The notes beneath the pieces were generated by a model. It made no database searches. It worked only from the letters and a program-made list of their open reading frames with translations, and was not told where the DNA came from. A stretch of DNA of 64,000 bases from Leptogorgia sarmentosa (lineage: Eukaryota). A program made the translations under genes and the position numbers. How positions within the stretch are numbered: the stretch's first letter is position 1; every line of letters starts with the position of its first letter. Where the stretch lies: contig OZ210885.1 of assembly GCA_964658305.1 (NCBI GenBank), positions 15,438,001-15,502,000 of the forward strand. The letters are read 5' to 3'. Of the stretch, positions 1 through 64,000 are shown piece after piece.

Positions 1-756
1 AATAGCGGTTGGGGTCCAGACAAAAGTGTGTGGATATGTTTATATTATGCTCCAAAAAATCTGTTTGATGCACCGATTAATGTTAAGACTCAGTACAGAA
101 TTGTTCTTTGTATTAAGAAAATAACCCGCAAACTAATGCGCGCCCTTGATTCTCCCGATGATCCAGGCAAAACCTCTTGCATAAATTAGCATAAATTACT
201 CGTTTAGCTCACCAAAACATATATTTAGTATTTTGCACGAATTCCGAAGTCCTTACCACTTGTAATACTTCCTCGTCTCAAACCAGTCAAATTTCTTCAA
301 ATAAACTGTCCAACGACACAAATATCCTTCGTATAAGTTATTCAACAAACCTCGCTCCTTCGATACTGTCAAGACGTCGATAAAATCCGATCAAAAACGC
401 TCCAAAGTCCTGGCAGGATCGCCAAATGTTATCCAGACCCGACTAAAAACTCTTTTTATACATTTAATAGAAACGTAAAATAACTTTAAAACATAAAATA
501 ACCCAAAAAGCAATGCTAGAATGGTTTAACTTACGATAGCCGAACGTTCGGTAAGAGACCTCGTGTTCTTTTCCCTTAACCCTGTTGCCTAGCAACCTAT
601 CTTCCCCCACAGCTGCCCCAGAACATATTATTTACAATAAAACCCAAATATGAACGTTCTCTTCATAACAAGGGCACATTGTTATACGTTTTGTATATGG
701 TAAAATAGTACGCAGGCTGCCTGCAGATTTATAAATTTTTATGAACATTTTAGCAG

Positions 757-3700
757 GGTGGGAAAATGTATGTGTCAATGGATGCAGTATTTGGCTGTGT
801 TAGAAAGATCAGTGCAGGGACAAGTGTTAGACCCCCAAACTATGGTGAGACGCTCTTTATTGATCAATCAAAAGTAGATTCCTTCATGAAGAGCTACAGT
901 GGAAAATCATTAAAATCACAGGTGCATACCATAAGTATGAATACTTAATGAATGTTTACCAACTTAACTAGAACCGTTTATCCAGTGATTAGCTAGGCAG
1001 TTGTTCACCTGTCCTAAAAAATAAGTTTTTTTGGTTCATCGATATACGCCTAACCCTATAAATCAAGTATTTGATGATTCAAATACATCTTCTATGCTTG
1101 TTTTGTTGAAAATTCATTTTAAATTTGGATATTAATTTTTAACTGCTTAGTGAAACAATCTCAAGTTGTTTTTAATTATTGCGATTTTCTGTCTATGGTT
1201 TTTCAGGAGTCATGTAACAATTTTCAAGCTGGTTCTAACCTCAGATCTAAAGTAAAGACAAAAAAATTGGATGAAACTGCCATATTCGGAGCAGGATGCA
1301 GGCATGAAGTTCCATTAAGATTCTTTAGTCTTAAACGAGGAGAAGAGTAAGTGTTAGATTGATTAAATATGTATTCTGGTTACAGAAAGTAATAACAATA
1401 GTACTGTATAGTGTAGTGTAGCATAGCGCAGTAATTTAATTATATTATTTGCATCTTTTAGGATTGGCAATGCAGTTTATCTGCTGAAATGGTTGAAAGA
1501 AAACTACACAAACTTGGACATGTATCTATATTATGATATTGCTTGTACATTGGAATCTCACTTGAAGGGTTACTCTGTGAACATTTACATAGCAATCAAA
1601 TCAGGTTGTCACGTTGTCAAATTAACCAATCCATCCAACTTTTCTCTCGCGGCACTGCTCTAACTGCCGTATTGTTATCAATACAATATTGTGGTATTAA
1701 TAAGTGACTGCTTGTTAACTAGAAGATTTTGTGTGTTTTCAGAGGACAAACCAAGAACACTTGCTAGAAAATGTTAAAGTGGCTATTCCAACATTTCACT
1801 GCTATGGACACAAAGTATCATGTCAGGTAAAGGGTTACATTTTCACATGTTTACCGGGTATACATACCTGATTTCTTGTTTTAGTTCGACAAAGTTGTAT
1901 TTGTGTTTCTTTTTAAGGTTTCTCTAAGTACATATTACCAGATTTTAACACCTTTGCTTTTGAAGGTTTTATATAGTGGCAGGCGAATAGATGGCTTTGG
2001 TTTAAGCGACGGGGAGGTTATGGAACGTATGTGGTCTTACCTTAGACCTGCCAAAATAACCAAAGAAATGACCCCTTCTCATCGAGTTGACGCAATGACA
2101 GACTTTTTGTTGCATTATGGAAGAAAATCTGTAGGAAGGATTGGTAACGCAACGTTTGTGAATATTTAACTTACTGTACGTTTATTTTCCATAGTTTAAA
2201 CTTGTTTAGCTACATGCTCATAGTCAAAAATTTTAATTGGAGTATAATATTCATGCTTTGAATATTCATCGCTCACATTTATAAATTTTGCCGTAACGAC
2301 ATACAGGTACACTTCTGTCTCTTATGATGCATACGATTTGAACCTCACTTTTACTGTTCATTTTTTCAAAATACCAAACAGGAGAACGTCTGTGTGATCA
2401 TATGAAGAAGGCAGTGCACATGAAGGCTGATACAAATGATCAGTTGAATCTTCTCCTAGAAAATCTTACTGAAAACGGTGTGTGCTTGATATTTTTGTCT
2501 GACTATACTATAATTACGAGAATTCAGTGTTTGGATCAAGTCTTGTGTTAAGGCTATTAGCGAAAATCAAGCTTTGCCTTATTCTTAAAGTATATAATGT
2601 CCATGAAAAGTCGAGGATGATGAACTTTATATGAAGATGTAGATGAATCGTAAAGTCTTCAGTTGAAGGAGTTAAATACCGAACTGATTTTATAGTTATA
2701 GCAATGATAAGAAGTACTTGCATGCAGTCAAGGTCATTGTCTAAACAACAAAAATCGTGTAACTTGAAACTCCAGACAAATTTCATTTTTCTGACCGTTA
2801 TTGGTAATCAACCGTACATGTTTGTATTTACGTAATTATATAATATATATTTACGTGTATATTTTATTTATATAATTATATTTACGTGGGCTCAATCTGA
2901 AAAAGACCTCTTTAGCAAGAAACAAGCGAAGAAAAGTAAGGGAGTTCGCAAGGGAATTCGCTTAGTATTGAAAATTCGTGCGAACAAGATATTTCGTTTT
3001 TCAAACGTACTAGGGCCAGTTATTTAAAGCACAATCTACGCTAACCCTGCGTTAAAATTTACCGCGCTGTTTTAGTTGTATTTCTGCACATCCATTAATT
3101 TGAAACGTCAAAAAAGATAATTCATATTGATTCTGACTCTTGTCTGGAAATATCTCGAAAGCTCTAGCTGTTAGAAAGTTATGGCCTTGGGGTAAGATAA
3201 ACGACTTTTGATCAACCAGCCCCAGTGTTAGAACTTGGCATAATTTTCAAGCACAGTATTTATACTGTATATGTTCAAAACTGGTATTTTGAATTTAGAT
3301 GATTCGTCGGATGTTACTGAACGTTATGCAGGAAAACTTAAAGAGTATTATGATGCAAGGTTGTTTTGTTTACTATACTGCTGCATGTACTATGTATTAA
3401 ATGATTCTTGCGTTTTTGCGATCTACCAGGAACACGCAGGAAAAAGGTGGACGTTTCGAGCAAAGCCCCTTCTATTGTAAGGCAGTTAGTAACTTACATC
3501 CGGATTTTTTTCTCTGTATAGGAAGAAGCTCGAAGATACCGACTTGGCTAATGAGGAATTTTCAATATTAAGTTCAAAATTGAACAGGTAAAGTATTTGG
3601 GGTTTTTAATGTTGTGGACTAAAACAACCAAGAAATAATAAATATAGCCAATAGAATTTTGCCGTTGTCTGTTCCGTTATGGTGGAATAGACAACAGCAA

Positions 3701-4936
3701 AATGTTATCTGTTTGTTTATATAATTAAAAAGAAATTTTTGCGAAAATAAGCGCAACGAAAAGACTTTTGCACGCCATTTGACGTGATCATGATACAGCT
3801 CAGTGGTCTGTACAATACAAAGCACGCCATTCGCTGTTGATAATTCTGAAATGGCTGTGATTGGCCTGTCACTAAAATGGCGTCAGCCGTGCGCCTGTCT
3901 TCTAAAAGACAAATTAAGACGTATAATGAATGGTTATTATATAAACTCGTGACTGTACTTTCCATGTGTGTTTTCACTTTTCAGCATTAACGAACAGTTG
4001 AAAAAACTTGAAAATGGTCAACAGCGTTGGAGTCAAGATAACCCAACATTCAAGCTGTATATCAATAGAGCTGAAGATGTGCGCTGAAACGAGTTGTTGA
4101 GTGAAATGCGTGGGCATTGTCTAGAACGCTGGTTTTTACTGCAGCTTATGAGGAAATATGCAGGTATGTATATAAGAAGGAATCTAAGCAAACTGATCTG
4201 GATTCACTACAGGTAAATTCGGAGCGATCCTCTAAAATCAGTGGAACCGATTCCTGTAATTTTCCGCATGTGATTTATTACGTTAGAGTGGAAACGGTAA
4301 GAGCTTTTTATTTGTTTTATAGATGGGCAAGCTATAGCGAAAAAGATCTGTGGTCAGATAACTAAGACCACAAACACAATTAAGAAACTTGTAAAGGAAT
4401 ATGGTAAAAAAATTACAGAAAATCAACAATCAAGGTATCCTGCAAATATTACGTTTGAAGAAATCACTGATTTAAATTCGACAATTTGGAACTATCTTGA
4501 GGAAGAGCTTGATGCTGAATCTCCAGTCCCCTATTACATCCGCCGTAAGATCGTTGACTTTCACCATATTATTCATCGATGTACTGAAGAATTTCAACTT
4601 ATTAAAGAAGAAATGACCTGGGTTATTGACTATTATCGCCTAAAGGTATCCGCTCTGCTTAAGTGGTCGGAGGAGTTAAGGAAGGAAGACAGTAATCCAG
4701 AATCAAGAGGGTTATTAACTATGGTCTTGACAAAGAAAGAACTTCTCGACGTTGTCTCACAACATTTAAATGCACTGTTCGCTCCGTATATGGTTGAAGA
4801 TGTAATTTTACCAGAAGATCTAGAAGTTGGGGTATTTACAACCAGCATTGAAAATGAAGATGAGGAGGAATTACCTAGCCACGATGATCTTGATGGAGAA
4901 GACGATGTTTCAGACGAGGCAGAAGAAGACACTTGA
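757..4936 (+). pseudogene. Spliced KDZ (Kyakuja-Dileera-Zisupton) transposase, 5'-incomplete, with a nonsense codon
   Basis: GT-AG exons at about 757-921, 1207-1347, 1462-1568, 1743-1826, 1966-2143, 2382-2478, 3299-3359, 3522-3587, 3985-4163 and 4323-4936 encode YVSMDAVFG, LDETAIFGAGCRHE..GE, YYDIACTL, FHCYGHKVSC, GFGLSDGEVMERMWSYL and ERWFLLQLMRKYA|DGQAIA. These are KDZ motifs. In-frame TGA at 4085-4087. Confidence 0.85.
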
Positions 4937-5625
4937 TATATTTGTTTCATTGCTCAATGAACAATTTGGTAGCGATAATGAGGACTCAGATGTTGAACAT
5001 TCAGATGACGAAACAAATTAATTCAGAATTCACCTATAAGTTACAGCTATATGGCAGCAGATTGTGGTCAACTTCAGAAATGATGAAATATGTAGCTCCA
5101 AGAAAATGAAACTACATTTCTCAATTCTACTTAATATTTATTTATTTGATAATAAAATATAATTATCATTATTTTCCTACTTTGAATGCTGCGGGGTGAC
5201 CACAATTCGTTGCATGATAGTATTTAGTAAAACCTATAGAACGACATAATAGATGTATTTAGTAGAATAATTGCAATGCTGTAATTTGATAGGCCGTGTA
5301 GTGAGTAGCATAACAATTGTTTTCCCGGTGCATTTTTTCTAAGAAATGGTTTCTCGCTCACGTTTGTTGTTTTTGTGAAAAATTTTGTTTGATCTCTGAT
5401 TCTACTAACACAATCAGATTACTGGCTCTCAATTTCTATGAGGTTATAGTTTATCCAACCTTCGCCCTCATCAACTACCACCTCATAGAAGTCTCAGCTC
5501 GTAATAGTATAATATATTCAGAGACTCAACAGTTAAGACAAGACATTTTATTATACTAGTTAGTTTCGTGCCACACTCACCGTGTGGTACTCTTCACTGA
5601 CAGATAAAATTTTAGGTGTATATGC

Positions 5626-6020
5626 ATATGGCTGGACAGAATCATAAACGCGTTTCTGGGTAAGACACTTGCAATTTATTTTTTCCAATGAAATTTTGAG
5701 AATACATTTCTTTCGGTGAGATAAGTATGTTGTGAAAGTTTCGTCGTTTTCTGAACAATCTAACTGAGAATTTCGTGATTTTTACAAGAAGCCTTATATA
5801 TGGGTGTAGTATATGGCTGGACAGAATCATAAACGCGTTTCGGGGTAAGACACTTGCAATTTATTTTTTCCAATGAAATTTTGAGAATACATTTCTTTCG
5901 GTGAGATAAGTATGTTGTGAAAGTTTCGTCGTTTTCTGAACAATCTAACTTCTCATGTGAGAATTTTGTGATTTTTACAAGAAGCCTTATATGGGTGTAT
6001 ATGGTTGGACAGAATCATAC
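5626..6020. repeat. Tandem duplication, ~186-bp unit (2 copies plus the start of a third)
   Basis: ATATGG(C/T)TGGACAGAATCATA starts at ~5626, ~5811 and ~5999; the first two units are near-identical. Confidence 0.85.
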
Positions 6021-6461
6021 ACTTTAGTTTTCATATTCACATGGGGGGCAATATCACAGGAATATCATGCACCTAGCGGATGCGACCTCGAAGATTTTCT
6101 TTCAATTTTCTACACGTACTGGATAAATGAAACATATATACTGGCTAATTAGTTCATAATAAACAACGTCATGCATGTATCATCAAGCTAATTTAATATA
6201 CAATCCAAAAGACCCTAGACAAATGCAACACTTGGAATTAGCTACAAACTATTTTATTTATATTAGTTGATGTAGGACCCAGACCGGTTTACAGAACCAC
6301 AAAATGGAATAAACGAGAATCATTTCTTAAAGCAAATCTTACCAACCATTATGAATTTTTTTTTCTTCAACCACATGAATTATACGCATAATTCGTTCTT
6401 TTCAGCCAGTAAACTGCATAGCATGCATAATGATAAAGTACTTCAGAGTGAACCTACTGTA

Positions 6462-6639
6462 CAGGGTGTCCCAAAAAAAATGTCCCCTCTGTTGAAATCA
6501 GACGTTTTGGTTTGACTGTGCGTTGTGACACTTTTGGGAATTGAATTGACTTGTACATGATGTTATAATTATTCCGCCATTCATGTGCAATTAAGTCAAT
6601 TCAATTGCCAAAGAGGGGACATTTTTTTGGGACACCCTG
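6462..6639. mobile_element. Tc1/mariner-type MITE
   Basis: TIR CAGGGTGTCCCAAAAAAAATGTCCCCTCT / AGAGGGGACATTTTTTTGGGACACCCTG, flanked by TA on both sides. Confidence 0.9.
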
Positions 6640-6729
6640 TAGGGGGAGTTTCAAAAAAAACGCAACCACTTAATATTGTAAAATATTCATGTTTTTCTTA
6701 AGCACAAATAATTGTACAATCGAACTGCC

Positions 6730-7404
6730 AATAGTAATATCAGCTAAACTAATAATGGTTCAGCTCTCAACCGAACAATGAATCTATTGTGCTTGAAAAT
6801 AAAGTGAATAGTTTAGAATATGAAGTGTTTGCGTTTTTTTTAGACATCCTGTTTTAGCCAACATAATTGCATCGGATGGGTAATTTCGAAATTGTTTGTT
6901 GCTTTGCAAAACAGATGAAAACAACAGAAACCTTCCAAAACCTCTTGAGAACAATGGAAAATGGGTGTGGAGGGTATAAACAGCATAAAAACCGAATGGG
7001 AGGTCTTTATTTATAAACCTAATTAAGTAGACTGATTTCTTTGAAAAGGACTTGCCTTTTTTACGCATCATTAATTCGAAGTTGTCGAATTTTAAATACA
7101 AAGGTGATGATAGCTAATTTGAAAGTGTTCACTTTTTCAATACACCTTGTGGGCAACATTCTTATATGAGTCATTAACCGAATTAATTAATGAATTGAAT
7201 GTTTTCCATGTTGAAAAAACAAAATACTTTCAATAATAATTTCTAAAACCCATATATACAGTAGCTATAAATTAAGTAATCTAGAGTAATTATTATAGAT
7301 ATTATACAACATTGCTACAATACAACATTGCTACAATAGTCATATCAGCGAAACTAATAATGGTACAGCTCATGCCGGCACAACCGAACAATGAATCTAT
7401 TGTG
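6730..7404 (+). repeat. Two copies of a decayed Tc1/mariner transposase 5' end (MVQLSTEQ...)
   Basis: Direct repeat AAACTAATAATGGT.CAGCTC...AACCGAACAATGAATCTATTGTGC at ~6730-6792 and ~7335-7404. It follows a mariner-like end (GTTTCAAAAAAAACGCAACCAC, ~6648). Confidence 0.4.
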
Positions 7405-7780
7405 CATTAATTACTGGGTGTATGAACGTTTCTGGATGGTCAGAAAGAGCAAGATCGTATCTGTTATATGAGAGTTGTTCCCATGACACATTCCTGATTA
7501 ATTTCATTTCTCCTTTTCTATGTCCTGCTTTATTTATGTATTTATATATTATAATTCGCAAAGCTGTGGCATAGTGCGAATATAACAAAAAAAGAATAAT
7601 TATGCACAAAGGTGAATATATATGATTTTGACATATAATTCATTTTATCGTTCTAGCCATCGTACATTGGGTTTTATGTTTCTTTTATCGTTCTTTCCCT
7701 GATCTTTCTAACCAGAAGCAAAAATTACATACACCGGGTAATTAATGAAGGCGTAGAATATTGGATCAGTGCCGAAGACT

Positions 7781-7880
7781 TTTGGTCATGCAAATGCAAA
7801 TTATAGACCGTTATATAAGGAATCAATTTCTAAGGAAATGAATAACAATGATGACTTAAATTTGCATTTGCATGACCAAA
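7781..7880. repeat. Short inverted repeat / mini-MITE
   Basis: TTTGGTCATGCAAATGCAAA ... TTTGCATTTGCATGACCAAA (20-bp perfect arms). Confidence 0.7.
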
Positions 7881-7967
7881 CGTCGGGCTGGCTTCGCCAG
7901 TATTGGATACAATAAATTGCTGTTATTTTAGTCTGTGGCTGTTATACGGGTTGTGGCCAGGTACAAT

Positions 7968-10900
7968 TTACTTTATTTGCACAAGAGCTAGCCTGTTACT
8001 TGGCCACTCATAAAACCCGCCCACAGAAAGAGGTTCATCCATGTCAAATGCTGCAGTACAAACAGGAAGCAATCCAGGCGTAATAATCTTTTTCGTTTCT
8101 ATTACAACATTCCCAACACTCACTTTTCGACCGTGTACTTCTGTTCTTTCTGTAAGGACTGCCAGAGCTTGCACGTCATCACTATCTCTTGACATTACAC
8201 CAAACATCATATCTGAAAATGTAGAAGTCCAAAAACTTGTAACATGCAGATATAATAATATCATGACCATCAAGATTTTCTGAGAGCCTTACAATGATTA
8301 CACAATTATAAACTCATTAATAATTTCAGAGGAAATTAGCCTAACATGTTACTTTATTTTGGTCACACGATAATACTGGATACGTGGGGAACTATAATGA
8401 TCCAGTCCTACGACTGCATCAAAATTTTTTTCAATCTGAACTGAAAAAATAGATTATTCATTCGTTTTTGATGTAATTCCAAATCCTCCAATTTGGCTGG
8501 AATAGATTTCAAGCCCTCACAGTTTGATTCAGTCCTCAGCTTTGCCCATACAAAATTGATATGTTGGCAAATAACATTGCCTATATTTTTGGCACACGAA
8601 ACACTTTGCACTCAAATGGTATTCCATAGTTGAAATAATTGGTGTAAACGTTGCAAGAATCGCTCTACCTTTAGGAACTTTTACGGCTTTGGCCTTGTGA
8701 AGGTCATGTAGAGACGCCAGGGTTGCACGCGGGTTACACATTTTGGAGCGGTCGGAAGCAGTGGAATTGCAAGCAGCAGGATTAGAAACGGACGGGGACA
8801 AATGGGATGAAGTGACAGCAGAAACAGAAAAGCTCGCAGTGATAGTACTATCAATTGGATGGTTGGAAGAATCATGCACAGAAATAGGAGCGTTTTCTAT
8901 ACCAGAAGACTGAGACGAGCTGGAAGTACTGGAACAAGGAAAGGGAATGTTAGGAGTAACAAGAGAGCTGGAAGTACTAGGGCAAGGAATAGATGCAAGA
9001 GAGACAACAGAATTGGGAGAATCGGAATTAATGGAAGATGGTAAACTGGAAGCAAGAGGATCGATAGCGTGAAATTTCGAGGAGAGAGTATCAGATGTGA
9101 AAGACCAGCTATTTCTGCACTGCCACAACTCACGACACTGGGCTGAACCATACAAGGCAGGTTTTCTTGGTGTCTTCCCAATTTCGTCCTCTAAATTGTT
9201 TGGAAGCCCCTTAAAAACAATGCCATACTCATTCAGTTCCGAATATGGCATTTTTGCGTTTTTCTTTTTCACCAGTTCACCTGTAAAACAACCATAAATG
9301 TGTTTCTCAAAAATGTGTTTTTTTTATGACAAAAAGCATCCGCGTTGCCTGTGTCGGAGGAGAACTACTGTATAAAACATGCGACCTAAAATCCAGATGC
9401 CTGAACTTTGAAGTTATACTTACATATTCTTACTGCTCGTAATTACTTACTTACATACTCTTACTTTTTGCTTTCGCACAGAGTACCTCTCACTGAAGGA
9501 AGTTTAAGCCTGGGGCTCAATAATTTTCCGTCAAGAGTAGAATGTGGTGAAGCTGTGGGAGGAAATTTCTCGGCCGAGGGTAGGTACATGGGTGGGGCCA
9601 AAACATTTTAACGCTGAACATTTTCCCATTTCGTCAGCAAATGCCCCAAAATAATGACTCCGCTCTAATCAATCACGTGATGTATAAATATTAAGATATT
9701 TTGGTATAGTGAGGGAAAACTCCCAGTGAGATTACTCACCGTATTTCATGTTAAATAATCCCTGAATACATTTTACGGAGATGTCTTCCTTTCCACAATG
9801 AGGATGTTAAAAATGCAGAAGTCATTCAAGTTTTCCAGTTTTGAAGGATGAATCAATGTTCAACGATTAATCGATGTTAACCTTTCTATACAATGTAGCT
9901 TTAGAATTATAAAGTGAAAGCAAATTACAAGACTTACATTGTAACAGGTTGGCAAAATGATGAACCAAATCAGTTTTGCCTGTTAATAACTTGTTACCAA
10001 CATCTGTTGTACCATGGTACACATTGCCACCATACCCACATATTAATAAGCAGTGGCCTCCCATAGACTCCAGTTTTTGCACCTTTGCAAAAATATAAAA
10101 ATACTCGTCGATCAATGATATGATAGTATATTGTATGTGAAGTACCGTTCATATTGCAATCAATTTATCACTTAGAGACAACACTTAGAGATCAAGCCAG
10201 TACAGTAGCCAGAGTGTAATAGTTTATACAGCAATTCATATAAATGAAGCAATTTCATTGGTTCTTGTTCGTGTGCGGTGCGCCATTAGAGTATACATCA
10301 CGGATGACTTCATCCAACAACAAAAGATATTTTTTTAGATCATATTTTTTTATATGATAGAGTATAGTAATGATATAGTATATAATAATTATGTAGTGCA
10401 GAGTGTAGTGTGATAATAGTGTAGTGTGATAATAGTGTATTGTAGTGTAATGTATAGTGTACTGCATTGCAGTGTTGTCTACTGTGCTGGGTATAGTGCA
10501 GTCAGGCCCATTGGGAGCAGGGGGTTGGTGGGTTGGGGGCTGCTCAGAGCAACATCACTAAACCTGTTGACAATTAAATTTATTTTCACAAATGCACATG
10601 TTCAAGAGCTAGCTAATTAGCTTTTGAGCAAATGCATTTGACACAAAATTTGTCAAAGAAAATTTGGTTATGTAAAAGGGGCTTAACTGTTAACAACTTG
10701 TAACAAGCTTGCTGGCATTATTAGAATACCCGGTACTGAAACAACCTTGCAACAAGGCTGATAATATCAACAAGGTAATGTTACAAATTGCTGACAGCCT
10801 GTCCCATATTTGTTGACAACTTGGGACAAGCAGTTTGCAACTTGTTGATTGCTTGTTGGCTAATTTTTACAAACTGTGAGATTTTTGTGTATGTAGTTGT

Positions 10901-13900
10901 AGAGTGGAGTGGAGTGGAGTGGAGTGGAGTGGAGTGGAGTAGAGTAGAGTAGAGTAGTATGGCGTTCCATCGCCGCCAAAATTCAAAGTTGCTACTCAAC
11001 AACCAACATTGCTACTCAACAACCAACATTGCTACACAACATTTAATTTGGACCTTCAACATTCAACTCTCCCATACTCAACATCGGATTGCACTCAAAT
11101 CAACATTTAACTTCGAAAAATCGCAATAATTTTATATTTGTCATTTTTTATAATCTCGTAATTCACATGACACAATAATAAAGTTCACGAACATCAACTT
11201 TCAATTTCACAACTCAACTGTCTTTCCCGGAATCTTTTTTACATCTTTTATTCAAACAATGTTACGACTTGCAATATCAAATGTTGCGATTTGTAATGTT
11301 GAATGTTGACATCTGCAGAACGTACCAAGGCCGCCAAAAAGTATCGGGTGTCGTAATGACGTCATCTCTCAGACACGTGCACGACAACGTCCTGATAAAG
11401 TATGTAAATATAGTAGGATTTGTAAAGGTTGTATTATAAAATATAGGTGGTGGTGGAGTGGGGTAAATGTCCACAGGGGCGAAACTACAGCATTAATTTG
11501 TGGGGGGGGAGGGTGAATGTTCATATATTTTCTAACCAAACTTTCTGCCACTGTAAATATGTTGAACAATATGTTAATTTGCCTTAGAGACAACGAACGT
11601 TAGAGGAGGTCATTGTTGCCAGTGATGAAGAAGAATGTGAAGTGAAAGATGAAGATGTTGAAAGCTTGCTGGGATTGAATAATGCATCTGGGTAACACAT
11701 ACACACATACAGTACATATAGTGGTGTACCTAGCAGTTTGTACATGTATGTATGTATACTGTATAGTTTGCATATTCTCTTATCTTAACTTCCATACCAA
11801 AAGCAGCTAATTCACATAGAATTAGGCTTTTGAGATATTTTCTTAAGATTATATGCTATACTATACATACTGTAAAACTGATAGTAGTGGAAGAGCAAAC
11901 AGTATATTTATTTATGTATGGTACTGTATCATTTTATAGTCAAAGGTTATTTTTGGAAGAACTATGTCCAAGTGCAAATACTGAGGACATTAACGCAGCA
12001 CTTTCTGCATCCGGTGGCGATGCTAATGTTGCAGCACAAAGTTTGCTTGGTATGGACTGGCTAGTAATAAATGAATTCTTTCCATTTTCTTTATCTCTAT
12101 TTATATGAAAAAATCAGGTGTGTCATAATCTTCCTAACATTGTCTAGGTGTGGAAGATGATGATGGTGAAGAAATAATCAGGATTGACCCTTTCCATACA
12201 ACATGTATTGGTGACGAGGATGTCACATGTATTGATGCAACCAAAGCAGTACTAAAGTTTAGAGAAGAAGTGATCAACCAAAATGCACCTCGTCAATTAT
12301 TCTCTGTGTCTCGTATGGAAGGCATTGAGGAACTCAAACGTGATATATTTGTATGTTACAAAGGCAGAAGAAACAACCTAATGGCACGCCCTAGAGTTTT
12401 ATTTGAGGGTGAAGAAGGGGCCGGAAGTGGTCCAGTTTGGGAATTTCTGTCATGCGCTATCAGGATTGTAGATGAGGGAATGAAAATTTCGTCCAAACCT
12501 ACAAACAGTCATCGTTTGCCTATCCATGATCAAGTGCTGCGAATAACCGGTTCTTTTAAGGCGATTGGCAGAATACTGGGTCATTCTGTATTGCACAACG
12601 GTCCTTCTCTACATGGAATTTCGCCAGCAATTGTGCACTACTTGAGTAACCCTTCCAAAGACAAAGATATTGTCGAAAGACCACCACCTTTGTCAATCAA
12701 TGACATTCCTGATACTGACCTTCGAGAGTGTATTTCACAGGTATGCAGGGCCTGGGGCAAAATTGTATTCAGAGGCCCCTGTGCTCATACCCCCTCCCCT
12801 CCCCTTCCTCCACAATTTTTTTGTGACCATGTAGTAATGTCCCTGTTGCCCCCCTCAACATATGTATGACTGCAAATACTGTATTTCCTCTCGCACATTG
12901 CCAACATTTAGCCTTCCTGCCCCCCCCCCCACTCCCTCTTCTTATACACACCCACTTGAAAAAGTTAGCCCTATTCCGGTTTTAAAGCAAGATTTTTCCT
13001 AGATACCAATCTAGGAAAGATATATATAGATATACCTTGATACCTGCTTGTATTAATATTTCACCAATTTAATAAGCGCTGTTTTCAATTTATTCAGCTT
13101 GATGATCTTGAAGGTGATGAAAAGATTCCAGAAATGTTGAAATGTCGTTTGGACCCGTACTTGTTTGAGGCTGGGTTGGATCCAGGAAATTCGGATCACA
13201 AATTTTTGATTCAAGGCCTCATGGTTTATAATATCATTAACAAAAGGCGGTTGGAGATTGAAGACATCTGCAAAGGTGTGATGGGCAGCATGATTGATAC
13301 TGATGTATTTCATCAATGTACGAATAACCATACCCTTACCCAGCAAACACCATCCACATGCCCAACACCCAGCAATTTTGAAGGAGAATTTGACACAAAA
13401 TGACAAAGCATTTGGTGTCAACTTGTTAGCTATTTATCGTATAGAAAAACACAATAAGCAAAGATCATCTCTCTTTGGTATTATTAATACTCTATCTATT
13501 TACAGGTATGGAAGAGATGAAGCTGGTGACATACCTCTCAAAATGGCCAGTTCTTGCGAACGTAGTATTTCCAAGGGATAATGAACGCATACTGGACAGG
13601 AATGAGTTTAAAGATAAGATTGATTTTGAGGAAAGGGATGAAAACGAACATGCCACACAGTTCTTATTTCAGTATATTGACATGATCGAACAGAGACAGC
13701 AAGGTAATTAGTATTATTTTTTGTTGCTATTAGTTTGTATGTTATTTCATGTACTAGACAGCACTTGTTACATTTATACTTAGTATATTCTGATAGAAAA
13801 CTAGCATTTAAAGCAATTAGGTTTTACTTCCTTAGTGATATTGTCATATAGAGGATAAATCTCTCTTGACTGCTGATGCATAAATTTGTCATAACACTTT

Positions 13901-16900
13901 TTGTTTGTTTTTTAGAGGGGGCTAACTTGACAGATCTATGTTGTTTTTGGACAGCTGTAAACGTACTACCAACTGGCAAGGACATGCTTGTTAAATTTGA
14001 CAGTGAAATAGAATTGCCTGTTGTGGAAACGTGCTTCATGAGCATGACCTTACCATCGAAATACAAGGTTTTCGAAGATTTTGCAAAACACATGGATATC
14101 GCCCTTAAATATGGGTCTAAGGGATTTACCTTTTCTTAAGATGCTATTTCATTTACATTGTATGTTGAGTTATGTTACATTTGATATTAAGTTATATCAC
14201 TTTGCTTAAGTAATAAACTCCACAGCATTAATATATAGTTCAACAACATCATGTATTAGCATTCCTTCAGGTGCAACAAATTGTGCCATACCTTCTACCC
14301 CTTGCAAATCCAAAGGACACACTGTTTCAGGCACTTCTACAGATTCTGACTCATGTGGTGGTACAGTCCTCCAAGATCTATGCCATAATTTGAAAAATCC
14401 CCCTAGCAAAGTTGAAAGAACATGGATTTTTTAGACGGTTATTTAGCATGTTGGATAACAAGGTTCCTGTCTTTAACTGAACATGAATGACATCTTGGAC
14501 TAAACTGGAAGTTTAAATGCTACTTGCCGTGCAATTTACAGTGTCCATTCTGTGTGCTGAATGACTATTATTTGACTCACATACACATGATTATACATTA
14601 TACAAGTTACAGATACATGCAATGTTGTATGACATTCTAATTAACATGTAACTTGTATTAACTTACCTGAAATGCCTCTCTTGATACATCCGAGCCACTG
14701 TGATACACATGGTGAAGCCACTTCACCCATAGTTGCATTGGTGTAGAATTTGTTTCTGTTCTCAGAGGATGATGTATCCAGGCATTCTTCCATGACTGTA
14801 AATGTCTATTCACTACTGGTAGGAAAACGGAATGAAGACACCACAAGTGAATATCGTTGTCAACGTCAAGCAGGCCACTCCTCTCCAATTCATGGAATGT
14901 GTTATAAAATAATACAAGGCATTCCTGAAATACATCTCTCCACAGTCTCTCTATACGTTGGTTATGTGTGCTTTTGCCTGCCAAAACAGATGTGAAAAAT
15001 TTAAATTCATTCATCAATTAATGTAACTTCTTTGGAACGTAATTTCCAGGCCATTATCACATGCATTGCAAGTTAGAAACCTGTAATCATGCTTCCTCTT
15101 CCTGATCCCCTTTGCGGATGTGAAATCATGTACCATGAAACATCAACATTTTCCCCTCCTTTGTCAGAGCGCACGCGGGATGGCAAACCAAATTCTTCAA
15201 CAGCCGCCACAAACAATTGAAGAACAGTGTCTGCCCTATTATTATTTGATGCATGTATATATACAGGTATCCTGGAATAACCATCAATTCCACCATGGAC
15301 AACAATCCTCCACCTAAATGAGAGAGGAGCACCTAATAATCAATCACACTATTTTATTTTGGTAATCGTCAATTGGAATATTTGGCTACTCTACTTAGCA
15401 TTAAGTAGTTAAAACAATACCGTATTAGCTTATGATTTCCATCTATGTGCCACAGGGCCAAGGGGGAATGTACATTGTACGTTCTTCTCTTAACAGCTTG
15501 CTTCCATCGTTGGGCAGCCCCAGAAGGATCTGTTCTTAGAAGTGATTGCCTAATTCTTTCTCGCTGTGTTCTGTGGCCTTTACTGTGAAGATATCCTTTG
15601 AGCATTCGGATGCCAATACTGGGATTCTCTCTTTGCGCAGACATCACTAGCATGTCCAGTTCGTCGTCCGTTATGTTACTGTATGTATCTAATTTCAATA
15701 AAAATTTTAAAAATTTCCACAACCAATTTATATGCAATTTTTTGGTACCTACATAATTTAGGGTGGACAAGAATTGACGAACCACTGACATTTATCGCAC
15801 AATAGAGGTATCAAACTCACCACAAATACTGATACCAAACGCTGCAAGTTTTCTTTGCACAGTTCGCTTCCCTACCCCCAAAACGCCGCTCATTTCCCCA
15901 GCTGTAAATCCTTGATCTACCAAAAATGCCAACTGCTCCCTTGAAATATCAATTGTTGGTCTTCCGCGACCTATAGAGGGAGTCGACGAAGCCTGATAGC
16001 CATAATACTGTGCATCACTGCCATGATTGCTATCCAGTACAAATCTTTCCAACTGCTGGTGTACTGAGGACATTGTATTTACAATTTCGTCAGGTACATC
16101 CAACGTAACGAGCATTCTGTTTAGGTAGTCAAGCCTTAATTTTACCAAATCAACATCGCTTGCATTGCTTAAATGCTCTATTGTGCCCGCTATTTCTTTT
16201 ATAGCATTTGTCACCGTGCTTATCGTTAGTTCCGCCATGTTGTCAACAACGCCACTATTTTGCACGTGTCTGAGAGATGACATCATTACGACACCCGATA
16301 CTTTTTAGCGGGCTTGGTACGTTCTGCAGATGTCAACATTCAACATTACAAATCGCAACATTTGATATTGCAAGTCGTAACATTGTTTGAATAAAAGATG
16401 TAAAAAAGATTCCGGGAAAGACAGTTGAGTTGTGAAATTGAAAGTTGATGTTCGTGAACTTTATTATTGTGTCATGTGAATTACGAGATTATAAAAAATG
16501 ACAAATATAAAATTATTGCGATTTTTTAGAGTAGAGTAGAGTAGTTTATAGTGTAGTGAAGTATTGCAGAGTATAGCATTGTATTATATAGAGTATAGCA
16601 TATGTACCGTCAGGTAATGTATTCATTGCATAGTATTGTATACTATTGTATACTACTTAATTAGTGCCGTATAGTACTCTAAGCCTGTCCCTTGATCTAC
16701 TCAAGTATCCTAGCAAAAAACTGAAATTTTGAAAGCTTAGGATAATTTGGATTAAAAAAACCCAGAAACTTGAACTTTACCTCTTTCATCATATTATTAA
16801 TAATTTTTTTGGCCTTGAAGTCCTTTGATGGTAAGGAAACATCATTTTCTGATGCTAATGCCTTTGTCTTATATTTTTCTTTCTCTCCAGCAGGAAGACT

Positions 16901-19900
16901 TCTCCACTGTTCACCCAGCTCTTTAAAGGAATCACAGCGGGATCCACTGGTGTCTGAAAATTAAATATACAAAGAATGTTTAAACAAAATCAGAATACAT
17001 CCTGTCCTATTATCATACCAATAACACTATTTGTCATGCACATGATAAATAAGTTATTCTAATTAACTAATGTCTGTACCTTTACTACCCTACTTTATTA
17101 TAGTTGCTGGCAACACTATTTCATAACTATCAAGGGTTAATGGGCTAACCTGATGCAATGTATACACAGTACTGTGAGACTCTTAATTACCTTTAAGCAG
17201 ATTTTCACTGGCAAAGACATTAAATCCAGATCTTTTTCTGATTAGCTTGCTTTTTGCTCTTTTAATAGATGTCCTTCCACTCACTTTGGCTTTATAATTA
17301 TTGATCCAGTGCTGGATGTAAAAATTACAATGTAAATCAATAAAGGTGTCTATGCTGGACATAGTATATCTCTTCTCAATTAATATTTAGTAAATAAAAA
17401 TTAAACTTCATATTGGTTAGTTAGTGGAAAAGATGATATATGACTATATATAACAGGGCTTAGTTATTTTAAACTGTTTAAATTTCATTTGTATATATGC
17501 ATCATCTCTCTACCAATTACCATGGATAGAGGACATGTGCAGGATGTACATATTCATTTCTAACAACCCTATCTCAGTTAATCCAAATTTCATATTAGAA
17601 ATCTAACAGTGGTATAGCACTCACTACAGGTATGCTATTGGGTTACTGAACGGTCCTACTAAACACCGTCCGCGCGAAAATCTGCTTTCTATTACTCTTT
17701 CTATTTAGTTTTTTATCATTAATCATTACAGTTCTACGCAATAATTTATAGTATGCTTATTAAAAAGGGACAAAACATCAAGATTTGTAATATATATAAA
17801 CATTTATATTATTATATACACATATCAAGATTGACATAATACATCAAGATTCGGTATATAAATTTATATACCAAGATATAAATATATATACCAAGATTAA
17901 AATATATATGTCAACATTTAAATATGTATGTCAAGATTCACATGTATGTATAAAGATATATATATAGCCTACATCAAGTCAACATCATGTCAAGATTCGT
18001 ACATGCTTATACTGATGAGTCAGACCGTTGGCCCTATAAATTTTGAATTTTTGATCAAAAAACAAATGATTGCAAGTTGTAAAGAGCACAGAAAAATGTG
18101 ATTCATTTATTGATTACATGGCGACAAAATTATATACATATTTTAGGCTTCTTAGCAGCTGGTGTAACTGTTTTTGTTAGTTAGATTATAATGATATCCG
18201 CAATAACATATACAAACAATCGCTTGCAAATGTTATCAATAGCAATGTTAACAATAGCTGCCATAGAAATCACTTCATTCACTTGTTAACAATAAACTAT
18301 AGGATTAATAAAAAATCTATGGAATGTGTTGCGAATCCTTGCAGTTCAATTCGTGGTAGTAGGCGATTAATTTTTCCAATACGTAAAAGGTTATGGCAAC
18401 TTTGGCAAGTGGTTTCTTTCATATCTTTCGCACATTTGTAGCCATTCATTACATGTTTATGTTAGTTAGATTATAATAATATCCGCAATAACATATACAA
18501 ACAATCGCTTGCAAATGTTATCAATAGCAATGTTAACAATAGCTGCCATAGAAATCACTTCATTCACTAATAAACTATAGGATTAACAGAAGAAAAACTG
18601 CTGTTTCCGCCTAATAACAATGAATAAAAGACCAAAACTACTAATGAGCATTCCAGAGATTTTTTAAGCAACCATGCAGTGTGACGTATGACTCACACAT
18701 GGTGCATTCATGGGTATTTACGCATAAATAGCGGCATGCTATGTCATAACCCGTCAGCTTTCATTGAAGCAAGTACTCCGCGTTCGCGATCGTTGGAATT
18801 TTCTACATTTTGTTAGCTTTGTTAATCAACGTTTTCTGAAAATGGGCAGAAAAAATTGCAAGCAAATTGAATATCCCTGTGGTACGTGTGATAAAGATTG
18901 TGAAGTAGGATCACCACCAGCTGTGTTTTGTGGTGACTGCAATCTGTGGTACCATGCGGTCTGCCAGCAGCTCACAGCCGAGATGATGAAAGCTCTGGAA
19001 AATGATGTTGTCCAAGATTATGTTTGCAAGAATTGCGCACAACAAGATGGCGAATGGGAAATGTGTTCTAGGATGCTAGTCCAATAACGTTTGGAAGTGA
19101 AGAACTGTTTCCAACAGTATCAGAGCCTGAAGCAGAATTTGCGGTGTCTGCAAGCAAGAGCCTCTGTTCATACAGTGCAGAGAATGAAGTATGTTGGACA
19201 GATATATTCGTATTGTTACATATTAGAAATATTGGTTATTGATATTTGATTATTTATAGTCCTCCGGCAAAAAACGAAAACGTATTGGGTCAATCTCTGA
19301 TGATGTCATTTTACCTTCGGACCTCGAAGAGAAAACGTTTCACAAGAGCTCAACAGAGGAACAAGACCTTGACAACGATTATTCAGATGAAGTTCGACCC
19401 GTATGTTTTTGAAAAAAAAATATATATATATAGTATAAATAAATATATTTAAATATATATATATCTTTAAGCATATTTTAATTCTTACTAATATTTATAA
19501 ATTTTAGAAGTCATTTGGCGTTGCTGAAACTAAATGTGTGCCACCTGGTGCCCATGAAGGAAATGGTTCTTTTCTTGCTGCTGACGAGGTCGTTAAAATT
19601 TTATTAGCCGAGGACCCCGATTGTTTGTGTACAGAACTACCAAAAGGTAGGAAAGAAAATGTATATTTTGTTGTGGATAACGATGAAAACATTAAGAGAC
19701 GGAATAGTGGGGGAAAGAGTAAGTTCCCAGACGACTGTGGAGCATGGTCAGATTCCTCGTCAACTAAAAAACATCATTATGTCTTTGAAAACGGGTCCCT
19801 TGTTTACATTGAATTGAAAAAGAAGTTATTTTGCAAGTATTCAAAAGGAGAAAAACGCCCATTAGATCCTCAGCCAAAAATGGATGACATTCTTATTCTT

Positions 19901-22900
19901 AAAAGATACTATACATCTCTAAAAAGAGCACCCGAGTATAAGAAGCGTGTTACGTGGGTGGAAAAATTTCCAACAAACAAATATCTAAATGTATTGCTGT
20001 TGTCGAGTATATTGGAATTTTTCCACAGAACGTTGTCCCTCATGGAAATGCCAAACACTGTAACGCAGACTATGTAAGAAGTAGTGAAGCAGTCAAAACC
20101 AAGTTGACAGAAAAATTTAAGAACAACAATGGTAGTCTTCTAGCACCTGGAAAAATTTATGAAGAAATGGTTTTAGAAGATCCAGAAAACGCACCACGAG
20201 ATCTTAAACAGGTACAGAATGTGAAATATTTAAAGAATAAGAAAAATAGACACCAAACAAACACTGAACACAGAAGAAAAAACATTGCTGATGATGTTCT
20301 AAGTTTATTGAACATGTTTCATGAACACCCTTTTGTCCAAGAGATCATTCAAACAAAAGGGAAACCTCCCTCGGTTATTTTGTACCTTATGATATCTTGT
20401 GCGGATGAGTACGAGTTTCAGTTGGCAGCTTTTGAATTGGAAGAAAAGTACAGCAAATTCATCCCAAAGTTTCTTCCATACTTTGTTCGATTAACAAAAT
20501 CCCTTCTCGAGTTCGTCTTCTTGCCAAGCAAAAACAATAATTGCGTTCCCATAGACTGGAAGAACAATTCATGCGAAAGCATGAACCACATTCTGAAACT
20601 TTTATGCAACTGGAAAGTCCAAAAAATGACAGATTTAGTCGAGAAAATTTTCAGGATCGTGAAACTGCAGTACGCTGACATGAAACGTGCCCTTTATGGC
20701 ATGGGCAATTTTCAGATTGCTCCATGGATGGCAGCGTGCAAGGTCAGCCAAACCAACTGGGCAACTAAGTCGGAAGAAGAGAAAGACAAACTTTTCCAGA
20801 AATTTTTAAAAGGCGTCCCGAAGAAAGAAAAGAAAATTAAGTCGACGGATGGAGGAAGATTGGAAATCCCCACAACACAGAAAGTTGCAAGAAAACCGGG
20901 ACAACGTAAACGAATAAAATCTGTACGAACTCGGTAAAATTGGTTAAAGTTATCAATCGTGTATGCTGTTATTGATCTAGTTTGTTATTATTTTTTTTCC
21001 TTTTGTAAATAGTGAAATTGGTATATAGTAATAGTTTCTTCTTGTAAATAAATAGTGTAATATAGTCAGTAGTCTTGTTAATATAGTGTGACATAGTGTA
21101 GTGGAAAAGAAGTTTTAAATACAATACAAAATACAGAACTTATCCGGTTTAATTAACCTTTTTTGCAAGTCGCGCCTTTTTTGCAAGTCGTGCCTTTTTT
21201 AACGAGTCGCGCCAATTTAGTCGCGCCTCGCGCCTTTGAGTCGCTACTCGCATGCCAGGGTGCATTTTACACAAAAGCTACGCCGAAGTTACGCCCGTGT
21301 CTTGACAAAGTCACGCCAAGAGCAAATAGAAACTCTATAAGATCACAAAATCATCGAGCAACGTTGCGCCAACAACACGATTTATTATGCAATCTCGATT
21401 GTGATTGACTAAGGACCTATAGGCAATATCTCCATGTCTTGCCAGTTGCCACCTACAATGACATGGATAATTAATTATGTTATAACTGTCGTTTGCTGCA
21501 TGCGCGTAGACAAAATAGCTGATAAATGTATTTTCAATGCATAATAATTAAACAATTATTGAATTCGGTGTTCGCATTCGCTTCGGCAGATAATGCAAAC
21601 TTCGGCTTGATAATTCTCAATATCATGCTCAACCTAATCGAATAATTGTTAAATGTATGATGTAGGCAGTAGCCTGGTTTTAGTTGTTGAATAGCAACCG
21701 TCAGATGAGCAGCAAAAAGTTTTCAAGTTAAGTTTCAACAAAACCGTCAATTGTAATATGAAAATCTAATCAGGATATTGTATAGTTGTCTAATAGTTCT
21801 AATCAGTTTTTATGAAATTGCTGTTCAATCAGTGTTGCCTTTGGAGAGAAAAGGACAACGACCTAAATCAGAATCGATCCGATCCACAACTTTAGAAACA
21901 CAGTACTTTTCAGAAAAGAATGCTCGTTGCCTATGTGGTCTCAGTTCATCATCACCATGAAGATATAGTTGGACGCTCTCGTGTATGATGGGCTCGCACT
22001 TCTTAAGTGAGGGTAAACACCAATTGAGTTTGGTTCGCCGGGCAAGTGTTTCATTTGACTGCCCACCGGATTGTTGCTGTGCTCTCATAGCGCTATAATA
22101 ACTTTCTGCTATTGCCTCAGGCCCTCCTTTCGACAACACGATGTCGATAATGGCACACGATGGTGGTTTGGCAATGCTGTATATTTCTTCATTGGCGTAG
22201 AAGGACTTGAAAACATTCTGCTCATGCAATCGAACATCGAACTCCTTTCCATTGGCAAACTTCATCTTGAAAAGGACATCAAGGCCATCGGAGTTGATCG
22301 ACTCAAACAATACAAGCTTGGAATCTTGTGGATGCAATGGAATGCTGTCTGCTCCTTGCAACATAAACCATTCGGGACAAAGTAACGTCCAAATCCCAGC
22401 CATTATTGCCTCTTTGATGCGACTCATGTATCGATGTGCGAGTCGTGGATCAAAGTCCATACCAGACTGTTTTATGTGTAACATCTTGGAGGCAGTGGCT
22501 AGTACAGCTTTACATTCTTCAACTCCATAACTTTCATACATTCCATCCGATGCAATTAATTTAACCGACCCTTCTGAAAAAACCCCACAATGCAATGTTA
22601 CCAATGTAGCTGCATCAAATACTTCGAGAATTGACAGTGAACTATCTGATGTCACAGACAGGACTCTTCTGTTCAAGGACTTCTCTAATTCCAATGCTAA
22701 GCTCTGGTGATCTTTACAGATTTCCTCTATTTCCCGTTCTTTCCAAACAAACCGCTTATCCAAAGCATCCTTTCCCTGATCTTTGGTAATGAGCCAGCCT
22801 TCGAGCAGCGTTACCTGTTGGTACTTGTATCCTGGCTTTATATTTTCCCGGCCAGCTTTTTCTAAGCGAGGGTATGCTGCGGCATCACCACGAGAAGCTT

Positions 22901-25900
22901 TTTCTAACTTTGCTTTCACTATTGGCCACCATAATTTTAGCTTCCAGATTAGGGTATCAAGAGATTGTACCCGTAGCATTAAGTCAACCACTGGTTGCAT
23001 AATATCGAGGAAGGCCAGTAAATCTGCTACAAAATCATACCCAGCAATCATATACTGAAGCTCCTCTTCCTCATCCCGGACTGGATTGAGCAGATCAAAT
23101 GCTTTCCAGAAGGAAGCGTAGCTGTTTTCAATCTTTAGCCATTGGTCGTAGGAGGAGCTTGCAAATCGTTGGCAAGCAAAAGGAACAGGTCTTCGTGCAG
23201 ATTTGTCCACAAGCTGTAAAAATGCAAAACCTTTGCCGTTAGCCAGGATCGAATTGAATATGTTGCATCTTTTTACAAATCTTCTGAACACATCACCAGC
23301 TTGTGTTTCTGAATCTTTCACATTGACAACTGCGAGATTTAGGATATGGGCGGGATCCCAAGTAACAGGCAGTGCTAGACTTTCCAGGCCATCTTCTGCA
23401 ATCTCTAAAATAGCCATCAGCTGTTTGCGAAATCCACCGGCTTGATATGGCCCATCAGCTGCAACACCACAGAGCCTGGAAAGAACTTCTTTTGAGAAGT
23501 TGTTCTCAATTGCTTCAAGAAGGAGTTTGGCCAATACATCGTACGAGGCTTGCTCGAAATCCTTGTAGACAGCTGGAGCATCAACAGGAATTGGGCACGG
23601 AGTACCAGATTCATTTCGTCCAACTACAAGAACAGCTTGATTGGTAATTCGAGCAGGAGTAGCCTTATCTATTGTTGCCCATATGTGAGGGGGCAATTGA
23701 GTTGAAGGAAGAGGTTGGTTCAGCCAGTCGTTGATTTTTCCGTTTACTGTCTTTTCTAAACAGTGCAGAATTTCACTGAATTTATTACGGCCGTGACCGA
23801 TATTGCCAACATCTACCCCACAACACGCCAGAAAAGATATCATCGTTTCGAAATTTCTGGCTGCTGCCCCAAGCTTGAGATCGGTAATTGCTGCCCGAAA
23901 TATATTACCCGTAGCCGAAGCTTTTCTCTTCATCATCTCTTTCTCTCGCTGATATGTCTCCATTGCAGTTTTATGAACCTTCGAACTTTCACCGCTTAAA
24001 CATAGGTGGTCCATGCAAGATTTCTTTTGCCTATACCAGGTTTGATTTCCTCCTTCAATTAGTTGGCGAGTAGTCCTTTTATCCAGGAAAAGTCCATTGC
24101 CAAGAGTACCGTTACTTGATGAACAAATCAGCCGCTGGGCTTCAAACGCGCTGAGACGACGAAGATTTGGTTTGGCAGTGATGTGGAGTCTGAAACAAGG
24201 TAAACAACGGAGTACACTAGTTTCCGAAACTTCATCATAAAAGAATTCAACGAACTCTGATAAATCGGTTAACTCGTAAATATTCTTTGCTTCCCGCATT
24301 ACCGAGATATTTGCACGAACGTTATCATCTTCAAACACCAACTGTTGGAGTGTGGTATGCTGACTTCCAAATTGGTCAACTTTAAGGGACAGCTTTTCAA
24401 TAGCGCAAACTACGTCCTTTAACGAGGTATCACTTGGGGTCGGAACTGTTGCTTCAGTTGTTTTTTTAAATGCAAGCAATGTGGCCTGACTCTTGCCTTT
24501 TGATGTTGTTGGTTGACTTGGTTCGGAACTATGTCCACATTCTTCTTTCTGGGTGAAAAGATCGAGATCTTCTTTTGTGTTACTCCTACGCATGATTTCA
24601 ATGGAAACAGCAGAAGGCTGCTCTTCGACGGAATTAAAACCACATTTGGTGTTTTTTTCTTGTGAGGTATTCGTGATTCTTGAAGCTTTGGAGTCTTGTT
24701 TTCGAAGAGACTGGATCTCTGGTGCATTTGATGGTACAATAGTACACTTGGACGATTCCGCTTCCTTGTGCCATCTTTCTTTGTGTCTTTTGATACTTGA
24801 TGTATCGTTTCTGCACAATGATGCAAATTTCTCATCTCTTTTTCCAAGAAGTGACAGTTTTAAACATTCCATGCAAGTGTACTTTTCTCGTAATTTTTCC
24901 GCTTTTGTCGGACCAAGGTTGCGTTTCTTCTCTGGAACAGGAACACCCTTTCTCCATTCCCACGCTGAATAACGTTTAGAGGCTGTTGCGTTCTTTTCCC
25001 TTTTCTCATGGTCTTGCGTTTTGAATGAAGCGGACGTTCGAGGAATCGTCTTACTAGTTCTGTTTTCTATTAAAAAGGTAAGCGGGCTTTCCATATATAC
25101 TGGTGAACAAAGACAGTTAGAAATTACAATCAACTCATTAACCATAATAACCACTGCATTATTTACCATCATTGTTGGTGTTGCAAGTAGTGCAAATCAC
25201 TTTTTGCCCGAATCCTTCCTCCCCTTCTGGAATACCACAATGCAAGTGGACAAACTTTTTACACTCCTTACATGAATGAGCGTCGCCAACACTTTGGAAA
25301 CAAACATGACACACCTTATCCATGGACTATGGTCTAATTGTTAATTAAAACCAAAATAACATAAAAGATTGTTTTGAAATTTGCACTCCGGTTAAATAAT
25401 TCAACGCAAATCATTAATGAACAAAAACTGCTTTAAAAACGATACTGCTGAAACAGTTTATAGAAACATTTTTCATACCTGAATAGTGAATATCTGATTT
25501 ATTCAATGATATAAGAATATTATTGATATAAGAGCATTAAACACTTTTTACCAGTTCATTTGATGCTGGAATAACAGAATTACATCTTATTTCGATTATT
25601 TCAATATAATAGTTCAATACGTTTCAATCGATTATTTGTTCAATCAATATTGACGTCGTGTCAACGTATGTGTTGCGTAACCGCGTGTAATCGAGGCCGC
25701 GATCAAAGCCGATCATTCAGCAGATTACTAGTTTTATTCGGTATACTTTATGTTAATGTGGCAGGCTCGTAGTCTGACTTTAATTTACAGCCAATGGAAT
25801 ATGGCCCCCAAACTGAAACTCCTAAAGGTAGACTAATTTAAAATAACTAAAATTTCGTAGCTTTAACTTTTTATTTATACATTGTATCAAACTTTATAAA

Positions 25901-26869
25901 ATCACGATATGCCATAGTACGCCAACGCCATTACGCCAGTAATTCATAAAATTTTTACTACGCCAACACGCCTAAAACTATGCGATCGTACGCCACTACG
26001 CCGAGCATTTATAAAGTCCGCGCCGAAGATCTTCGGCGTACGGGTCTTCAAATGCACCCTGGCTCGCATGCCGTGCCAATTAGATTATCTCTGATATTAC
26101 AGAATTTTTAGCGGACGTTGGCGGACGTTCGCGGACAGTGTTTAGTAGGACCCCACCTGAAAGTATAACAAGAAAAATAGACAAATCCAGTCTTGAACAT
26201 ATGTATGTACTGATGAGTAAAATAATCCTTGCCTCAAATATGTCTGGTTTTGGGATATAAAAAACATATAAGAATATAACAAATAATTCCTAATTAGATA
26301 TATGAGGGTACAATGCTGCAACTTCGAGTGTCAAGTGCACCTCATTGTCTGTTTACTCTGTCTTTACTCTTTATGTCTGACAATCCTGAATTAATATTAT
26401 ATGCACAATCATAGAAACAATAACAATAGAAGCTCGCGTCTGTTTAGTAGTTTAATTTAATTTAAAGTAATACATGAAACAAATTCAGAGATAACTGTAA
26501 AATACGTTTATTATCTGTACATATATATATCAGTCTTGTCAACAACAAGTCTTTTTATATCCTACTCAATTTACATAATACTAATTTACATAAACTATCA
26601 TGCTAAATGTGACATCTCCCGTTCTTTTTTTTTTCATGCATAGTTCAACTGCAGTTGACACAATGGACAGTGACAGCACTACCAACCTTGACCTGTTGTT
26701 CTGTAAGCATCGTACGGCTTGCACATTCTCGTATCACAGGTAAATTTTCTTTTTTTGTTGAACCCATATTCCTGTTGTCAAAGAAGAACTTCAGAATTGC
26801 CAACTTCTCTTCGTCAATTACTAAACGGCCTTCAATCGTATTGTTGTTTATACTAGGAGTAATTTCCAT
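7968..26869 (-). CDS. Multi-exon homeodomain-like + HMG-box + Tnp1/En-Spm-like protein (probable transposon accessory gene, partly decayed)
   Basis: Phase-compatible exons: 26869-26687 (..LTEQQVK), 17311-17191 ([25 protein letters not shown]), 16953-16781 ([25 protein letters not shown]), 10082-9938, ~9805-9740 (acceptor reads AC, not AG), 9280-~8400 (Ser-rich, frameshifted) and ~8213-7968 ([18 protein letters not shown]). Confidence 0.75.
10330..10957. repeat. Degenerate (TAGTG)n / (TGGAG)n(TAGAG)n pentanucleotide microsatellites
   Basis: Directly visible at ~10360-10500 and 10900-10957; similar repeats resume at 16527-16680 on the other side of the IS3EU element. Confidence 0.8.
11588..14139 (+). 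CDS. CUE-like + HECT-domain E3 ubiquitin ligase (G2E3-like), spliced; first exon not found
   Basis: Exons 11588-11691, 11940-12049 ([39 protein letters not shown]-like), 12148-12740 ([42 protein letters not shown]), 13098-13275, 13506-13703 and 13916-14139 ([29 protein letters not shown]). Catalytic Cys is present. Confidence 0.85.
14206..16238 (-). pseudogene. IS3EU-type DDE/integrase-core transposase, spliced and decayed
   Basis: [17 protein letters not shown] exon; [42 protein letters not shown]. The middle exon (~15080-15320) is frameshifted or deleted. Confidence 0.85.
18170..18590. repeat. ~130-bp direct repeat
   Basis: TGTTAGTTAGATTATAAT.ATATCCGCAATAAC...CACTTCATTCACT at ~18175 and ~18460. 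Confidence 0.8.
18842..19087 (+). CDS. PHD-finger ORF/exon
   Basis: [30 protein letters not shown] matches the C4HC3 PHD pattern. Confidence 0.75.
   Translation: MGRKNCKQIEYPCGTCDKDCEVGSPPAVFCGDCNLWYHAVCQQLTAEMMKALENDVVQDYVCKNCAQQDGEWEMCSRMLVQ
19508..20937 (+). pseudogene. MULE-like transposase with a frameshift and a deleted DDE core
   Basis: [28 protein letters not shown] and KPPSVILY jump directly to the C-terminal region containing [14 protein letters not shown] (catalytic E motif) and RALYGMGNF. Frameshift near 19980. Confidence 0.65.
21549..21652. repeat. Short palindromic-ended interspersed repeat
   Basis: Terminal inverted repeat AACAATTATT ... AATAATTGTT inside the hAT 3' region. 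Confidence 0.5.
21825..25172 (-). CDS. Uninterrupted ~1100-aa hAT-like transposase
   Basis: N-terminal C2H2-like motif ([12 protein letters not shown]), WATIDKAT (D1), GVAADGPY (D2), WDPAHILNL (CxxH-equivalent), [13 protein letters not shown] (E). The true start may be the M at ~25094. Confidence 0.8.
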   Translation of the reverse strand: MMVNNAVVIMVNELIVISNCLCSPVYMESPLTFLIENRTSKTIPRTSASFKTQDHEKREKNATASKRYSAWEWRKGVPVPEKKRNLGPTKAEKLREKYTCMECLKLSLLGKRDEKFASLCRNDTSSIKRHKERWHKEAESSKCTIVPSNAPEIQSLRKQDSKASRITNTSQEKNTKCGFNSVEEQPSAVSIEIMRRSNTKEDLDLFTQKEECGHSSEPSQPTTSKGKSQATLLAFKKTTEATVPTPSDTSLKDVVCAIEKLSLKVDQFGSQHTTLQQLVFEDDNVRANISVMREAKNIYELTDLSEFVEFFYDEVSETSVLRCLPCFRLHITAKPNLRRLSAFEAQRLICSSSNGTLGNGLFLDKRTTRQLIEGGNQTWYRQKKSCMDHLCLSGESSKVHKTAMETYQREKEMMKRKASATGNIFRAAITDLKLGAAARNFETMISFLACCGVDVGNIGHGRNKFSEILHCLEKTVNGKINDWLNQPLPSTQLPPHIWATIDKATPARITNQAVLVVGRNESGTPCPIPVDAPAVYKDFEQASYDVLAKLLLEAIENNFSKEVLSRLCGVAADGPYQAGGFRKQLMAILEIAEDGLESLALPVTWDPAHILNLAVVNVKDSETQAGDVFRRFVKRCNIFNSILANGKGFAFLQLVDKSARRPVPFACQRFASSSYDQWLKIENSYASFWKAFDLLNPVRDEEEELQYMIAGYDFVADLLAFLDIMQPVVDLMLRVQSLDTLIWKLKLWWPIVKAKLEKASRGDAAAYPRLEKAGRENIKPGYKYQQVTLLEGWLITKDQGKDALDKRFVWKEREIEEICKDHQSLALELEKSLNRRVLSVTSDSSLSILEVFDAATLVTLHCGVFSEGSVKLIASDGMYESYGVEECKAVLATASKMLHIKQSGMDFDPRLAHRYMSRIKEAIMAGIWTLLCPEWFMLQGADSIPLHPQDSKLVLFESINSDGLDVLFKMKFANGKEFDVRLHEQNVFKSFYANEEIYSIAKPPSCAIIDIVLSKGGPEAIAESYYSAMRAQQQSGGQSNETLARRTKLNWCLPSLKKCEPIIHESVQLYLHGDDELRPHRQRAFFSEKYCVSKVVDRIDSDLGRCPFLSKGNTD

Positions 26870-27559
26870 ATTAATGATTTTTATGATTTGTATAAATATT
26901 GATGACTGTTGGAAAGAGTGATCTACAAACAGCTTTGAATAGGTTCAGTAAGTCAAGTTATTTAATATACAGAAATTTAGAGAAAGACAAGTGCAAGGAA
27001 TCGATATGAAAATGAGTTTTAATATAGTGAACGAAGCGTATATCTAGCTTATCTCTCGAATTCACGCGCTATATGTACAAATTTCGCGCGCACATACAAC
27101 GCGCATTTAGAAGCATGAGACTGGTACATATAATAAGATTATTAGGCTTTGTTAGGTGTATTACACCTACATTAGTCGCTACTATGCGCCAATTACATTT
27201 CAATTGGATATGTTAATATGCGTATAATTACGGGTGTATCAGGTGTTATGATTGACAGATGACATAGGTGAGATGCAAAAATGTCTGCACATGCGCGCTA
27301 ACGTCACGCGTACGTACGAGGTTGCACGCGTACCACAATAAGATGCAGCATATTTCAGCTTTAAATAGAATACATTCAATCAAAGTGATGTTAAGTCCTT
27401 ATGCTGTTTGTTCACTTTGTTGTGCTTCCAAACGTTTGCGTTCAACTTCGTTTTGCATACAGTTCATCGCGTGGCAACAACGTTTAGCAATGTTTTGGAA
27501 GGTCCTCATTACTCCCTTTGAGGACCACAAACATAAAAGATATTAAAAAACTTTCGAAC

Positions 27560-28620
27560 CATCAACACAATCACAACTGTTCAACCACTTTACTTGGTGA
27601 CTGGTGAGTGTTATATTTGTTGAGTAGTTGTGATTGAGTTGGTAGTTCAAAAAATGTAAGCAAAAGTGGGATAACTAAGGTAGTGATTTTTGCAAAGCCA
27701 TTTGCCAAACGTTTAAATATGTAACATTTTAACTAAACAACTTAATGCCATCATTCACACACCACAATAAAGCCCTTAATGTGATGAATGTAGTAGTAGT
27801 TGAATGGTTGTAATTGAGCCCTTGGTTCAAAACATATGGGTTAAAATATTATGAATGCATGGCGATGTTCACAAGACCATAATACCATCCTGTAGAAATG
27901 TGTAAACTTTTAACTGAACAACTTAATGCCATCATTCATACACCAAAATAAAGCCCTTATTGTGGATGAATGTAGTAGTTGGTTGAATGATTGTAATTGA
28001 GCTCTTGGTTCAAAAGATATGGGTTAAAACATGTACATGATGTTGGTAAAATTTTAATGGTGCATGCTGGTATTTTTTTTTCAACTTTTCATCCCATATC
28101 TCAAAACACCATAATGTTTACATGGCTGAATCCCGACCACGCCCAATCATATGAGACAACCAACATATAGATCCTATTTACATCATAATGATGAACACTT
28201 TCACAATATATATATTCAAGAAAAAATGCGTGCATCATGGTGAAACGTTGTGACAGACATGGCAATGAATGCGCATGCGCCATAAATGCTCTTGTCTTAT
28301 ATATATATATTACAATACGTAATATATATATATTTACATGCTTTAATTTGATATATCGTTGGTTGGATAAACATGTTCTATTCATGAGTTATTAACAAAT
28401 TAATGAAAAATGTTGGCGGCTATATTGGATTTATGAATTTCTATAATTATACTACAATTTTGCTTATAACTTTGCAACGAAACGGTGCTAGACGGTGGTT
28501 CAAATATCATTACAATCGTCGTTTTACGCGCTTTAATTTGATATATCGTTCGTTGTATAAGCATGTTCTATTCATGAGTTATTAAGAAATTAATGGAAAT
28601 GTTGGCGGCCATATTGGATT
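27560..28620. repeat. Cluster of ~180-190-bp direct repeats
   Basis: AACTTAATGCCATCATTCA..GGTTCAAAA twice (~27740, ~27920); GCTTTAATTTGATATATCGTT..ATATTGGATTT twice (~28340, ~28530); 28102-28225 recurs at 28940-29060. Confidence 0.75.
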
Positions 28621-28766
28621 TTGAAATCTAATATGAATTACTATAAAACTGTTCATGCAATATCTCTTTTACCTTTACGTGAATACACTTCATGCTTTGC
28701 CACGTGAAAGTACATGTATTAGGCAAGGATTCTTGGTGGTTGCTGTAACTTATAAAGTTATATTAA

Positions 28767-29141
28767 GGTGGCTACGCGACGTTAAACATGGTCGTAAATG
28801 GTAATTTGACCTATTTTACCATGCGATATCTCTGTGGTTTTAGAGGCTACAGAGACGTAGTGAACATTTTATAGATGCCCAGACGCTGAAGAACAGAATG
28901 TGAGGGGAAAAATTTTTTTACTTCAAACGGAGCGTGGCAAAACACCATAATGTTTACATGGCTGAATCCCAACCACGCCCAGTCATATGAGACAACCAAC
29001 ATATAGATCCTATTTACATCATAATGATGAACACTTTCACAATATATATATTCAAGAAAAAGTAAGTGTATCATTGTCAAAAAGTAAGTGTATCATGGGG
29101 CAAAATCAAATTATGACCATGTTCAACTTCACATAGCCACC
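28767..29141. mobile_element. Kolobok-type MITE
   Basis: TTAA|GGTGGCTACGCGACGTTAAACATGGTC ... GACCATGTTCAACTTCACATAGCCACC|TTAA (27-bp imperfect TIR, TTAA TSD). Confidence 0.8.
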
Positions 29142-29858
29142 TTAATATACGTTCTAAAGTTCTGTAACTACGCCTAACCAGAGCCTACTGCATGTGCTTT
29201 GATGTGTCAAAGAACGAAGATCATACATTAGCCCTTTTCACATTAGAAGACGGACAAGTCGTCTTGACGAACAAATCGTCTGTCAGTTTGTTCGTCTAAT
29301 ATGAATTCTAGACCGACAAATCGACAACCATGATTTAGGGGCGGTTACAAAGTAAGAGCAACATGGCTGCCAATCGATTGTTTTTGAGCAGCCAGCTGTT
29401 GAAAATAAAACGTCCGCTTTGCAACCTAACGTCACAGAGAAGGTCAATGAAAGTACCTTCTCTTACAAAACAAAGAGGACTTACAATCTGTTAAGATAGT
29501 CATAGCAGCTATATTTGCAACAAAATGTGGGGAAAAAAGGAAAGGTTAACCCCTTTGCCGCTAAATTTTGGTCTTTTGTTGTTGTTTTTTGTTGTTTAAA
29601 ATGTTAAAGTCAAGAATGCAATGCACGTGTGGTAGTTCCATTCCTTTTGCGCCACCTCGCCAAGCATGGTTTCCATGGATAATGAAATTACTGGTAATGA
29701 AATTACATTTCGGATTTAAATATGAAAACATGCATCAAATCATGTATCATAAAATGAAACTGTCACAAAGTCTATGTAATTTTCTTCCGGACTTAGTTCA
29801 AGTTCTAAATTGTTTTAGTGTTAAATTAATTTTAATGGCTTGTTGCTTATTTATATTA

Positions 29859-32492
29859 CAGACATGCCAAGTCTCACGGTTTTACCGTGAGACTCACGAT
29901 TTTGACGTAAATCTCACAGTCGCACGATTTTCATACTAAATCTCACGATAAATAGAAATTTTAAGGGTTTAAATAAAATTGAAGATTTTAAACCTTTTAT
30001 AGCAGTAGAGCAAAGTCGCTATGTTGATTTTAGTAAAGTGATAACTTGCAGCCCTAAAATTCGGGTCTGTGGTCAGGCTGCAACAGGCCATAGTATTATC
30101 AATATGGCGTCAAAACGATGTGCAGACAACATAAACTCATCAAGTGACGAAGAAACAGAATCTGATGATGATCAGACCAGCTACGATGTTCCTAAAGCAA
30201 ATCCTTCGAAGGGCGCAGAAAAAGCACCGAAAGGAAAAGGTGCTGCTGTCTATAAAGTGGTTTATAAAGCCGAATGGGGTAAGGAGTTTCCAATTCAAGC
30301 AGTTCCCTGCAACAACCATAAATTCCGCTGCATTCCATGTGGTAAAGATATATCATGTCATCACCAAGGTCTGGGGGATGTAAAGGTTCACTGTGGTAGA
30401 GAAATACATAAGAAAAATGTAGTATTGTGGAAGCGACAGAAGACAATTACATTAAGTAAACCAAACAAAGATACCACTCTTTCAAAAAACGTTATCAAGG
30501 CCGAAGTAATCATTACAAACTTTCTTGTTCAACATAATTTACCCATAGCGACTGCTGATCATCTTGGACCTCTTTTCAAAGAGATCTTTCCTGACAGCGC
30601 TATTGCCTCATCATACTCCTGTGGTAGAACTAAAACTAGTGCTATTCTGAATGAAGCTCTTGCTCCTGAGTGCCACAGGTACGTTGTGGAACAATGTAAA
30701 ACACATCCTTATAGTGTTGGTACGGATGGTTCTAATGATACAGGGATAGCAAAGATGAACCCTGTAAGCATTAGAATTTTTGATATTAACAAATCCAAGA
30801 CTGTCACCAACCGTTTTTTTGACATGTGCTTGACAGAAGGAGAGGATGGAGCAAAAGCTTTTAAAATATTTGAAGCTATAGAAGAGAAATTCACCAGGGA
30901 TTCTATGCTATGGTCAAATTGTGTTAGTCTAAGCATTGACAATACAAACACAATGATTGGAGTCAATGATTCCGTAGCTTCACGTTTCCTTGAAAGAATC
31001 CTGAAATTTTTATTGCTGGATGTCCATGCCATCTAGCACATATTGCTGCCAGTCATGCCAATGATGGCTTCAGTGACATTTTGGGACTCAATGTTGAAGA
31101 TGTCTGTGTAGATTGTTTTTATTGGTTCGACAAAAGCTCAAAGAGGAAAGGCAAGCTTCTTGAATACTTTGAGTTTTGTAATCAAGATTATCAGGCTGTC
31201 TTAAAGCATCTGTCTGTCCGATGGTTGTCATTACAACGCTGCATGGAAAGAATTCTAAAAAAGTTTCCTAGTTTGAAGTCATACTTTTTAAGCGAAGATG
31301 CCACTGACCAGCGATTCCAAAGGTTGTTTCAGTGGTTTGGTAATCCATTGTTGGAACCTGCCTTGCTCTTTCAAACTGCAGTAATTTCATTGTTTACAGA
31401 TTTCAATCTCCTTCTGCAGAGAGATGAACCGACTATTCATGTGGTAAAGCCAGCAATGGAAAGCCTTGCAAGAAAACTTGCCAATCGAATTGTTCTTCCA
31501 AGCATGATGAAAGATGTTAACTCGGCTTTGGAACTAGACCTTGATGATGAAAGTATCTTTAAGCAAAAAGAAACAATATTCGTAGGAGGCACCACAAAGT
31601 TTACGCTCAACAGATTACGCAACAATGGCATCATCAGTGAAGCAAGCTACAAGAAAGTACACTTAGCAGCTCATCATTATTTCAAAAGTTCTTTGAAATA
31701 TATACTGAATAAATTTCCAATTAACAGTGATGTCTTTTGCAATGCTGTCTGGGTGAATGTACCATCACGACATGAAGCCACCTGGGAAAGTGTAGAATTC
31801 TTTCTGGAGAAATTTTCATCACTCACTTCGATCCAGAATATCAATTTTGACAGTCTATACGAAGAGTTCGTAGATTATCAGACCATTTCAAATGATTCTA
31901 TTGGTGAAAGTGTATGGCAAGAAGCAAAAGTTATTGATGGCAAAGATGAAGATAGAAATGAGAAGGTACATTATCGAATTGACATTCTGTGGTGGCACCT
32001 AGCCCAGAAGCGGTTCAAACACCTACCAAAGGTTGCAGAGATCGTTCTCGTCATTCCCCATAGCAATGCTGAACAGGAGAGACTTTTTAGTATTGTGCGG
32101 AAGAATAAAACATCAAGCCGATCCAACCTTCAACTCCATGGCACCTTATCCAGTATTTTGGCAGTGAAATCCCAGTACCCAGAATCATCTACACCATGCC
32201 ATAAATGGAAGCCTGGCGATCAGTTGCTTAAGGATTCAAAGAAAGCAACCATGAATTATAATAAGAAGCATCAGCAGGACACTGACAATGATTCCGAGTA
32301 AATGATTTACTTGTCTTTGTGAGAACAAACTTTGTGAACATTGTTGAAATTATGTTTTAACTGAAGTTATAATACTATGCAAACTCAACTGTGTATTTTA
32401 CTTGTCTCACTATTTTTACCTTTTTCTCACTATATTTTGGGAAAGAAAAAATGAGTCTCACTATATTTACTTGCTAGAGGTTGGCATGTCTG
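29859..32492. mobile_element. hAT transposon with a probable 6-bp TSD (hAT6-like)
   Basis: TIR CAGACATGCCAA / TTGGCATGTCTG; flanks ATATTA / ACATTA (5/6 match); no 8-bp duplication. Confidence 0.8.
30104..32301 (+). pseudogene. hAT transposase with one frameshift (~30995)
   Basis: Zn finger CIPCGKDISCHHQGLGDVKVH, SCGRTK, TDGSND, SIDNT, (C)PCHLAH after the shift, SVRWLSL, IPHSNAEQERLFS. Confidence 0.9.
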
Positions 32493-32548
32493 ACATTACC
32501 TTCCTTTTAATCATCTCATTTGGTGATCATGTTTATTTATATAGTAGA

Positions 32549-33047
32549 TGAAAATGACACCAGCAGCAACGGTGATGACAATGGTGCTGACTCTGATAAA
32601 GGTGATGATGTTGATGCTCATTATGTTGAAGAAGAAGAGAAGCAAGACGAAAAAGAGATTGCATTAGATAAAGAGAAGAAAGGAATATTTAAGAGCAAGA
32701 AAATAGGAAAGACCAAACTGGAAAAGTCGATTGAGTTGCTAAGTGAAAGTTTTACAAATGCATCAAAAAGAGAGGCTGACATGATGACGCAACTTGAAGA
32801 AAAACGGCACAAACAGATGTTGGACCATGAGCTAAGGATGAAAGAACTTGATAATGAGAGACGGCGGGAAGAGAGAAACCATGAGATGCTGTTGCTTCAA
32901 ATGATGTGCAACAATAGAAATTATAGTAATTCTCAAGGAGAAGTAAGTTTCAGTAACAGTGCTATGTACACAACTCCTCCAGTTATGCAGTACATGCCAT
33001 CAGAGGGTAACAATAATGATATTGGCAATACCTATTTTAAATTGTGA
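32549..33047 (+). CDS. Terminal exon of a Harbinger second ORF (acidic + coiled coil, typical of the Myb/SANT partner C-terminus)
   Basis: Follows the acceptor ATAGTAG; encodes KTKLEKSIELL..LEEKRHKQ..ERRREERNHEMLLLQMM; converges on the Harbinger transposase. A Myb/SANT exon itself was not found. Confidence 0.55.
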
Positions 33048-33189
33048 CAATTCTGCTACATTCCATTGTTTTGGTTTGTATGATAAGTGACACAACGAAG
33101 TTTTTTATATTGTTCTTCTTAAAAGAGTAAGCTTATTAAGTTTTATATTGTTAACATAAAACAACGTTTTAAGATGATGGTTTGTGTGT

Positions 33190-34455
33190 TCATTGTCCTC
33201 CAATTCCAAGGTTTCTACCTTCTTCATTTAGGAAATATTCTGCAAGTGTATCACAAATGATAGATGCATCACTTTCATGATCTCGCCCTTGTACCCCAAT
33301 ATTATCTGGCTGATTAGTTTCCTCTCTTACATCAAGCCATTCTTGCAAGAAATCATCTCGCCTCAATTCACAAACGTTATAGACCACACAAGAAGCTGCG
33401 ACGATGTACGTTGCAGACTCTACTGCCATATCAACACGTTTAAGAAATCTTCAAAAACGTCCCTTGCACCTTCCGAAAGTATTTTCAACGGTCATTCGCG
33501 CCCTGCTGAGCCTTTAATTGAAATTGCGCTGCCAACGAGGTGTATCTGCGTTTTCGGGGTAGGCTTTCATAAGCCATTCCAACAGAGGGTAGGCAGGGTC
33601 TCCAAGTAATACTGGACTGATATCAACACCAAAAATGGTTTGATCCATATTTTCTTCGAAAAGTTTCTTTTGAACACCCAAGTTATAGAGTTCTGAATTA
33701 AAAAGAACACATGCGTCATGGACGCTCCCTGGCCAACCCACCACTATATCACGAAAGAGGTAACGACAATCGATGACTGCCTGCATAACAATGCTATGGT
33801 AGCTCTTCCTGTTAACGTAATCCGTATGATTTTCCTTCGGAGCTTGGATAGCAATATGAGTTCCATCAATCGCACCAGCACATGCAGGGAAACCCCATCT
33901 CAACTTATAAAGTCTCATAACTTCTCTCAAATCTTGGCCTTTAGGTATTGATAAAAAGCGCGGTTTCAGTTTTTTTAATATTGCCATACATACGTCTTTT
34001 ATACAGAGACAAACAAATGCGGTGGAAACCCCAAATAAATTTGCCACTGTTCTGTATTCTGATGTTGAACCAATGTAATAAAGTGTAATTGCCAGGCGTT
34101 TTTGTGGGGAAATTGCATGCCGTAGCTTTGTATTTTTTCGCGTAATATCACCTGTAATTTCTGATAGAATATAGTTGAAGGTGTCTTTGGAAATGCGGAA
34201 GTTTACATACCATTCTTTCTGCGGTAGACTCGTTAAAACAATGTCAAACCAGTGATTACTTTGAGGAAGCATCCAAACTGACCGGTCGATCGGAGGATTG
34301 AGAATTGCAAATATGGCCATGATTAACTGCATTCGTTTTATATGACTTCGCCTATATCTTCTGATGTTTGAATGACTGCTGAGCATCTTTTCTGTTAGTG
34401 GCAGTGAACTTCTTCTGGACGATACTAAGCACTTTAAAAATATTGGATCCGCCAC
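33190..34455 (-). pseudogene. Harbinger (HARBI1-like) DDE transposase
   Basis: NFRISKDTF, GFPACAGAIDGTHI, YVNRKSYHS, GWPGSVHD, LLGDPAYPL, RMTVENTFG. In-frame stops at ~33514 and ~33450; start codon reads GTG. Confidence 0.92.
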
Positions 34456-35470
34456 GTTGTTTAAAAAACGTGGAATATCGCGCCAAAAATAAATTTATGC
34501 TAGCAGTACCAGAACCATTTTTATCCGAACCGCACTAATTTTTTTGTCTAATGTAAACGGGCCTGTTTAGCAGTACCAGAACCATTTTTATCCGAACCGT
34601 ACCAAAAATTTTCCGTAATGTAAATGGGCCTTTTGTTTACAGTCTTCGATCATGAAAACCAAAACCAGTTTTATAAAGGCACAAGAGCACTGATGAAACA
34701 TGGCCACCAGTTTCCTGAACAATAACTTCGATGCCACCAGCTCATCGACTGAAGTTGAAAGTGATGGTTGCTCATCAATTCAACAGCACAGTAGCGAGGA
34801 AGAAGATACAATAGTTGTTTCAAGCCAATACGCGCCGTATGCAGATGAGCCTCTCACTCCAAGTTCAAACTGTGACGATGACGGTGATACTCATGCAGAT
34901 TTATACGATAACGAAAGACAAGATTTAGATGGACTGACACCCGAAACACTGGCTGCTCGTCAAGATGGGGACATTTGCCTTGATTCTTGGTAAGTCCGTT
35001 TAACAATTTCAAGTTTCGGCGAAGCAACAAGTTCGTAGTTATAATCTTTGGTTATGTCTACAGGTGCAAATGCGAGCACTGTCGCACACAAAACGTCGTT
35101 GGGGCAACAGAATATCGTTGCTGTAGAGAGGTTGTGGACGCCTGGGGAAAATATGAAGTGAAATCGTGGACAAAATATTCGACTCGTCGAGTTGTGTCTC
35201 CGAGTATCAAATCGACTGGTCCACTGTCGCGTTCGACTCGTCAATAATTACATTATACACACATTACTGTTCGTTCTCCACTTACCAATGTGCATCAAGG
35301 TTAGTATTAGGGTTGCGCATATATTGAGAAATAATGTCAATGGGCAACTTGCACTTAAGGTTAAAGTTGCTCCCTACACTTTACAGTATAGAAATGTAGA
35401 AAATGCATCGAGTAGATAAACTCTTTGAGAAGATAGTGCTTTTTAAAAATCGAAGTTTGTATATAATGTA

Positions 35471-35604
35471 CTGTATTCTCTCTATTTAGCCCCCCCCCCC
35501 TCTCAAATAAGCCCCCCCCCTCTCAATTAAGCCCCCCTCTAAAGGTCCTGAAATGAATAAGCCACCCCCCCCCCCCCCCAGGGGGCTAAATAGAAAGAAT
35601 AAGG
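35471..35604. mobile_element. Tc1/mariner-pogo-type MITE
   Basis: TA|CTGTATTCTCTCTATTTAGCCCCC ... GGGGGCTAAATAGAAAGAATAAGG|TA; a related end occurs at ~41344. Confidence 0.65.
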
Positions 35605-36656
35605 TATAACAGTGACAATCAAAATTGATCACAAAAGTGACATCACTACTGTTGCTACGGTAACAATGACAATTAAAGATGGCAGGTATTTTGCCTTTAA
35701 ACGCATTTTGCTTTTGAAAACGCCTGGTTACCCACATTTTTTATTTTGAGAAAACATTTTCTTGCAGTACCGTAAATTATCGGATCAATTTTAAAAAAGT
35801 TCTGTAGAGCCAGAAAAATTTTGAAAAACCCTGTTTATAAATGTTTTAAAAATTTAGTTCTTTAGACCAATTTCCAACTGTTTGATTGTCACTGTAGATA
35901 TGGTATACAGATTTTGATTGCTAGAAAGCACCATCACCTCAAAGGTTTGATCTAACAAAATCTAACTGATGCATTTTCTACAATCTACAAACTGTAGAGA
36001 GTCACCTTAAGAAAAAAAATTAATCTGGGAATAAGAAAGAATATTGGGATCCCACCGTGGTCAGGCAAATTTTTTCAGCCTGCCCGTTGTGGACGCACAA
36101 TCAGAGTGACATCACAATGCATTCTACACCTGAGTACATTTGCACTGTAATAAGATTCATACATGAAAGAATATTTCCAGAAAGAAGTTATCAATCTTAG
36201 AAAAACTGCAAAGTTTGGTTACAAAATGTTTGTATACATTTGTATTACATGTGGAAATTGGTAACTAATTTAGTTACCAATTCATGCACATAATACAAAG
36301 TATACAAATTTGCTAACTTTGAAGGGCTGTATGTTACAACATATTGCAACCAAACGTTGCAACATTACTAATTCCAAGATGCTCTTTCTAGCTGTCGTGA
36401 TAGATTTTGTTCCTTTCGCTTAGATTTAAATTTAGTCTAAATCACAAATCGTCCATTGGTTCATAGCCTGTGAACAGGCCCTCGCAAGCCTGCAGGGAAT
36501 AAAACGGGTGCGATGAAGCGAGGGCCTGTGGACATTCCTATTAGAACACTGTTCCGCCCCTTTCTAATTTTCCCGTGGTAATTATTCGCGCATCAATCAA
36601 ACAGTCACGAGTTATATAATAATTTCTAATTATAATGTGATCTGGGCGGTACTAAC

Positions 36657-37274
36657 ATGAGCGCACAGGCCGTATGTCGCTTATGCAAAAAACAATTGAT
36701 TGCATTCGGCTCAAGACTTCCGAGAGTTTCTTTATTTGCAGTTCTCAAAAACAAGGAATTAGTCACCGCACCACAAACTACTGTAGAACTACATAAACTG
36801 TTCCTGCAAATGGGTTTTCCGCTTCAAAAAGGGAAAAACTTCTCCGAATTGTGCTGCTTATTGTGCGCTCGTAAGACGGTAAGATGTTACAATTTATTTG
36901 AGTCAATAACAAAACATTGCAATGATATAGGGCGCCAAGAAGACTCTACTTCAAGACCTGCACTTCAAAGTCCAAAGCTTCGCCAAAAACGAACAGTGGT
37001 TGCCCATTCTCCAAGTGGTGTTTCCCCTACGGTTAAAAAATGCAGATCTGGCCATGGACAGGCTGTACCTACTTCGAGAAGGGTATTGAGTTTTAATGTT
37101 GACATCCAAAAAGAAAACGAACCAGCTTGCACTTCCAGCTGTGTAGAAGATTCAGAAAATGGCAGCCCAACTCTCGAAAACACTGTTGAAGAGCAAAACT
37201 CAAAGAATGAGATGAATATTGACGACAGAATGAAAGGTTTCATGGATTTATCTGGAACAGCGACAGTCGTAAAA
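36657..37274 (+). CDS. First exon of an Academ ORF (CxxC..CxxC zinc-binding N-terminus), truncated
   Basis: MSAQAVCRLC...LCCLLCARK; donor GTAAGT at 37275; downstream exons are deleted. Confidence 0.55.
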
Positions 37275-37399
37275 GTAAGTAATAATACCTTTTATATTTA
37301 ACGTTGTGAACTATAGTTATAGAGCTTTCAGTCGAGCTTTGTATGCAAATTATATTTTTGTGTCGTATAGATTATAGTTGGTTGGCCCAATTCAGGAAG

Positions 37400-38860
37400 A
37401 ATCATCGAACATGAATGTAAAGATGTTAATGAGAAGAAAGCATTGAAGTGTATTGCCAGACAATCCCCATTGTCACTACAATGACAATTTCCCTTACATG
37501 TTGAACAACACAGATGGGCTGGTGTTTGTGGAGATACATCATCACAAAAATATCCATATAATCCAACCCTTAAACAACAATCACTGTTTAACAATATTTG
37601 CTTTAACTCTTTGTTTATCTCAGATAACTGTCTGTTTGTACCATATATTATACTGTAGGCTTGTTCTCCATCCCTACCAGCCCGGCCAGTTTGCTGCACA
37701 AGTTCTGTGATGCTTTGCGGAGGGCCAAAATGGATAACATACCTGACACTTGGAAAGTTAATACCCATTCCAAGGGCACATGTTGCAATAACAACTCTTT
37801 GTGTACCATCATTTTGGAAGTCACTGACTGTTTGATTCTTATGACTGTCCCATGTCTTTGCATAATAAACACCTAGCAATGGTACTCTTTCCCCTTCCTT
37901 TTCAACAAATGCTTCACTTTTTAAGATCATTAGCAGGTAACTCAACACACTTGAGATGTCATTGAATGTCCTACAAAAAATTATTGTTTGTGGAGTATTT
38001 TCACATTCCCTTTGGATCATTTGAGCAATCCATTTCAAGTGATCCAGCTTATCACATTCATCATTTATGTGTACAAAATTCAGAAAAATTGGAGACACAT
38101 CAACAATCACTGGGTTAATCATACCACACACCTTATACAGGGACTTTCTTTCATCAAGCTTCACAGATGCAGTAAGAGCAAGAAGAGGTGTTCCCGGTAA
38201 AAATGAGCGCAAATTTTTAACTCTTCCAAATGCTTCTCTGAATGGGACCTGTTTTTTTCCTCGTCTATCAAGGGAAGCTTGACCACTGAAAAATAACATA
38301 CAGAGACATCCTATAGTATAGAACTGTATGTAATACAATTACCTATATTCTTTAGCTCGTAGAAATCATCCTTACCAGAGCGAAACAGAATGAACTTCAT
38401 CCACAACAAGTGTCACAATTTGCTTCCCTAGCTGGTTGTCTCTCAATTCACCTAACCATTCATCTGATAACCAACGTTCCGCACTTCCGTACACAATATC
38501 AGCATCATATCCACGTTTCAGCTCGCTTTCATCCTCCTCATCACCCAAAGCGAATGCTTTCAATCCTAATCTCTTTAGTTCTCTTACTTGGTCGTTTATT
38601 ATCGACAAAAGTGGTGTCACAACAATAACAGTGCTTTTACCCTCCAGACACCACAGCTCCTCCAGGACGCTTGGCAAGATTTGAAATATCAAGCTCTTTC
38701 CGTATCCAGTGGGAAGAACGGCTAAAACATCTTTTCTTTCTGAAACCGCCTTTATACACGCTTTCTGTCCACTTTTTAAATGCCTAACGTGTCCAAATTT
38801 CGCTAAAGATTTATCTAAAACCTTATCGAAACTAAAATCGCTACTGGAACACCCAGCCAT
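37400..38860 (-). CDS. RecQ-type SF2 helicase (2 exons, 3' end truncated or chimeric)
   Basis: LPTGYGKS, DEVH, LALTAS, VIATCALGMGINFP, QQTGRAGRDG, Zn site C..R..CCSTC; intron ~38374-38286. Confidence 0.9.
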
Positions 38861-39235
38861 ATTGTTTAGTAAATAAATTTTCGGCAGAAAAAATATTTAT
38901 GCAAATTATCGAGATTGACCAATCAGAGCCTGATACCAGATTCTGGTATCACGGAACAGTGTTCTAATAGGAATGTCCACAGGCCCTCGCTCCATCGCAC
39001 CCGCTTCAGGTCGCACCCGTTTTATTCCCTGCAGGCTTGCGAGGGCCTGTTCACAGGCTAATTGGTTCATGCATTTAAAATTGTTTTTTGAATACTAGTT
39101 CATGTGATAAAGCATGAATTTTTATGCACATGTCAAAAATGCCATAGCCCCTGCTTTATGCAACACTGGACAGTGCACCCCATTCCGTGATATACCAATT
39201 AATTTTTGTACAATGTTAAATACTATTTTCTGTAG

Positions 39236-39903
39236 GCACAGCTATGTTACATGAAATGCTAGAAAAGTTTCGTAATAGTGAGACTGTGTCTAAGGTTCTC
39301 GAGGAAAGTCCCTCATCTGAGGTTTATTGGGCGATCATCAACTCTTCTCATTGGTCTTCGACAAAGGCTGTAACAGATGCAGATTTGCCACTTCTAATCC
39401 AATGTCTCTTAGAAAACGAAATCTTGTTATCACGAAAGTATGAGGTAGACCAGCTAAGTGAAAGGTTGGCTTTTTTGGGATTGCTGGAGAAAATGAAAAA
39501 GAATGCAGATCTTTGCTTCAGTCTATTCTGTTTCAGTGATGACGCAGTTCTTACAGCAGAAAGATTTATCGGTCTCATTGACAGCAAAGTTGAGATTCCA
39601 ACTGACTTTTCTAAAAAGCAGTCGTATGATTGGTTTATTCAGTACATTCAGAGTGCAAGTGCTGAGCAACTGCAGTGTTTACTAAAGTTCGCAACATCTT
39701 TCAAAACAATCCCTCCTTATGGTATGGAACATAAAATTACGATCAAGTATCTCCCAGATGGTGATGAAAAAGCAAGTTTACCAAAATCCCTGGCTTGTTT
39801 ACCCATCCTGAGTCTTCCCACAGTACACTCCAGCCAAACGAAATTCAACGAAAGTGTAGATCTTGCTTTAAAATTCGAAAGCGAAGGTTTTTCGAGCTCC
39901 TAA
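39236..39903 (+). CDS. Terminal exon of a HECT E3 ligase (C-lobe), upstream exons lost
   Basis: LLKFATSFKTIPPYG..ITIKY..LPKSLACLPILSLP..ALKFESEGF; catalytic Cys present; acceptor TTCTGTAG. Confidence 0.8.
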
Positions 39904-40438
39904 ACAAAAAGGAAAAAAAAGGTAATAAAAACCATATGGTAAAGTACTACTAACTTTATCCTCTGCAGGAGCTGTCTCCCAAAGACACACATTAGGTATG
40001 TTGTTTCAAACACTTTGTTAATATTGCTATCAGGCCTGTTAATTGTTTCTGGTCCTTTGAGTTGGTATTGTTATGTTAATATATTGTACCTATACTGTTG
40101 GCACTAGTACTGTAGGTATATACTATGACTAGTAAAAATATTACTACTTTGTCTTCAAATTTGTTAACACAGAGGGATGTGTTGCAGGGACATGCTGCAG
40201 GGACAAATCCCATCATGTATATTTTCTGTCATAGGCAACCAGCCAACCTCAATAGATGTGCCTACAAAACACCATCAATAGCATATTTTACAAGCTGGCA
40301 ACTGGTATTTTCTTTAACCTTAGACATATTGTGAGAACCTTTGATTATGCATTTAAACAGAAAAAAATCAATATTTGCAAATTTGGACTATTATTTTTTG
40401 CTATTAGATACTCTTAACAAAAAACCCCTGAAATTTCA

Positions 40439-40537
40439 ATTTCATTATGTTTTATTAATTAGAATGTTTAAATAAGACAGTATATATATTATATACTGTC
40501 TTATTTAAACATTCTAATTAATAAAACATAATGAAAT
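40439..40537. repeat. Near-perfect 99-bp palindrome (47-bp arms)
   Basis: ATTTCATTATGTTTTATTAATTAGAATGTTTAAATAAGACAGTATAT, a 5-bp spacer, then the exact reverse complement. Confidence 0.9.
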
Positions 40538-40558
40538 ACTATTATACAATGGGCAATA

Positions 40559-40949
40559 CAGGGTGTATCATTTATATCTGACTGCTGGGGTGGTTGTTGT
40601 CAAACATCACCTAAAACAGGCTTCATAGGGTGTAAATTTATGAAATGTTGTTGCAGTCGTTAAAGTCCTAGGCAATTTGGTGTACAATAAGTCCATCGCA
40701 CAACCTCTCTTTTACAAGCTGCTAAAACATTTCCCAAACTTACACTCCATGAATGATACCTTGTTTAGTTGGCGTTTGACAACAACCACCCTGGCAGTTG
40801 GATGTAACATTTTCAGATAAATTTTAGTGGTGGAGTAATCAGAAGACCTTCAAATATCCATATTAACAAAAAAACAACAATCGAAAATTAAGCTGCTTGT
40901 TTGGTTGATAAGCTGTTTTATAATTGTTTGCTTTTTTTGACACACCCTG
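40559..40949. mobile_element. Degenerate Tc1/mariner-type MITE
   Basis: TA|CAGGGTGT ... ACACCCTG|TA, with an internal inverted repeat GGGTGGTTGTTGTCAAAC / GTTTGACAACAACCACCC. Confidence 0.6.
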
Positions 40950-41058
40950 TAGATTTACTTGCTTTACTTATGAATTTTGTTATGTATTGTACAACAGGTG
41001 CTAAAATGTATATAATGGTTAATGTTATGTTATTTGTTAAATAAAGTTTATAATTAGC

Positions 41059-43842
41059 TTACTGAATTGCTTGTTGTAAGCTTATTACCACATTGAGATA
41101 AATGTCCAACCCAAATGACTGACTTTCAGCTAAAGGATTGTACTGCAAACAGTCATGCACATCAGTATCATCTGGTAAGTCTACGTATACTTGAGGGACC
41201 TCAATATGTGACCCACTTTCAATGTTGTCACCCCACTCCTGACTTGGCAATGGTCCATTCCAGTCTATACTTGATTGCACAGCCTCCATCTAAATTTACA
41301 CATACTGCTATGTACTTTTCTATCATGACCATATTTATATGTACCATATTCTCTCTATTTAGTCCCCCCTCCCTAATACATCCTCTCTCTCTAATAAACC
41401 CTCCTTTTTTAAGTTAAGAAATTTATTAAGAACCCTCTCTATTAAGCCCTTCATTATTAAGCTAGTAGAATTTTTTACCATAAAATAAATATGCCCCCCT
41501 TCTCTCAAAAGGTTCTGAAGAAAATTTGTTAAAATTTCTTCATCAAATGTCAATTTTTTATGTATGCTGTGCACTTATAGTTACAGTACATGTATTCTAA
41601 CTGTAAACAGTACTCACGAAATGAACAAATCTACATTATTTAGAACTGTTGTATGTATTGCTCACCTCGCTGATTTCATGACTTGAACTGTTGCTGTGGT
41701 GACCCCACAACCATAGCTGTGCTGGAGACATGTTTCGTTCACTTGACAATGGGTGGTTATTCCATCCATTACCAAACTCCAACAGATGAGCATTTATCTG
41801 AGGCTCAAATACATATCTCAAAGAAAACAGGTGTACATCATTTGTAATGTCAAGGAGTCCTTCATGTTCCATGTATGAAAACAGGTTGTAATAAATATAG
41901 GTGCATCCTTGGAAGAGATCCCTCCAGAATCTTTCAATTCTTTGATTATGGCAGCTCTTACCAGCAATGAAACTGCCCCTGTTAGGACCTCGGTCTTGAT
42001 GTGTGAACATAAACCAAGCCACATCGACATTCTCACAACCTTGATCGGCTCTTACACGAGATGGTAGGCCATATTGGGTGACAGCTTCTTTAAATAGTGT
42101 CAGAACAGTATCAGCTCTATTGTTGCAGCTGCATCTTAAATACATGATGTGCCTGGAATAGCCATCAATCCCACCATGTATCACAAAACCCCATCTGAAT
42201 GCAAAAATGAAATAGCATATCTATTAAAAAGAAAAGCATGGAATGTATACAGTTAATAGTTACGTAAACCATATGCAGTGGCTTCTTGGCGACACATTTA
42301 AACTAGCGAACAAATGAAATTTGTCTTTGTAAAAACTGATTGTTTACAACAAAAATTTGCCGATGTGCGGCTTTCAGCTTATCATAAAACTTACATGATT
42401 GAAAATGCAGGAGCAGGAAATAGCATTATAGAGAACATACAAATAATTTCTTTTTCGGGGAGGGGGCATGGTCCTGAACCTCCCCAAAGGTCTCGCACCT
42501 TTGGCACTTGCATTGCCCCCCCTCCAGTCTGAACAGCGACACCCCCTTGCTGTTTACCTTATTAATTTGTGATTACCATCAATATGCCACATGGATAATG
42601 GTGCTTGAACAAAATATGTTCTTCGGTTAACTGTTGTCAACCGTAAGGCACGCATTAGTATTCCTTGTGGATCTACTCTTCTCATACTATCCCGGATTCT
42701 ATTCCACTGAATATTGAAGCCTCTAGCTCTTAAGTTCCCACGCATCTGTCGATAACCACAGTTGGGAAATTCACTCACAATTCTTGCACTATATGGAAAA
42801 ATTATGCAACTAAGTAAATTTCGAAAATTATAGCATTTGGGGTGGGGACTGTTTTAGGTTTCAGATGAAAAATATGGATCAATTTACTTTAACGCCCCCC
42901 CCCCCCCCCACCTCAGGTGACGTATATTCGTTCTTGAATATAAGCCCTCCTTTTATCATGTGAAAAGTTAAAAAGAAAAAGGGAAAAAAGTCAGAAATTT
43001 CATTTAAAATTGCATCAAACTTTCTGAACAGGCTCACTCTCATATCTCTTCGGTCGACATTCATTGCCTTTATTTTTGTTGTCCATCGATTTCAGTATGT
43101 TAATTGCTTCTTGACTAAGCGCTATGCTAAAATTTTTAACCGCATGAGTAGAAGTGTGTCACAGTGACTGCTTTCTGTCCAAGGCCAAAATAACGCAGGA
43201 AAAAATTTAAAAGACTATTGAAACAGATAGTATAGGGGGGCTTCTTTTCAAATGCAAAATTTCGACACACAGTATACAGGTGGTGGGGGGGGGGGGGCTA
43301 TATTCAAATGCTAAATTTTGTCATTTGAATATATGCCACCCCAAGCGAGGGGGGGGGGATTGTTAAAGTAAATTGATCCTGCTTACTTACATCAGTTGAT
43401 CTAAATCTGAATCACTCATACAACTGTAGGTATTTCTCTTTAACTGAAATTTGTCAATGCGCCTTTGAACCGTCTTTGGTGATACAGAAAAAAATTTCGA
43501 AATTTGAACGTTGGTGAAGTTATACTCAATATAAAGTTCTAGCTGTTCTTTCGGTATGATAACTTCTGGGCATCCACGGCAGCCTGTCTTCTTAAATAAC
43601 TTTTCTTGAATTTCTTCAGCCTTGTTGTTTAAAAGAAGTTCATGAGCACTGTTTAGTAATGTCACGAGTTGGAATGGAATATTGAAAGATACATCTGCTG
43701 CATTAAGTAAATAAATAATTCTTTCCAAGTGAAGGCAAATATAATCCCTACAATCTTCATTCTCTGCTGTTATTCCATCTATACGGTTGATTAGAAACTC
43801 TATACTTGAGCGAAGGCCATTCTGCAACGACGCCGTCGCCAT
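41059..43842 (-). CDS. IS3EU-type DDE transposase, 4 exons, apparently intact
   Basis: Exons ~43842-43391, ~42788-42558, ~42194-41666 and 41289-41059 join in phase: [63 protein letters not shown]. Confidence 0.88.
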
Positions 43843-44684
43843 GTTTAAAAACAAAAACATACATGATTCCGATTAATTATGCAAATATGCACCTTTTTCA
43901 ATATATCAAAAGGCGACGAGTCGAACCCGTGGTGAGAATCAGCACGACGACTCGAAGACGGGAAAAGATTTTGTTTAGTTCGACCCGACCCGACTCGGCG
44001 AATCGGCGCGTGAACAGTCGAGGCGTGGGGGCACGACGCATCAAAACGGGATATTCGACTTGTCGAAACCGACATTCGACGAGTCGAAACCCACAATTGA
44101 CGAGTCGAACGCGACAGTGGGCCAGTCGATTTGATACTCAGAGACACGACTCGACGAGCCGAATATTTTGTCCACGATTTCACTTCATAGGAAAAATGGT
44201 CTTTGATGGGTTCATTGAGAAGATGAAATGCATCACCGAACATGAAGATTACAGTGCAATGTCAAATAAAACAGTCTTATTGCAAGTTGCGCCACTTTTG
44301 AGGAACAAAGATGGAGTAAAATATAAACGCTGTGCTGGAACCCAAGAAAACGAGTTAGTATATTATATCTGTTGTAACGTTTTTACCTTCGATACGTGTC
44401 GCGTTATATATATATATATTATTTTATTGAAGGTTTGTTCGATCAGTTGCCTATAGGTGGATTCTAAGATGGCTTTGTGGGTACATTGGATGGGATAATA
44501 GAAGACCTCTGCCAGCTTGTATATATGAACATATAAGGACCAAGTACCAAACTGGACAATCAAGGCGTTACAAGAGGGTGTGACCAATGTCTTGACCTAG
44601 TTCACAGCAGGGTTGCCACAGTTTTCTTTGGAATGCCCGGAACGATTGCAGAAGGTACTCCCGAAAAACTGCATGGTAAACCAT

Positions 44685-45245
44685 GTGTCTACGTATCTGC
44701 CGATGTGCTCGTCTATATGTACGTGCCCATGTCTACATATCTACGCGTCTACATGTCTACGCGTCTACATGTGTACGAATATACATGTCTATCCGTCTAC
44801 ATGTATACGCGTCTAGATGTATACGCGTCTACATGTCTACGCGTCTACATGTCTACATGTGTCGCGTCTACATGTGTCGCGTGTACATGTGTACGAATCT
44901 ACATGTCTACGCATCTACATGTGTCGCGTCTACATGTCTACATGTCTACGCATCTATATGTCAACATGTGTCTACTTGTCTACACGTCTACATGTTTGTA
45001 CAAGTCTGCGTGTACATGTCTACGCAAGTCAAGTCCATCTGCACCTGTAAATACGTATGTATATGTAATATGTGTTTATATAATGGGAGCAAACCCAAAC
45101 GCTGACCCTAATGCTGACCCTAACCCTAATGCTAACCCTAATGCTGACCCTAACCCTAATGCTCACCCTAACCCTAATGCTCACCCTAACCCTAATGCTA
45201 ACCCTAATGCCAACCACAACGATAACATGAACCCCAGCCCTAGGC
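44685..45245. repeat. Subterminal-type tandem repeats: (GTCTACAT/GTCTACGC)n, then (AACCCT/AATGCT)n
   Basis: Visible at 44685-45035 and 45090-45245. The same TCTACGCGT motif recurs at ~48850-48879. Confidence 0.8.
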
Positions 45246-45347
45246 TCATCCTAATTAACAGAACCGAAATTATATAGCTTTTTACAATAAACATTAATTT
45301 ATAAAGTGAACATTGTATCGTAATCCAGAGGCATAAAAGATAGATGT

Positions 45348-46381
45348 TTAATCATCAACTTCGTAAATTTTTTTCACATCGTCTAAAAAACATTGAAATA
45401 AATCGTCCTCTTTATGGATGTGGCGCCAAATAAACTCTGCGAGATGACTGGAGTGCTGACCTTGCTTCACTCCAAATGTTGGTAAACCTGCCTTTGCCAA
45501 CCTCCACAGTCCCTCCACTTTATTGGTATGCTGGCCGTCCTTGTTAACAAATTCAACAGAATGGTTCACTGTCGCATGTTTATAACCATGTTTTTCAAGA
45601 TTAACGTACGACTTCCAGCAATCTGAAATAATCAGCGTCCCAGGCTCAATCCACTGTTGAATAATAGGCAGGAGAGTGGCCTCTGATCTACAATCCATGG
45701 CAGTCATAAAACACTTTCTGGAGTCACTCTCTATGCCACCAAATACCCATTGTCCTTTTACAACATGCCCTCTATGGTACTATCTTTTCCCAAACAAACT
45801 TTCATCTATCTGCACAACCTTACCCTCACCTCCTATTTTACAGCTTTCATGCATGATAGTCACTTCGCAAACTTCACGGCAAAAAGAGTCCCAATCAACA
45901 GCTGTGTTAGTAGCTAAGGACAACTGCTGAATAATTTGGTGTTGCGGTAAATTAACTGACCACCAGTGAGTGAACTTAAGTACCTCTTCCATGCTCATGT
46001 TAGATTTTTCGAACCAACTGTCTTTTCTTATACTTGCTTCTCTGTAATGATCCTTCTTACCAATCTTTTTATGGCAAAGCCACTTGTAGCCATCCTTTGA
46101 TCACAACACTTTACCAGTTTCATCAAACTGCCACATTCGCTACAAGTACGTTCCACCGCTAATAAATTTTCTGCTTTCAACCAGTCCAGCATATGTTCTT
46201 TGTTGGACAAAATATTATCTTTAAGGAAATCATACGTCGTGAAATTTCTTTTTGCCGCTCTAGCGCGTCGATCGTAACTTTGTGAAGCCGGTGTCAAAGT
46301 TTGTGTGTGTCCTTCGACCAACGCAGATTTGGAAACGCCAACTTGGCACCCCATATTCTTTTTTCGCTTTACCGTATACAT
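45348..46381 (-). pseudogene. Merlin (IS1595/ISXO2-like) transposase
   Basis: Zn ribbon CSECGSLMKLVKC; GGEGKVVQIDESLFGKR*YHRG..QWVFGG; IISDCWKSY; TVNHS; HTNKVEGLW. One frameshift (~46095) and an in-frame stop at 45780-45782. Confidence 0.88.
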
Positions 46382-46882
46382 GCTCTTAAAACTGTGAAGT
46401 AGTGCAATCCTTATTTACATTGAAGCTCGCTATCAGTTTAATTCATAACTCTTTTAATGATTCACAAATTGTTTTTACGGTCAGCCACCTAAGAAAACTA
46501 AAACCCATAATGATGAAATTATAATAAACTTGTCATAAACAACGCATGGAACAATAGTAATGACCGCATATGTATTGTCGAATGAACCATGAAAATTGAA
46601 ATAGGTTTATATGGTAAATGGTTATTTAATCTTGTTAATACGTATGTTAACTTCTGTGTGAAAAACGTCGATCTGATGTGCTTATAAGCACATGCATGCT
46701 CAAATAAGGTAATTTAAATGCCGTAGAAACCGCTTTGGGAGTATACATACATATAATACATACCCCATACAAGGGCAGAAATATAATCAAGATTATCATC
46801 AATTATCACCACTAAATAACCACATGCACATTAATATTAGTCTTTAATTGTTTGCTTTCTGGCTACTTGCTTCACTGTAGTT

Positions 46883-48499
46883 ATGTCTTGCTCCAAACTA
46901 TCGAAAGTAAGTCGACAAAGTAAAGGAACATGGAGTTCACTTCACAAAAGGTTAATCGACTTGCCATTCGACTATGAAGAGCTTTTCGATGGTGCAGTCT
47001 ATGACTTTCTGCAAAAAGTGGCAAAGTCACTAAGTACAAGTGTGGGATACTTGCTTCCTGGCATAATAACGACTACGGCGTTTCTCGCAGGAAACACACA
47101 TAAAACAGTTAAATATGGTCATCACCAGGTCCCCCTAAACTTGTACATAGTCTACGTAGGACCAACCACCACCGGAAAGTCGCAAGCCTTGAAAGAAACC
47201 GCAATAAAACCAATAACCTGTATTATGGAGAATGCGGACCTGCCAAACTTTCTCATTGAGAAATGCACATCTTCGGCATTAGCCAAGGTTCTCTCTCAAC
47301 ATGGGAAAACGTTCGTTGCCTTGCCAGAAATATATGACTTCATCAATAAACTATTAAAATCGGATGATGAAAATGCTACTGGTGATGCGCAGCTCCTCTG
47401 TGAAGTATTCTCCGGTTAGCGTGCTTCGTATAGATACGCAACAGAGAAAACACGGACCATTCCAGAGAACACGCCATTCACAATCGTCGGAGCAACACAA
47501 GTGCCTTTTGCAGCTCGTATAATCGCTCGAATGGATCAAGGTCATGGTTTACTTGATCGCTTTATGATCCTTTTCCCGAATTGTCTTCGACCAAATATAA
47601 ATGAGACAGAGGAAGCTCGACGTGCGCTGAATGAAGTTCCCTTAAAATGTATCACTGACATTTTTATCGAACTGTACGAACTTTTGGGAGACAATGCGCA
47701 AACGTACACATTCACCACAACTGCCCAGGTGTTATTAAAAGAAATACAGTCCGAGGAAATTGAGATTGTAAACGCTGCTATCTTAGATGGAAAACCTTCA
47801 GCCAAAAGCAAAACGTTCGAGTTGATCAAAAGATTGTCAGTTTGCCTCCACATATTTAACCATGTCGCTAGCAAGCTCATTGCAGGTGAAAAACCTACTG
47901 CACCAGAAGCAGTTGTTCCATTCACTGCTGTATCCAGAGCACAGAAGTTGATCAGCTATGGCAACACGCAGAAGAACATAGCAACATCGGTAAGATAATG
48001 CATATGAAAATTAACAGAATGCATGCTAGATAATACCATACTCTAACCCATGTTACACTGATTTATTGAATTCACCATTAGTTTATTGATGAAATGCTGA
48101 CCACATGTAGAGACAAGGAAACCTCCACAACCACAACAGGAGCAAATACAGGTTGCTATTCTACAAATCTCTGGCCCTATTGTAAGTTTTAGAGGATTCA
48201 AACAGTCAGCGCCGAGAAAGATGAAAAGCCTGACAGTAGAAGAGTTCAAGCACAACGCAGAGGCCTTATCAAATTACGGGAAGTTGGTATCCATACGAGT
48301 TCCCCGCCAACCAAAACCATCGAGCATTCACATAAAGAAAGAACCCAGCAGCATACAGTGGCCAGGTGTAATATCCCAGCAGACCTACACTGAAAAGTAT
48401 CGTCTTCCGTTGCATTCCTCTGTTGGGGAAGGTGTGAAAAGAAGTCTTGTTAATGCAGGACACGTCACGAACGAGTTCTTCACCAAACATGTTCCCTGA
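46883..48499 (+). pseudogene. DUF3987/YfjI-like P-loop ATPase (primase-associated helicase-like), spliced
   Basis: VGPTTTGKS (Walker A), TSSAL, LPEIYDF (Walker B-like), LLCEVFSG*RASY..IVGATQ, GLLDRF. TAG at 47417-47419 is read through in frame; intron ~47989-48080. Confidence 0.7.
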
Positions 48500-48859
48500 T
48501 ATCATAGTGAGTGGTTATAGAGATTATTAAACTGTTGGAAAATGCATGTAATGTCTGCATATCCTAAGCTTGATTACTCATCATATTGTGTGTAAAAATA
48601 TTGTTTGTAACGACTAATGTTTTATTATCATTGATAAATGTTAATTATTCAAATCTAAGATAACATACTGAATAATGTATTTTCTTGCATTATTGCTCAT
48701 GTCTTGTAATCATTATTACTTTATTACATTGCAAATATTTAATTATTACGACAAATGTACTTTATTCTATTGCGCTGCATACAAAAACTATACAAAAAGA
48801 CGGTCAAGTATACAACATAATGTTTATCTATCATTCGTATTCGTGAAATGTCTACGCGT

Positions 48860-51800
48860 TCACGTGTTGACGCGTAGCCACCCAGTGGGTAAGGATCTCT
48901 GTGCAAGTGTACCTGGTGGAAAGAGAGATGTTTTACCCTTCTTCTTCTTCTCTTTGAATTTGGAAACTGCCTCTGATTTAGCCAGTTTTTCTTGGAACAG
49001 AGAATTCAGGGGTTTTGGTGCTTTTTTTTCATATTTTCTCATGTTAGCTTTCATGTCTTTACGACTGAGAGAAAGCAACAGATCTTGCATTGAATGAACA
49101 TATCCTGTAAAAAAGAAAGACCAATTTGGATCTGTATAGCAGAACTGAAAGCAAATCTATCATACCCTATTATTTATAGCCAAAATGGGTGTTCTTCTAA
49201 TAAAAGTCCTATCTATTTAGCTTTCAGCCAAACTCTCTGGCTTAGTTACATATAAAAACTGCAAATGGCATTTTCAGTAGAGGTAATGTGAAATTGTGAG
49301 TTGATAAAACTATTATTTTAATTTCTTACCATATGATGGCTGCACAGATACCCCTTGGACCACCTCTTCACCAAGCTTAAACTTAGGATATGTTACTCTA
49401 TAATACTTCTCTCCACCATTTGTTTTCTTTGTTTCTCTGTTTACATTTTCATTAAAGTGTAGACTGGCAAGAATTTGTCTGTAGGAACAATTAGAATTAT
49501 ACTAATTTAATGGAAATTTTGTGACTTTGAATTACTACACAACATACTGTACATACTGTACAGAAAAGTTAGAGTCCTCCCTTTAAAGTATGCATACTGT
49601 ATGTACCTACAAAAAGTACCAAGCCATGAAAAGGCAATCATCTTGGGGTGCCAGTGGTTCAAGGTAGAGTGGAAACCCTCTAATGCACTGGTTTGAGCAT
49701 CTGGAGACAGCATTTGTATCTGGTTTAATAAGGTTTTCTTTTTCAGCACGCTTTCTAGTCTGTCATGGGCTGCAGTTCCTAAACATTGCATTTACATCAC
49801 TAAACAATATTATTTAATTAGTCATACAGTATATACAGCTGAACCATTTGCAATTGCAACACATCTAATACACAAAATATTAGGTACTGTATTTTACACA
49901 ATTTGTACAATTACTGTACCTCTGGCGATCCACAATCTTTTCTCAATATCCCCATGGCTACAGTTTTTGTATAATGGGTCAGGATGATCTGTGTGTATGT
50001 CAGATACATGACGCAAAAAGGACACCCACTTAGCTACAATAAGTTTACCAAATCCAGCTTTGGTCGAAGTAGCACACCAAAATAAATGGCGACGAATTGC
50101 CTTCATCCAATGCTGAATTACCTCACATCCAGCTTCTTTACTTATCTTCAAAATGTTTTTGGTGACTGACTTGGCCACATGCCATATATCATAGAAATGT
50201 GTTGTATTTTTATGCTGTTCCCTTATCCACTTAGCAATACCCTTGTGTCGATCTGAAATGAAGGTTTTCATTGTCACTCCAGCATTTTCAAGATGTTTGA
50301 AGCATCTCTTACAACCTTCCAATTCAGTTTGAACACTGCCACCAGTTTCATTTGCCTTGAATATATAGGAAAAGTACAGTACATTAGTTCCCTAATTGCA
50401 TGCCTACAATAAACTGTAGCAAGGGATATTTTATCTGCCTGAAAAATATTTCTGAATGAATGCTCCTTGTGGCATTGTAAACACATATTACTTCAAGAAT
50501 GATTTGGTGAGGTCTCTCATTGTCCCCACCCTAGCCAGATGGAATGCAGAAACAGTACTATTTTTCAAAATAAAGCATAAATCAATAAATAAATCCATTA
50601 CTGCCCTACTTTAACCAGATTTTACAGTATTTTATATTTTACACTCACCTGCACAAGTTCAAAATGAACAATTTTCATCAATGATGTTGATTGCATTGTG
50701 TAAACCCCATACTTTGCGGAGTGACCCATCGAGTCAAACCTCCCATCTCCACATAGAATAACATCTCGTGTCGCCTTCAGCTGTTCCATAAGTTTAGCTT
50801 GGTATCCTTGCCAGTGGGTTACAATTGTTGGAATGATAAGCTTCCTTTGGTGACGAAAGAATGACCGTGCTGTATGAGCACAAAGACCCATATGTCTGAA
50901 CACCAGCAGGATCTTGCTGATCGAGGAACCAGCCATGACAATTGCGAAGCTCAAGAATATGTTACCAGCAGGGTATTTCTGTGAAAGTATAGGCTGCGAA
51001 TACCATTCATACCTGAAAACACATTTGCTGCAAGTTTCCTTGACCACAACCATTGTTCCATTTCTTCTCATTGTCACAACTGGTTTTGGTTCTTTGCAGT
51101 TGAAGCAAAACAAGCCAAAAACATTGAGTAGACAACTGAAGAAAACTATGAATTTTGGTTCTTTGAATGGACTTGCATCAACACCACCACTAAAATATAA
51201 TTTAAAAAAATCAATATTTACAAAGGAGTCACCAGGAGAGAGTTTACATTAAGTATTCAGTGGGGTTCAATTTATAAGCCAATCTACAGAAACTTCTCAT
51301 TGCTATATTTTCTGCTAAAAAAATTACCTAATTTAATTTTGCAACTTGTTAAAGAGTTTTTAGTCTAGTATGTGAAGGATTTACCATTGATGTGAACTGA
51401 CCTACATGTAAACCTGAGATTCTTAACTGGTGAAAAGGGACAGCAAAACATTTAAAAATTAAACTGTACAAACAAAGTAAACTCAGTGACTCACTTTACT
51501 TCAGCATAAGTATTAGCATTTGTATGACTATCACTGCCATCATCATCATCATCATCGTCACAATCAGTGTCACCATCCTCTGATTCAGTGTTGTAAGTTT
51601 CTTGCCTTGATTCACAGCTCTCTCCACCTGATTCATCCCCACAACTGGACCAAACATAATAATCGTGATGTTCTTCAGTTTGTTCCTGTTCATCATTTGA
51701 GTCACTCTCACTGCCACTGGATCCCAGTTCACTAACATCTTCATCTTCCTCAAAATTTTGTATTTTCTGTTCAAACAAAATATCAGTATTAAAATTTTTA

Positions 51801-52952
51801 TATTTAATCGCATAGTACTCTTATAATCCCATGACAGGGTGCTATTGGTATGACTTTTGCTGCTTACCTTTCTTAGTTCCCTCACAGTATCCCTTAGCTC
51901 ATTTACTTTGCTCTTCAGACGTTTGTTGCACCTATTCCTGGTGTACAATTCAGATTTGTGGCTACAACAGCTTGTTTGTTTATTGGTGACTGGAGCAACT
52001 GGAGTTGACAATGATGAAGCCTGACCTTTGGAGCAACCAGGTTGATTCTCAGGTTGATTAACAAAGTCTCCAGTCAGACCAGTTCCTGCTGTTGAAATGT
52101 TGGCTGAAGTACTTCCTTTATTGGTGACTGGAGTAACTGGAGTTGACAAGGATGAAGCCTGATCTTGGAAACAACCAGGTTGATTCTCAGGTTGATTAAC
52201 CAAGTCTCCAGTCAGATCAGTTCCTGCTGTTGAAATGTTGGCTGAAGTACTTTCTGGATTGTGTATTGATAGGTAACGGGGGACTGTCATAGTTTGTTCA
52301 GTTGAGACGATATTTGTGCATGGCATTCCATTTTTGTCATCTGCACTGGCACTGCCAGTACCTGTTCCGACTTTCCTACATTTCTTTTTTGGTTTGTCAT
52401 GCATCCCTGCTATGACTTCACGTCTCACCTTAAAAAAAAGAAAATGGCACCGTAAATACGCGAAAAATAACGTGCAATTTAATCATTAGAAGGAAAATAA
52501 ACAATCATTCATGATGAGCTACTTGCAGAGTTCTGCAAGGTTGAGTAGTATATTAGATTTCACAACCAAGGAACACAACTGCACACACATACCTTCCGTT
52601 TTTGCCGTTCAGAAAGAGGTTCTGGAGTGGCAATATCGGTTGTATCTCTCGTTGGGACAGATCCTTTCACGAGTACCCTATTCATTTTTATGCTTGAGGT
52701 CCCTTCTAGTAGCGGTCTAGTAAAGCACGATTCCTCGAAGTGCACTGAGCACAGCGAAGAATGCTTGCTCGGCATAAAATTGTGACGATGTCTCTGCACA
52801 AATTTCACCCATTGCCTCCTTAAAACTGGGTCAGAAGGAAATTGTCACATAGTTATACCTGGAGTATAGGTAGTATTTTTACAGCTTTGCTTTTTCGGTG
52901 CCCCAGCGACACAGAATCGACCGCCTCTCTTTTTTTCCCTGCTTTCGGCCAT
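48860..52952 (-). pseudogene. Kolobok THAP + DDE transposase, spliced
   Basis: THAP (CVAG..C..FPSDP..RRQW..LCSVHFEESCF, with a TGA at ~52845), CFNC..CSKC, GDGRFDSMGHSAKYG, FISDRHKGI, YDIWHVAKS, TSALEGFHS. Right end GTCATATGCACT|TTAA at 53161-53176; the matching left end was not found. Confidence 0.88.
51980..52253 (-). repeat. In-frame 138-bp (46-aa) tandem duplication in the Kolobok transposase linker
   Basis: STSANISTAGT.LTGD.VNQPENQPGC...QASSLSTPV.PVTNK occurs twice. Confidence 0.9.
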
Positions 52953-53176
52953 ATTTCATGCTTCAGCGCGCAAACAAAGTGACGTCACGAGGCACATCAC
53001 ATGGTACATTTGGCCGCGCGATCGTTTGACCATTTTTGCAAGCTCACATGGGCATGTTTATACCGCCATAAAATATTTGTTTTTCGTCCAAATCAAACAA
53101 AAACTTGTAATCACGCTTGTGAGGTACTATACTTCCAAAAGAAACAAAAATCTCGATTGTGTCATATGCACTTTAA

Positions 53177-54680
53177 CTAAATCTACAAAAGCACAAGCAT
53201 TGTCCTAGCCCTAACCTCAACCCATTTGCATGGTTAACGGACGACCATATCGATGCTGCTCAACAACTTATCAAGGAGCTTGAGACGGGTGTCGGTGGCC
53301 TTAACTGTATTGCGACTATGACACACTGCACTAGATTTGCTGTTCCTCATGAGCAAAACCAAACTATTTAGTGCCACAATACTGGAGCGCATTGGGTCAC
53401 AACGAGTTCCATCACAGGGAAGGTGATTGTGTACGAGAGTATGAGCACAACTTTAAAGTGCCTATAACCCCAATTTTTGTTTTAATGTAATTTAAGAGAG
53501 TGTCATTTTAGAAGATTTTTGGCGCAAAAATTTTTCAATTTGGAGGCATTGTATAGTGCTAAGCCATCCCAGAAGCAGCAAATTTGATTTAAAATTGCTG
53601 CCATTTTGGTTCACGGCCGAGCTTTAATGTTAGTAGCCTGGTAGCGAATGTATGACGTAAATTCCGGACAACATGACAAGAACACAATAGGAAATTTTAA
53701 TGCATTATTTGCATAGCGCGCTTCATAGGAAGAATTACGAAGAAAATATGCCTGAAAGGTGCGTAGTATACGGTTGTAGCAACACTAGGAATGTGCGGGA
53801 AGGAATATCTCTTCATGCTATTCCTTTTTCCGGAGATGAAAGGACGGAGGCCAAGAAAAGAAGAAAAAAGTGGGTCGATTTTGTTTGCCGGACACGTGCG
53901 AACTGGAAACCGACAAGTCGAGCAGTCATATGCTCGAAGCACTTTAAACACGAAGATTTCTCGCATTGTTATGCAAATGTTGGAGACGAAGGAAGTCTTT
54001 CAAATCGTTGGTTAAAACGCGATGAAATAGGAATAGTTCCTTTTCCTACAATTTATCCAACGTCAACCGAAGAACAACAGCCAACTGCACGAGATAAACG
54101 AATGGTAAGTAAAAATAAGTAATCGGATACCGATATAAAATATACTGATTTACAGGTATGACTTTTATCCATCGCAACCTCAATTCGTCTTAATGGTTTT
54201 TGAAATTGATTAGATTGTGAGGAGAGCCAAGTCGACAACTGTAGAAAGTGCCAGCCGTGTGAGCTGTGTTGGGGAAACGAGCGGGGAAAGCCGCAAGACA
54301 GCTGACGAACACGAACCCATTTCGGCATCTCTTGATGTTACAGATCCGCAGTCTGATCAACCATGGTGTTGACAGACACTACTCTCCCCAATCTCCTACA
54401 TAGCGCAGCTGTGAACCAAATATAGTATGAACTTCGCCTGAGCTAGCGACCAGGGTATTTAACCAAATTGAAAAATTTTTGCGCCAAAAATCTTCTGAAA
54501 TAACACTCTCTTAAATTACATTAAAACAAAAATTGGGGTCATAGGCACTTTAAATGATTCTCTCAAGCGACAGTTAGTGTGCTTGTATGAGCATCTATGT
54601 AATGATGATGGTTCTCTCAACATCTCCGTAATTCTTCAACAACGTCAGAAAGGAAGCTCAGATTGTGGCCTTTTTTGCCA
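53177..54680 (+). pseudogene. Ulp1/C48-like cysteine protease fragment, split by a Kolobok
   Basis: WLTDDHIDAAQQLIK..TI*CHNTGAHWVT..VYESMSTT|LNDSLKRQL..QQRQKGSSDCGLFC, in frame across the TTAA after removing 53457-54553. Confidence 0.8.
53457..54549. mobile_element. Non-autonomous Kolobok retaining a THAP exon
   Basis: TTAA|AGTGCCTATAACCCCAATTTTTG ... CAAAAATTGGGGTCATAGGCACT|TTAA (~90-bp TIR). THAP exon 53747-54104: MPERCVVYGCSN..KKWVDFV..ICSKHF..PTI. Confidence 0.92.
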
Positions 54681-55533
54681 TATAGAATATATTTGGGAAA
54701 AAAAGTTGATCATTATACTAGTATAACATGTTTTAGGCCTACCAATGTAGGTATCTTCGGATACCATGTTTGACTTTACTGTAAGGTAGATCGCTATGCC
54801 CTAGTTATAAGGAAAAGTTTCAATATTTTTAAATCAGTTCTGACTGTTCAGTAAATTATTTGAACTACAAATGCACAATGTCAATGACATTGAATCATTC
54901 ATACAACCATAATATGAAGATATTTCAACATACGCACAATATACGCACCACCAACTAGTTAAATTAGATAGAAACGACTCAGTGAGTTTAATAAAGGTCG
55001 TGGGCTGTTCACGAAACAGACTTTCAATTGGGGCTTCGCTACTTCAACACTAGCACAGTCAGCAACAAATGCAGTACTTGAACTTGGAGCCATTCGTAAA
55101 GAATATTTGTAGCAAAATCACTTAAAAATCTCTTTCCAAGTAAAACGTGTTGTTGTAGCTTGAGCAGTTGCGAAATTCATGAGCCAGCGTGGATGACGCA
55201 CATCATTTGCACATGTGTAGAACTGGAATGATCATGTATTTAAATGAAATGTTGGAGAACTTTTGACCAGTTGTTTGTCACATAACAGACTTTGTATTTT
55301 TGCAAAAAAAAATTGGACCCTCAAAGTGGGAGCGAGATGAAACAATAGCAGCCACAGCCTGTGGCCTAAATTACGTTTTTTTCTGATATGCTGTAACTGA
55401 TGGACTGTAACATGTGTAAACGTGTGTATGATAAATCCATGTGAAATTAACCATTAAAAATTTGAGTGTTCCGAGGCAATTTTGGTAATCGTAAACCAAA
55501 TGTTTGGTCAAGAACATGTTATGGCTCATGTTA

Positions 55534-55818
55534 GGTCGGCACTAGATCATGGTGACCTTACGCACACATATGCGTCTGCTGTACATTCACTTCAGCAGTG
55601 ATAGAAATTTCTTTTGGCGTATTCACAAAATAAACCAGTCCCAAACCATAACCTGACCTAACCTTTGGTTATGGTTTGGGACTGGTGGTTAGGGTCAGAT
55701 TTATGGTTTGAGACTGGTTTATTTTGTGAATATGCCAATAGAAATTTCTATCACTGCTGACGTGAATGTACAGCAGTTGCGGATATGTGCGTAACGTCAC
55801 CATGATCTAGTGTCGACC
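55534..55818. mobile_element. Foldback MITE, Mutator-type (9-bp TSD)
   Basis: ~125-bp arms GGTCGGCACTAGATCATGGTGAC.. / ..GTCACCATGATCTAGTGTCGACC; flanks CTCATGTTA / CTGATGTTA (8/9 match). Confidence 0.85.
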
Positions 55819-57428
55819 CTGATGTTACACAGGATGATTTTCAATGACAATTCGTAATTGAAACGGAGATTTAATTGGATTTGATTGGTTAAGCAGCATT
55901 GGCTAAAACAACTCCATAGCTATGCTTTTTATCGAATTGTTTATTTTTACTAGGGTGTCCGAAAAAACCCCAAAATCATTGAAATAGCATACTGTTTGAA
56001 TTTGAATGCCCTAGCATTAAGCTAAACCCCACCAGTGCATGAAGGATTGACATAACATGCCATAATTAATGGTAATATTCAGCGCAAATGCTGAATTGTT
56101 TGAATTTGAATGCCCTAGTTTGAACACAGCAAACCACACAAGTGCTTGGGCGGATCCAGGGGTGATCAGGTCAATCACACGACTAAGGTAAATATTGGCC
56201 AAAAAATTAGTTTGAGTTAAATTATCAATCCAGTTATCAAACATCGTGCAGTGTCTTGCATAAAATGTTCAGCAGTCCTGTTTTGAAATATCATGTAGTT
56301 TAGCCTTGGAACATGAACGCACGAGTTTTGCTTGATTTAGGCCGATTCTTGTGATTTGATTGCCTGTGCTCAAATTTTGCGCGATCTGTGGGGAGTCCTG
56401 ATCGATGGAGCGATCAGGGGCAGAAATACCGGCTTTTCAATTTGCTAATTGCAAACAATCCTCAATTTCTATTGGCTGATTTTGATCGATCAAGCCGCTC
56501 ATTGCTAATAGTATTCACGCACCGTACGGAAAAGTCGGGTCCTTTGTGATCGCTACTTGGCCGCGCAAGCTGCAAAGGTTAACATATTTGAAGTAAAATC
56601 TGAAAATTTCTGTTCAACAATGTCTGCCAGCATTTACGAAACTGTAAAGGCTGCCTTAGAGAAGGACGATCAGCAATATCTTAAAGATATTGAAGCTGAT
56701 CTGAAAAAGCAAGTCAATGACGTGGCGAAGCGCAGACCTCTCAACTTTTAAGGGGAGTTAAGAGTGAGATTTTGGAATTGAAGGGGGGTTAGCCTACGAT
56801 GCGCCACCATAGTTGTTGGCGCAGAGCGGGAAAATTTTGAGAATTAAGGTCTCTAGATCGTCGGAAATGGCATTTTCAGCTTATTCTATACTTCTTTTGT
56901 CTGTGTGTCAGGAGAGATCTATCGTGGGTTGTATTTTTAGTACTGACTGCATGTTTTGTTATTATTACAACAAGATTTGCCAAAGTGGAATAATTTTTTG
57001 GGAGGGGGGAAGAAGATATTCCACTACCCCCTTTTCCTTTTAAATATTTTTTTGGGGGGGGGGGGGGGCGGAGGTCACATTTCCCATGGTTCCGACGCCC
57101 ATAGACCAGGAATGTGGATGATATATTTTGTAGAAGTCCATGGAACTGAACTGACATTTCAAATTTGTGTACTATTTCGTTTTTAATCAAACATGCTTCA
57201 GAACACTTTTTAGAACTAGGCACTTTATTGAATACTGACATACATATCTTTAATTTCCCTTCGCTCATATCATCAGTTTACACATACTGATCACTCACCA
57301 GAAATTACAACTAAAATGTTTCAATAAACTTTGATTATATGTAAACAAGAATGGAATGTTGTATTGAATATAAAATAATGTTAATACGTATTCTAATGTT
57401 ATAAAAAACATTGATCAAGAAAACACTG

Positions 57429-59085
57429 TTACTTCTTATGAAGCAAGTTGTAGTTCCGTGTAGCCTTTTTAGCACTTGTTAACACCTCTTCTGGTGGTTC
57501 AAATTGGCGACAATTGGCAAGCTTAATTGTCATGAGAGACGAAAGTGTCCCATTCACAGCAAGCGATCCATGAAATGGTGTCTTGTTTTTCTTTATCATT
57601 GAGAAAACTCTCTCGTCACCAGCATTTGAATGAGGCAGAATACGAACAGTTTTTGCAACCTTACAGAGCCGTCTAAACTTCAAATTCTGATCTGCTAGCT
57701 TCATGGAAGATATGTGACCCCAAATAACATCCATTCGAAAGAACATGCTGTTTCCTCTTCTCTGTCTTCGTCTTGCTCCGTCATCTTCACCCATGCACAG
57801 TCCCAGACGTCAAACTGGAATTTCTAACTTCGCCATCATCTGGTAGTCCACAAACTCCTCTTGGATTTTCTGAAGCTCTGTAGCAGTCGAAAATGGCAGA
57901 AGCTCGGGATATTTCTTGATGAAATATTCAACATCTTGAAAGAAAGAGACTTCTCTTTGGAAAAAATCGACAAATCGTGCATGCAGCAGTAGCTCATCTT
58001 CTAAAGGAAGCTTTGCAAGTGATTCCGCTGTGGCTACTTCGTAAAACTGGCGCACTGCTTCATAGAAACTGGAAACTTTCACTGGCCAGATTATGCATCA
58101 GATAACATGGGCATCCCATAAAATAACAGGCTGGATTTTTCTGGATTACTCTTGTGTAGATTTAATTTCTTATTCCAACATTTACACTTGTGTTATCTAT
58201 GCCAAAACCAACACAGTTACTCCATGGGAAATTGTGTGAGGTCACAACTTCGTCGATCTTATTGAAGATTGCAGCAGCCGTTGCTGAATCTGTCCCTCTG
58301 GTTGCACACATGTCAAGGAAGCGACTTTCTACCTTGCCACTATTTGCATCAAATATTTGAACTGTCGATGGATTCATCTTCTCCAGGCCAACATCATTGG
58401 ATCCATCTGTGAGCATCGAATATGGGTCACATTTCATTACAGAAACTAAATCTCTCTGGAAATAAGGTGCAATGGAACTGTTGATCATACAGGTTGTCTT
58501 TGTTGCGGCCGAGGCATACTTCTTGGCGATTTTAGAGTCGGGAAAAATATCGGAGAGTAATGGACTCAAATGATTTGCAAATGCTAAAGGTATATTTTGA
58601 TTGGCCAGCAATGTTGCCATTTTCACTTCAGCACGAATAATCTAAAAAAAACACAGGATGAGAATTTCAGGACTTTAATTGCAGTTATGTGACGATATAA
58701 TTTGGTTGAACTGATGAAGAGTTTATGTTGTATAATTTGGTACCTTGTTTTTAATGTCAGATTCTCCCGCAAACATAGAAGTTATTGTCGGTTGCTTGCT
58801 TTGCACTTTCACTAATTTCATGTGGTTGCTGCTCGCGATATGTTTCACATCTGATTCCCCTTGATGCGAACATGACAAGATCTGACAACAAATATTGCAA
58901 CGGTGGGACGATGGATCCTTCTCTACAGCACTTATGAAAGGATATTTTTTAACCGAGTCTTTATTAAATTTCGTCTTGTACGTAGCAGCACCAGCCAACT
59001 TCGTCCGTTTTTTATGCAAAACTTCATTATCAGTCCCGTCACTGGAATCAGAATTCTGCTCTGAATTCAGCCTTTTATCAGCCAT
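57429..59085 (-). pseudogene. Decayed hAT transposase, related to the 30.1-32.3 kb copy
   Basis: CNICCQILSCSHQGESDVKH, intron ~58743-58643, TDGSND, GIDNTSVN, internal deletion at ~58160-58085, LPHSNAGDERVFS. TIRs not identified. Confidence 0.85.
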
Positions 59086-59846
59086 TTAGCGAGAGTACAA
59101 AATAACAGGCTGGAAAAAAAATCTGTGAAACTGCTAATTGTGCAAGAATAGCAATAGCTTCTTTCTCGCACAGAATTTTGGAGCAGAATCATACATTCCA
59201 AAGTATGCTCAAGAAAAGAAAAAGTTCTGCACGCCTTAAGGTAAATATATATAGGTCATTTACCAGCTGGGAGGTCCGTACAGGAAAATACAGACCGACC
59301 TTATCCCGTACAGACCGACCTAAACGGAAAATAACTTTTTTTTTATTTATGGACTCAGATAATTGCAACACCAAATCTTACAAACATTCCAAATATTTTG
59401 TTATTCATAAAAAACAGCTCCAAATATGGAAATCGATCACATGATTCAACTATTTACACCAACGGTCCAACACAGGAACACTGTTGTTTCAAAGCTAAAT
59501 TGCTGCCAATCATTTATTTTAAAGTCAACAACGATCAATCCAAATTCAATTCAATTGAAATGTGAAATGTATCAGACGAAATATTGTCAATTTAATTTGA
59601 GTCCGAGTCATCACTGATGAGAATTCTTCGTTTTTTTTACATAACTTCTGGACTTCTAGTTTGGTTATGAGCGAGATAAAAATTAAACGAAACAAATTGA
59701 AATTATAATCAGATGAAATTTACATAATATCCTATCATAATTTACATAAATACAGCAACTTAATTTATACAGGCATTTGGGCAGGACATTTCAGTTTGTT
59801 TATACTTTGTTTCTGCTTGTTTACTTTAACTATTGACTTTGATATA

Positions 59847-60340
59847 CTGGGTGTCCCAAAAAAAACTTGCGCTGTTTCATTTCATGTAACGTAAAAACTA
59901 TAAAAGCTATTGCACTCAAGTAAGCTTTATTGTATTCAGAAAGGGCTAACTTAAATTTTGATATATAATATTTGAATGTCCGTGCCACATTTACTGAGCT
60001 ATCGATGTTTTATATCGAATAAGCATATTTGACAATGCTAAAAATTAGCATAAAATGGCCTATCAAATATTATTTGGTTAAACTTGATATATAGTTTTAT
60101 TGTGGTCAAAAGAACGAATGAAAAACATAACTGTTGGATAAACATTTATTCATTCATCAGAGAAAGTATGTCCTCTTGCACGTATACAACGTCTTGCACG
60201 GGAAACCATTGCATCATATACATTTGATAAGCCGTGTTTCTCGATTAATTTTCTCAATTAATGTTATTTGAGTGTAATAGCTTTTATAGTTTTTACGTCA
60301 CATGAAATCAAACAGCACAAGTTTTTTTTGGGACACCCGG
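59847..60340. mobile_element. Tc1/mariner-type MITE
   Basis: TA|CTGGGTGTCCCAAAAAAAACTTG.. / ..CAAGTTTTTTTTGGGACACCCGG|TA; ~75-bp TIR. Confidence 0.88.
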
Positions 60341-60924
60341 TATATTACTATTTACTATAATATTTATCTACTGTAAATTACAGGCAATGAAGCACATGGC
60401 TATGTGACAAAGCTTTATGTAATATGGCAACATTTCGTTGTAGTGCTTGTAGCAGTAGCTCTGTACGATAATGCCCAAGCGCGATACCCTGACTATGCCA
60501 GAAGCGATACCAAACTCTGAGAGTCATTTTTGGCCTTAAATACCTTTCTGTATTGTGTGGAGTGATGCATTTTCATCCAATTTTGTAGTGATTGCCCTTT
60601 GTTTCTTAATGTTTAGTATAATGTTATTGTTTGTTTGTGTCCAATAAACAAATTTTCATTCACTCTATTGTTTGTGTTAAATGAACTGTTAAATGAACTG
60701 ATGAATGTTACGGATTATGTAAATTGTGCTAATGAAAGAGGGTGGTAAAGGGGGGGTATGAATCACATTTCACAGAGAAGAAAACAGCCATTTCACGATT
60801 CACATGCCTTAAAAATGCGATCTCACGTTTCACAGAAAATTGGATTGTAACAATAATAATAAAATAATAATAACACGTTCATTTATTTTATCGTTTGTAC
60901 ATCGGCAGCTATAAAGAATAATTT

Positions 60925-63900
60925 TTACATCCAGAGCATTGCTCTGCTTGATGTCTTTACCACCCATCCACTTCTTGTTCTTCCTGATGCAAACAAAAAG
61001 TTTAATTCTCTGTTTTGTACATGATTCTCTACTTCTTCGTTTCCTCCTCCACATTCTTCTGCTGCAGATTCACTACCTGAAGAATCGTCATATTCGGATA
61101 GCTGATCAACTTCAGACTCAATAGCATTTCCGACCAAATGATTCTCATTCACAACACCTCCCAGTTGTTCCTCATTCTCAGAATCTTTTGATTGTCCCTC
61201 ATCTTCAACATCATCCAATTGTTCTTCATCTTCAACAAGAAGATCTAGTCTTTCACAGCGGTGGACAGCAGTCTGATACATGTTTAGTGGGAGAGTCCCT
61301 GGCTTGTATTTTGTGGTTTCCTGCCGCACTGTGCGTTGTCTAACACATTTCCCATTGTCTCTAGCCCATAACCGCATTAGTTCTTGATCTTCTGAACGCA
61401 TTTGCGGTTTGTTTTGTTGCTTCATTCTTGGAAAATCTTGCAGATGTATTTGCGTTGATGGTACTGGGTAGTACGACGTGGGGTGAGTGAAATAAAAGGC
61501 AGACCACTGGGTCATTCTTTTGGCGGCTTCGAGAGCTGTCTCACCAAAGTCTCGGGCATACTGCAACTGCATGCAAGTGGGATGCTTGAAATGGGACACT
61601 GCATGCAAATTTTCAACTTTTACGGTGAGAAGAGCTTCTGGATTGAAGGCGAGTTCTGGATTAATCGTTTCTATGTTCTTAGTAAGACGCATCAACCCTT
61701 GATTTATCATGCCCACAGATTTGACGGTTTTACTTGCAATGATACCTGCAGGTCTATTGATCTTTTTACTTGTTCCCAGAAGAGTTTGTACCGTCTGAAC
61801 GGTATTTTAAGGTACTCAACGACAGCTTTGGTTTTCTGCTCTGCTTCTTGGAGAGTTGAAGTGTGTCGTCGCTTGTGCTTTTGATGGACTGAAAATGCCT
61901 CGTACAATTTCCCCAGATTTTCGAGAAACTTAACAGCAGAACTGGCATCTGTTACTAATTTAACAGCTCCAACTTGCGCATCAGTAACGAGAAAATTCTT
62001 CTTGTTTTCAGTACAAATATCCATAGGTTGAGAAAATGATGCTTCAGTTCCGTCATTATTACCTTCCTCCCCCAAGCCAGCGAGTAGCACGATTTCTTTG
62101 TTTGTCTTGATCTTAACTTGTCTGCTACCCATATCCACAAATGCAATATCTTCACGGTCGCCAATAGGGGCTATGCCTTGCACCTCTGTGCAGAAAGCAG
62201 ATCCGTTGGATAACAACAAAGAATCCTCTTGAGTTTCGAGGTCGATCGCTGAAATGCCGTTGTTATGAGAAATGAAAAGTGTACCACCCAAATGGTACAT
62301 GTCCAGTACACAATTGCAATTGACAGGATATTTTGATAAATCACTTACCACTCCTGCAACTCCTACACCATCAAGTGAGAGTTCCATAAAATAGAAACGG
62401 GAGTCAGTGTCTGAAGCCACAACTATCATATCATCACTGGCAAGGCAAATTCTGTCTACAATCACATTTCTGTCAGTATTTACTGCAGACATCAATTTTC
62501 CAGCTGTGTCGTACTCGTTTCTCAACCTTATAAGGAATTTTTGTAGTCGCTTTCTGAGCTCAACCATGGTCCCCTCATCTGATAATCGTCTACTGCGAAG
62601 AGCATCCTGGAGAGACTTCTTTGTTTTCAGAGTTGACGGTTTCAGGGAAACTTTCTGTTCAATCTCTACCACTGTGATAGCCTTTTTCCCTCTTTCTACC
62701 ACCAGGCAATACCTTTGCTACTTAGATATACCATACTCCTGGCATCTTGTAAACTTGATTTCACAACACTTACACAAACAGGGTTATGCATGTCGGCCAA
62801 GCATAACCTTGTCTCCCTCTTCAGCGGAGCGTAATCCAGGAAGAAAAATTTCCCATTTGGCCCGAGACAAACATTGATCGGGTGAGGATACATTCCAACT
62901 TTGTTGTTATCAGTTGGTCTGTATTTGTCAGGAATTAGAGTGTGGACTACTCTTTTCTTTAGTGACGACAATACTTTCAGTACATCTGGGCTGGACAATC
63001 TTAAAATTGGCTCCACGGCCATCCGATCTTTATTCTGGACATCTTTAGTGAGACACCTTCTTAGACTAGACCTAATAACAGGATTACTATCGTCTCGTAA
63101 CGTATGTATCACTGAAAGAGACATGCGACTTCCGTTGAACAGGCAGAACCAATTAGAAAAACTGCATTTGCAACTCTTTCCTACATGCACTGCGTCAGGG
63201 AGATAAACACAAAATTCAAGCTCTGGATCGACCAAGCAATCCAGCTGGAGTTGTTCTAAAAGTTCCATAGCCTTTTTGTTTCCTTCTTCACAGTCAGATG
63301 ACAGAGCAAAAATGGCGAGGTGAACACACTGAATATTATTCGACAAACAGCGACTACAGGCTCTTAAAGCTGGAGAGTAGCTAACTTCGCCAGTTTGATG
63401 GCAGTCGTCACATAGACTTTTCCCCTCCCAGCAGGTTTCACATTTCTTATTGCAGATGTTTCTGTTGCACTGAGAGATTAGCTCATTGGCGCCAGTATTT
63501 TCAACACAAGCTTGACAGCATTGCAATGATTCGATCTGTTTAGTGAACATACTCAAAATGTCCTGGCCAGTCTTCCCTGCCTTCGTCAAGTATTCCACAG
63601 CCACTGGCATACTGATGGTGTCACAGAGTGTTGTTATCATTGAAACATTAGCCTCGGTTATAACATCTGATTTCAGAAATGCTGCATCTGGAGAGGGGTT
63701 GTCCTTTACGAACTGGAGATCAAACTTTGTCTTCAAGCCGACATTACGCTTTAGACCTTCATCAAACATTATTCCTGGTTGTAATGCTGTGCCATCATTT
63801 TGTATCGCCGCACCAAATATTTTCACAATTGGTGCATTGATAACAGGAGCTATCTGGGCTGTTTCACCTGATGCAAGCTTGAGAAATCCCAGATGCATGT

Positions 63901-64000
63901 CTTTTAAAACACCACTAGCTGTTGTGTAACCACCTTTCTGTCTGGTGGGCTTTGATGGTCCACCAAGGTTAGGATTTGCTTCTTCTGGCTTCTTTATACC
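60925..64000 (-). pseudogene. P-element-like DDE transposase with Cys-rich, SAP and NHL-repeat insertions (frameshifted; 5' part outside the window)
   Basis: IQNDGTALQPGIMFD (D1), SSDCEEGN (D2), LPDAVHVGKS (DxxHxxK), KDRMAV, LLTVKVENLH (E); SAP-like LQDALRSRRLSDEGTMVELRKRL; NHL-like AGLGEEGNNDGTEASFSQPMDI..VTD. Frameshifts at ~62700 and ~61800. Confidence 0.65.

Follow-up and report, generated by a model that had tools for sequence, protein, structure and literature searches.

In CACTA elements the TnpD protein is paired with the DNA-binding protein TnpA. The fish Zisupton transposon is a single long gene, with a SUMO-protease domain in some members, and Iyer et al. 2014 reportedly associated fungal KDZ elements (Kyakuja) with HMG genes. 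In the available text on the Dileera elements of Cryptococcus (KDZ1-3, PMC11588098) and Puccinia (Zisupton-1_PGr, PMC12730594), these are multi-gene elements of 9-17 kb with a PF18758 transposase and extra ORFs, and a CxC1 cysteine cluster is associated with them (PMC11588098). The extra gene of these fungal elements is TET/JBP or a domain-less ORF. The available part of PMC12730594 also describes mushroom Kyakuja elements, which are TIR-less, with 5'-CA..TG-3' ends, 7-bp TSDs and large second-gene elements, and the pairing of the Harbinger transposase with a Myb/SANT protein.

The window analysed here is a 64-kb stretch of animal DNA. With a probability of about 80%, one inactivated KDZ cut-and-paste transposon lies in it, present except for the left ~2 kb and carrying two genes, the second of which codes for a predicted DNA/chromatin-binding helper. 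The element is probably Dileera-like. It has the PF18758 transposase and multi-gene layout of Dileera, and CxC1 is also the top cysteine-cluster match in its closest relatives; its host, however, is an animal, its extra gene encodes a homeodomain-HMG-GTF2I protein, and its candidate right end, like the left ends of relatives, reads CACCCG, whereas two Puccinia Dileera entries have GACCTTT (available part of PMC12730594). Its candidate end would fit the CA..TG ends of Kyakuja, which are likewise large elements with a second gene, but one family of relatives (family E) has a 22-bp TIR, and in the closest relatives CxC2 scored below CxC1 (the reverse in family C). As in fish Zisupton, described in the available parts of PMC12730594 and PMC9297572 as a multi-exon KDZ-group transposon, there are several exons, and a TIR in family E; unlike in that single gene, the accessory domains, protease included, are borne by a separate antisense gene. 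Harbinger and CACTA likewise pair a transposase with a second DNA-binding protein, but both their transposases and their DNA-binding domains are unrelated to those here. Among the titles and abstract openings listed on Kyakuja, Dileera and Zisupton, none described the partner gene; Repbase or Iyer 2014 may record the pairing. The features of the window are as follows.

757-4936, plus strand: broken KDZ DDE transposase gene, of which 10 exons are in view
757-921, 1207-1346, 1462-1567, 1743-1826, 1966-2143, plus strand: first five KDZ exons in view
2382-2477, 3299-3359, 3522-3587, 3985-4163, 4323-4936, plus strand: remaining five KDZ exons
7968-8212, minus strand: partner exon 6, coding for a predicted SH3/Tudor/KOW-like barrel of five strands; stop at 7968-7970
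8669-9280, minus strand: partner exon 5, GTF2I (TFII-I)-type repeat followed by a Ser/Thr-rich linker; uncertain 3' donor
9938-10082, minus strand: partner exon 4, conserved middle domain
10958-16526, no strand assigned: IS3EU-like element in partner intron 3, with a HECT-like gene (plus) and an rva_4 integrase gene (minus)
16781-16953, minus strand: partner exon 3, remainder of HMG box and a helix
17191-17311, minus strand: partner exon 2, end of homeodomain and start of HMG box, in the same order in the spliced homolog P0054
17643-26152, no strand assigned: 8.5-kb nested element in partner intron 1, with a PHD finger exon and 23-bp inverted arms
21255-26062, minus strand: hAT-like element inside the 8.5-kb element, 1123-aa ORF, 8-bp target duplication CTCGCATG
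26687-26869, minus strand: partner exon 1, with the ATG and an atypical homeodomain except for the end of helix 3, which is in exon 2
27231-27245, minus strand: candidate right terminus; CGGGTG, which reads 5'-CACCCG on the minus strand, ends at 27236; alternative end at 27245
27715-29219, no strand assigned: dispersed pairs of direct repeats, 105-144 bp long, together with a MITE-like inverted pair (28688-29219)

A KDZ transposase ending at about 4.9 kb had been predicted on the plus strand, and the ten exons modelled there confirm it; three of them matched PF18758 in Pfam (E 8e-6, 5e-4 and 7e-9). Spliced together, they give one reading frame, interrupted by a single in-frame TGA at 4085-4087, and the donor after 1567 is GG, not GT. 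The model is 52.5% identical to the independent spliced protein P0028 across residues 2-518. The D, D and E motifs, which we take to be the catalytic acidic triad, occur in the window copy and, within the core alignment, in most families. No further upstream exons were found in window positions 1-900, and the 5' exons encoding the cysteine cluster would lie to the left of the window. This CxC cluster was found in two close relatives, L005 and L008, whose core exons share 72-85% identity with those of the window gene; CxC1 scored 42 and 35 bits versus 30 and 32 for CxC2, which was also above the cut-off. None of 18 viral contig stretches matched the last KDZ exon.

The second gene, foreseen as a homeo-HMG gene ending on the minus strand at about 8.0 kb, was resolved into six exons (26869-7968) that splice to a stop-free protein of 492 aa. 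All five introns are GT-AG, with a weak donor at exon 5. The predicted domains are, in order, a homeodomain, an HMG box, a GTF2I repeat and an SH3/Tudor-like barrel. Homologs confirmed this order in parts: P0054, a spliced homolog, aligns with residues 51-214 (E 1e-8), and P0048 has repeat, linker and barrel within a single ORF.

The support for the separate domains differs. Exon 1 had no Pfam match. Its predicted structure (pLDDT 90.5) comprises helices 1 and 2 and the start of helix 3, and the Foldseek matches listed were solely homeodomains, the best with an E of 0.23 for a query of 50 aa and none at E<=0.001; in the relative L063, PF00046 matched with an E of 0.017. On this model the partner has a three-helix homeodomain fold. 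A homeodomain query of the Atlas returned two matches under 0.8, one of them named homeodomain-only protein, which is a lead only. The HMG box in exon 3 matched PF00505 with an E of 2.8e-4, below the cut-off, and PF09011 with 3.5e-4. A profile of the GTF2I-type repeat made from four homologous exons matched all nine GTF2I-family chains in the PDB (best E 2e-6) and no PDB chains outside this family. With PF02946, single homologous exons reached 19.8 and 16.4 bits at a cut-off of 27, and window exon 5 had no match. For the barrel of exon 6, 111 homologs were collected. Structure comparison of its model was unspecific (Z at most 5.0), with no family-level fold match, the Atlas gave no usable match, and in a word-index search with this exon 0 of 101 candidates scored.

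Recurrent linkage, suggested as a check of the pairing, was surveyed in 80 KDZ loci of 40 families from public assemblies, with 323 kb searched upstream and 311 kb downstream. Tail-to-tail partner modules were found in 12 of the 15 families whose downstream sequence reached 5 kb or more (16 of all 40), a count that is partly circular, since the seed profiles came from downstream hits, and in which 11 of the 12 positive families belong to one assembly pair (WLWD01/WLWI01). Independent assembly prefixes are Ga0126338, WASV01, VSKX01 and JAAGOD01. Family D, L032 and L075 were counted solely by the protease module, which is absent from the window partner; the three families of the 15 without a partner match are N2, J and L044. 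Partner hits in the other quadrants were seen in one family (downstream, plus), three families (upstream, minus) and none (upstream, plus). When the flank ORFs were compared all against all, without seeds, two clusters emerged (13 and 9 families) whose members lie exclusively on the opposite strand downstream.

Locus L013 contains both genes in the layout of the window, with a last partner exon that is 48% identical (E 4e-18). Between the two loci synonymous sites are saturated (pS about 0.75-0.8), versus a pN of 0.33 for the last partner exon and 0.13-0.38 for the KDZ exons. Families A, B, D and G have sharp CACCCG left ends with 5, 3, 2 and 3 differing flanks, respectively, and in the closest relatives, L006 and L008, CACCCG lies 2.6-2.8 kb before the counterpart of the exon starting at 757. 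Family E has a perfect 22-bp inverted repeat enclosing both genes, one arm being the left end of L051 and the other the right end of L063. Dispersed multi-copy families at different sites were seen for the relatives; no single locus with both ends and no TSD was found among them. L013, the family count and the multi-copy units bounded by TIRs support the original prediction of a KDZ element in an animal whose tail-to-tail partner is a homeodomain-HMG gene. In one clade (UFBoot 99; the KDZ core tree contains sequences from the surveyed families, without reference Dileera, Kyakuja or Zisupton transposases) the partner ends in an Ulp1-type protease and a PHD finger (PF02902, PF00628). The N-terminal homeodomain-HMG-middle region is common to both partner types, and the C-terminal modules vary.

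The window is almost entirely transposon sequence, and transposons nested in the partner introns take up about 14 kb of the span. The element had been called large; it stands as a two-gene unit, with a size inflated by these insertions, and would be about 15 kb without the two large ones. The IS3EU-like element has 266-bp inverted arms, a left end TATGG and a truncated right arm (termini compared with those of IS3EU in the available part of PMC12730594), and judging from its sequence it appears to have inserted into partner intron 3. For the 8.5-kb element, presumably a MULE-like transposase element with no Pfam transposase match for that label, an empty-site joint (17642-26153) was found in three of four runs (X1, X9 and X10). 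It is the one nested element with an empty site; for the IS3EU-like element none was seen. Some contig joints skip the hAT-like element, and its ORF had no Pfam hAT match. None of the contigs listed in four runs bridged both genes.

Summed contig depth is not a copy number and was not counted as evidence; it showed no sign of many near-identical copies. In X1 it was about 390-490 for KDZ, 340-435 for the partner, 300-356 for the flank at 32.8-34.6 kb and 1260-2010 at 27976-29183. In X6 and X9, KDZ depth was about 2-2.5 times that of the partner. Positions 27372-27975 were uncovered in X9 and X10, a hole that proves nothing.

The termini had been described as not visible. The left end and the target duplication of the window copy are indeed not in view, but a candidate right end is present, with CGGGTG ending at 27236, 367 bp upstream of the partner ATG; by chance this motif is expected about 0.03 times per 400 nt. 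One X10 contig ends at 27236; for X6 and X9 the contig match breaks off at 27245. The right end of the element is probably at 27236-27245. Depending on the assumed length of the target duplication, the bases after 27236 are TATCAGG or TATCAGGT. In organisms B and C the contig match continues for 9 bases past CGGGTG, consistent either with an old insertion site held in common or with the element ending at 27245. An inverted partner of either end was not found within the window, and a blind search for CACC..GGTG TIR/TSD combinations gave chance-level pairs or other elements only. The repeat arrays that had been noted upstream of the homeo-HMG gene at 27.5-29.2 kb do exist, as dispersed pairs (TRF found one tandem only, 22 bp in 2.2 copies), but they likely lie outside the KDZ element, because they are located past the candidate terminus.

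It is very probable that the partner gene belongs to the KDZ element. A host transcription-factor gene could, by chance, have a KDZ relic as its neighbour in a region rich in transposons, and the window is nearly all transposon, the partner model is intact beside a broken KDZ gene, and organisms A-D hold both genes at about 96-99% identity, as orthologous loci would. Such a coincidence is nevertheless highly improbable, since orientation and order are repeated in L013 and many KDZ families and both genes occur in multi-copy units whose flanks differ and which have a TIR. Just as improbable is a separate element, for instance of CACTA/EnSpm type, that lost its transposase and had the repeats at 27.5-29.2 kb as subterminal arrays. 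The barrel presumably resembles the domain at the C-terminus of CACTA accessory proteins, but no CACTA-related Pfam family was found in the 73 barrel homologs scanned of the 111, with models from which animal forms may be too distant. Moreover, nowhere else in the window is there an inverted match to the right-flank repeats, and two of the three loci with upstream homeodomain/HMG matches carry their own CGGGTG end.

How the helper acts within the two-gene KDZ element is a closer matter, and a role as transposition cofactor is the somewhat better supported of two. The DDE transposase would cut at the CACCCG ends and reinsert with a 7-8 bp target duplication. The helper would bind near the ends via its homeodomain and GTF2I repeat, its HMG box would bend the DNA and so lead to assembly of the transposition complex, and its C-terminal module (the SH3/Tudor-like barrel, or the Ulp1-type protease and PHD finger in one clade) may handle chromatin or silencing. 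The Harbinger Myb/SANT protein and HMGB1 in RAG recombination are models for such a helper-assisted complex. A lesser but substantial chance is that the partner of the same element is an anti-silencing or chromatin factor for element expression and not part of the transposition complex. The protease and PHD finger of the one clade point that way, as does the low-Z resemblance of the window barrel to Tudor/PWWP folds; TET/JBP cargo of fungal KDZ elements and the plant Vandal regulators (VANC) are described in the available part of PMC12730594. However, what the partners share is a DNA-binding and DNA-bending core, and it is the C-terminal modules that are variable.

A profile of the partner homeodomain matched PDB entry 2da4 with E values of 1e-5 and 2e-6, the next homeodomain having an E of 0.3, and among the matches listed 2da4 also gave the best TM-score with the homeodomain model (0.80, rmsd 1.8); window exon 1 alone had no match among PDB sequences. 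We take 2da4 ('DKFZp686K21156') to be the human HDX homeodomain. GTF2I repeats are found in the TFII-I proteins of the Williams-syndrome locus. HDX and GTF2I/GTF2IRD1/GTF2IRD2 are vertebrate host genes, whereas here the domains are in a transposon-borne gene; the available part of PMC2211742 describes HDX as a highly divergent orphan homeobox of debatable class placement. It is a tentative idea, drawn from profile and fold similarity, that the animal KDZ helper is old and, with its homeodomain-HMG core and swappable C-terminal modules, was the source of two vertebrate transcription-factor lineages, HDX and the TFII-I/GTF2I repeats.

The findings supply a structure for poorly described animal DNA transposons, namely two convergent intron-rich genes and CACCCG ends in about 10-20 kb, and predict a testable cofactor for animal KDZ transposons. 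Many invertebrate 'homeobox' or 'HMG box' gene models could be transposon parts. A transposon that carries a GTF2I repeat and an HDX-like homeodomain allows the origin of both to be addressed by phylogeny, and if the tentative derivation is true, HDX and the TFII-I/GTF2I repeats would be domesticated pieces of a transposon accessory gene.

The window is animal DNA with many introns, dense in transposons and with a G + C content of about 37%; it was compared with public loci, proteins and sequencing-run contigs. Three plus-strand exons matched PF18758, the KDZ transposase family, and belong to a gene model of 10 exons (757-4936, +) that forms a single frame when joined and shares 52.5% identity with the independent spliced protein P0028 over residues 2-518. 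This copy is disrupted by a TGA at 4085-4087 and has GG as the donor after 1567. No exons of the N-terminal cysteine cluster were found in positions 1-900 and these must therefore lie to the left of the window. Tail-to-tail with the transposase gene lies a partner gene of 6 exons (26869 to 7968, minus strand), which encodes 492 residues without a stop, all 5 introns being GT-AG. The window's KDZ copy is probably dead as a transposase source, with the partner frame intact. The intergenic spacer (5380-7900) contains a number of short repeats of high copy number, namely a 185-bp tandem and three hairpin MITEs (6460-6641, 6653-6841 and 7777-7884).

The partner starts with a homeodomain and an HMG box; a middle domain and a GTF2I-type repeat follow, and a Ser/Thr-rich linker leads to a C-terminal five-strand SH3/Tudor/KOW-like barrel. 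The homeodomain was modelled with a pLDDT of 90.5 and all fold matches listed were homeodomains; the HMG box matched PF00505 (E 3e-4), and the profile of the GTF2I-type repeat matched 9 of 9 GTF2I-family PDB chains (best E 2e-6). The five-stranded barrel is a structure prediction, with fold-match Z scores of at most 5. The domain order was confirmed by two database proteins that show it as well: P0054 joins the end of the homeodomain, the HMG box, the middle domain and the barrel on a single chain, and P0048 has the repeat, linker and barrel together. A third protein, P0114, combines this barrel and a comparable middle region with a zf-tcix zinc finger in place of the homeodomain and HMG box, so the modules have been shuffled further.

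The pairing recurs. A KDZ alignment was searched against metagenome contigs, and the best 80 of 194 matches were kept, giving 40 families. All-against-all comparison of flanking ORFs, performed without seeds, yielded two clusters, one in 13 families and one in 9, both confined to the opposite strand downstream. Profiles seeded from downstream opposite-strand matches detected partner modules in 12 of the 15 families whose downstream sequence reached 5 kb or more (11 of these 12 being supplied by one assembly pair), in none of the other 3, and in 16 of 40 overall. Restricted to modules present in the window's partner, the count was 11 of 15. Over similar searched lengths, the downstream plus strand gave 1 family (a rearranged copy), the upstream minus strand 3 and the upstream plus strand 0. 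Four other record prefixes add the loci L013, L057, L038, L075 and L032. A direct search with the window's partner matched two exons of L013, the last one (48% identity, E 4e-18) and the GTF2I exon, and both lie on the minus strand, downstream of a KDZ gene. The recurrent linkage of KDZ and partner genes expected from the original prediction is supported. Between the window and L013 synonymous sites are saturated, with a pN of 0.33 for the partner and 0.13-0.38 for KDZ, indicating that the pair is old and that both genes were under purifying selection. Homeodomain exons also lie upstream of another KDZ element in three loci (L074:3823-6418, L025:1555-4313 and L043:4052-4457), with an HMG box in L074, and a CGGGTG end of its own accompanies each of two of these exon sets. 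KDZ elements may occur in clusters, or one may insert close to the end of another.

In families A, B, D and G, copies are alike up to a sharp left edge starting with CACCCG, with 5, 3, 2 and 3 different flanks, respectively. L006 and L008, the loci most closely related to the window, have CACCCG 2.6-2.8 kb ahead of the exon that corresponds to 757. A perfect 22-bp inverted repeat encloses both genes in family E, where it is formed by the left end of one locus (L051) and the right end of another (L063); in L063 coordinates the two ends are separated by about 11.6 kb. KDZ elements are described as moving with 7-8 bp duplications in two papers (PMC12730594; PMC11588098); among the loci searched here, none showed both ends together with a target duplication. 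In the window the last base of a CGGGTG is 27236, which lies 367 bp upstream of the partner's start codon (chance expectation about 0.03 per 400 bases). A contig of run X10 stops exactly there, and contigs of runs X6 and X9 match to 27245, followed by 108 and 44 dissimilar letters. The right end is likely at 27236, with 27245 as the alternative, so a terminus thought to be invisible has a candidate within the window. With either position the repeats at 27.5-29.2 kb, originally counted as part of the element, fall outside it; they consist of dispersed pairs and a MITE-like unit, without a match elsewhere in the window.

Other elements in the window (positions in bp; strand where assigned)
10958-16526: IS3EU-like element in partner intron 3, 266-bp arms, TATGG end, rva_4 integrase
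17643-26152: 8.5-kb element in partner intron 1
21255-26062: hAT-like element inside the 8.5-kb element, 8-bp duplication
29855-32494: hAT element, Dimer_Tnp_hAT match
32511-34494: Harbinger-type pair, DDE_Tnp_4 gene (-) opposite a second ORF (+)
35152-44189: second IS3EU-like element, 94-bp TIRs starting TATGA, 6-bp duplication GGAAAA; HECT gene 39220-39900 (+), rva_4 integrase 41639-42220 (-)
36464-39060: 2.6-kb element inside the preceding one, TIRs starting TAGCC, 9-bp duplication ATTGGTTCA
45348-46414: IS1595/Merlin-type transposase
46841-48499: spliced gene for a DUF3987-like P-loop NTPase, no adjacent KDZ gene noted
49894-54122: weak Mutator-family matches and a THAP gene
57429-59085: second hAT-like gene, fragmented
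60925-64000: SAP-domain ORF cluster, continuing past the window edge

The long span is due to the nested elements in partner introns 1 and 3, which make up 14.1 kb of the 26.5 kb from 757 to 27236. The core of the predicted two-gene element is supported and the observation behind it confirmed; its size and right boundary needed correction. A joint of 17642 to 26153, the empty site of the 8.5-kb element, occurs in contigs from 3 of the 4 runs; a 2.3-kb contig of run X9 spans partner exons 1-3 and lacks this insertion. No empty site of the intron-3 element was found among the run contigs. The two IS3EU-like elements have an identical two-gene layout. The element at 36464-39060 contains a DEAD/Helicase_C gene and a cysteine-rich ORF, without a transposase, and resembles a non-autonomous AcademH. 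Runs X1 and X6 both gave contigs that bypass the hAT element at 29855-32494, which is therefore a polymorphic insertion.

Two partner types were distinguished, one with the GTF2I repeat and/or barrel (the window, L013, B, E and L038) and one with a Ulp1-type protease and a PHD finger. In a midpoint-rooted tree, which included the window and 32 families (the remaining 8 of 40 were dropped for less than 60% cover), the latter type grouped into a single clade (UFBoot 99). The homeodomain-HMG-middle core is thus constant and the C-terminal module is swapped. As this conserved core combines domains for DNA binding and DNA bending, we favour, with a probability of roughly 0.6, a helper that would bind near the element ends and aid their pairing, by analogy with the second protein of Harbinger elements, which helps to pair ends; the KDZ transposase, judged from its family, would be a DDE enzyme that acts at the CACCCG ends. 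The main rival, an anti-silencing role of the helper, is rather less probable, and the two roles are not mutually exclusive.

Fungal KDZ elements have reportedly been linked with HMG genes by Iyer et al. in 2014. The literature search found no paper on the partner gene; it covered sources outside Repbase and subscription papers. The words HMG and homeo are absent from the main text of Kojima 2025 (PMC12730594), as is HMG from the supplement text examined, and the available parts of PMC9297572 and PMC5753468 describe no second gene for their elements. The cysteine cluster of the window's closest relatives best matches CxC1, which accompanies Dileera in Cryptococcus (PMC11588098); as judged by this cluster, the element is therefore probably Dileera-like.

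The closest match of the partner homeodomain is PDB 2da4 (E 1e-5 and 2e-6, vs 0.3 for the next homeodomain), which also gave the best TM-score, 0.80, among the fold matches listed. We take 2da4 to be human HDX. The excerpts consulted of PMC2211742 describe HDX as an atypical orphan homeobox whose class is debatable, and the clone name of 2da4 does not appear there. With this homeodomain and the GTF2I-type repeat, a single transposon gene carries domains resembling HDX as well as the GTF2I repeat, and transfer may have occurred in either direction.

Follow-up and report, generated by a model that had tools for sequence, protein, structure and literature searches.

A seven-exon gene of Leptogorgia sarmentosa with coral relatives, probably encoding a nuclear DNA-binding protein

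Introduction

The homeodomain and the HMG box are two main animal DNA-binding domains, and they normally occur in separate proteins. The recognition helix of homeodomains carries a conserved Trp and Asn, usually at positions 48 and 51. SH3-like barrels make up the fold class to which Tudor, PWWP and KOW domains belong, and helix-turn-helix modules of the CENP-B_N type occur also in pogo-type transposases. Our literature searches found no paper on a protein combining a homeodomain with an HMG box. For a further module relevant here, the I-repeat of TFII-I, part of one article (PMC3493543) describes such repeats as unique to the GTF2I family.

The gene described here lies in a 64,000-nucleotide stretch of Leptogorgia sarmentosa DNA (contig OZ210885.1; hereafter the window). 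The original prediction, made from the sequence letters alone, proposed an unusual architecture with several DNA-binding domains, and this part of it holds, through Homeodomain and HMG_box_2 matches in collinear coral homologues and a profile search of the PDB. The only named relatives of the window protein are uncharacterised coral proteins from two species, whose chromosomal gene models have several exons.

Results

Gene structure and splicing

Seven exons on the minus strand give an intact ORF of 514 amino acids, with its ATG at 26869-26867 and its stop at 7968-7970. Exon 1 (26687..26869; residues 1-61) starts with the ATG and encodes helices 1 and 2 of a putative homeodomain, together with the beginning of its helix 3; exon 2 (17191..17311; residues 62-101) supplies the end of that helix, then a basic linker and the opening portion of the HMG box; and exon 3 (16781..16953; residues 102-159) completes the box and adds a helix-rich tail. 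The first part of a conserved central region comes from exon 4 (9938..10082; residues 160-207), the start of a candidate GTF2I-like repeat from exon 5 (9740..9805; 66 nt, residues 208-229), and the remainder of that repeat (to about residue 290), followed by a Ser/Thr/Pro-rich linker, from exon 6 (8669..9280; residues 230-433). Exon 7 (7968..8212; residues 434-514) encodes a C-terminal domain predicted to be an SH3-like beta barrel. The exons had been proposed to splice in phase, and they do; all of the peptide strings named at the time are present. The exons and junctions listed then also stand, but that list lacked an exon of 66 nt (9805-9740) and did not include the final intron (8668-8213).

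The three junctions that it named, 26687/17311, 17191/16953 and 16781/10082, are of the GT..AG type on the minus strand, and all three are bridged by assembled contigs. Intron 1 (17312..26686; 9,375 nt), whose donor GT lies just past 26687, is skipped exactly in a single contig, from run X4 only; intron 2 (16954..17190; 237 nt) is bridged at 16953/17191 in X4, X5 and X6, and intron 3 (10083..16780; 6,698 nt) at 10080(+2)/16779 in X4 and X5. The other joints are 9805/9938 (X4 and X5), 9276(+4)/9736 (X4-X6) and, across the last intron, intron 6 (8213..8668; 456 nt), 8212/8669 (X4, X5 and X6). Spliced contigs thus account for all six junctions in X4, for five of them in X5 and for three in X6, and none of these joints was found in the DNA-like runs X1 or X2 (for X2, among the three junctions that it could show). 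Although no run is recorded as RNA, we infer from the joints and from patchy intron cover that X4-X6 are transcript assemblies. The gene is real, with its exon structure and intact ORF shown and splicing at all six junctions seen in X4-X6 contigs.

At the 5′ end, spliced-contig cover is lacking for 97 nt of the ORF (26869-26773; the first 32 codons), the X4 contig diverging from the window at 26772. Other contigs diverge within exons at 26715 (X1) and 17290 (X5, X6), departures that could represent insertion alleles or alternative first exons. Exon 5 is included in X4 and X5 contigs; its acceptor in the window is AC, not AG, and the X1/X2 contigs break exactly there, at 9806-9807. Skipping of this exon would preserve the frame. 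At the 3′ end, the transcript extends beyond 7900.

Transposon insertions in introns 1 and 3

Two introns had been described as inflated by transposable elements of 8.5 and 5.6 kb. Both insertions are there, and they are independent of one another; the larger is 8,510 bp long, but the smaller measures 5,411 bp. The element in intron 1 (17643..26152) has short matching ends, its left end from about 17652 recurring reverse-complemented at its right end, and it carries a PHD-finger ORF on the plus strand and a 1123-aa ORF and a Znf_SCAND3 exon on the minus strand. It is absent from one X1 contig, in which 17642 and 26153 are linked by "AA" and the shorter side has 30 letters. The element in intron 3 (11116..16526) is bounded by 266-nt terminal inverted repeats that are 99% complementary, and carries a HECT-domain ORF on the plus strand and ORFs for an rva_4 integrase core on the minus strand. 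The window as a whole is dense in mobile elements, including hAT, Harbinger-type DDE_Tnp_4, two HECT + rva_4 elements and DUF3987, and its transposase-like ORFs belong to units other than the gene.

Relatives in Montipora

Three of the homologues that we used are "uncharacterized protein" models from Montipora foliosa and M. capricornis: P0017 (XP_068691965.1), P0018 (XP_068739886.1) and P0019 (XP_068691964.1); a fourth, P0016, is also from M. foliosa. In a blastp comparison with a three-sequence set, residues 16-511 of the window protein aligned with residues 8-534 of P0019 at 38% identity (E 1e-111). The Montipora proteins are of similar length (511-537 aa, vs 514 aa) and have an identical order of blocks, sharing with the window protein the W-I-N-N helix, the HMG box, the central region, the linker and the C-terminal barrel. 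The window protein is longer at its N terminus, by about 8 residues, and its loop between helices 1 and 2 has 2 additional residues. Whether homologous exons are collinear in other copies had been raised as a check on the original prediction, and all seven are collinear with the Montipora proteins. All exons align with these at 40-57% identity, the linker excepted (28%): exons 1 and 2 are 45% and 53% identical to P0016, and exons 4 and 5 are 40% and 45% identical to P0017, to which exon 6 is 57% identical over residues 230-290. Since end-to-end identity is only 38%, the window protein is a distant orthologue or paralogue of its Montipora counterparts. The Montipora proteins begin with "ME".

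A divergent homeodomain followed by an HMG box

Borderline scores, at about threshold, support reading the N-terminal module, where the original prediction had seen a homeodomain, as a divergent homeodomain whose first two helices are joined by an enlarged loop. Pfam Homeodomain (PF00046) matched four of the five homologues scanned at 21.6-23.3 bits against a cutoff of 22.9 (E 5.5e-5 to 2e-4), with P0016 above the cutoff (23.3 bits) and P0017-P0019 below it (21.6-21.7 bits). The match spans profile positions 1-51 of 57, with 55 residues over those 51 positions. Window exons 1 and 2, scanned separately, gave no Pfam match at E<=10. For a profile search of the PDB, the query combined one homologue (P0016) with window exons 1-3; over its positions 1-66, 14 of the 15 matching entries are homeodomains, the best being 2da4 (E 4.1e-3), with engrailed at E 5.3e-3. 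The window protein resembles known homeodomain proteins in the near-full-length profile match of its Montipora homologues and in retaining the recognition-helix Trp and Asn, which are both present in the motif W-I-N-N formed across the exon 1/2 junction and identical in Montipora; it differs from them in its threshold-level scores and longer interhelix loop. The basic residues that follow W-I-N-N are not shared between the window protein and Montipora. No assignment of the window protein to a homeobox class is possible, and the same module of the homologues also gives weak matches to CENP-B_N (E 0.014-0.03).

The HMG box is more clearly recognisable, as the original prediction had proposed. 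Exon 3 alone reaches the cutoff of Pfam HMG_box_2 (PF09011; 22.7 bits vs 22.4, E 1.6e-4, profile positions 34-63), and the coral homologues score 21.3-24.6 bits against the same cutoff (E 4e-5 to 4e-4), P0016 being the highest at 24.6. Scores with the PF00505 model fall below its cutoff of 25.4 (22.4 for window exon 3 and 20-22.9 for the homologues). In the PDB profile search, 25 HMG-box entries matched at E<=1, among them HMGB3 (E 2.1e-6, the best; profile positions 77-132) and TFAM (E 1.5e-5; positions 73-121). This likeness to solved structures extends across the entire box and takes in the part from exon 2, with its N-terminal strand and helix 1. On these profile matches, we conclude that the gene product contains an HMG box. 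Like HMGB and TFAM, the window protein has a box recognised both by Pfam and by PDB profiles, but its sole box is split by an intron, preceded by the homeodomain-like module and followed by domains absent from HMGB and TFAM.

The central region and linker

The central region is a conserved region without a Pfam family of its own. Within it, one GTF2I-like repeat may be present, again supported at borderline scores. In a scan of a 78-aa part of the Montipora protein P0019 that corresponds to window residues ~216-290, the sole match was GTF2I (PF02946; E 7e-4), which covered profile positions 5-71 of 75 and scored 20.3 bits, short of the cutoff of 27. In the Atlas, two of the three best clusters for the exon 6 part of the window protein carry GTF2I. 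Pfam gave no GTF2I match for window exon 6 alone or for whole homologues, and no GTF2I repeat was found in the PDB profile searches. TFII-I has several I-repeats, whereas the window protein would have a single one, on the same chain as its homeodomain-like module and HMG box. The linker that follows had been called Ser-rich, in keeping with its composition: Ser, Thr and Pro make up 45% of its 143 residues.

The C-terminal domain

In the original prediction, the C-terminal segment was said to resemble the Tnp1/En-Spm domain (Transposase_23) of CACTA accessory proteins, a likeness that we take to lie in its being a short, mostly beta domain with W-P near the end. This identity is not supported: none of the ten family members scanned (alignment A2) matched Transposase_23 or any other Pfam family at E<=10 over this segment, and longer homologues gave no Pfam match on the domain either. 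Unlike plant CACTA TNP1/En-Spm systems, the window gene has no accompanying CACTA-type transposase or terminal repeats. Instead, the segment defines a small family of its own, with 12 HMMER matches at E<=1e-3 among 1,835,955,588 proteins, one of which was dropped as spurious. AlphaFold2 confidently predicts a five-stranded domain (pLDDT 89.3). Foldseek with this model found nothing at E<=1e-3, its best matches being KapB and the DNMT3B PWWP domain (TM 0.50-0.51); in VIA-align the top matches were RBB1NT (Z 5.1, rmsd 2.1, 59 aligned), the RSV integrase C-terminal domain (4.9), KOW (4.8) and PWWP (4.6). These fold matches are weak, every Z being under 8, and all are SH3-like barrels. The segment is a conserved beta-barrel domain, probably of SH3-like type.

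Discussion

Given its surroundings, the gene could itself be transposon-derived, either as the accessory protein of an unrecognised element or as a domesticated transposon gene, and the original prediction considered it probably a transposon accessory protein. The abundance of mobile elements in the window fits such an origin, as do the weak CENP-B_N matches, the two M. foliosa loci on different contigs with products within one 90%-identity cluster, and a second copy or allele in X1/X2 that is roughly 7-8% diverged. However, no member has a Pfam transposase or Transposase_23, and the gene is not enclosed by terminal inverted repeats: none of at least 60 nt flank 7968-26869, the only repeats found being those that bound the insertions, which are confined to introns and bounded separately from the gene. 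The gene is also low copy, with no paralogue in the window, just one additional diverged contig set in the DNA-like runs at 80% likeness, and only 12 clusters among 1.84 billion representatives. Finally, the seven-exon collinearity with Montipora means that the architecture has been kept between relatives as distant as 38% identity. Lacking Transposase_23, flanking inverted repeats, a transposase of its own and high copy number, the product is disfavoured as an accessory protein, and we consider a transposon origin of any kind unlikely.

We are similarly sceptical that the window copy is a decaying or weakly constrained allele, transcribed yet not fully functional. The AC acceptor of the 66-nt exon and the contig breaks beside it would fit decay, as would the contigs that depart inside exons 1 and 2 and about 14 kb of recent insertions in two introns. 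Of the listed coding differences from the window, six of eight in X4/X5 contigs and four of eight in the diverged DNA contigs are non-synonymous; because these are mostly non-synonymous, constraint may be weak, but the counts come from only 16 listed sites, with 99 further rows beyond those counted. Against decay, the ORF is unbroken across 514 codons, every conserved family block is retained, and X4 and X5 transcripts contain the very exon whose loss the reading frame would tolerate.

The reading that we prefer, and think probable, is that this is a low-copy seven-exon host gene, not part of a transposon, and that its product is a regulator that binds DNA in the nucleus and occurs only in corals and their relatives. 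The homeodomain-like module and the HMG box, perhaps with the I-repeat-like module, would jointly engage DNA, binding and bending it, with the Ser/Thr/Pro-rich stretch serving as a flexible linker; the SH3-like barrel would tether the protein to a partner or to a chromatin mark. Introns of such size would be tolerated because the insertions are spliced out.

More speculatively, such proteins might form an anthozoan-confined class of transcription factors that combine three DNA-binding modules, namely an HMG box between a divergent homeodomain and one I-repeat of TFII-I type, and end in an undescribed chromatin-reading barrel of Tudor/PWWP-like type. If so, a repeat regarded as exclusive to the GTF2I family of vertebrates would be present in cnidarians in a new context; that the I-repeat predates vertebrates is a weak yet testable lead. 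With its central region and its C-terminal barrel, the gene further defines two conserved regions for which Pfam has no family. More generally, the locus illustrates how multi-kilobase transposon insertions in introns conceal short-exon genes from ORF-based annotation. In M. foliosa, annotation of the second locus gives two genes (P0016 and P0014), divided where the window gene has intron 3.

Gene structure and splicing

The three splice junctions of the original prediction (26687/17311, 17191/16953 and 16781/10082, all on the minus strand) are canonical, with GT following 26687, 17191 and 16781 and AG preceding 17311, 16953 and 10082, and the exons keep the frame on joining, as had been claimed. 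Three further introns were found downstream of these. The resulting minus-strand model comprises exon 1 (26869–26687), exon 2 (17311–17191), exon 3 (16953–16781), exon 4 (10082–9938), exon 5 (9805–9740; 66 nt, previously overlooked and added from the contigs described below), exon 6 (9280–8669) and exon 7 (8212–7968), with the last intron (8668–8213) also fixed by the contigs. Its open reading frame is intact over 514 codons, with a single stop at 7968–7970.

Six public sequencing runs (X1–X6) from two studies, none of the six on record as RNA, contain the interval 7900–10100, and their contigs were aligned to 7900–26950. X1 covers 30 of 30 bins of the longer interval and behaves like DNA. Contigs from X4, X5 and X6 leave out exactly the proposed introns, which read CT..AC on the plus strand and hence GT..AG on the minus: the joints 8212/8669, 9276(+4)/9736 and 16953/17191 appear in all three of these runs, 9805/9938 and 10080(+2)/16779 in X4 and X5, and 17311/26687 in X4 only. 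A single X5 contig of 1,153 nt spans exon 2 through exon 7. Because of these joints, together with further GT..AG joints in transposon genes and a thin, patchy cover of the introns, we infer that X4–X6 are transcript assemblies. A processed DNA copy is an unlikely source of the joined forms, since none of the joints is found in X1 and X2 lacks the three that it could show. For exon 5, the acceptor in the window is AC rather than AG (9806–9807, minus strand); X4 and X5 contigs nevertheless splice there, X1 and X2 contigs break precisely at 9806–9807, and the window allele may differ from X1 and X2 at this point.

At the 5′ end, spliced contigs give zero cover over 26869–26773. One X4 contig leaves the window at 26772, beside a possible acceptor, and continues for 29 more letters; an X1 contig leaves it at 26715, within exon 1, and X5 and X6 contigs at 17290, within exon 2 and directly after an AG. 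The loose ends of X1 and X5/X6 start alike. None of these sequences occurs in the window, those past 26772 (X4) and 17290 (X5/X6) even when 3 mismatches are allowed. These three departures could represent alternative first exons or insertion alleles. We take the ATG at 26869 to be the likely start codon because the residues encoded 5′ of 26772 align with the N-terminal end of the coral homologues, and these begin with 'ME' too.

Relatives in other corals

Word-based protein searches with pieces of exon 6 gave no match, and the Atlas had no usable one for the C-terminal exon. The 80-aa last exon, used in a full HMMER scan of 1,835,955,588 representative proteins, returned 12 matches at E ≤ 1e-3, six of them at E ≤ 1e-10. 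One of the 12, P0006, is a 1535-aa protein with chitin-binding (CBM_14) stretches at 14 places; its match was made up of 9 short segments, and it was dropped from the family as spurious. A profile built from the remaining short matches was run on 7,995 candidates and retrieved three longer proteins, Montipora foliosa and Dendronephthya gigantea models among them. At 90% identity the Montipora match falls into a cluster of 12, which contains full-length proteins modelled in M. foliosa (511 and 537 aa) and M. capricornis (537 aa), as well as a 154-aa model whose accession is adjacent to that of a 365-aa model on the same contig. Database names for the family are 'uncharacterized protein' or appear to reflect the low-complexity linker, and a literature search, judged by its results alone, found no paper on it.

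In a three-sequence set, residues 16–511 of the spliced product align with residues 8–534 of the Montipora protein P0019 (XP_068691964.1) at 38% identity (E 1e-111); exon by exon, identity to Montipora is 40–57%, with the linker an exception at 28%. Because this alignment runs end to end and every exon takes part in it, the exons are collinear with Montipora, and the original prediction escapes the objection that homologous exons might be out of order in other copies.

A second M. foliosa locus is annotated as two genes, P0016 (154 aa, with only the homeodomain and HMG box) and P0014 (365 aa, the remainder). The split falls where the gene studied here has its transposon-filled intron 3, so the two may belong to a single gene that has a long intron at that position too.

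Domain composition

Exon 3 alone matches Pfam HMG_box_2 (E 1.6e-4; 22.7 bits, cutoff 22.4; profile positions 34–63), as do the homologues at E 4e-5 to 4e-4. When the PDB was searched with a profile in which P0016 and window exons 1, 2 and 3 each formed a row of their own, 25 HMG-box entries were matched at E ≤ 1, the best being HMGB3 (2.1e-6) and TFAM (1.5e-5).

Window exons 1 and 2 alone matched no Pfam family, and exon 1 matched nothing meaningful in a PDB sequence search; NCBIfam returned chance matches only. Four of the five scanned homologues match Pfam Homeodomain (profile positions 1–51 of 57; 21.6–23.3 bits, cutoff 22.9), with a weaker match to CENP-B_N (E 0.014–0.03), and 14 of the 15 PDB entries matching positions 1–66 of the search profile are homeodomains (best E 4.1e-3). 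The W-I-N-N motif is identical between the window protein and Montipora, whereas the basic residues after it are not kept, and the loop that separates helices 1 and 2 is longer than in the homeodomain profile. We call this N-terminal module divergent and homeodomain-like, a description drawn from sequence comparison.

For the central region (residues 160–290), whole proteins gave no family match. An Atlas search with the N-terminal part of exon 6, which belongs to this region, ranked GTF2I-like repeat clusters first, at only 0.80–0.81, a level often reached by shuffled proteins. A 78-aa stretch of P0019 that includes the positions equivalent to window residues ~216–290 matched GTF2I as its sole Pfam family (E 7e-4; 20.3 bits, cutoff 27; positions 5–71 of 75). 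No I-repeat structure came up in PDB profile searches with the central region (alignments A3 and A7), sequence searches of the PDB with exon 7 and the N-terminal part of exon 6 found nothing meaningful, and a single-sequence fold of the latter failed (pLDDT 48.3). The apparent likeness of the central region to GTF2I (I-repeats) is a lead, not membership. The linker that follows (residues 291–433) is 45% Ser/Thr/Pro.

The likeness of the C-terminus to Tnp1/En-Spm that had been proposed found no support: none of ten members has any Pfam family there at E ≤ 10. AlphaFold2, given a 10-sequence alignment, predicts a domain of five strands with a pLDDT of 89.3. Foldseek returned nothing for this model at E ≤ 1e-3, with weak matches to KapB, PWWP, SH3, Tudor and KOW domains; VIA-align placed RBB1NT first (Z 5.1, rmsd 2.1, 59 aligned), followed by the C-terminal domains of RSV integrase (4.9) and KorB (4.8), KOW (4.8) and PWWP (4.6). 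These matches put the predicted fold among the SH3-like small barrels and single out no specific relative.

Two proteins of the soft coral D. gigantea (P0015 and P0034) have the C-terminal barrel in common with the window protein, and, judged by eye from the sequences, the beginning of the central region may be shared too. Both lack the homeodomain-like module and HMG box as well as the I-repeat-like part, and one D. gigantea isoform has a zinc-ribbon-like motif at its start instead.

Host gene or transposon gene

The original prediction took the product to be, probably, a transposon accessory protein. No paralogue of the gene was found within the window, and at 80% likeness over 7900–10100 the DNA-like runs X1 and X2 contain the window form plus one diverged contig set, which differs by ~7–8% in intron and exon alike (for example, 36 changed letters plus 28 gaps across 432 nt, 13 across 188 nt and 28 across 326 nt). 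We take this set for a second allele or a recent paralogue rather than a repeat family. No inverted repeats of at least 60 nt were found flanking the gene, the transposase-like ORFs of the window were assigned to other units, and the relatives are chromosomal, multi-exon gene models. Together, these observations speak for a host gene; an old domestication of a transposon gene is a less likely alternative. Among the differences listed (99 more lie beyond these), non-synonymous changes make up 6 of the 8 coding ones that separate the X4/X5 contigs from the window and 4 of the 8 in the diverged DNA contigs; in this small sample, the non-synonymous share, like the 38% identity to Montipora, fits a fast-evolving gene.

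Possible function and novelty

The N-terminal 160 residues are basic (32 K+R vs 20 D+E), and we propose that they would contact DNA by way of the recognition helix in the homeodomain-like module, while the HMG box would bend it and the I-repeat-like module could provide a third contact. The Ser/Thr/Pro-rich linker would be flexible, and the C-terminal barrel would dock onto a partner or onto a histone mark, a common role of Tudor, PWWP and KOW barrels.

The individual DNA-binding domains are already known, as is the family itself under its 'uncharacterized protein' entries; what we rate as new is the way known DNA-binding domains are combined, along with two regions that have no described family. 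Judged by their results alone, literature searches turned up no paper on a protein uniting a homeodomain with an HMG box, nor one on I-repeats in invertebrates; part of one source describes these repeats as unique to the GTF2I family (PMC3493543).

Intron insertions and other mobile elements

Both predicted intron insertions are present; the one given as 5.6 kb measures 5,411 bp, and the one given as 8.5 kb measures 8,510 bp. No target-site duplication is evident at either. The shorter, in intron 3 (11116–16526), is bounded by 266-nt terminal inverted repeats that are 99% complementary and carries a HECT-domain ORF (plus strand) and rva_4 integrase-core ORFs (minus strand).

In the intron 1 element (17643–26152), the left-end sequence (from ~17652) recurs reverse-complemented at the right end. 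It contains a 1123-aa ORF that matches no Pfam family at E ≤ 0.01 (21825–25196, minus), a Znf_SCAND3 exon (25159–25326, minus), a PHD-finger ORF (18728–19087, plus) and a 331-aa ORF (19942–20937, plus). Contigs spliced at 18920/20692 and 25333/25479 suggest that the element is transcribed. One DNA-like X1 contig skips the element: it connects 17642 to 26153 through an intervening 'AA', its shorter flank being 30 letters long. An insertion-free allele therefore appears to exist, which suggests an insertion polymorphism.

The whole window is transposon-rich. A second element bounded by inverted repeats (35152–44189; 94 nt at 96%) carries a HECT ORF, an rva_4 integrase core and DEAD/Helicase_C ORFs; the HECT ubiquitin-ligase domain and integrase that it has in common with 11116–16526 are an odd transposon cargo. 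Elsewhere lie an ORF with a hAT dimerisation domain (30994–32301, in the region 29906–34494), a Harbinger-type DDE_Tnp_4 ORF (33514–34494) and DUF3987 primase-helicase-like ORFs (46841–47998). An array of 12/18-nt units with CCCTAA-type, telomere-like hexamers (45069–45242) adjoins an array with an 8-nt period (44715–45030).

Follow-up and report, generated by a model that had tools for sequence, protein, structure and literature searches.

The window, a 64,000-nt stretch of the Leptogorgia sarmentosa genome (GCA_964658305.1, contig OZ210885.1, positions 15,438,001 to 15,502,000 of the forward strand), contained two transposon copies 19 kb apart, each with a transposase gene on the minus strand and a HECT-like gene to its left on the plus strand (Table 1). 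Element 1 had been described in an earlier note as an IS3EU-type transposon carrying a ubiquitin-ligase gene, and its assignment to IS3EU/GingerRoot was upheld by a transposase of the Pfam rva_4 type, a TATGG terminus and long terminal inverted repeats (TIRs).

Table 1. Features of the two elements (window coordinates)
Feature	Position	Strand	Length, evidence or remark
Element 1, decayed IS3EU/GingerRoot-type copy	10958..16526		5569 nt; inverted arms, TATGG left terminus, transposase and HECT genes inside
Left TIR	10958..11381	+	424 nt
Last 14 nt of upstream ligase exon	11387..11400	+	X4, X12 and X19 contigs; reading frame
Ligase exon, acidic linker	11588..11691	+	GT..AG joint 11690>11939 in X19
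Ligase exon, CUE-like helix bundle	11940..12049	+	BLASTP to P0005, alignment; LCP replacing MFP, LL kept
Ligase exon, start of HECT N-lobe	12148..12740	+	comparison with homologues and run contigs
Ligase exon, HECT N-lobe	13098..13275	+	joints 12737>13095 and 13273>13504 in X19 and X20; tblastn with P0002
Ligase exon, HECT N-lobe	13506..13703	+	joints in X19 and X20; tblastn with P0002
Last ligase exon, HECT C-lobe	13916..14139	+	stop 14137-14139; Pfam HECT E 4.7e-8
Last transposase exon, frameshifted	14206..14402	-	comparison with public runs
Transposase exon 4, core, HNQRIERLW	14667..14977	-	Pfam rva_4 E 2.8e-36
Transposase exon 3, core, SDKGGEN	15081..15313	-	Pfam rva_4 E 7.2e-29
Transposase exon 2	15421..15688	-	Pfam rva_4
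Transposase exon 1, N-terminal helix-turn-helix-like part	15821..16238	-	ATG at 16238
Right inverted arm	16261..16526	-	outer 158 nt including terminus absent
Element 2, second, divergent IS3EU-type element	35152..44189		9038 nt; ends TATGAAG..CTTCATA
Left TIR	35152..35245	+	94 nt, 4 mismatches to right arm 44096-44189
Foreign transposon nested in element 2	36464..39060		own TIRs, 9-bp TSD ATTGGTTCA
HECT remnant, C-terminal 221 residues only	39235..39903	+	Pfam HECT E 2.1e-13, 51.1 bits
Transposase, four exons (43842-43391, 42788-42558, 42194-41666, 41289-41059)	41059..43842	-	Pfam rva_4 E 2.7e-68

Termini and target sites

The left TIR of element 1 comprised an outer part of 158 nt, which starts with TATGG and contains 2.7 copies of a 20-nt unit, and an inner 266 nt that paired with the right end (11116-11381 versus 16261-16526, 3 mismatches); CAACATT occurred eight times within 11004-11308. 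The TATGG at 10958 matches the TAYGG-family ends described in PMC12730594. The counterpart of 10958-11115 was missing from the right arm, and position 16526 is no RTA terminus. The earlier note had placed both genes inside one pair of long TIRs and gave TAY..RTA ends as a trait of IS3EU elements: the paired arms and the left end were recovered, whereas the outer right arm and the RTA end were not. A 6-bp target site duplication (TSD), also expected of such an element, was not legible in the flanks of 10958..16526, because a (GTAGA)n microsatellite (an 18-nt stretch) flanks it left and right, and the right terminus has been lost. In run X12, one contig connected 16258 with 11009-11380 in opposite-strand orientation; therefore, the right arm is at least 372 nt long in the organism of X12.

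Element 2 was flanked by a perfect 6-bp TSD (GGAAAA at 35146-35151 and 44190-44195), and once the element and one TSD copy were removed, the empty site was again spanned by an open reading frame. With its TA..TA ends, it agrees with the IS3EU traits given in PMC10045372, namely TA..TA ends and 6-bp TSDs.

Transposase genes

The five transposase exons of element 1 totaled 1427 nt, and three of them matched Pfam rva_4 (PF24764; E 1.4e-5 for the weakest match), in agreement with the spliced, minus-strand integrase-core transposase read from the sequence before. One extra base behind 14365, present in five public runs, was lost in element 1, resulting in a frameshift. The transposase model of element 2 was open and intact over 480 residues. 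The two transposases were 45% identical over 399 residues and differed in intron positions. HNQRIER was common to both, and the shared motifs, this one included, may be parts of the catalytic triad.

The ligase gene of element 1 and its remnant in element 2

A plus-strand, spliced HECT gene with its catalytic Cys had been claimed for element 1, and both the domain and the residue were found. The Pfam HECT check, run on exons, placed the last exon above the cut-off (33.5 bits versus 23.9; profile positions 226-306 of 306), and the Cys codon lay at 14032-14034 within LPVVETCF, with Phe at -4 and 34 residues after the Cys (Cys434 in a 468-residue partial model). Exons B to D gave no Pfam HECT match singly; the ligase exons were colinear with residues 260-619 of the homologue P0002 by tblastn.

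The window copy was incomplete at its 5' side. Upstream of 11387, the contigs of X4, X12, and X19 departed from the window sequence, with X12 adding 1500 nt there; relative to the copies found in public runs, element 1 has lost at least 1.5 kb, including the 5' ligase exons. An in-frame ATG at 11356-11358 was present inside the TIR, before the exon remnant. In addition, 18 nt (six N-lobe residues) were absent at about 12500-12508, and a W was encoded at 12438 versus R in all other copies. The HECT remnant of element 2 matched residues 427-647 of the homologue P0003 by tblastn, and its Cys codon (39796-39798) was also followed by 34 residues; upstream ligase exons were searched for in element 2, and none were found. 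Neither window copy encodes a whole ligase, because element 1 is without its 5' exons and all that is left in element 2 is the C-terminal 221 residues.

Catalytic domain of the ligase family

At the level of the family, a complete two-lobed HECT domain was recovered; element 1 carries it minus the six N-lobe residues, and element 2 retains its C-terminal part. Pfam HECT scored 49.3 bits in P0002 and 53.7 bits in P0003. A family profile that included the window's exons aligned to HUWE1 with E 4.4e-13 (residues 44-402 of 405) and matched whole HECT domains. The predicted model of P0002 (pLDDT 84.3) had both lobes, and the HUWE1 HECT-ubiquitin conjugate ranked first among its structural matches (E 3.8e-12, TM 0.61). 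By sequence, the best solved HECT chain, AREL1, reached only E 2e-4. Like cellular HECT E3 ligases (HUWE1, NEDD4 family, E6AP, AREL1), the transposon ligases have a C-terminal, two-lobed catalytic domain, a Cys some 35 residues before the C-terminus with Phe at -4, and profile and fold matches that span the whole domain. Unlike them, they have an N-terminus made of an unassigned domain, a zinc-finger-like unit and CUE, and the gene lies inside a transposon. Proteins like this ligase are, we presume, often named G2E3-like by NCBI.

Where the cellular enzymes usually have HTCF around the Cys, element 1 has ETCF and element 2 has LACL. Together with the distance from solved HECT ligases (12-17% identity among the structural matches listed) and the missing N-lobe residues of element 1, this would suit a protein whose HECT domain no longer transfers ubiquitin and which acts as a ubiquitin-binding adaptor through its CUE and zinc-finger-like units. 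Against such a loss of catalysis, none of the four sequences compared has lost the Cys or its distance of 34 residues to the end, three of the four retain Phe at -4, and the P0002 model has both lobes. We consider an adaptor quite unlikely, and an active ligase remains our preferred reading.

The CUE-like unit

The CUE/UBA-like exon of the earlier note was supported by homologues but not by a domain match of its own: the window's exon gave no Pfam match alone, whereas it aligned to residues 212-244 of P0005 (BLASTP E 1e-5), and Pfam CUE was found in P0002 (E 3e-6, 27.2 bits versus a cut-off of 21.1). The homologue P0004 scored 17.9 bits, under the threshold; CUE matches at E up to 1e-3 were obtained for 2 of the 47 sequences in the set, and the family profile matched the Tollip CUE with E 0.0023. 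The CUE assignment of the element 1 exon thus stands through homologues only. MFP and a di-leucine are the ubiquitin-contacting motifs of CUE domains; the MFP position is LCP in the window (with LL kept), ICP in P0005, and MFP in P0003 and P0004. The P0002 model contained three helices at 194-235 (mean pLDDT 90-95 per 10-residue block from 201 to 230), and the window's exon aligned to this stretch, the helices themselves being predicted in the P0002 model. The three short helices predicted directly upstream of the catalytic domain are a likeness to CUE domains such as that of Tollip (PDB 1wgl), whereas the LCP in place of MFP and the miss by Pfam set the window's exon apart from CUE domains, and its ubiquitin binding is predicted only.

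Splicing, transcripts, and constraint

A 2184-nt contig from run X19 was joined exactly at all five predicted GT..AG intron borders of the ligase, and a 789-nt contig from run X20 shared three of these joints; both runs are probably RNA (a guess), from a related organism. The intron-free contigs may instead represent a processed DNA copy rather than a transcript. The X19 contig lacked 41 nt of the CUE-like exon; because this gap gives a stop at 12024 in the window's frame, the X19 transcript is probably unable to yield the complete protein.

Synonymous changes in the ligase exceeded the neutral expectation, a first sign of constraint: of the 27 ligase exon substitutions listed, 13 were synonymous and 14 non-synonymous (pN/pS ~0.29, binomial p 0.0016). 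Among the 12 transposase sites listed, 2 were synonymous and 10 non-synonymous, with no constraint visible. These numbers refer to the listed rows only, from tables with 56 and 258 further rows, and stand for at least 27 ligase and at least 12 transposase substitutions.

Constraint on the ligase beside an unconstrained transposase is what would be seen if the ligase had been domesticated at the element 1 locus, with the element stuck, the CUE-HECT gene kept by the host, and the transposase decaying. The copy should indeed be immobile because one terminus is missing, spliced contigs were seen for the ligase, and the flanks of the locus were present in runs X1, X4, and X5. However, the gene that the host would be keeping is itself without its 5' exons and six N-lobe residues, the expressed X19 contig carries the frame-breaking gap, the right TIR is complete in run X12, and the transposase count is tiny. 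Contigs were far more numerous on the TIRs than on the interior of element 1 in X12, X14, X8, and X19, a pattern expected if the family is spreading now or was recently. By the bridging rule applied, no contig listed spans either junction of element 1, so orthology of the insertion is a supposition. Domestication is therefore judged unlikely, and we return to the ligase as a gene of the transposon.

Pairing of transposase and ligase in two lineages

The count of convergent HECT genes inside TIRs, made in the 64-kb window, gave the same arrangement at two of two rva_4 transposase loci. P0002 and P0003, full-length relatives of the two ligases, aligned colinearly from end to end (E 3e-31). The data support, at the level of sequence, the HECT gene as part of the transposon lineage and not a one-off capture, as the earlier note had suggested; since a second, distantly related element carries the same pair, the gene is likely the transposon's own helper.

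A Pack-type-like origin, in which a fragment of a host HECT gene was captured once or repeatedly, has no role for the element and has decayed neutrally since, would account for the truncation of both window genes. IS3EU families do pick up foreign genes: the TET/JBP genes have moved between transposon superfamilies, according to PMC12730594. Ligase relatives are also numerous (606 clusters at E up to 1e-10), and most were observed apart from their genomic context. This origin nevertheless fits poorly with a shared placement and orientation of the gene in both elements despite the wide divergence of their transposases, with two ligase lineages colinear over four domains, and with the excess of synonymous change in the ligase. 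Rather than a fragment, the gene is a complete multi-exon unit whose splice sites work, and P0002 is closer to P0003 than to AREL1, its best solved HECT chain. We regard capture as very unlikely and continue with the ligase as an inherited partner of the transposase.

Discussion

Element 1 is probably a decayed copy of an IS3EU/GingerRoot lineage that carries a convergent pair of genes, an IS3-like DDE transposase and a CUE-HECT ligase, the latter likely an accessory gene of its own and predicted to ubiquitin-tag a target for the element's benefit. The window copy itself is most likely no longer able to move or to make a full ligase.

The full-length ligase would have about 620-650 residues, with CUE and HECT preceded by an N-terminal domain and a small zinc-finger-like unit. 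Its conserved Cys would accept ubiquitin from an E2 for onward transfer, while the CUE unit may hold ubiquitin or ubiquitinated partners. As to the target, we tentatively prefer a host chromatin or silencing factor, because other transposon-borne anti-silencing enzymes serve as an example; the transposase or transposition complex comes next but seems somewhat unlikely, and repair signaling at the break a little less likely than that.

Both window elements share with IS3EU and GingerRoot the IS3-like DDE transposase and termini starting with TA (TATGG in element 1, TATGA in element 2), and the 6-bp TSD of element 2 and TIRs of about 100 nt or more are further likenesses. Published descriptions give TAYGG..CCRTA ends with 6-bp TSDs for IS3EU families (PMC12730594), and 6-bp TSDs with TIRs of 100-150 bp for GingerRoot (PMC6839031), which has been reported from corals and sea anemones; by comparison, the 424-nt TIR of element 1 is unusually long. 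Fungal IS3EU families carry alpha-kinase and TET/JBP genes, and the extra enzyme gene is likewise oriented opposite to the transposase; there the accessory is a kinase or dioxygenase, whereas here it is a CUE-HECT ligase in animal hosts (PMC12730594). The same paper lists transposon enzymes that weaken control by the host (TET/JBP dioxygenases, SET methyltransferases, and VANDAL anti-silencing factors), and the TET/JBP enzyme of fungal IS3EU is proposed there, without experiment, to counter silencing.

No ubiquitin ligase was mentioned in the passages and term searches covering these papers; the words HECT and ubiquitin did not occur either in PMC12730594 (term search) or in the GingerRoot paper PMC6839031 (0 occurrences). 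In the papers searched, no description of a HECT ligase paired with an IS3EU/GingerRoot transposase was found, and Repbase annotations might list a second protein; nor did this literature describe any DNA transposon family that encodes a HECT ubiquitin ligase itself. To the known systems the window adds a second lineage, along with an unambiguous TSD, evidence of splicing, and an initial indication of constraint, while individual copies decay.

A wider reading is possible, and we hold it with less than even confidence: animal IS3EU/GingerRoot transposons may have two core genes, the second being an ancient ligase dedicated to the element and built from the N-terminal domain, the zinc-finger-like unit, CUE, and HECT. 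This ligase would be co-inherited with the transposase and would rewire host ubiquitin signaling so that the element evades chromatin silencing or completes its transposition. If this is true, they would be the first class of DNA transposons with an E3 ligase of their own. If the ligase is a long-standing IS3EU partner, it would open a direct way to study how ubiquitin signaling of the host is manipulated by a cut-and-paste element, and many genes annotated as "uncharacterised HECT" in cnidarians, molluscs, and fish would be transposon genes.

Transposases of the two elements

The same ligase gene was found in the same position and orientation at both of the transposase loci in the window (2/2), namely element 1, an IS3EU/GingerRoot-type copy at 10958-16526, and element 2, a divergent element of this type. 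Three transposase exons of element 1 matched Pfam rva_4 (E 1.4e-5 to 2.8e-36), and the introns begin with GT and end with AG. The exons total 1427 nt, not a multiple of three, and the frame changes in the last exon near 14365. Because five of the public sequencing runs compared with the window (X1, X4, X12, X14, and X8) carry one additional base near this position, the window copy would be frameshifted, with about 50 C-terminal residues lost, unless the assembly is in error. Contig cover of the transposase region was zero in X19 and slight in X20, two samples of one related organism whose RNA status is a guess, and this counts neither way.

A search of the window with the element 1 exons (tblastn) yielded one further transposase (43845-41669, minus) and one further HECT C-lobe (39634-39891, plus), both in element 2. 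The element 2 transposase model is open and spans 480 residues in four exons; over 399 residues it shares 45% identity with that of element 1, from which it differs in some intron positions. Removal of element 2 together with one copy of its duplication restored an open frame across the site. The rva_4 match on three exons, the TATGG left end of element 1, and the ends and 6-bp target site duplication (TSD) of element 2 bear out the family assignment made in the earlier note. Ginger1/Ginger2 was set aside as the family, since IS3EU/GingerRoot agrees with the 6-bp TSD, the TA termini and the rva_4 match. A gut metagenome contig locus (L001), 34% identical to a single transposase exon used as query, was judged to have no bearing on the question.

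Features of element 1, element 2 and the transposon nested in element 2
Feature	Coordinates	Strand	Element	Remarks
Ligase exon	11588-11691	plus	1	acidic exon
Ligase exon	11940-12049	plus	1	CUE-like
Ligase exon	12148-12740	plus	1	
Ligase exon	13098-13275	plus	1	
Ligase exon	13506-13703	plus	1	
Ligase last exon	13916-14139	plus	1	Pfam HECT, E 4.7e-8
Transposase exon 1	16238-15821	minus	1	
Transposase exon 2	15688-15421	minus	1	
Transposase exon 3	15313-15081	minus	1	
Transposase exon 4	14977-14667	minus	1	
Transposase exon 5 (last)	14402-14206	minus	1	stop codon 14206-14208
Element 2	35152-44189		2	TIRs 94 nt, 4 mismatches; ends TATGAAG..CTTCATA; perfect GGAAAA duplication
Nested foreign transposon	36464-39060		2	2597 nt; inside element 2, upstream of HECT remnant

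Ends and inverted repeats of element 1

The inverted arms of element 1 (11116-11381 and 16261-16526) have 3 mismatches over 266 nt. On the left side a further 158 nt extends outward of the arm to 10958, where the element begins with TATGG, immediately adjoining a (GTGGA/GTAGA)n microsatellite; the right arm ends at 16526, abutting the same microsatellite, and no counterpart of the outer 158 nt was found anywhere in the window. A contig of run X12 joins the stretch 11009-11380, inverted, to the transposase side at 16258, which makes the right arm at least 372 nt in that organism. From this joint, the full TIR length of element 1 is about 424 nt, and the right terminus is lost in the window copy. 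An identical 18 nt of (GTAGA)n lies on either side of the element (10940-10957 and 16527-16544) at the place expected of the 6-bp TSD, so that no such duplication can be read. The pair of long TIRs claimed earlier thus stands as to its arms; the right terminus and a readable duplication are absent. Among the contigs listed under a 31-letter rule, none bridged either end, and X4 reached only 30 nt in.

The TIR contains a 20-nt unit repeated 2.7 times, and CAACATT occurs 8 times within 305 nt (41 observed vs. 24 expected over the whole window). In X12, X14, X8, and X19, the TIRs far exceeded the interior in contig number and summed depth, the latter not being a copy number, and this cover fits numerous TIR-bearing derivatives. 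The left flank (10700-10903) also showed very high summed contig depth in X12, X14, and X8 (3,359 to 18,286), indicating that it is itself a repeat. The inner ends of both arms (11356-11381 and 16261-16286) are open and in frame with the gene downstream, each with an ATG, giving MTSSLRHV.. on the ligase side and MMSSLRHV.. on the transposase side; the left inner end contains the palindrome TGACGTCA. Both genes might be started or promoted from inside the TIR.

Ligase gene of element 1

The six ligase exons of element 1 gave an open partial model of 468 residues, colinear with residues 260-619 of P0002, a homologous protein from Paramuricea. The nearest proteins to the largest exon came from anthozoan cnidarians (Actinostola, 64% identity; Paramuricea clavata, 48%), the word-indexed protein searches returning few matches each (2, 1, and 3). 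On these matches, a cnidarian host is probable. The last exon includes LPVVETCF; its Cys stands 34 residues before the end and a Phe occupies position -4. Together with the Pfam HECT match, this confirms the proposed HECT ligase gene with its catalytic Cys.

A 2184-nt contig of X19 lacks exactly the five predicted ligase introns, at GT..AG borders, and a 789-nt contig of the second sample, X20, lacks three of them. The joints were not seen in any of the six other runs compared. These intron-free contigs may be a processed DNA copy; in the X19 contig the CUE-like exon is also 41 nt short, which would place a stop at 12024 in the window's frame, and the X19 transcript is probably not fully coding. 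Read as a spliced gene, as the earlier note had it, the ligase has predicted introns that agree with all of the X19 joints and with three in X20.

The X19 contig has about 590 nt extra at its 5′ end, and contigs of X4 and X12 diverge from the window upstream of 11387, X12 with 1500 nt there. By these contigs, the window copy has lost at least 1.5 kb that lay between the TIR and the final 14 nt of an upstream exon. To judge from the sequences, the approximately 190 N-terminal residues present in P0002 and in P0003, a homologue near the element 2 ligase, are lost with it. The ligase frame stays open back into the TIR, where an ATG lies at 11356. Missing from the window, too, are 18 nt near 12500-12508, coding for six residues, which are present in P0001, P0002 and the DNA runs X1, X4, X12, X14, and X8, while the X19 and X20 contigs have only a single additional base there; one ligase residue is W in the window vs. 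R in all others compared.

A gap of 67 nt separates the ends of the two element 1 genes (region 14139-14218). The spliced X19 contig extends to 14218, beyond the transposase stop, and a tail-to-tail overlap of transcripts would result. At 14215-14218, about 460 nt are additional in X12 and X8, and the X19 contig goes on from there with 155 or more unmatched nt.

CUE-like exon

The CUE domain of the earlier note holds at the level of homologues, through the matches of P0002 and P0005; Pfam gave no match on the window exon 11940-12049 itself. BLASTP of this exon and of the acidic exon against P0002 gave nothing significant. The window exon matched the corresponding stretch of P0005 (E 1e-5), and it aligns with the Pfam CUE region of P0002 (E 3e-6), a region weaker in P0004 (E 0.0025). 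A profile of the ligase family matched the solved CUE domain of Tollip (E 0.0023), and the P0002 model shows three helices in this region. The window exon has LCP vs. MFP in canonical CUE members. "CUE-like" is a fair label for this exon, and its ubiquitin binding is putative.

Ligase family and predicted structure

A search with P0002 found 1823 clusters at E ≤1e-3, 606 at ≤1e-10 and 31 at ≤1e-30, many of them fragments, and a language-model atlas placed its relatives in Cnidaria, Chordata and Mollusca. We aligned 47 sequences: five earlier finds and 42 chosen from the 150 best P0002 matches, the latter being all matches of at least 400 residues and some fragments, with the other listed matches left out. 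Pfam detected HECT in 22/47, fn3 in 5/47 and CUE in 2/47, and an integrase domain in none of the 47.

With this alignment, the AlphaFold model of P0002 reached a pLDDT of 84.3 (a model from 9 sequences, at 47.7, was too poor and was not used). It comprises an N-terminal domain (residues 15-133), for which an atlas search had a best score of 0.78 and gave no lead; a small strand-strand-helix unit (143-170), for which P0003 gives a weak Pfam zf_UBZ signal (E 0.046); three helices (194-235); and a two-lobed HECT domain (263-613). Its top structural match was a HUWE1 HECT-ubiquitin conjugate (E 3.8e-12, TM 0.61), and HECT ligases were found throughout the matches listed; by sequence, the best match of P0002 to solved HECT chains was only E 2e-4. 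P0002 can be aligned with P0003 over the full length, all four units included (E 3e-31). Given that both window loci are paired and that P0002 and P0003 are colinear, the ligase-transposase pairing is older than the split of the two lineages.

Selection

Among the substitutions listed, the ligase exons had 13 synonymous and 14 non-synonymous against a neutral expectation of about 1 to 3.7, corresponding to a pN/pS of about 0.29 (binomial p = 0.0016); the DNA runs X12, X14, and X8 alone gave 10 to 11 in a hand count of those listed. The transposase exons gave 2 to 10 at the 12 sites listed, with no sign of constraint. Nine of these 12 sites are differences between the window and X1/X4, which may reflect decay of the window copy.

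Element 2 and its surroundings

The element 2 ligase is a remnant of the last 221 residues only (Pfam HECT, E 2.1e-13), 37% identical to residues 427-647 of P0003, and its Cys is also 34 residues from the end. A search for its upstream exons found none. Both window copies are damaged. A complex prediction for P0003 with the core exon of the element 2 transposase returned "no support", which counts neither way.

The foreign transposon nested in element 2 is bounded by TIRs of roughly 100 nt (TAGCCTGTGAAC...) and flanked by a 9-bp TSD (ATTGGTTCA). RecQ-like helicase ORFs with Pfam DEAD and Helicase_C matches lie on its minus strand, and a 221-residue ORF without a Pfam match lies on its plus strand. 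Its 9-bp TSD points to a Mutator-like element that bears a helicase gene. Between its two genes, at 40439-40537, element 2 contains a perfect 48-nt palindrome (3-nt loop).

Element 2 interrupts a Cys-rich open frame (34700-35151 and 44196-44456) that is continuous once the element is removed; Pfam gave no match on its right half. Since this frame adjoins a Harbinger-type DDE_Tnp_4 ORF (33514-34494), it probably belongs to another transposon. At 45122-45210, just to the right of element 2, are degenerate telomere-like AACCCTAA repeats, and a 1123-residue ORF without a Pfam match at E ≤1e-3 occupies 21825-25196 (minus). Other transposon-type ORFs, at 30994-32301, 45348-45779 and 46841-47998, include a hAT dimerisation domain, an IS1595/ISXO2-like transposase domain and two ORFs that match DUF3987 weakly. 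As a whole, the window is transposon-rich.

Discussion

Repbase lists IS3EU as a superfamily whose elements have TA..TA ends and 6-bp TSDs; phylogeny merges it with GingerRoot (PMC10045372), which was reported from coral, sea anemone and fish (PMC6839031). In 2025, IS3EU structure and function were called largely unexplored (PMC11934779). TET/JBP, SET and VANDAL factors, carried by other DNA transposons, are enzymes believed to counter silencing (PMC12730594). The words "HECT" and "ubiquitin" are absent from these four papers. Within the literature covered by our search, no description of a HECT ligase paired with a transposon was found, and Repbase entries and reports and bioRxiv supplements may bear on it; among works mentioning both G2E3 and transposable elements, none concerned this pairing, to judge by title or abstract.

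From what is known of the family, the transposase would bind the TIR repeats, excise the element and reinsert it through a staggered cut of 6 bp. The Cys of a HECT domain accepts ubiquitin from an E2 and hands it on to a lysine, and CUE domains bind ubiquitin. Very probably the ligase is a gene of the transposon at the level of the lineage, and it would work in the service of the transposon. As to its target, repair signalling at the break ranks third and is improbable, and the transposase or transposition complex, in second place, is somewhat less so. We tentatively rank first a host chromatin or silencing factor, by analogy with the other DNA transposons whose enzymes are thought to counter silencing.

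Follow-up and report, generated by a model that had tools for sequence, protein, structure and literature searches.

A DNA transposon is usually pictured as a transposase gene between two end repeats. The locus studied here, in a window of 64,000 nucleotides of Leptogorgia sarmentosa DNA (the whole stretch that was analysed), raises the question of why a HECT ubiquitin ligase gene should share such an element with the transposase. The best explanation, which we regard as probable, is that positions 35152–44189 (copy 2) are an IS3EU-type transposon with an unbroken transposase and a decayed HECT gene, likely a companion gene inherited with the transposase. Direct observation covers both ends, the flanking duplication, the empty site, the arrangement of exons, the match to HECT and a nested 2.6-kb element with a RecQ-like helicase. 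The boundaries of copy 2 are as follows.

35146..35151: left TSD copy, GGAAAA
35152..44189: IS3EU-type element (copy 2), 9,038 bp
35152..35245, plus strand: left TIR, tip TATGAAG, 94 nt, 96% complementary to 44096–44189
44096..44189, minus strand: right TIR, tip ...CTTCATA, 94 nt
44190..44195: right TSD copy, GGAAAA

The termini of copy 2 are of the TA..TA form (TATGAAG at 35152 and CTTCATA at 44189). A 677-nt contig of run X5 consists of positions 34800–35145 followed by 44190–44394, skipping 9,044 nt (9,038 + 6). The shorter side of this joint has 205 letters, and the depth is the same as in the flank. The identical 35145/44190 joint also occurs in run X4, where its shorter side has 24 letters. 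In both runs, six letters at the joint fit both sides, which bears out the perfect 6-bp GGAAAA duplication of the original prediction; the TIRs it had named are also present. Because the flanks are joined exactly in the contigs of another sample, the 9,038 bp came as one mobile unit, and the cleanly unoccupied site of this related sample indicates that the family of copy 2 has been mobile recently.

The transposase gene occupies the right-hand part of the element.

43391..43842, minus strand: exon 1, ATG at 43842 (another in-frame ATG at 43860)
42558..42788, minus strand: exon 2, ending HKLI(R) with the phase-2 donor AG|GTAAAC
41666..42194, minus strand: exon 3, DDE integrase-type core with the motifs GIDGYS, RADQG and NQRIE; Pfam rva_4, E 2.7e-68
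41059..41289, minus strand: exon 4 and stop codon

The four predicted exons together give 1443 nt, or 480 codons, with zero internal stops. The predicted introns (602, 363 and 376 nt) are all bounded by GT..AG, and the protein is colinear with its homologues over residues 5–489 of about 491–502, confirming the earlier proposal of a four-exon gene without a lesion. Besides rva_4, the product matches the Pfam family rve (E 1.8e-4), and no zinc-finger family was found by Pfam in exons 1 and 2. Among 846 candidates, 725 proteins are related at E <= 1e-10. The best of these show 64–69% identity and are mostly cnidarian where named, and one relative (P0014) carries the source name "transposase InsO family protein". 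The IS3EU-type label of copy 2 is based on the termini, the TSD, the TIRs, the Pfam match and this source name.

A second element in the same window, copy 1, serves for comparison, and the HECT match of copy 2 is listed with it.

11116..16526: copy 1, with 266-nt inverted arms (99%)
39148..39903, plus strand: HECT ligase gene remnant of copy 2, open ORF 39220–39903 (227 codons), catalytic Cys in LACLPIL

In copy 1 the transposase, on the minus strand, has five exons, and the HECT gene (plus strand, 12138–14139) is multi-exon and fuller than that of copy 2. Neither TA tips nor a duplication was found at the ends of its arms, and in a variant of this copy, 61 bp are deleted from the HECT C-lobe exon. 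The intron that had been placed directly after HKLIR in both transposases is common to the two copies; it is a phase-2 intron within the Arg codon of this motif.

The HECT ORF of copy 2 lies tail to tail with the transposase gene and matches the Pfam HECT family (E 2.1e-13) at profile positions 212–304 of 306. It is, as predicted, a convergent C-lobe exon distinct from that of copy 1 (tblastx gives 34% identity across 47 aa; about 29–34% between the two C-lobes in general). The ORF aligns to residues 427–645 of the 648-residue relative P0001, and thus to the C-terminal part only; the HECT region of P0001 starts near residue 290. Weak similarity extends upstream of the ORF to 39148, across in-frame stops at 39145–39147 and 39217–39219, and no upstream HECT exons were found in copy 2 by tblastn (E <= 5–10) or with our own profile. 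Judged from the sequence, the N-lobe, which is the E2-binding part, is incomplete, and the C-lobe with its catalytic Cys is present. The "same transposase/HECT architecture" ascribed to both elements therefore holds for the tail-to-tail layout; since the ORF of copy 2 covers no more than the C-terminal end of the gene, the HECT half of that architecture is present as a remnant of the last ~220 codons.

Comparison with the version in run X4 reveals 8 non-synonymous versus 3 synonymous codons among the 12 listed differences in the HECT ORF, with 34 more outside those listed. These differences look unconstrained. With a truncated 5' part and mostly non-synonymous differences, the HECT gene is apparently not maintained in copy 2.

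The relatives of the element present another picture at the level of the lineage. Metagenome loci were retrieved by searching with the transposase alone, and 23 of them extend 3 kb or more downstream of it. A Pfam-supported HECT C-lobe ORF lies downstream of the transposase in 13 of the 23 loci (9 of the 13 at the gathering score) and is absent from 10. Two of these ten (L017 and L078) have weak N-lobe traces, and one (L028) matches our own profile only. Thirteen of the 23 long loci belong to two record series with a common name prefix and are therefore not independent; HECT is present in 6 of the other 10. Some HECT-less relatives have other convergent genes in its stead: L073 has one for an AAA ATPase, and L042 has two large ORFs of unknown kind.

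In every locus with a downstream match (26 of 26, none on the same strand), the HECT gene is opposite in strand to the transposase, and of the 19 loci that reach 3 kb or more upstream, 2 have a match there. In L014, L015, L030 and L031, both genes lie between paired TIRs that have TATGG tips and are flanked by a 5–6-bp duplication; in L019 the TIRs are cut off by the contig end. The data support the view that the tail-to-tail layout is no chance neighbourhood. All 29 of the C-lobes compared (copy 1, copy 2 and 27 loci) retain the catalytic Cys. For the pair L003/L034, dN/dS is 0.17 for HECT versus 0.13 for the transposase, and for L014/L030 it is 0.14 for HECT with dS saturated. By these estimates, the C-lobe of the relatives is under purifying selection. 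The proposal of an ancestral, maintained module thus stands for the lineage, given the 13 of 23 loci, the TIR-enclosed pairs and the dN/dS values, and fails for copy 2, whose HECT gene is truncated and looks unconstrained.

On the transposase tree, HECT-bearing and HECT-less copies are intermixed (11 changes versus a shuffled mean of 11.6). Because HECT-less copies sit beside HECT-bearing ones, repeated loss and repeated gain look alike on this tree. The co-phylogeny suggested earlier takes the form of a modest co-divergence of transposase and HECT, amid these interspersed HECT-less copies (Mantel r 0.285, 3 of 5000 shuffles, n = 26 with near-duplicates removed). Shared host ancestry could be the source of this correlation.

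The companion protein is about 600–680 aa long in the relatives that have it in full, and eight full-length sequences share 60 invariant columns across their whole length. In the predicted architecture, a UBL-like domain at the N terminus (at the level of a fold lead) is accompanied by a C2HC/UBZ-like finger, a CUE-like motif and a complete, two-lobed HECT domain. The AlphaFold model of P0001 has a pLDDT of 76.5, and Foldseek returns 105 matches at E <= 0.001, with HECT ligases in every row among the matches listed. For the model of the N-terminal domain, the best VIA Z is 7.3, and ubiquitin-like domains occupy most top rows. Pfam searches of the eight full-length relatives (P0001 and P0122–P0128) gave neither a PHD nor a RING family at E <= 0.05. 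The expectation that many relatives would bear "G2E3-like" names was not borne out: there are 0 among 10 named proteins from 10 clusters, all of them labelled just "uncharacterized protein" or by a plain gene id. One Hydractinia protein sequence has four accession numbers.

A first alternative is that the family picked up the HECT fragment by chance, in a single capture from a host ligase gene, and that the fragment is unrelated to the HECT gene of copy 1. GingerRoot elements are reported to have acquired host gene fragments as cargo (available part of PMC6839031, 2019), copy 2 holds an unconstrained-looking fragment only, and the two C-lobes of the window are as far apart as stated above. However, homologous HECT genes are placed and oriented alike in the 26 metagenome loci, and lie within the TIRs in four of them. 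The N-terminal domains of the nearest full-length relatives of the copy 2 fragment (P0001, P0123, P0125 and others, 32–38% identity) also occur in the TIR-bounded elements L014, L015, L019 and L030. Moreover, the HECT clade is small and distinct: only 258 of 1.84 billion representatives match at E <= 0.001, and ordinary cellular HECT families are therefore not close. We consider a single chance capture improbable.

Slightly less probable still is that the 219-codon ORF encodes a working short product, for example a C-lobe decoy, instead of a relic. It has 227 open codons with a Met at codon 9 and the catalytic Cys kept; a protein with 88% identity, the same start Met and a length of exactly 219 aa occurs on other contigs, and its 90% cluster of 9 members includes 4 of this length. 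Yet a gene caller blind to introns would call a last-exon ORF from its first Met anyway, and the other 5 cluster members are only 112 aa. The predominance of non-synonymous sites among the listed differences from the X4 version also argues against a working product, as does the weak upstream homology that runs through two in-frame stops. We know of no route by which a HECT protein without most of its N-lobe could take ubiquitin from an E2.

Copy 2 has itself received further insertions.

36108..36434: high-copy short repeat(s), with the nested element in or beside them
36464..39060: nested non-autonomous TIR element, 2,597 bp, with a 9-bp duplication ATTGGTTCA at 36455–36463 and 39061–39069
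36636..37301, plus strand: ORF in the nested element, 221 codons, Cys-rich N-terminus, no Pfam family
37328..38896, minus strand: RecQ-like helicase gene of the nested element, ORF pieces 38896–38372 (DEAD) and 38338–37328 (Helicase_C)
40153..40922: 771-bp stretch between the 3' ends of the transposase and HECT genes, two hairpin repeats, absent from one X4 contig
42876..43379: small unit in transposase intron 1, 31-nt inverted ends 42876–42906 / 43349–43379 (90%), C/G runs

The arms of the nested element match at 36464–36513/39011–39060 (100%) and at 36502–36556/38952–39006 (96% complementary), giving inverted ends of about 95 nt. The joint 36454/39061, from which the nested element is absent, occurs in runs X1 and X5, with a shorter side of only 20 letters. 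The helicase matches DEAD (E 2e-18) and Helicase_C (E 5.8e-18), and a short intron may separate the two ORF pieces. The name RecQ-like refers to putative motifs recognised by eye (DEVH and ..TGRAGRDG..); no RecQ-specific zinc-binding or RQC family was found by Pfam at E <= 0.01. For the 221-codon ORF, the Atlas gives a zf-AD lead with a score of 0.92 and low recognition. In run X1, the repeat at 36108–36434 has a contig depth of 1491 versus 72–74 in the flank and the transposase part, and the contigs around it have many loose ends at 36197–36411. The 40153–40922 stretch is likely a later insertion; the X4 joint 40152/40923 has a depth of 2.6, a side of 30 and 3 other letters between. The original prediction was silent on the nested element at 36464–39060, on the HECT ORF being a C-terminal fragment and on the smaller insertions at 42876–43379 and 40153–40922.

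That the HECT segment is likewise a separate mobile insertion, as the accepted insertions at 36464–39060 and 42876–43379, the probable one at 40153–40922 and the X1 and X4 contig breaks near 39097–39138 just upstream of the remnant might suggest, is the least probable of the three alternatives, since these breaks stem from the adjoining high-copy repeat, no inverted or direct repeat pair brackets the HECT region (39100–40150), for which no boundaries of its own were found, and relatives have the same gene in the same position without such boundaries.

Under the preferred reading of an IS3EU-type transposon with an inherited, decayed companion gene, the transposase would excise the element after binding to its end repeats and to subterminal CGACGAGTCGAA-like repeats. 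It would then insert it with a 6-bp stagger, by analogy with DDE transposases of the IS3/integrase type. For the whole companion protein, active E3 ligase function is predicted, and the element may use it on a host factor or on the transposase itself. The ligase of copy 2, in which everything before residue ~427 is missing, including about 137 N-lobe residues, is predicted to be inactive. If so, copy 2 may have moved without its own ligase, may have been helped in trans, or may have lost the 5' part after landing.

A wider interpretation, offered tentatively and with less than even confidence, is that a large animal IS3EU clade has long carried a dedicated ubiquitin ligase under purifying selection as a factor for host manipulation or self-regulation. 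To our knowledge, comparable factors are so far known mainly from viruses. If this is true, copy 2 is a recent insertion despite its cut-down ligase, and the ligase would therefore work in trans, or cut-and-paste movement itself would not require it; the combination of an intact transposase with a decayed ligase makes the need for the ligase in cis testable. A ligase that travels with the transposase in cnidarians, echinoderms and other animals would give the element a reach into host protein turnover or DNA-damage signalling, and would account for the multi-copy unnamed HECT genes in animal genome annotations. In this one genome, two diverged families have a common intron position and gene layout.

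Like cellular HECT ligases (E6AP/UBE3A, NEDD4/Rsp5, SMURF, HUWE1), the full-length relatives are two-lobed in fold (E 3.5e-14 to Rsp5 with Foldseek) and have a catalytic Cys about 35 residues from the C terminus. Unlike them, they show weak sequence similarity (best PDB match E6AP, 8.7e-10 over 60 residues) and a predicted N terminus of UBL-like domain, C2HC/UBZ-like finger and CUE-like motif, and copy 2 retains the C-terminal ~40% only. G2E3 has PHD/RING-like fingers N-terminal to its HECT domain. The relatives resemble it in having HECT at the C terminus and differ in showing no PHD-type finger by Pfam.

In the available parts of the IS3EU/GingerRoot papers, these elements have TA..TA termini and no HHCC zinc-binding domain ahead of the catalytic core (PMC10045372), as well as a usually 6-bp TSD, TIRs and an IS3-like DDE integrase-type core (PMC10045372, PMC6839031). 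Copy 2 shares the TA..TA termini, the 6-bp TSD, the TIRs and an integrase-type DDE transposase with a putative IS3-like core (rva_4). It differs from the elements of these papers in the convergent HECT gene between its TIRs, which is also present in many relatives; HECT and ubiquitin have 0 occurrences in the available parts of both, and no published description of IS3EU plus HECT was found in the literature searched. HECT was found with the IS3EU-type transposase only, in a search confined to this transposase type. According to the available part of Kojima 2025 (PMC12730594), fungal IS3EU families carry TET/JBP dioxygenase and alpha-kinase genes and have TAYGG..CCRTA tips, and passive transfer of TET/JBP between superfamilies is argued. 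Set against that account, the animal elements differ in their cargo (HECT versus dioxygenase and kinase) and hosts (animals versus rust fungi and truffles), and resemble the fungal families in carrying extra genes in conserved order between TIRs, with TATGG tips in L014, L015, L030 and L031.

The copy 2 insertion, an IS3EU-type element of 9,038 bp (35152–44189), is real and recent. The surrounding window is AT-rich eukaryotic DNA (GC 0.32–0.44) with abundant transposon genes. The main features of copy 2, and one of the comparison element copy 1 (11116–16526), are as follows.

35152–35245 and 44096–44189: inverted repeats of copy 2, 94 nt, 96% complementary
36464–39060: nested element inside copy 2, with inverted arms 36464–36513/39011–39060 (100%) and 36502–36556/38952–39006 (96%)
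39220–39903, plus strand: remnant ORF of a HECT ubiquitin-ligase domain, 227 codons, Pfam HECT E 2.1e-13
43842–43391, 42788–42558, 42194–41666 and 41289–41059, minus strand: copy 2 transposase exons, four-exon model
42876–43379: unit in transposase intron 1, with 31-nt inverted ends
13870–14139: HECT C-lobe of copy 1, Pfam E 4.7e-8

The ends of copy 2 are as described in the original prediction: the inverted repeats start with TATGAAG and finish with CTTCATA, and the duplication GGAAAA lies immediately outside each end. When copy 2 and one GGAAAA are removed, the host flanks read directly as a single open frame (EVVDAWGK joined to MVFDGFIEK). The label "P2X7 C-terminal-like" for this interrupted host ORF was considered and dropped, as neither flank piece matched a Pfam family at E ≤ 1. 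On the left, the host ORF adjoins a 326-codon ORF (33514–34494, minus strand) with a PIF/Harbinger-type DDE domain (Pfam DDE_Tnp_4, E 6.6e-19). Right of copy 2 there is a tandem-repeat block (44537–45277), containing long plus-strand frames of repeated short units and then an (NPNA)n-like run, and an ORF (45348–45779, minus strand) with an ISXO2/IS1595-like transposase domain (Pfam DDE_Tnp_IS1595, E 1.5e-17). Other large ORFs in the window are found at 21825–25196 (minus strand, 1123 aa), 29906–32301 (plus strand, 376 and 435 aa) and 57429–59085 (minus strand, three pieces); the ORFs of the second and third regions finish with a motif (ERLFS/ERVFS) resembling that of hAT-type transposase C termini.

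Contigs from four public sequencing runs were aligned to 34800–44600. In run X5 (coded organism B), a 677-nt contig consists of 34800–35145 followed directly by 44190–44394, so that 9,044 nt are skipped, the sum of the element (9,038 nt) and a single duplication (6 nt). The shorter side of this joint is 205 letters long, 6 letters fit both sides, and its depth is the same as that of the flank. Run X4, from another sample (organism A), contains the identical joint with a shorter side of only 24 letters. Everything between the ends, the HECT piece included, is therefore missing from the empty allele. Both runs nevertheless contain parts of copy 2, presumably from elsewhere in the genome or from the other allele. 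Contig depth in run X1 is 74 for the transposase part and 72 for the flank, which would fit a single copy, this depth not being a copy number. Coverage in run X9 is confined to a high-copy repeat at 36190–36411.

The nested element, which the original prediction had overlooked, is flanked on both sides by the 9-bp duplication ATTGGTTCA, a length that would fit a MULE- or Merlin-type element. Its inverted ends are ~95 nt long; it is non-autonomous and encodes no transposase. It does carry an apparently whole RecQ-like helicase on the minus strand, split over two ORFs, one matching DEAD (E 2e-18) and the other Helicase_C (E 5.8e-18), as well as a plus-strand Cys-rich ORF that matches no Pfam family and has a weak Atlas lead to zf-AD. 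Contigs from X1 and X5 join 36454 to 39061, skipping 2,606 nt (2,597 + 9). Because the target is a high-copy repeat and the shorter side of the joint has only 20 letters, this joint shows empty repeat copies, not necessarily this IS3EU element. Elsewhere in copy 2, the segment 40153–40922, with two hairpin repeats, is absent from one X4 contig. Within copy 2, at 35469–35606, 41359–41417 and 42876–43379, there are mutually related short units, in both orientations, with long runs of C or G.

The copy 2 transposase bears out its earlier description. The predicted gene model has a spliced frame of 1443 nt with no internal stops, and its three introns (602, 363 and 376 nt) are all GT..AG. The product is colinear with full-length homologues (491–502 aa) across their residues 5–489, and exon 3 matches Pfam rva_4 with E 2.7e-68. 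Of 846 candidates from a protein search, 725 are relatives at E ≤ 1e-10. The closest are 64–69% identical; those with names come mostly from cnidarians, then from sponges, hemichordates and a bivalve. One relative bears the source name "transposase InsO family protein". The copy 1 transposase has five exons, also with GT..AG introns, and its core is 54–63% identical to that of copy 2. Each copy has an intron between the second and third bases of the Arg codon in HKLIR.

The HECT gene of copy 2 is 5'-truncated, as judged from lack of room and from tblastn with its nearest full-length relatives. The Pfam match of the remnant is limited to profile positions 212–304 of 306. Residues 427–645 of P0001, a 648-aa HECT ligase found first as the nearest full-length relative, align with it at 37% identity, and this alignment begins exactly after a polypyrimidine-AG at 39235. 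With two relatives the alignment reaches 39148, crossing in-frame stops at 39217–19 and 39145–47. When 10 full-length or long relatives were compared with the window, there was no match to upstream HECT exons at E ≤ 5 from the left end to 39148, apart from one stray match of 27 residues on the opposite strand (E 1.9). Our own profile of the whole domain likewise gave no match left of the remnant in copy 2. The space between the left inverted repeat and the nested element is ~1.2 kb, much of it repeat (X1 depths 297 and 1491), and is thus too small for the ~1.3 kb of missing HECT coding sequence. Pfam does not recognize the N-lobe exon of copy 1 (12138–12869), so a Pfam miss upstream in copy 2 would say little.

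The remnant keeps the catalytic Cys (LACLPIL). The X4 version of the ORF differs at 12 or more positions, and the differences listed, with 8 non-synonymous and 3 synonymous codon changes, give no sign of constraint. A 219-aa protein that is 88% identical to the ORF and has the same start Met exists elsewhere; its 90% cluster has 9 members, four of 219 aa and five of 112 aa. A homologue search restricted to longer proteins gave a single match, and an alignment-query search gave 15 matches, none of them named. No repeat pair brackets the HECT segment in copy 2, and the search for separate boundaries around it, which would have marked an independent insertion, found none.

In copy 1 the HECT gene is fuller, with the N-lobe exon (matched by the relatives P0127, P0126 and P0131) and middle exons in addition to the C-lobe. 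A 61-bp deletion variant (13926–13986) of the C-lobe exon occurs in contigs from X1, X4 and X6, where 13925 is followed directly by 13987; X1 has both forms, at depths of 55 and 107. The inverted arms of copy 1 are 266 nt long (99%) and end in AAAAATCGC. The arm ends at 11116 and 16526 have neither a TA tip nor a duplication, no empty-site joint for copy 1 was present in four runs, and (GAGTA)n runs lie at 10937–10952 and immediately right of 16526. The true ends of copy 1 may have been lost or be located elsewhere.

To follow HECT across the lineage, the transposase was used as sole bait. An alignment of 27 cores retrieved 80 metagenome loci, which were oriented with the transposase on the plus strand. 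An iterated local profile detected 37 C-lobe ORFs in 32 loci, and Pfam HECT at E ≤ 0.01 confirmed 28 of these ORFs, in 27 loci. In 26 loci HECT follows the transposase and is on the opposite strand; no locus has it downstream on the same strand, and 2 have it upstream. Of the 23 loci extending 3 kb or more downstream, 13 bear HECT there, 9 of these at the Pfam gathering score; of the 19 extending 3 kb or more upstream, 2 have it there (Fisher p 0.003, the loci being non-independent). One of the 13 (L023) has its HECT 9.5 kb from the transposase, to which it may be unrelated. Two record series sharing a name prefix account for 13 of the 23 loci, and HECT is present in 6 of the 10 others. Of the 10 loci lacking a Pfam-supported ORF, L028 matches our own profile only, and L078 and L017 show weak N-lobe traces. 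Some of the remaining loci have different ORFs downstream: a convergent AAA ATPase after the transposase in L073 (2665–3741, minus strand), two large convergent ORFs of 945 and 604 aa matching no Pfam family in L042 (11496–16162, minus strand), a RING and B-box ORF 4 kb from the transposase in L046 (14662–15654, plus strand), and a CUB ORF in L048.

Inverted repeat pairs with TATGG tips, and duplications, enclose the transposase and the HECT C-lobe in L014, L015, L030 and L031 (duplications AGCTAC, TAAAC or ATAAAC, GATAGA and CTCTCG); in three of these the N-terminal domain of the ligase is also inside the repeats. In L019 the inverted repeats are cut by the contig end. The tip pattern TATG + about 15–17 nt + CAAA(A) is common to L014, L015, L031 and window positions 35152–35175, which are distant relatives, and is possibly the terminal binding site of the transposase. 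P0001 and a transposase relative, P0041, are each recorded from one 10,225-base contig, possibly the same one.

The catalytic column is Cys in all 29 C-lobes (27 loci and both window copies). For the pair L003/L034, our own Nei-Gojobori script gives a dN/dS of 0.17 over 83 HECT codons and 0.13 in the transposase; in L014/L030 the HECT value is 0.14, with dS saturated. Core and C-lobe distances correlate over 29 gene pairs (Mantel r 0.49, 0 of 2000 shuffles); without three near-duplicates r is 0.285 (3 of 5000), and restricting the test to Pfam-supported C-lobes gives 0.278 (2 of 5000). Common ancestry of the hosts could produce this correlation as well.

A quick maximum-likelihood tree of 39 cores comprises both window copies and those 37 of the 80 loci that have 2 kb or more of sequence downstream. 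Twenty-five were labeled HECT-bearing, including loci found by the local profile only and the two N-lobe traces; L023 was scored as lacking HECT. Copy 1 groups with L019, L029 and L032 (SH-aLRT 93), and copy 2 with L002 (91). The HECT label requires 11 changes; shuffled labels average 11.6, and 224 of 500 shuffles need no more than 11, so that HECT-less copies are scattered among HECT-bearing ones. Labels differ even between identical or near-identical cores (L041/L042 and L023/L031), the core of HECT-less L042 being identical to that of L041. Our reading of this scatter is that an old companion gene has been lost often and recently, the tree by itself fitting either loss or gain. The proposal that HECT is a maintained module is favored by its pairing with the transposase across the metagenome loci, but not by copy 2, whose HECT is decayed.

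Eight full-length ligase relatives (576–680 aa) align end to end with 60 invariant columns, and Pfam HECT is detected in all of them. A zf_C2HC_14 domain scores above gathering in P0126 and P0127, with weak zf_C2HC_14 or UBZ matches in P0001 and P0124; sub-threshold CUE matches occur in P0122 and in a separate relative, P0129. The AlphaFold model of P0001 has a mean pLDDT of 76.5 and 105 Foldseek matches at E ≤ 0.001, all HECT ligases among the matches listed. For the N-terminal domain, modeled from the L019 copy (pLDDT 82), Foldseek gave no match at E ≤ 0.001. The best VIA matches of this domain were mostly ubiquitin-like domains, with Z of 7.3–5.2, in a range (under 8) that is common; a ubiquitin-like fold is a lead only.

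Against 1.84 billion representatives, the copy 2 HECT ORF had only 258 matches at E ≤ 0.001, so that it has no close relationship to ordinary cellular HECT families. The nearest Atlas clusters are of eukaryotic HECT proteins and are most frequent in Chordata and Mollusca. The expectation that relatives would be annotated "G2E3-like" failed for all 10 named proteins in the ten clusters examined, which are called "uncharacterized protein" (from Anneissia japonica and from Hydractinia symbiolongicarpus, where four accession numbers belong to a single sequence) or carry plain gene ids (Sanderia malayensis).

By analogy with IS3/integrase-type DDE transposases, the transposase would bind the end repeats, excise the element and insert it with a 6-bp stagger. 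The ligase of whole elements would be a putative active E3 with ubiquitin-binding-type modules, acting on a host factor or on the transposase. That of copy 2 is predicted to be dead, so copy 2 would have moved without a ligase, been helped in trans, for instance by copy-1-type elements, or suffered the 5' loss only after insertion. Copy 2 is a real, recently inserted IS3EU element with a decayed, not maintained, HECT and a previously unnoticed nested helicase-bearing element.

The portions of the IS3EU and GingerRoot literature searched contain no occurrence of HECT or ubiquitin; Repbase, which may annotate a second protein, lay outside this search. By title and abstract start, nothing relevant among the papers listed pairs G2E3, HECT or ubiquitin ligase with a DNA transposon, IS3EU or GingerRoot. 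IS3EU/GingerRoot elements are described as having TA..TA tips, a 6-bp duplication and terminal inverted repeats (PMC10045372), and copy 2 is likened to them by these same features, all of which it has. Fungal IS3EU families carry TET/JBP and alpha-kinase genes, a precedent for extra genes in the superfamily (PMC12730594).

What the first reader, a model, noticed from the sequence alone, without database searches (positions are those of the whole stretch)
60925..64000. P-element-like transposase with NHL beta-propeller, SAP and Zn-cluster inserts
Seen: the motif order D..FD / SD..N / DxxHxxK / RMxV / VEN mirrors P/THAP9 transposases. However, a Cys-rich block (CCQAC..CETC..CDDC..CSRC) sits between D1 and D2, and several hundred residues with NHL-like repeats and a SAP-like motif sit before the catalytic E. 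Inference: a divergent DDE lineage whose insertion domain has acquired a propeller, an architecture I do not recognise as a named family. A candidate end with TCAC repeats lies at ~60749-60835.
Basis: partly seen in the sequence, partly recalled or inferred. Interest (0 to 1): 0.72.

Follow-up and report, generated by a model that had tools for sequence, protein, structure and literature searches.

The report
Propeller-carrying P-like jumping gene family
This is most of a jumping gene whose predicted DNA-cutting enzyme resembles that of the fruit-fly P element but carries a predicted propeller-shaped domain and a likely zinc-binding block inside it, and whose relatives sit between 6-base duplications instead of the 7 to 9 bases of P elements, so it likely belongs to a separate branch of cut-and-paste transposons in marine animals.

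Summary
Confirmed and extended. The three minus-strand frames (64000-60925) are one gene of a family of intact 1100-1400 aa proteins (named relatives: Mytilus, Oculina, Branchiostoma, Priapulus). In 45 near-full members D, D and E are present in 44/45, 44/45 and 45/45, with about 11 conserved cysteines between the two D. The predicted core's only significant PDB match is Drosophila P transposase (Foldseek E 4e-6). A predicted six-bladed NHL propeller (Z 23-25), itself holding a SAP motif, is nested in the helical insertion domain. Other samples of the same organism lack both frameshifts. Relatives end in GAGG(G)...(C)CCTC; 5 of 7 two-ended elements have an exact 6-bp target duplication. It works like P but fails several P features: duplication length, termini, THAP domain, and (mapping partly inferred) the GTP-binding residues, so it is predicted to be GTP-independent. 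The window's other end lies beyond 64000 and was not seen. Nine literature searches found no description; Repbase could not be searched. This scan noted the same architecture before on other DNA (e1-7583089).

The parts
62696..64000 (-). Transposase gene, first frame in the window (open at the window edge; equals residues ~145-576 of intact relative P0003): pre-catalytic region, RNase H strands 1-5, Cys block, DxxH, first two propeller blades
   Evidence: about 145-170 more codons plus spliced N-terminal exons are expected beyond 64000
63794..63796 (-). First catalytic Asp (predicted; NDG motif, on strand 1)
   Evidence: D in 44 of 45 members, 1 gap
63326..63520 (-). Cys-rich insert between strands 3 and 4 of the RNase H fold, likely binding about three zinc ions (inferred)
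   Evidence: 10 positions Cys in 43-45 of 45, an eleventh C/H in 44 of 45; modelled at pLDDT about 90
63293..63295 (-). Second catalytic Asp (predicted; SDCE..N, end of strand 4)
   Evidence: D 44, E 1 of 45
63185..63196 (-). DxxH signature after strand 5
   Evidence: D/E 44, H 43 of 45; signature of hAT, P, MuDR, Kolobok, Dada per PMC9587614 passage
61945..62950 (-). Predicted six-bladed NHL-type beta-propeller nested in the helical insertion domain (approximate limits; spans the first frameshift)
   Evidence: model residues 493-836 of P0003 match NHL propellers at Z 23-25, rmsd about 3; Foldseek; profile hit to SOQ1/NHLRC2 E 1e-23/1e-20
62532..62624 (-). SAP motif, looped out of the propeller
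   Evidence: Pfam SAP E 3.3e-4 here; 12 of 30 members at E<=1, best 3.4e-7; two helices 607-616 and 625-645 in the model
61707..62717 (-). Second frame (SAP, remaining blades, start of post-propeller helices); frameshift near 62703
   Evidence: one extra base there in 3 of 3 laid runs that cover the place
60925..61806 (-). Third frame: helices closing the insertion domain, catalytic Glu helix, basic C-terminal region, acidic tail, R-x-R-S-G-R-like end, stop; frameshift near 61804
   Evidence: one extra base there in 2 of 2 laid runs that cover the place
61612..61614 (-). Catalytic Glu (predicted; VEN)
   Evidence: E in 45 of 45; aligns with the PVEN Glu of a PF21787-positive P-like transposase
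60882..60887 (-). AATAAA, candidate polyadenylation signal 40 bases after the stop
   Evidence: sequence; function not tested
60762..60835 (.). Subterminal array of TCAC/GTGA units, likely transposase binding sites (inferred); same-sense arrays occur at 5' and 3' ends of relatives
   Evidence: L001, L013, L014, L059 upstream; L020, L068 downstream
60738..60753 (+). 3' terminal inverted repeat of the element (GAGGGTGGTAAAGGGG read inward)
   Evidence: matches the 12 relative ends listed; a flanking multi-copy repeat runs on with other letters behind 60738 in 3 of 4 runs
60732..60737 (+). Predicted half of the 6-bp target duplication (ATGAAA); its partner should follow the unseen end beyond 64000
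   Evidence: inferred from family TSD length; partner not seen
60559..60738 (.). Multi-copy host repeat into which the element appears to have inserted
   Evidence: tables 2, 7, 8

Best explanation
This is the 3' part of a likely cut-and-paste DNA transposon of a distinct P-related lineage, whose predicted DDE transposase carries a cysteine-rich, likely zinc-binding block between its two catalytic Asp and a predicted NHL propeller with a SAP motif inside its insertion domain. Mechanism: an N-terminal C2HC finger (seen in spliced upstream exons of relatives) and the SAP motif would bind the subterminal repeat arrays (inferred); the RNase H core would cut at the GAGG...CCTC ends and join them to target strands staggered by 6 bases (6-bp duplication shown in relatives; chemistry inferred from the fold). 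The propeller-SAP unit most likely serves as a built-in DNA-holding arm of the transpososome (inferred, about 45%; host-protein docking is the main alternative). The enzyme is predicted not to need GTP, because the P GTP-contact residues are not kept and the terminal 3' base is C, not the G that GTP pairs with in P.
For: Family of intact ORFs. D/D/E in 44, 44, 45 of 45 members whose core identity falls to 22%. Core model (pLDDT 83): only 2 PDB matches at E<=0.001, both Drosophila P transposase (4e-6, 5e-6); next DDE enzymes E>=0.037; VIA Z 8.4, 214 aligned, model 24-353 to chain 199-428. Post-propeller residues 836-970 align to a PF21787-positive P-like transposase 607-737 with Glu on Glu (prob 81%, E 1.2e-5). 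Propeller Z 23-25, 321-418 residues long in all 45, dN/dS 0.14-0.49 in 10 unsaturated pairs against 0.09-0.57 for the core. L005 and L010 (99.4% alike) part exactly after CCCTC. Exact 6-bp duplication in 5 of 7 two-ended elements, 5/6 and 3/6 in the other two; chance 3.5e-4 each. Non-autonomous elements share 81-91% identical ends with transposase-bearing loci. Window end bin is 13-20 times deeper than the gene body in 4 of 4 runs (a hint only).
Against: The window copy's own 5' end and TSD were not seen. No fully intact element with both ends and a clean TSD was found: the L024 group (5978 bp, exact TSD) lacks residues ~1-310 including D1; L059 has both ends but a degenerate 6-7 bp duplication. 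The P match has rmsd 9.8 and Z near the level the tool calls middling; it covers only the half before the propeller; D-D-E distances could not be measured (no coordinates given). Sequence profiles did not find P transposase in the PDB, and the D1 and D2 segments did not align significantly to the P-like profile (E 0.34, 0.13). PF21787 passes its cut-off in only 1 of 30 members. The mapping of GTP residues is by spacing and an indirect profile alignment. The propeller's role is untested.
Confidence: 0.85

Rival explanations
1. An ordinary P-superfamily member with extra domains, perhaps already entered in Repbase under P or another name.
For: Closest fold is P transposase; motif order is P-like; P-superfamily TSD already varies from 7 to 9 bp (PMC3698922 passages).
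Against: 6-bp TSD, G-starting ends, no THAP hit in N-terminal exons, no Asp three residues before the catalytic Glu among the 44 of 45 residues listed.
Confidence: 0.3
2. A domesticated, non-mobile host gene derived from a P-like transposase.
For: Purifying selection; gene body depth is similar to flanks in the laid runs; spliced N-terminal exons.
Against: TIRs, TSDs, deleted derivatives at unrelated sites (L070, L071, L077: same end, different flanks), many broken copies, insertion into a repeat in the window.
Confidence: 0.05
3. A P-like element that recently captured a host NHL gene as passive cargo.
For: Propeller resembles host proteins NHLRC2/SOQ1.
Against: In frame, at the same position and of similar length in 45 of 45 members down to 22% core identity; under purifying selection; splits the helical insertion domain cleanly.
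Confidence: 0.04

Closest known systems
Drosophila P element transposase (PDB 6P5A/6PE2) and THAP9/Pdre elements
   Same: RNase H DDE core, DxxH after strand 5, helical insertion domain between strand 5 and the Glu helix, spliced gene, short TIRs with internal repeats, acidic/basic C-terminus
   Different: D1-D2 spacing about 168 (P: 230 to 303) owing to the Cys block; D2-E about 557 (P: 303 to 531) owing to the 340-aa propeller with SAP; 6-bp TSD (P 8, 1360/Galileo 7, BuT5 8-9); ends GAGG...CCTC (Pdre2 CATACC; P 3' terminal G); C2HC finger instead of THAP; GTP-contact residues not kept (partly inferred)
NHL six-bladed propellers (NHLRC2, SOQ1, TRIM71/Lin41, Brat, teneurin)
   Same: Fold of residues 493-836, Z 21-25
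   Different: Here nested in a transposase and interrupted by a SAP motif; a shared fold shows no shared function
RAG1/RAG2 recombinase (analogy only)
   Same: A DDE enzyme working with a six-bladed propeller (RAG2 as kelch propeller is recalled knowledge); one distant member, P0152, also ends in a PHD finger (Pfam E 1.4e-4)
   Different: RAG1 is a weak structural match (E>=0.17); the propeller here is NHL-type and in the same chain; no homology to RAG2 shown
hAT, MuDR, Kolobok, Dada (C/DxxH group)
   Same: C/DxxH signature (PMC9587614 passage)
   Different: Hermes E 0.06 and ISCth4 E 0.1 against P 4e-6; Kolobok makes TTAA 4-bp duplications

Membership tests
P superfamily | RNase H fold with conserved D, D, E and C/DxxH | tested here: met
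   geometry of the triad not measured
P superfamily | Core closest to P transposase among solved structures | tested here: met
   Foldseek E 4e-6, next DDE 0.037; VIA Z 8.4, rmsd 9.8, 214 aligned; pre-propeller half only
P superfamily | Helical insertion domain between strand 5 and the Glu helix | tested here: met
   helices on both sides of the propeller; post-propeller part aligns to a P-like transposase
P superfamily | GTP-contact residues D528, K400, D444, N447 (PMC7776569 section 8) | tested here: not met
   position E-3 is L/T/V/I/M in 44 of 45; after the conserved F852 (44 of 45) Asp in 2 of 45; residue before V476 is D/A/S/N in 45 of 45. Only the E-3 mapping is firm; the others are by spacing; K385 not mapped; S409-like S/T kept
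P superfamily | N-terminal THAP (C2CH) domain | tested here: not met
   6 N-terminal exon translations of relatives gave no THAP hit at E<=5; they show C-x2-C-x~20-H-x3-C. The window's own N-terminus is outside the window
P superfamily | 7-9 bp target duplication (PMC3698922 passages) | tested here: not met
   exact 6 bp in 5 of 7 two-ended relatives; none exact at 7-10
P superfamily | Ends starting CA, 3' terminal G (seen for Pdre2 and P; superfamily-wide rule recalled) | tested here: not met
   13 of 13 listed ends start GA[G/T/C]G[G/A] (chosen by this motif near family genes, boundary fixed independently by L005/L010 and by the TSDs)
P superfamily | GTP-dependent transposition, 17-nt staggered end cleavage | not testable with these tools
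   needs biochemistry
Kolobok | TTAA 4-bp duplication (PMC9587614 passage) | tested here: not met
   five different 6-bp duplications
hAT / MuDR | Core fold closest to Hermes or ISCth4 | tested here: inconclusive
   listed but weak: E 0.06 and 0.1, Z 5.0 and 5.4
Sola2, Zisupton, IS3EU (features recalled, no call) | GRG ends with 4-bp TSD; SAP with 8-bp TSD; 6-bp TSD with integrase-type core | not tested
   no reference sequences on hand; TSD length differs from the recalled values for Sola2 and Zisupton
TIR cut-and-paste DNA transposon (general) | TIRs, TSD, dispersed copies, non-autonomous derivatives | tested here: met
   for the family; for the window copy only one end is visible

The most novel reading that the evidence does not exclude
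A new superfamily-level group of eukaryotic DNA transposons, sister to P, with GAGG ends and 6-bp duplications, whose transposase has dropped the GTP cofactor and instead carries a fused propeller that does in one chain what RAG2 does for RAG1; it is the autonomous partner of abundant unclassified G-ended miniature elements in marine invertebrates, with intact copies that may still be active.
Probability: 0.3. Interest if true: 0.8.

Novelty: new variant of a known kind. Interest (0 to 1): 0.63.

Why it matters
P transposase is the only known transposase with a GTP-binding insertion domain (PMC7776569). A close structural relative that seems to lack the GTP contacts, ends in C rather than G and holds a propeller in the same domain is a natural control for why P needs GTP and for how insertion domains set target spacing (6 against 8 bp). 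It also shows a DDE enzyme tolerating two large inserts under selection, gives a rule (GAGG ends, 6-bp TSD) for classifying orphan repeats in marine invertebrate genomes, and explains proteins that databases list as uncharacterised.

Tried and rejected
No whole genome is held for the window, so copies could not be counted and the far end not read. No second copy of the end motif in the window. First inverted-repeat search by blastn missed the short TIRs. Viral contigs gave no relative and two chance pattern matches. Sequence searches of the PDB did not reach P transposase. Whole-protein fold searches were filled by the propeller, so the core was folded alone. PF21788 (P GTP-binding domain) rang nowhere, controls included: no information. 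Atlas: no usable hit for the N-terminal piece. No RNA holder listed: no evidence on expression. An LTR-like (KolobokP-type) structure was considered because subterminal repeats run in the same sense at both ends; no long direct terminal repeat was seen in L024 or L059 ends, not pursued. P0200-P0208 looked like a Cys-less sister group but, judged from 4 printed sequences and the profile ranges, are members called from an internal start. Three of the 10 pairs were dropped before the TSD count because their flanks continue the inverted repeat (L153, L197, window 36512).

Full report
Observation. The minus strand holds three frames, 64000-62696 (open at the edge), 62717-61707 and 61806-60925. Against intact relatives they tile end to end (P0003 residues 145-576 at 57%, 586-881 at 38%, 882-1128 at 42%), so they are one gene with two frameshifts. 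The window is repeat-rich eukaryote-like DNA; no whole genome is held.

Family. A search with the first frame among longer proteins gave 41 hits of 3712 candidates, mostly single ORFs of 1050-1300 aa, the named ones from Mytilus, Oculina, Branchiostoma and Priapulus, all called uncharacterised or hypothetical. A profile search of 1.84 billion representatives added divergent, unnamed members (that list also holds many unrelated NHL-repeat proteins; one search gave no taxon names). Of the stored proteins, 45 cover both the D1-DxxH region and the Glu region: D215 is kept in 44 (1 gap), D382 in 44 (1 Glu), E946 in 45, H418 in 43, and ten Cys positions in 43-45. Core identity runs down to 22%, median 32%; D1-D2 spacing is 147-188, D2-E 539-641. 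Divergent members read L-x-x-x-V-E-N-x-F-S at the Glu, closer to the P pattern.

Fold. A model of intact P0003 from 30 sequences has pLDDT 79.5, pTM 0.76: strands 205-218, 259-270, 276-285, then the Cys block (306-371), strand 371-381 ending at D382, strand 411-414, the DxxH helix, helices to 492, a strand-rich region 497-833 interrupted by two SAP helices, then helices with E946. The strand-rich region matches six-bladed NHL propellers (Z 21-25, rmsd about 3). The window's own core, folded alone (355 aa, pLDDT 82.8), has two Foldseek matches at E<=0.001, both Drosophila P transposase (4e-6, 5e-6); TnsB, Hermes, ISCth4 and RAG1 follow at 0.037-0.17. VIA agrees (Z 8.4, rmsd 9.8, 214 aligned, chain 199-428; integrases Z<=6.7). 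The part after the propeller aligns to a PF21787-positive P-like transposase from locus L201 at residues 607-737, Glu on Glu (prob 81%, E 1.2e-5); the D2-DxxH segment aligns in register but not significantly (E 0.13) and the D1 segment not at all. So the propeller is nested within the helical insertion domain rather than replacing it. I could not measure the D-D-E geometry.

Is the propeller functional cargo? It is 321-418 residues in all 45 members, and in the 10 unsaturated pairs among 22 loci its dN/dS is 0.14-0.49 against 0.09-0.57 for the core (decay after insertion inflates both). A propeller-less sister would be about 800 aa, inside the length ranges, and none appeared, though both searches depend on shared words.

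State of the window copy. Four runs (two studies; three with the best holder's organism label) were laid on 59500-64000. All 3 that cover 62703 and both that cover 61804 have one extra base there, both on one contig in X1, and all 4 read a base at 60966 that gives the conserved C-terminal Arg. The frameshifts are therefore likely errors or private changes of this assembly; I did not check all substitutions for stops (49 rows not shown). The bin 60708-60858 is 13-20 times deeper than the gene body in all four runs, with a shared loose end behind 60903 in three: a hint of many short derivatives sharing the end. A multi-copy repeat (60559-60738) runs on with other letters behind 60738 in three runs.

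Ends and target duplication. 80 metagenome loci and 3 contigs from genome bins were fetched. Downstream of the ORF many end in a C-run and CCCTC; L005 and L010, 99.4% alike, part exactly after it. One search lists 13 ends, all starting GA[G/T/C]G[G/A]; the window's is GAGGGTGGTAAAGGGG from 60738, where the host repeat breaks. Genome bin G001, labelled bacterial but holding this element, yielded short elements with both ends. In 800,900 held bases (redundant) 10 pairs passed the TIR filter; 3 were inner parts of longer inverted repeats; of the other 7, five have an exact 6-bp duplication (L024 group, L115, L121, L123, L125; five different hexamers), L200 5 of 6, L117 3 of 6; none is exact at 7-10 bp. 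Chance is 3.5e-4 per pair. L125 shares 501 bp at 86% with the 5' end of transposase locus L014, L200 shares both ends of the L059/L020 family, and L121's end recurs before transposase fragments at unrelated flanks. Against: the L024 group lacks residues ~1-310, L059's duplication is degenerate, and the window's far end is unseen.

N-terminus. Between the 5' end and the long ORF, relatives share short coding blocks, likely exons; database gene models join them to the long ORF (P0027, P0017, P0029). They hold a basic stretch and a C-x2-C-x~20-H-x3-C motif, with no THAP hit.

Mechanism. Shown for the family: DDE conservation, TIRs, 6-bp TSD, dispersed derivatives. Predicted: fold and domain nesting. 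Inferred: zinc binding, binding of subterminal arrays by the finger and SAP, and the propeller as a DNA-holding arm. P transposase binds GTP through D528, K385, K400, V401, S409, F443, D444, N447, and GTP pairs with the terminal G (PMC7776569, section 8 read whole). Here E-3 is never listed as Asp, Asp follows the conserved Phe in 2 of 45, the K400-like place is D/A/S/N, and the 3' terminal base is C. GTP independence is thus predicted (about 60%).

Known or new. It works like a P element but fails P's TSD, end, THAP and GTP-residue features, so I do not file it as a P member. Papers seen: PMC7776569 (passages and section 8), PMC3698922, PMC10983969, PMC9587614, PMC4455052 (passages only). Nine full-text searches, judged from listings and abstracts, showed no description of this architecture. 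Repbase entries, subscription journals, Yuan and Wessler 2011 (not held) and supplements were not seen and could hold the family. This scan noted the architecture twice on other DNA (unchecked AI notes, found after my reading was formed).

Verdict: real, a new variant of a known kind; interest 0.63.

Noticed in passing
window 57429-59085 (-): Broken hAT-like transposase next to the element (weak Dimer_Tnp_hAT, E 0.03).
   Followed up: partly
window 59842-60345: Miniature element with 91-bp inverted arms, deep coverage in all four runs.
   Followed up: no
window 21828-25196 (-): Intact 1123-aa ORF with no Pfam hit at E<=0.001; by eye D..D..DxxH..E motifs of a hAT-like transposase (label from recall).
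   Followed up: partly
window 11116-16526 and 35152-44189: Elements with 266-bp and 94-bp inverted ends holding rva_4 integrase-core frames; the second also holds a HECT fragment.
   Followed up: partly
window 36464-39060: TAG...CTA-ended inverted repeats around DEAD/Helicase_C frames, Academ-like by recall.
   Followed up: partly
window 53452-54554: THAP-domain frame (E 2.7e-13) inside 92-bp inverted repeats.
   Followed up: no
window 29906-32301, 33514-34494, 46841-47998: hAT dimerisation domain, DDE_Tnp_4 (Harbinger-type) and weak DUF3987 frames.
   Followed up: no
L081 (G001), L082 (G002), L083 (G003): Three genome bins labelled bacterial contain this eukaryote-type element, and G002 also P-like transposases: likely host contamination of the bins.
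   Followed up: partly
P0152: Divergent member with a C-terminal PHD finger (E 1.4e-4), giving propeller plus PHD in one transposase.
   Followed up: no
L001, L013, L014, L059, L020, L068, window 60762-60835: Subterminal repeats run in the same sense at both ends, while only the outer ~16 bp are inverted; other subfamilies use other units.
   Followed up: partly
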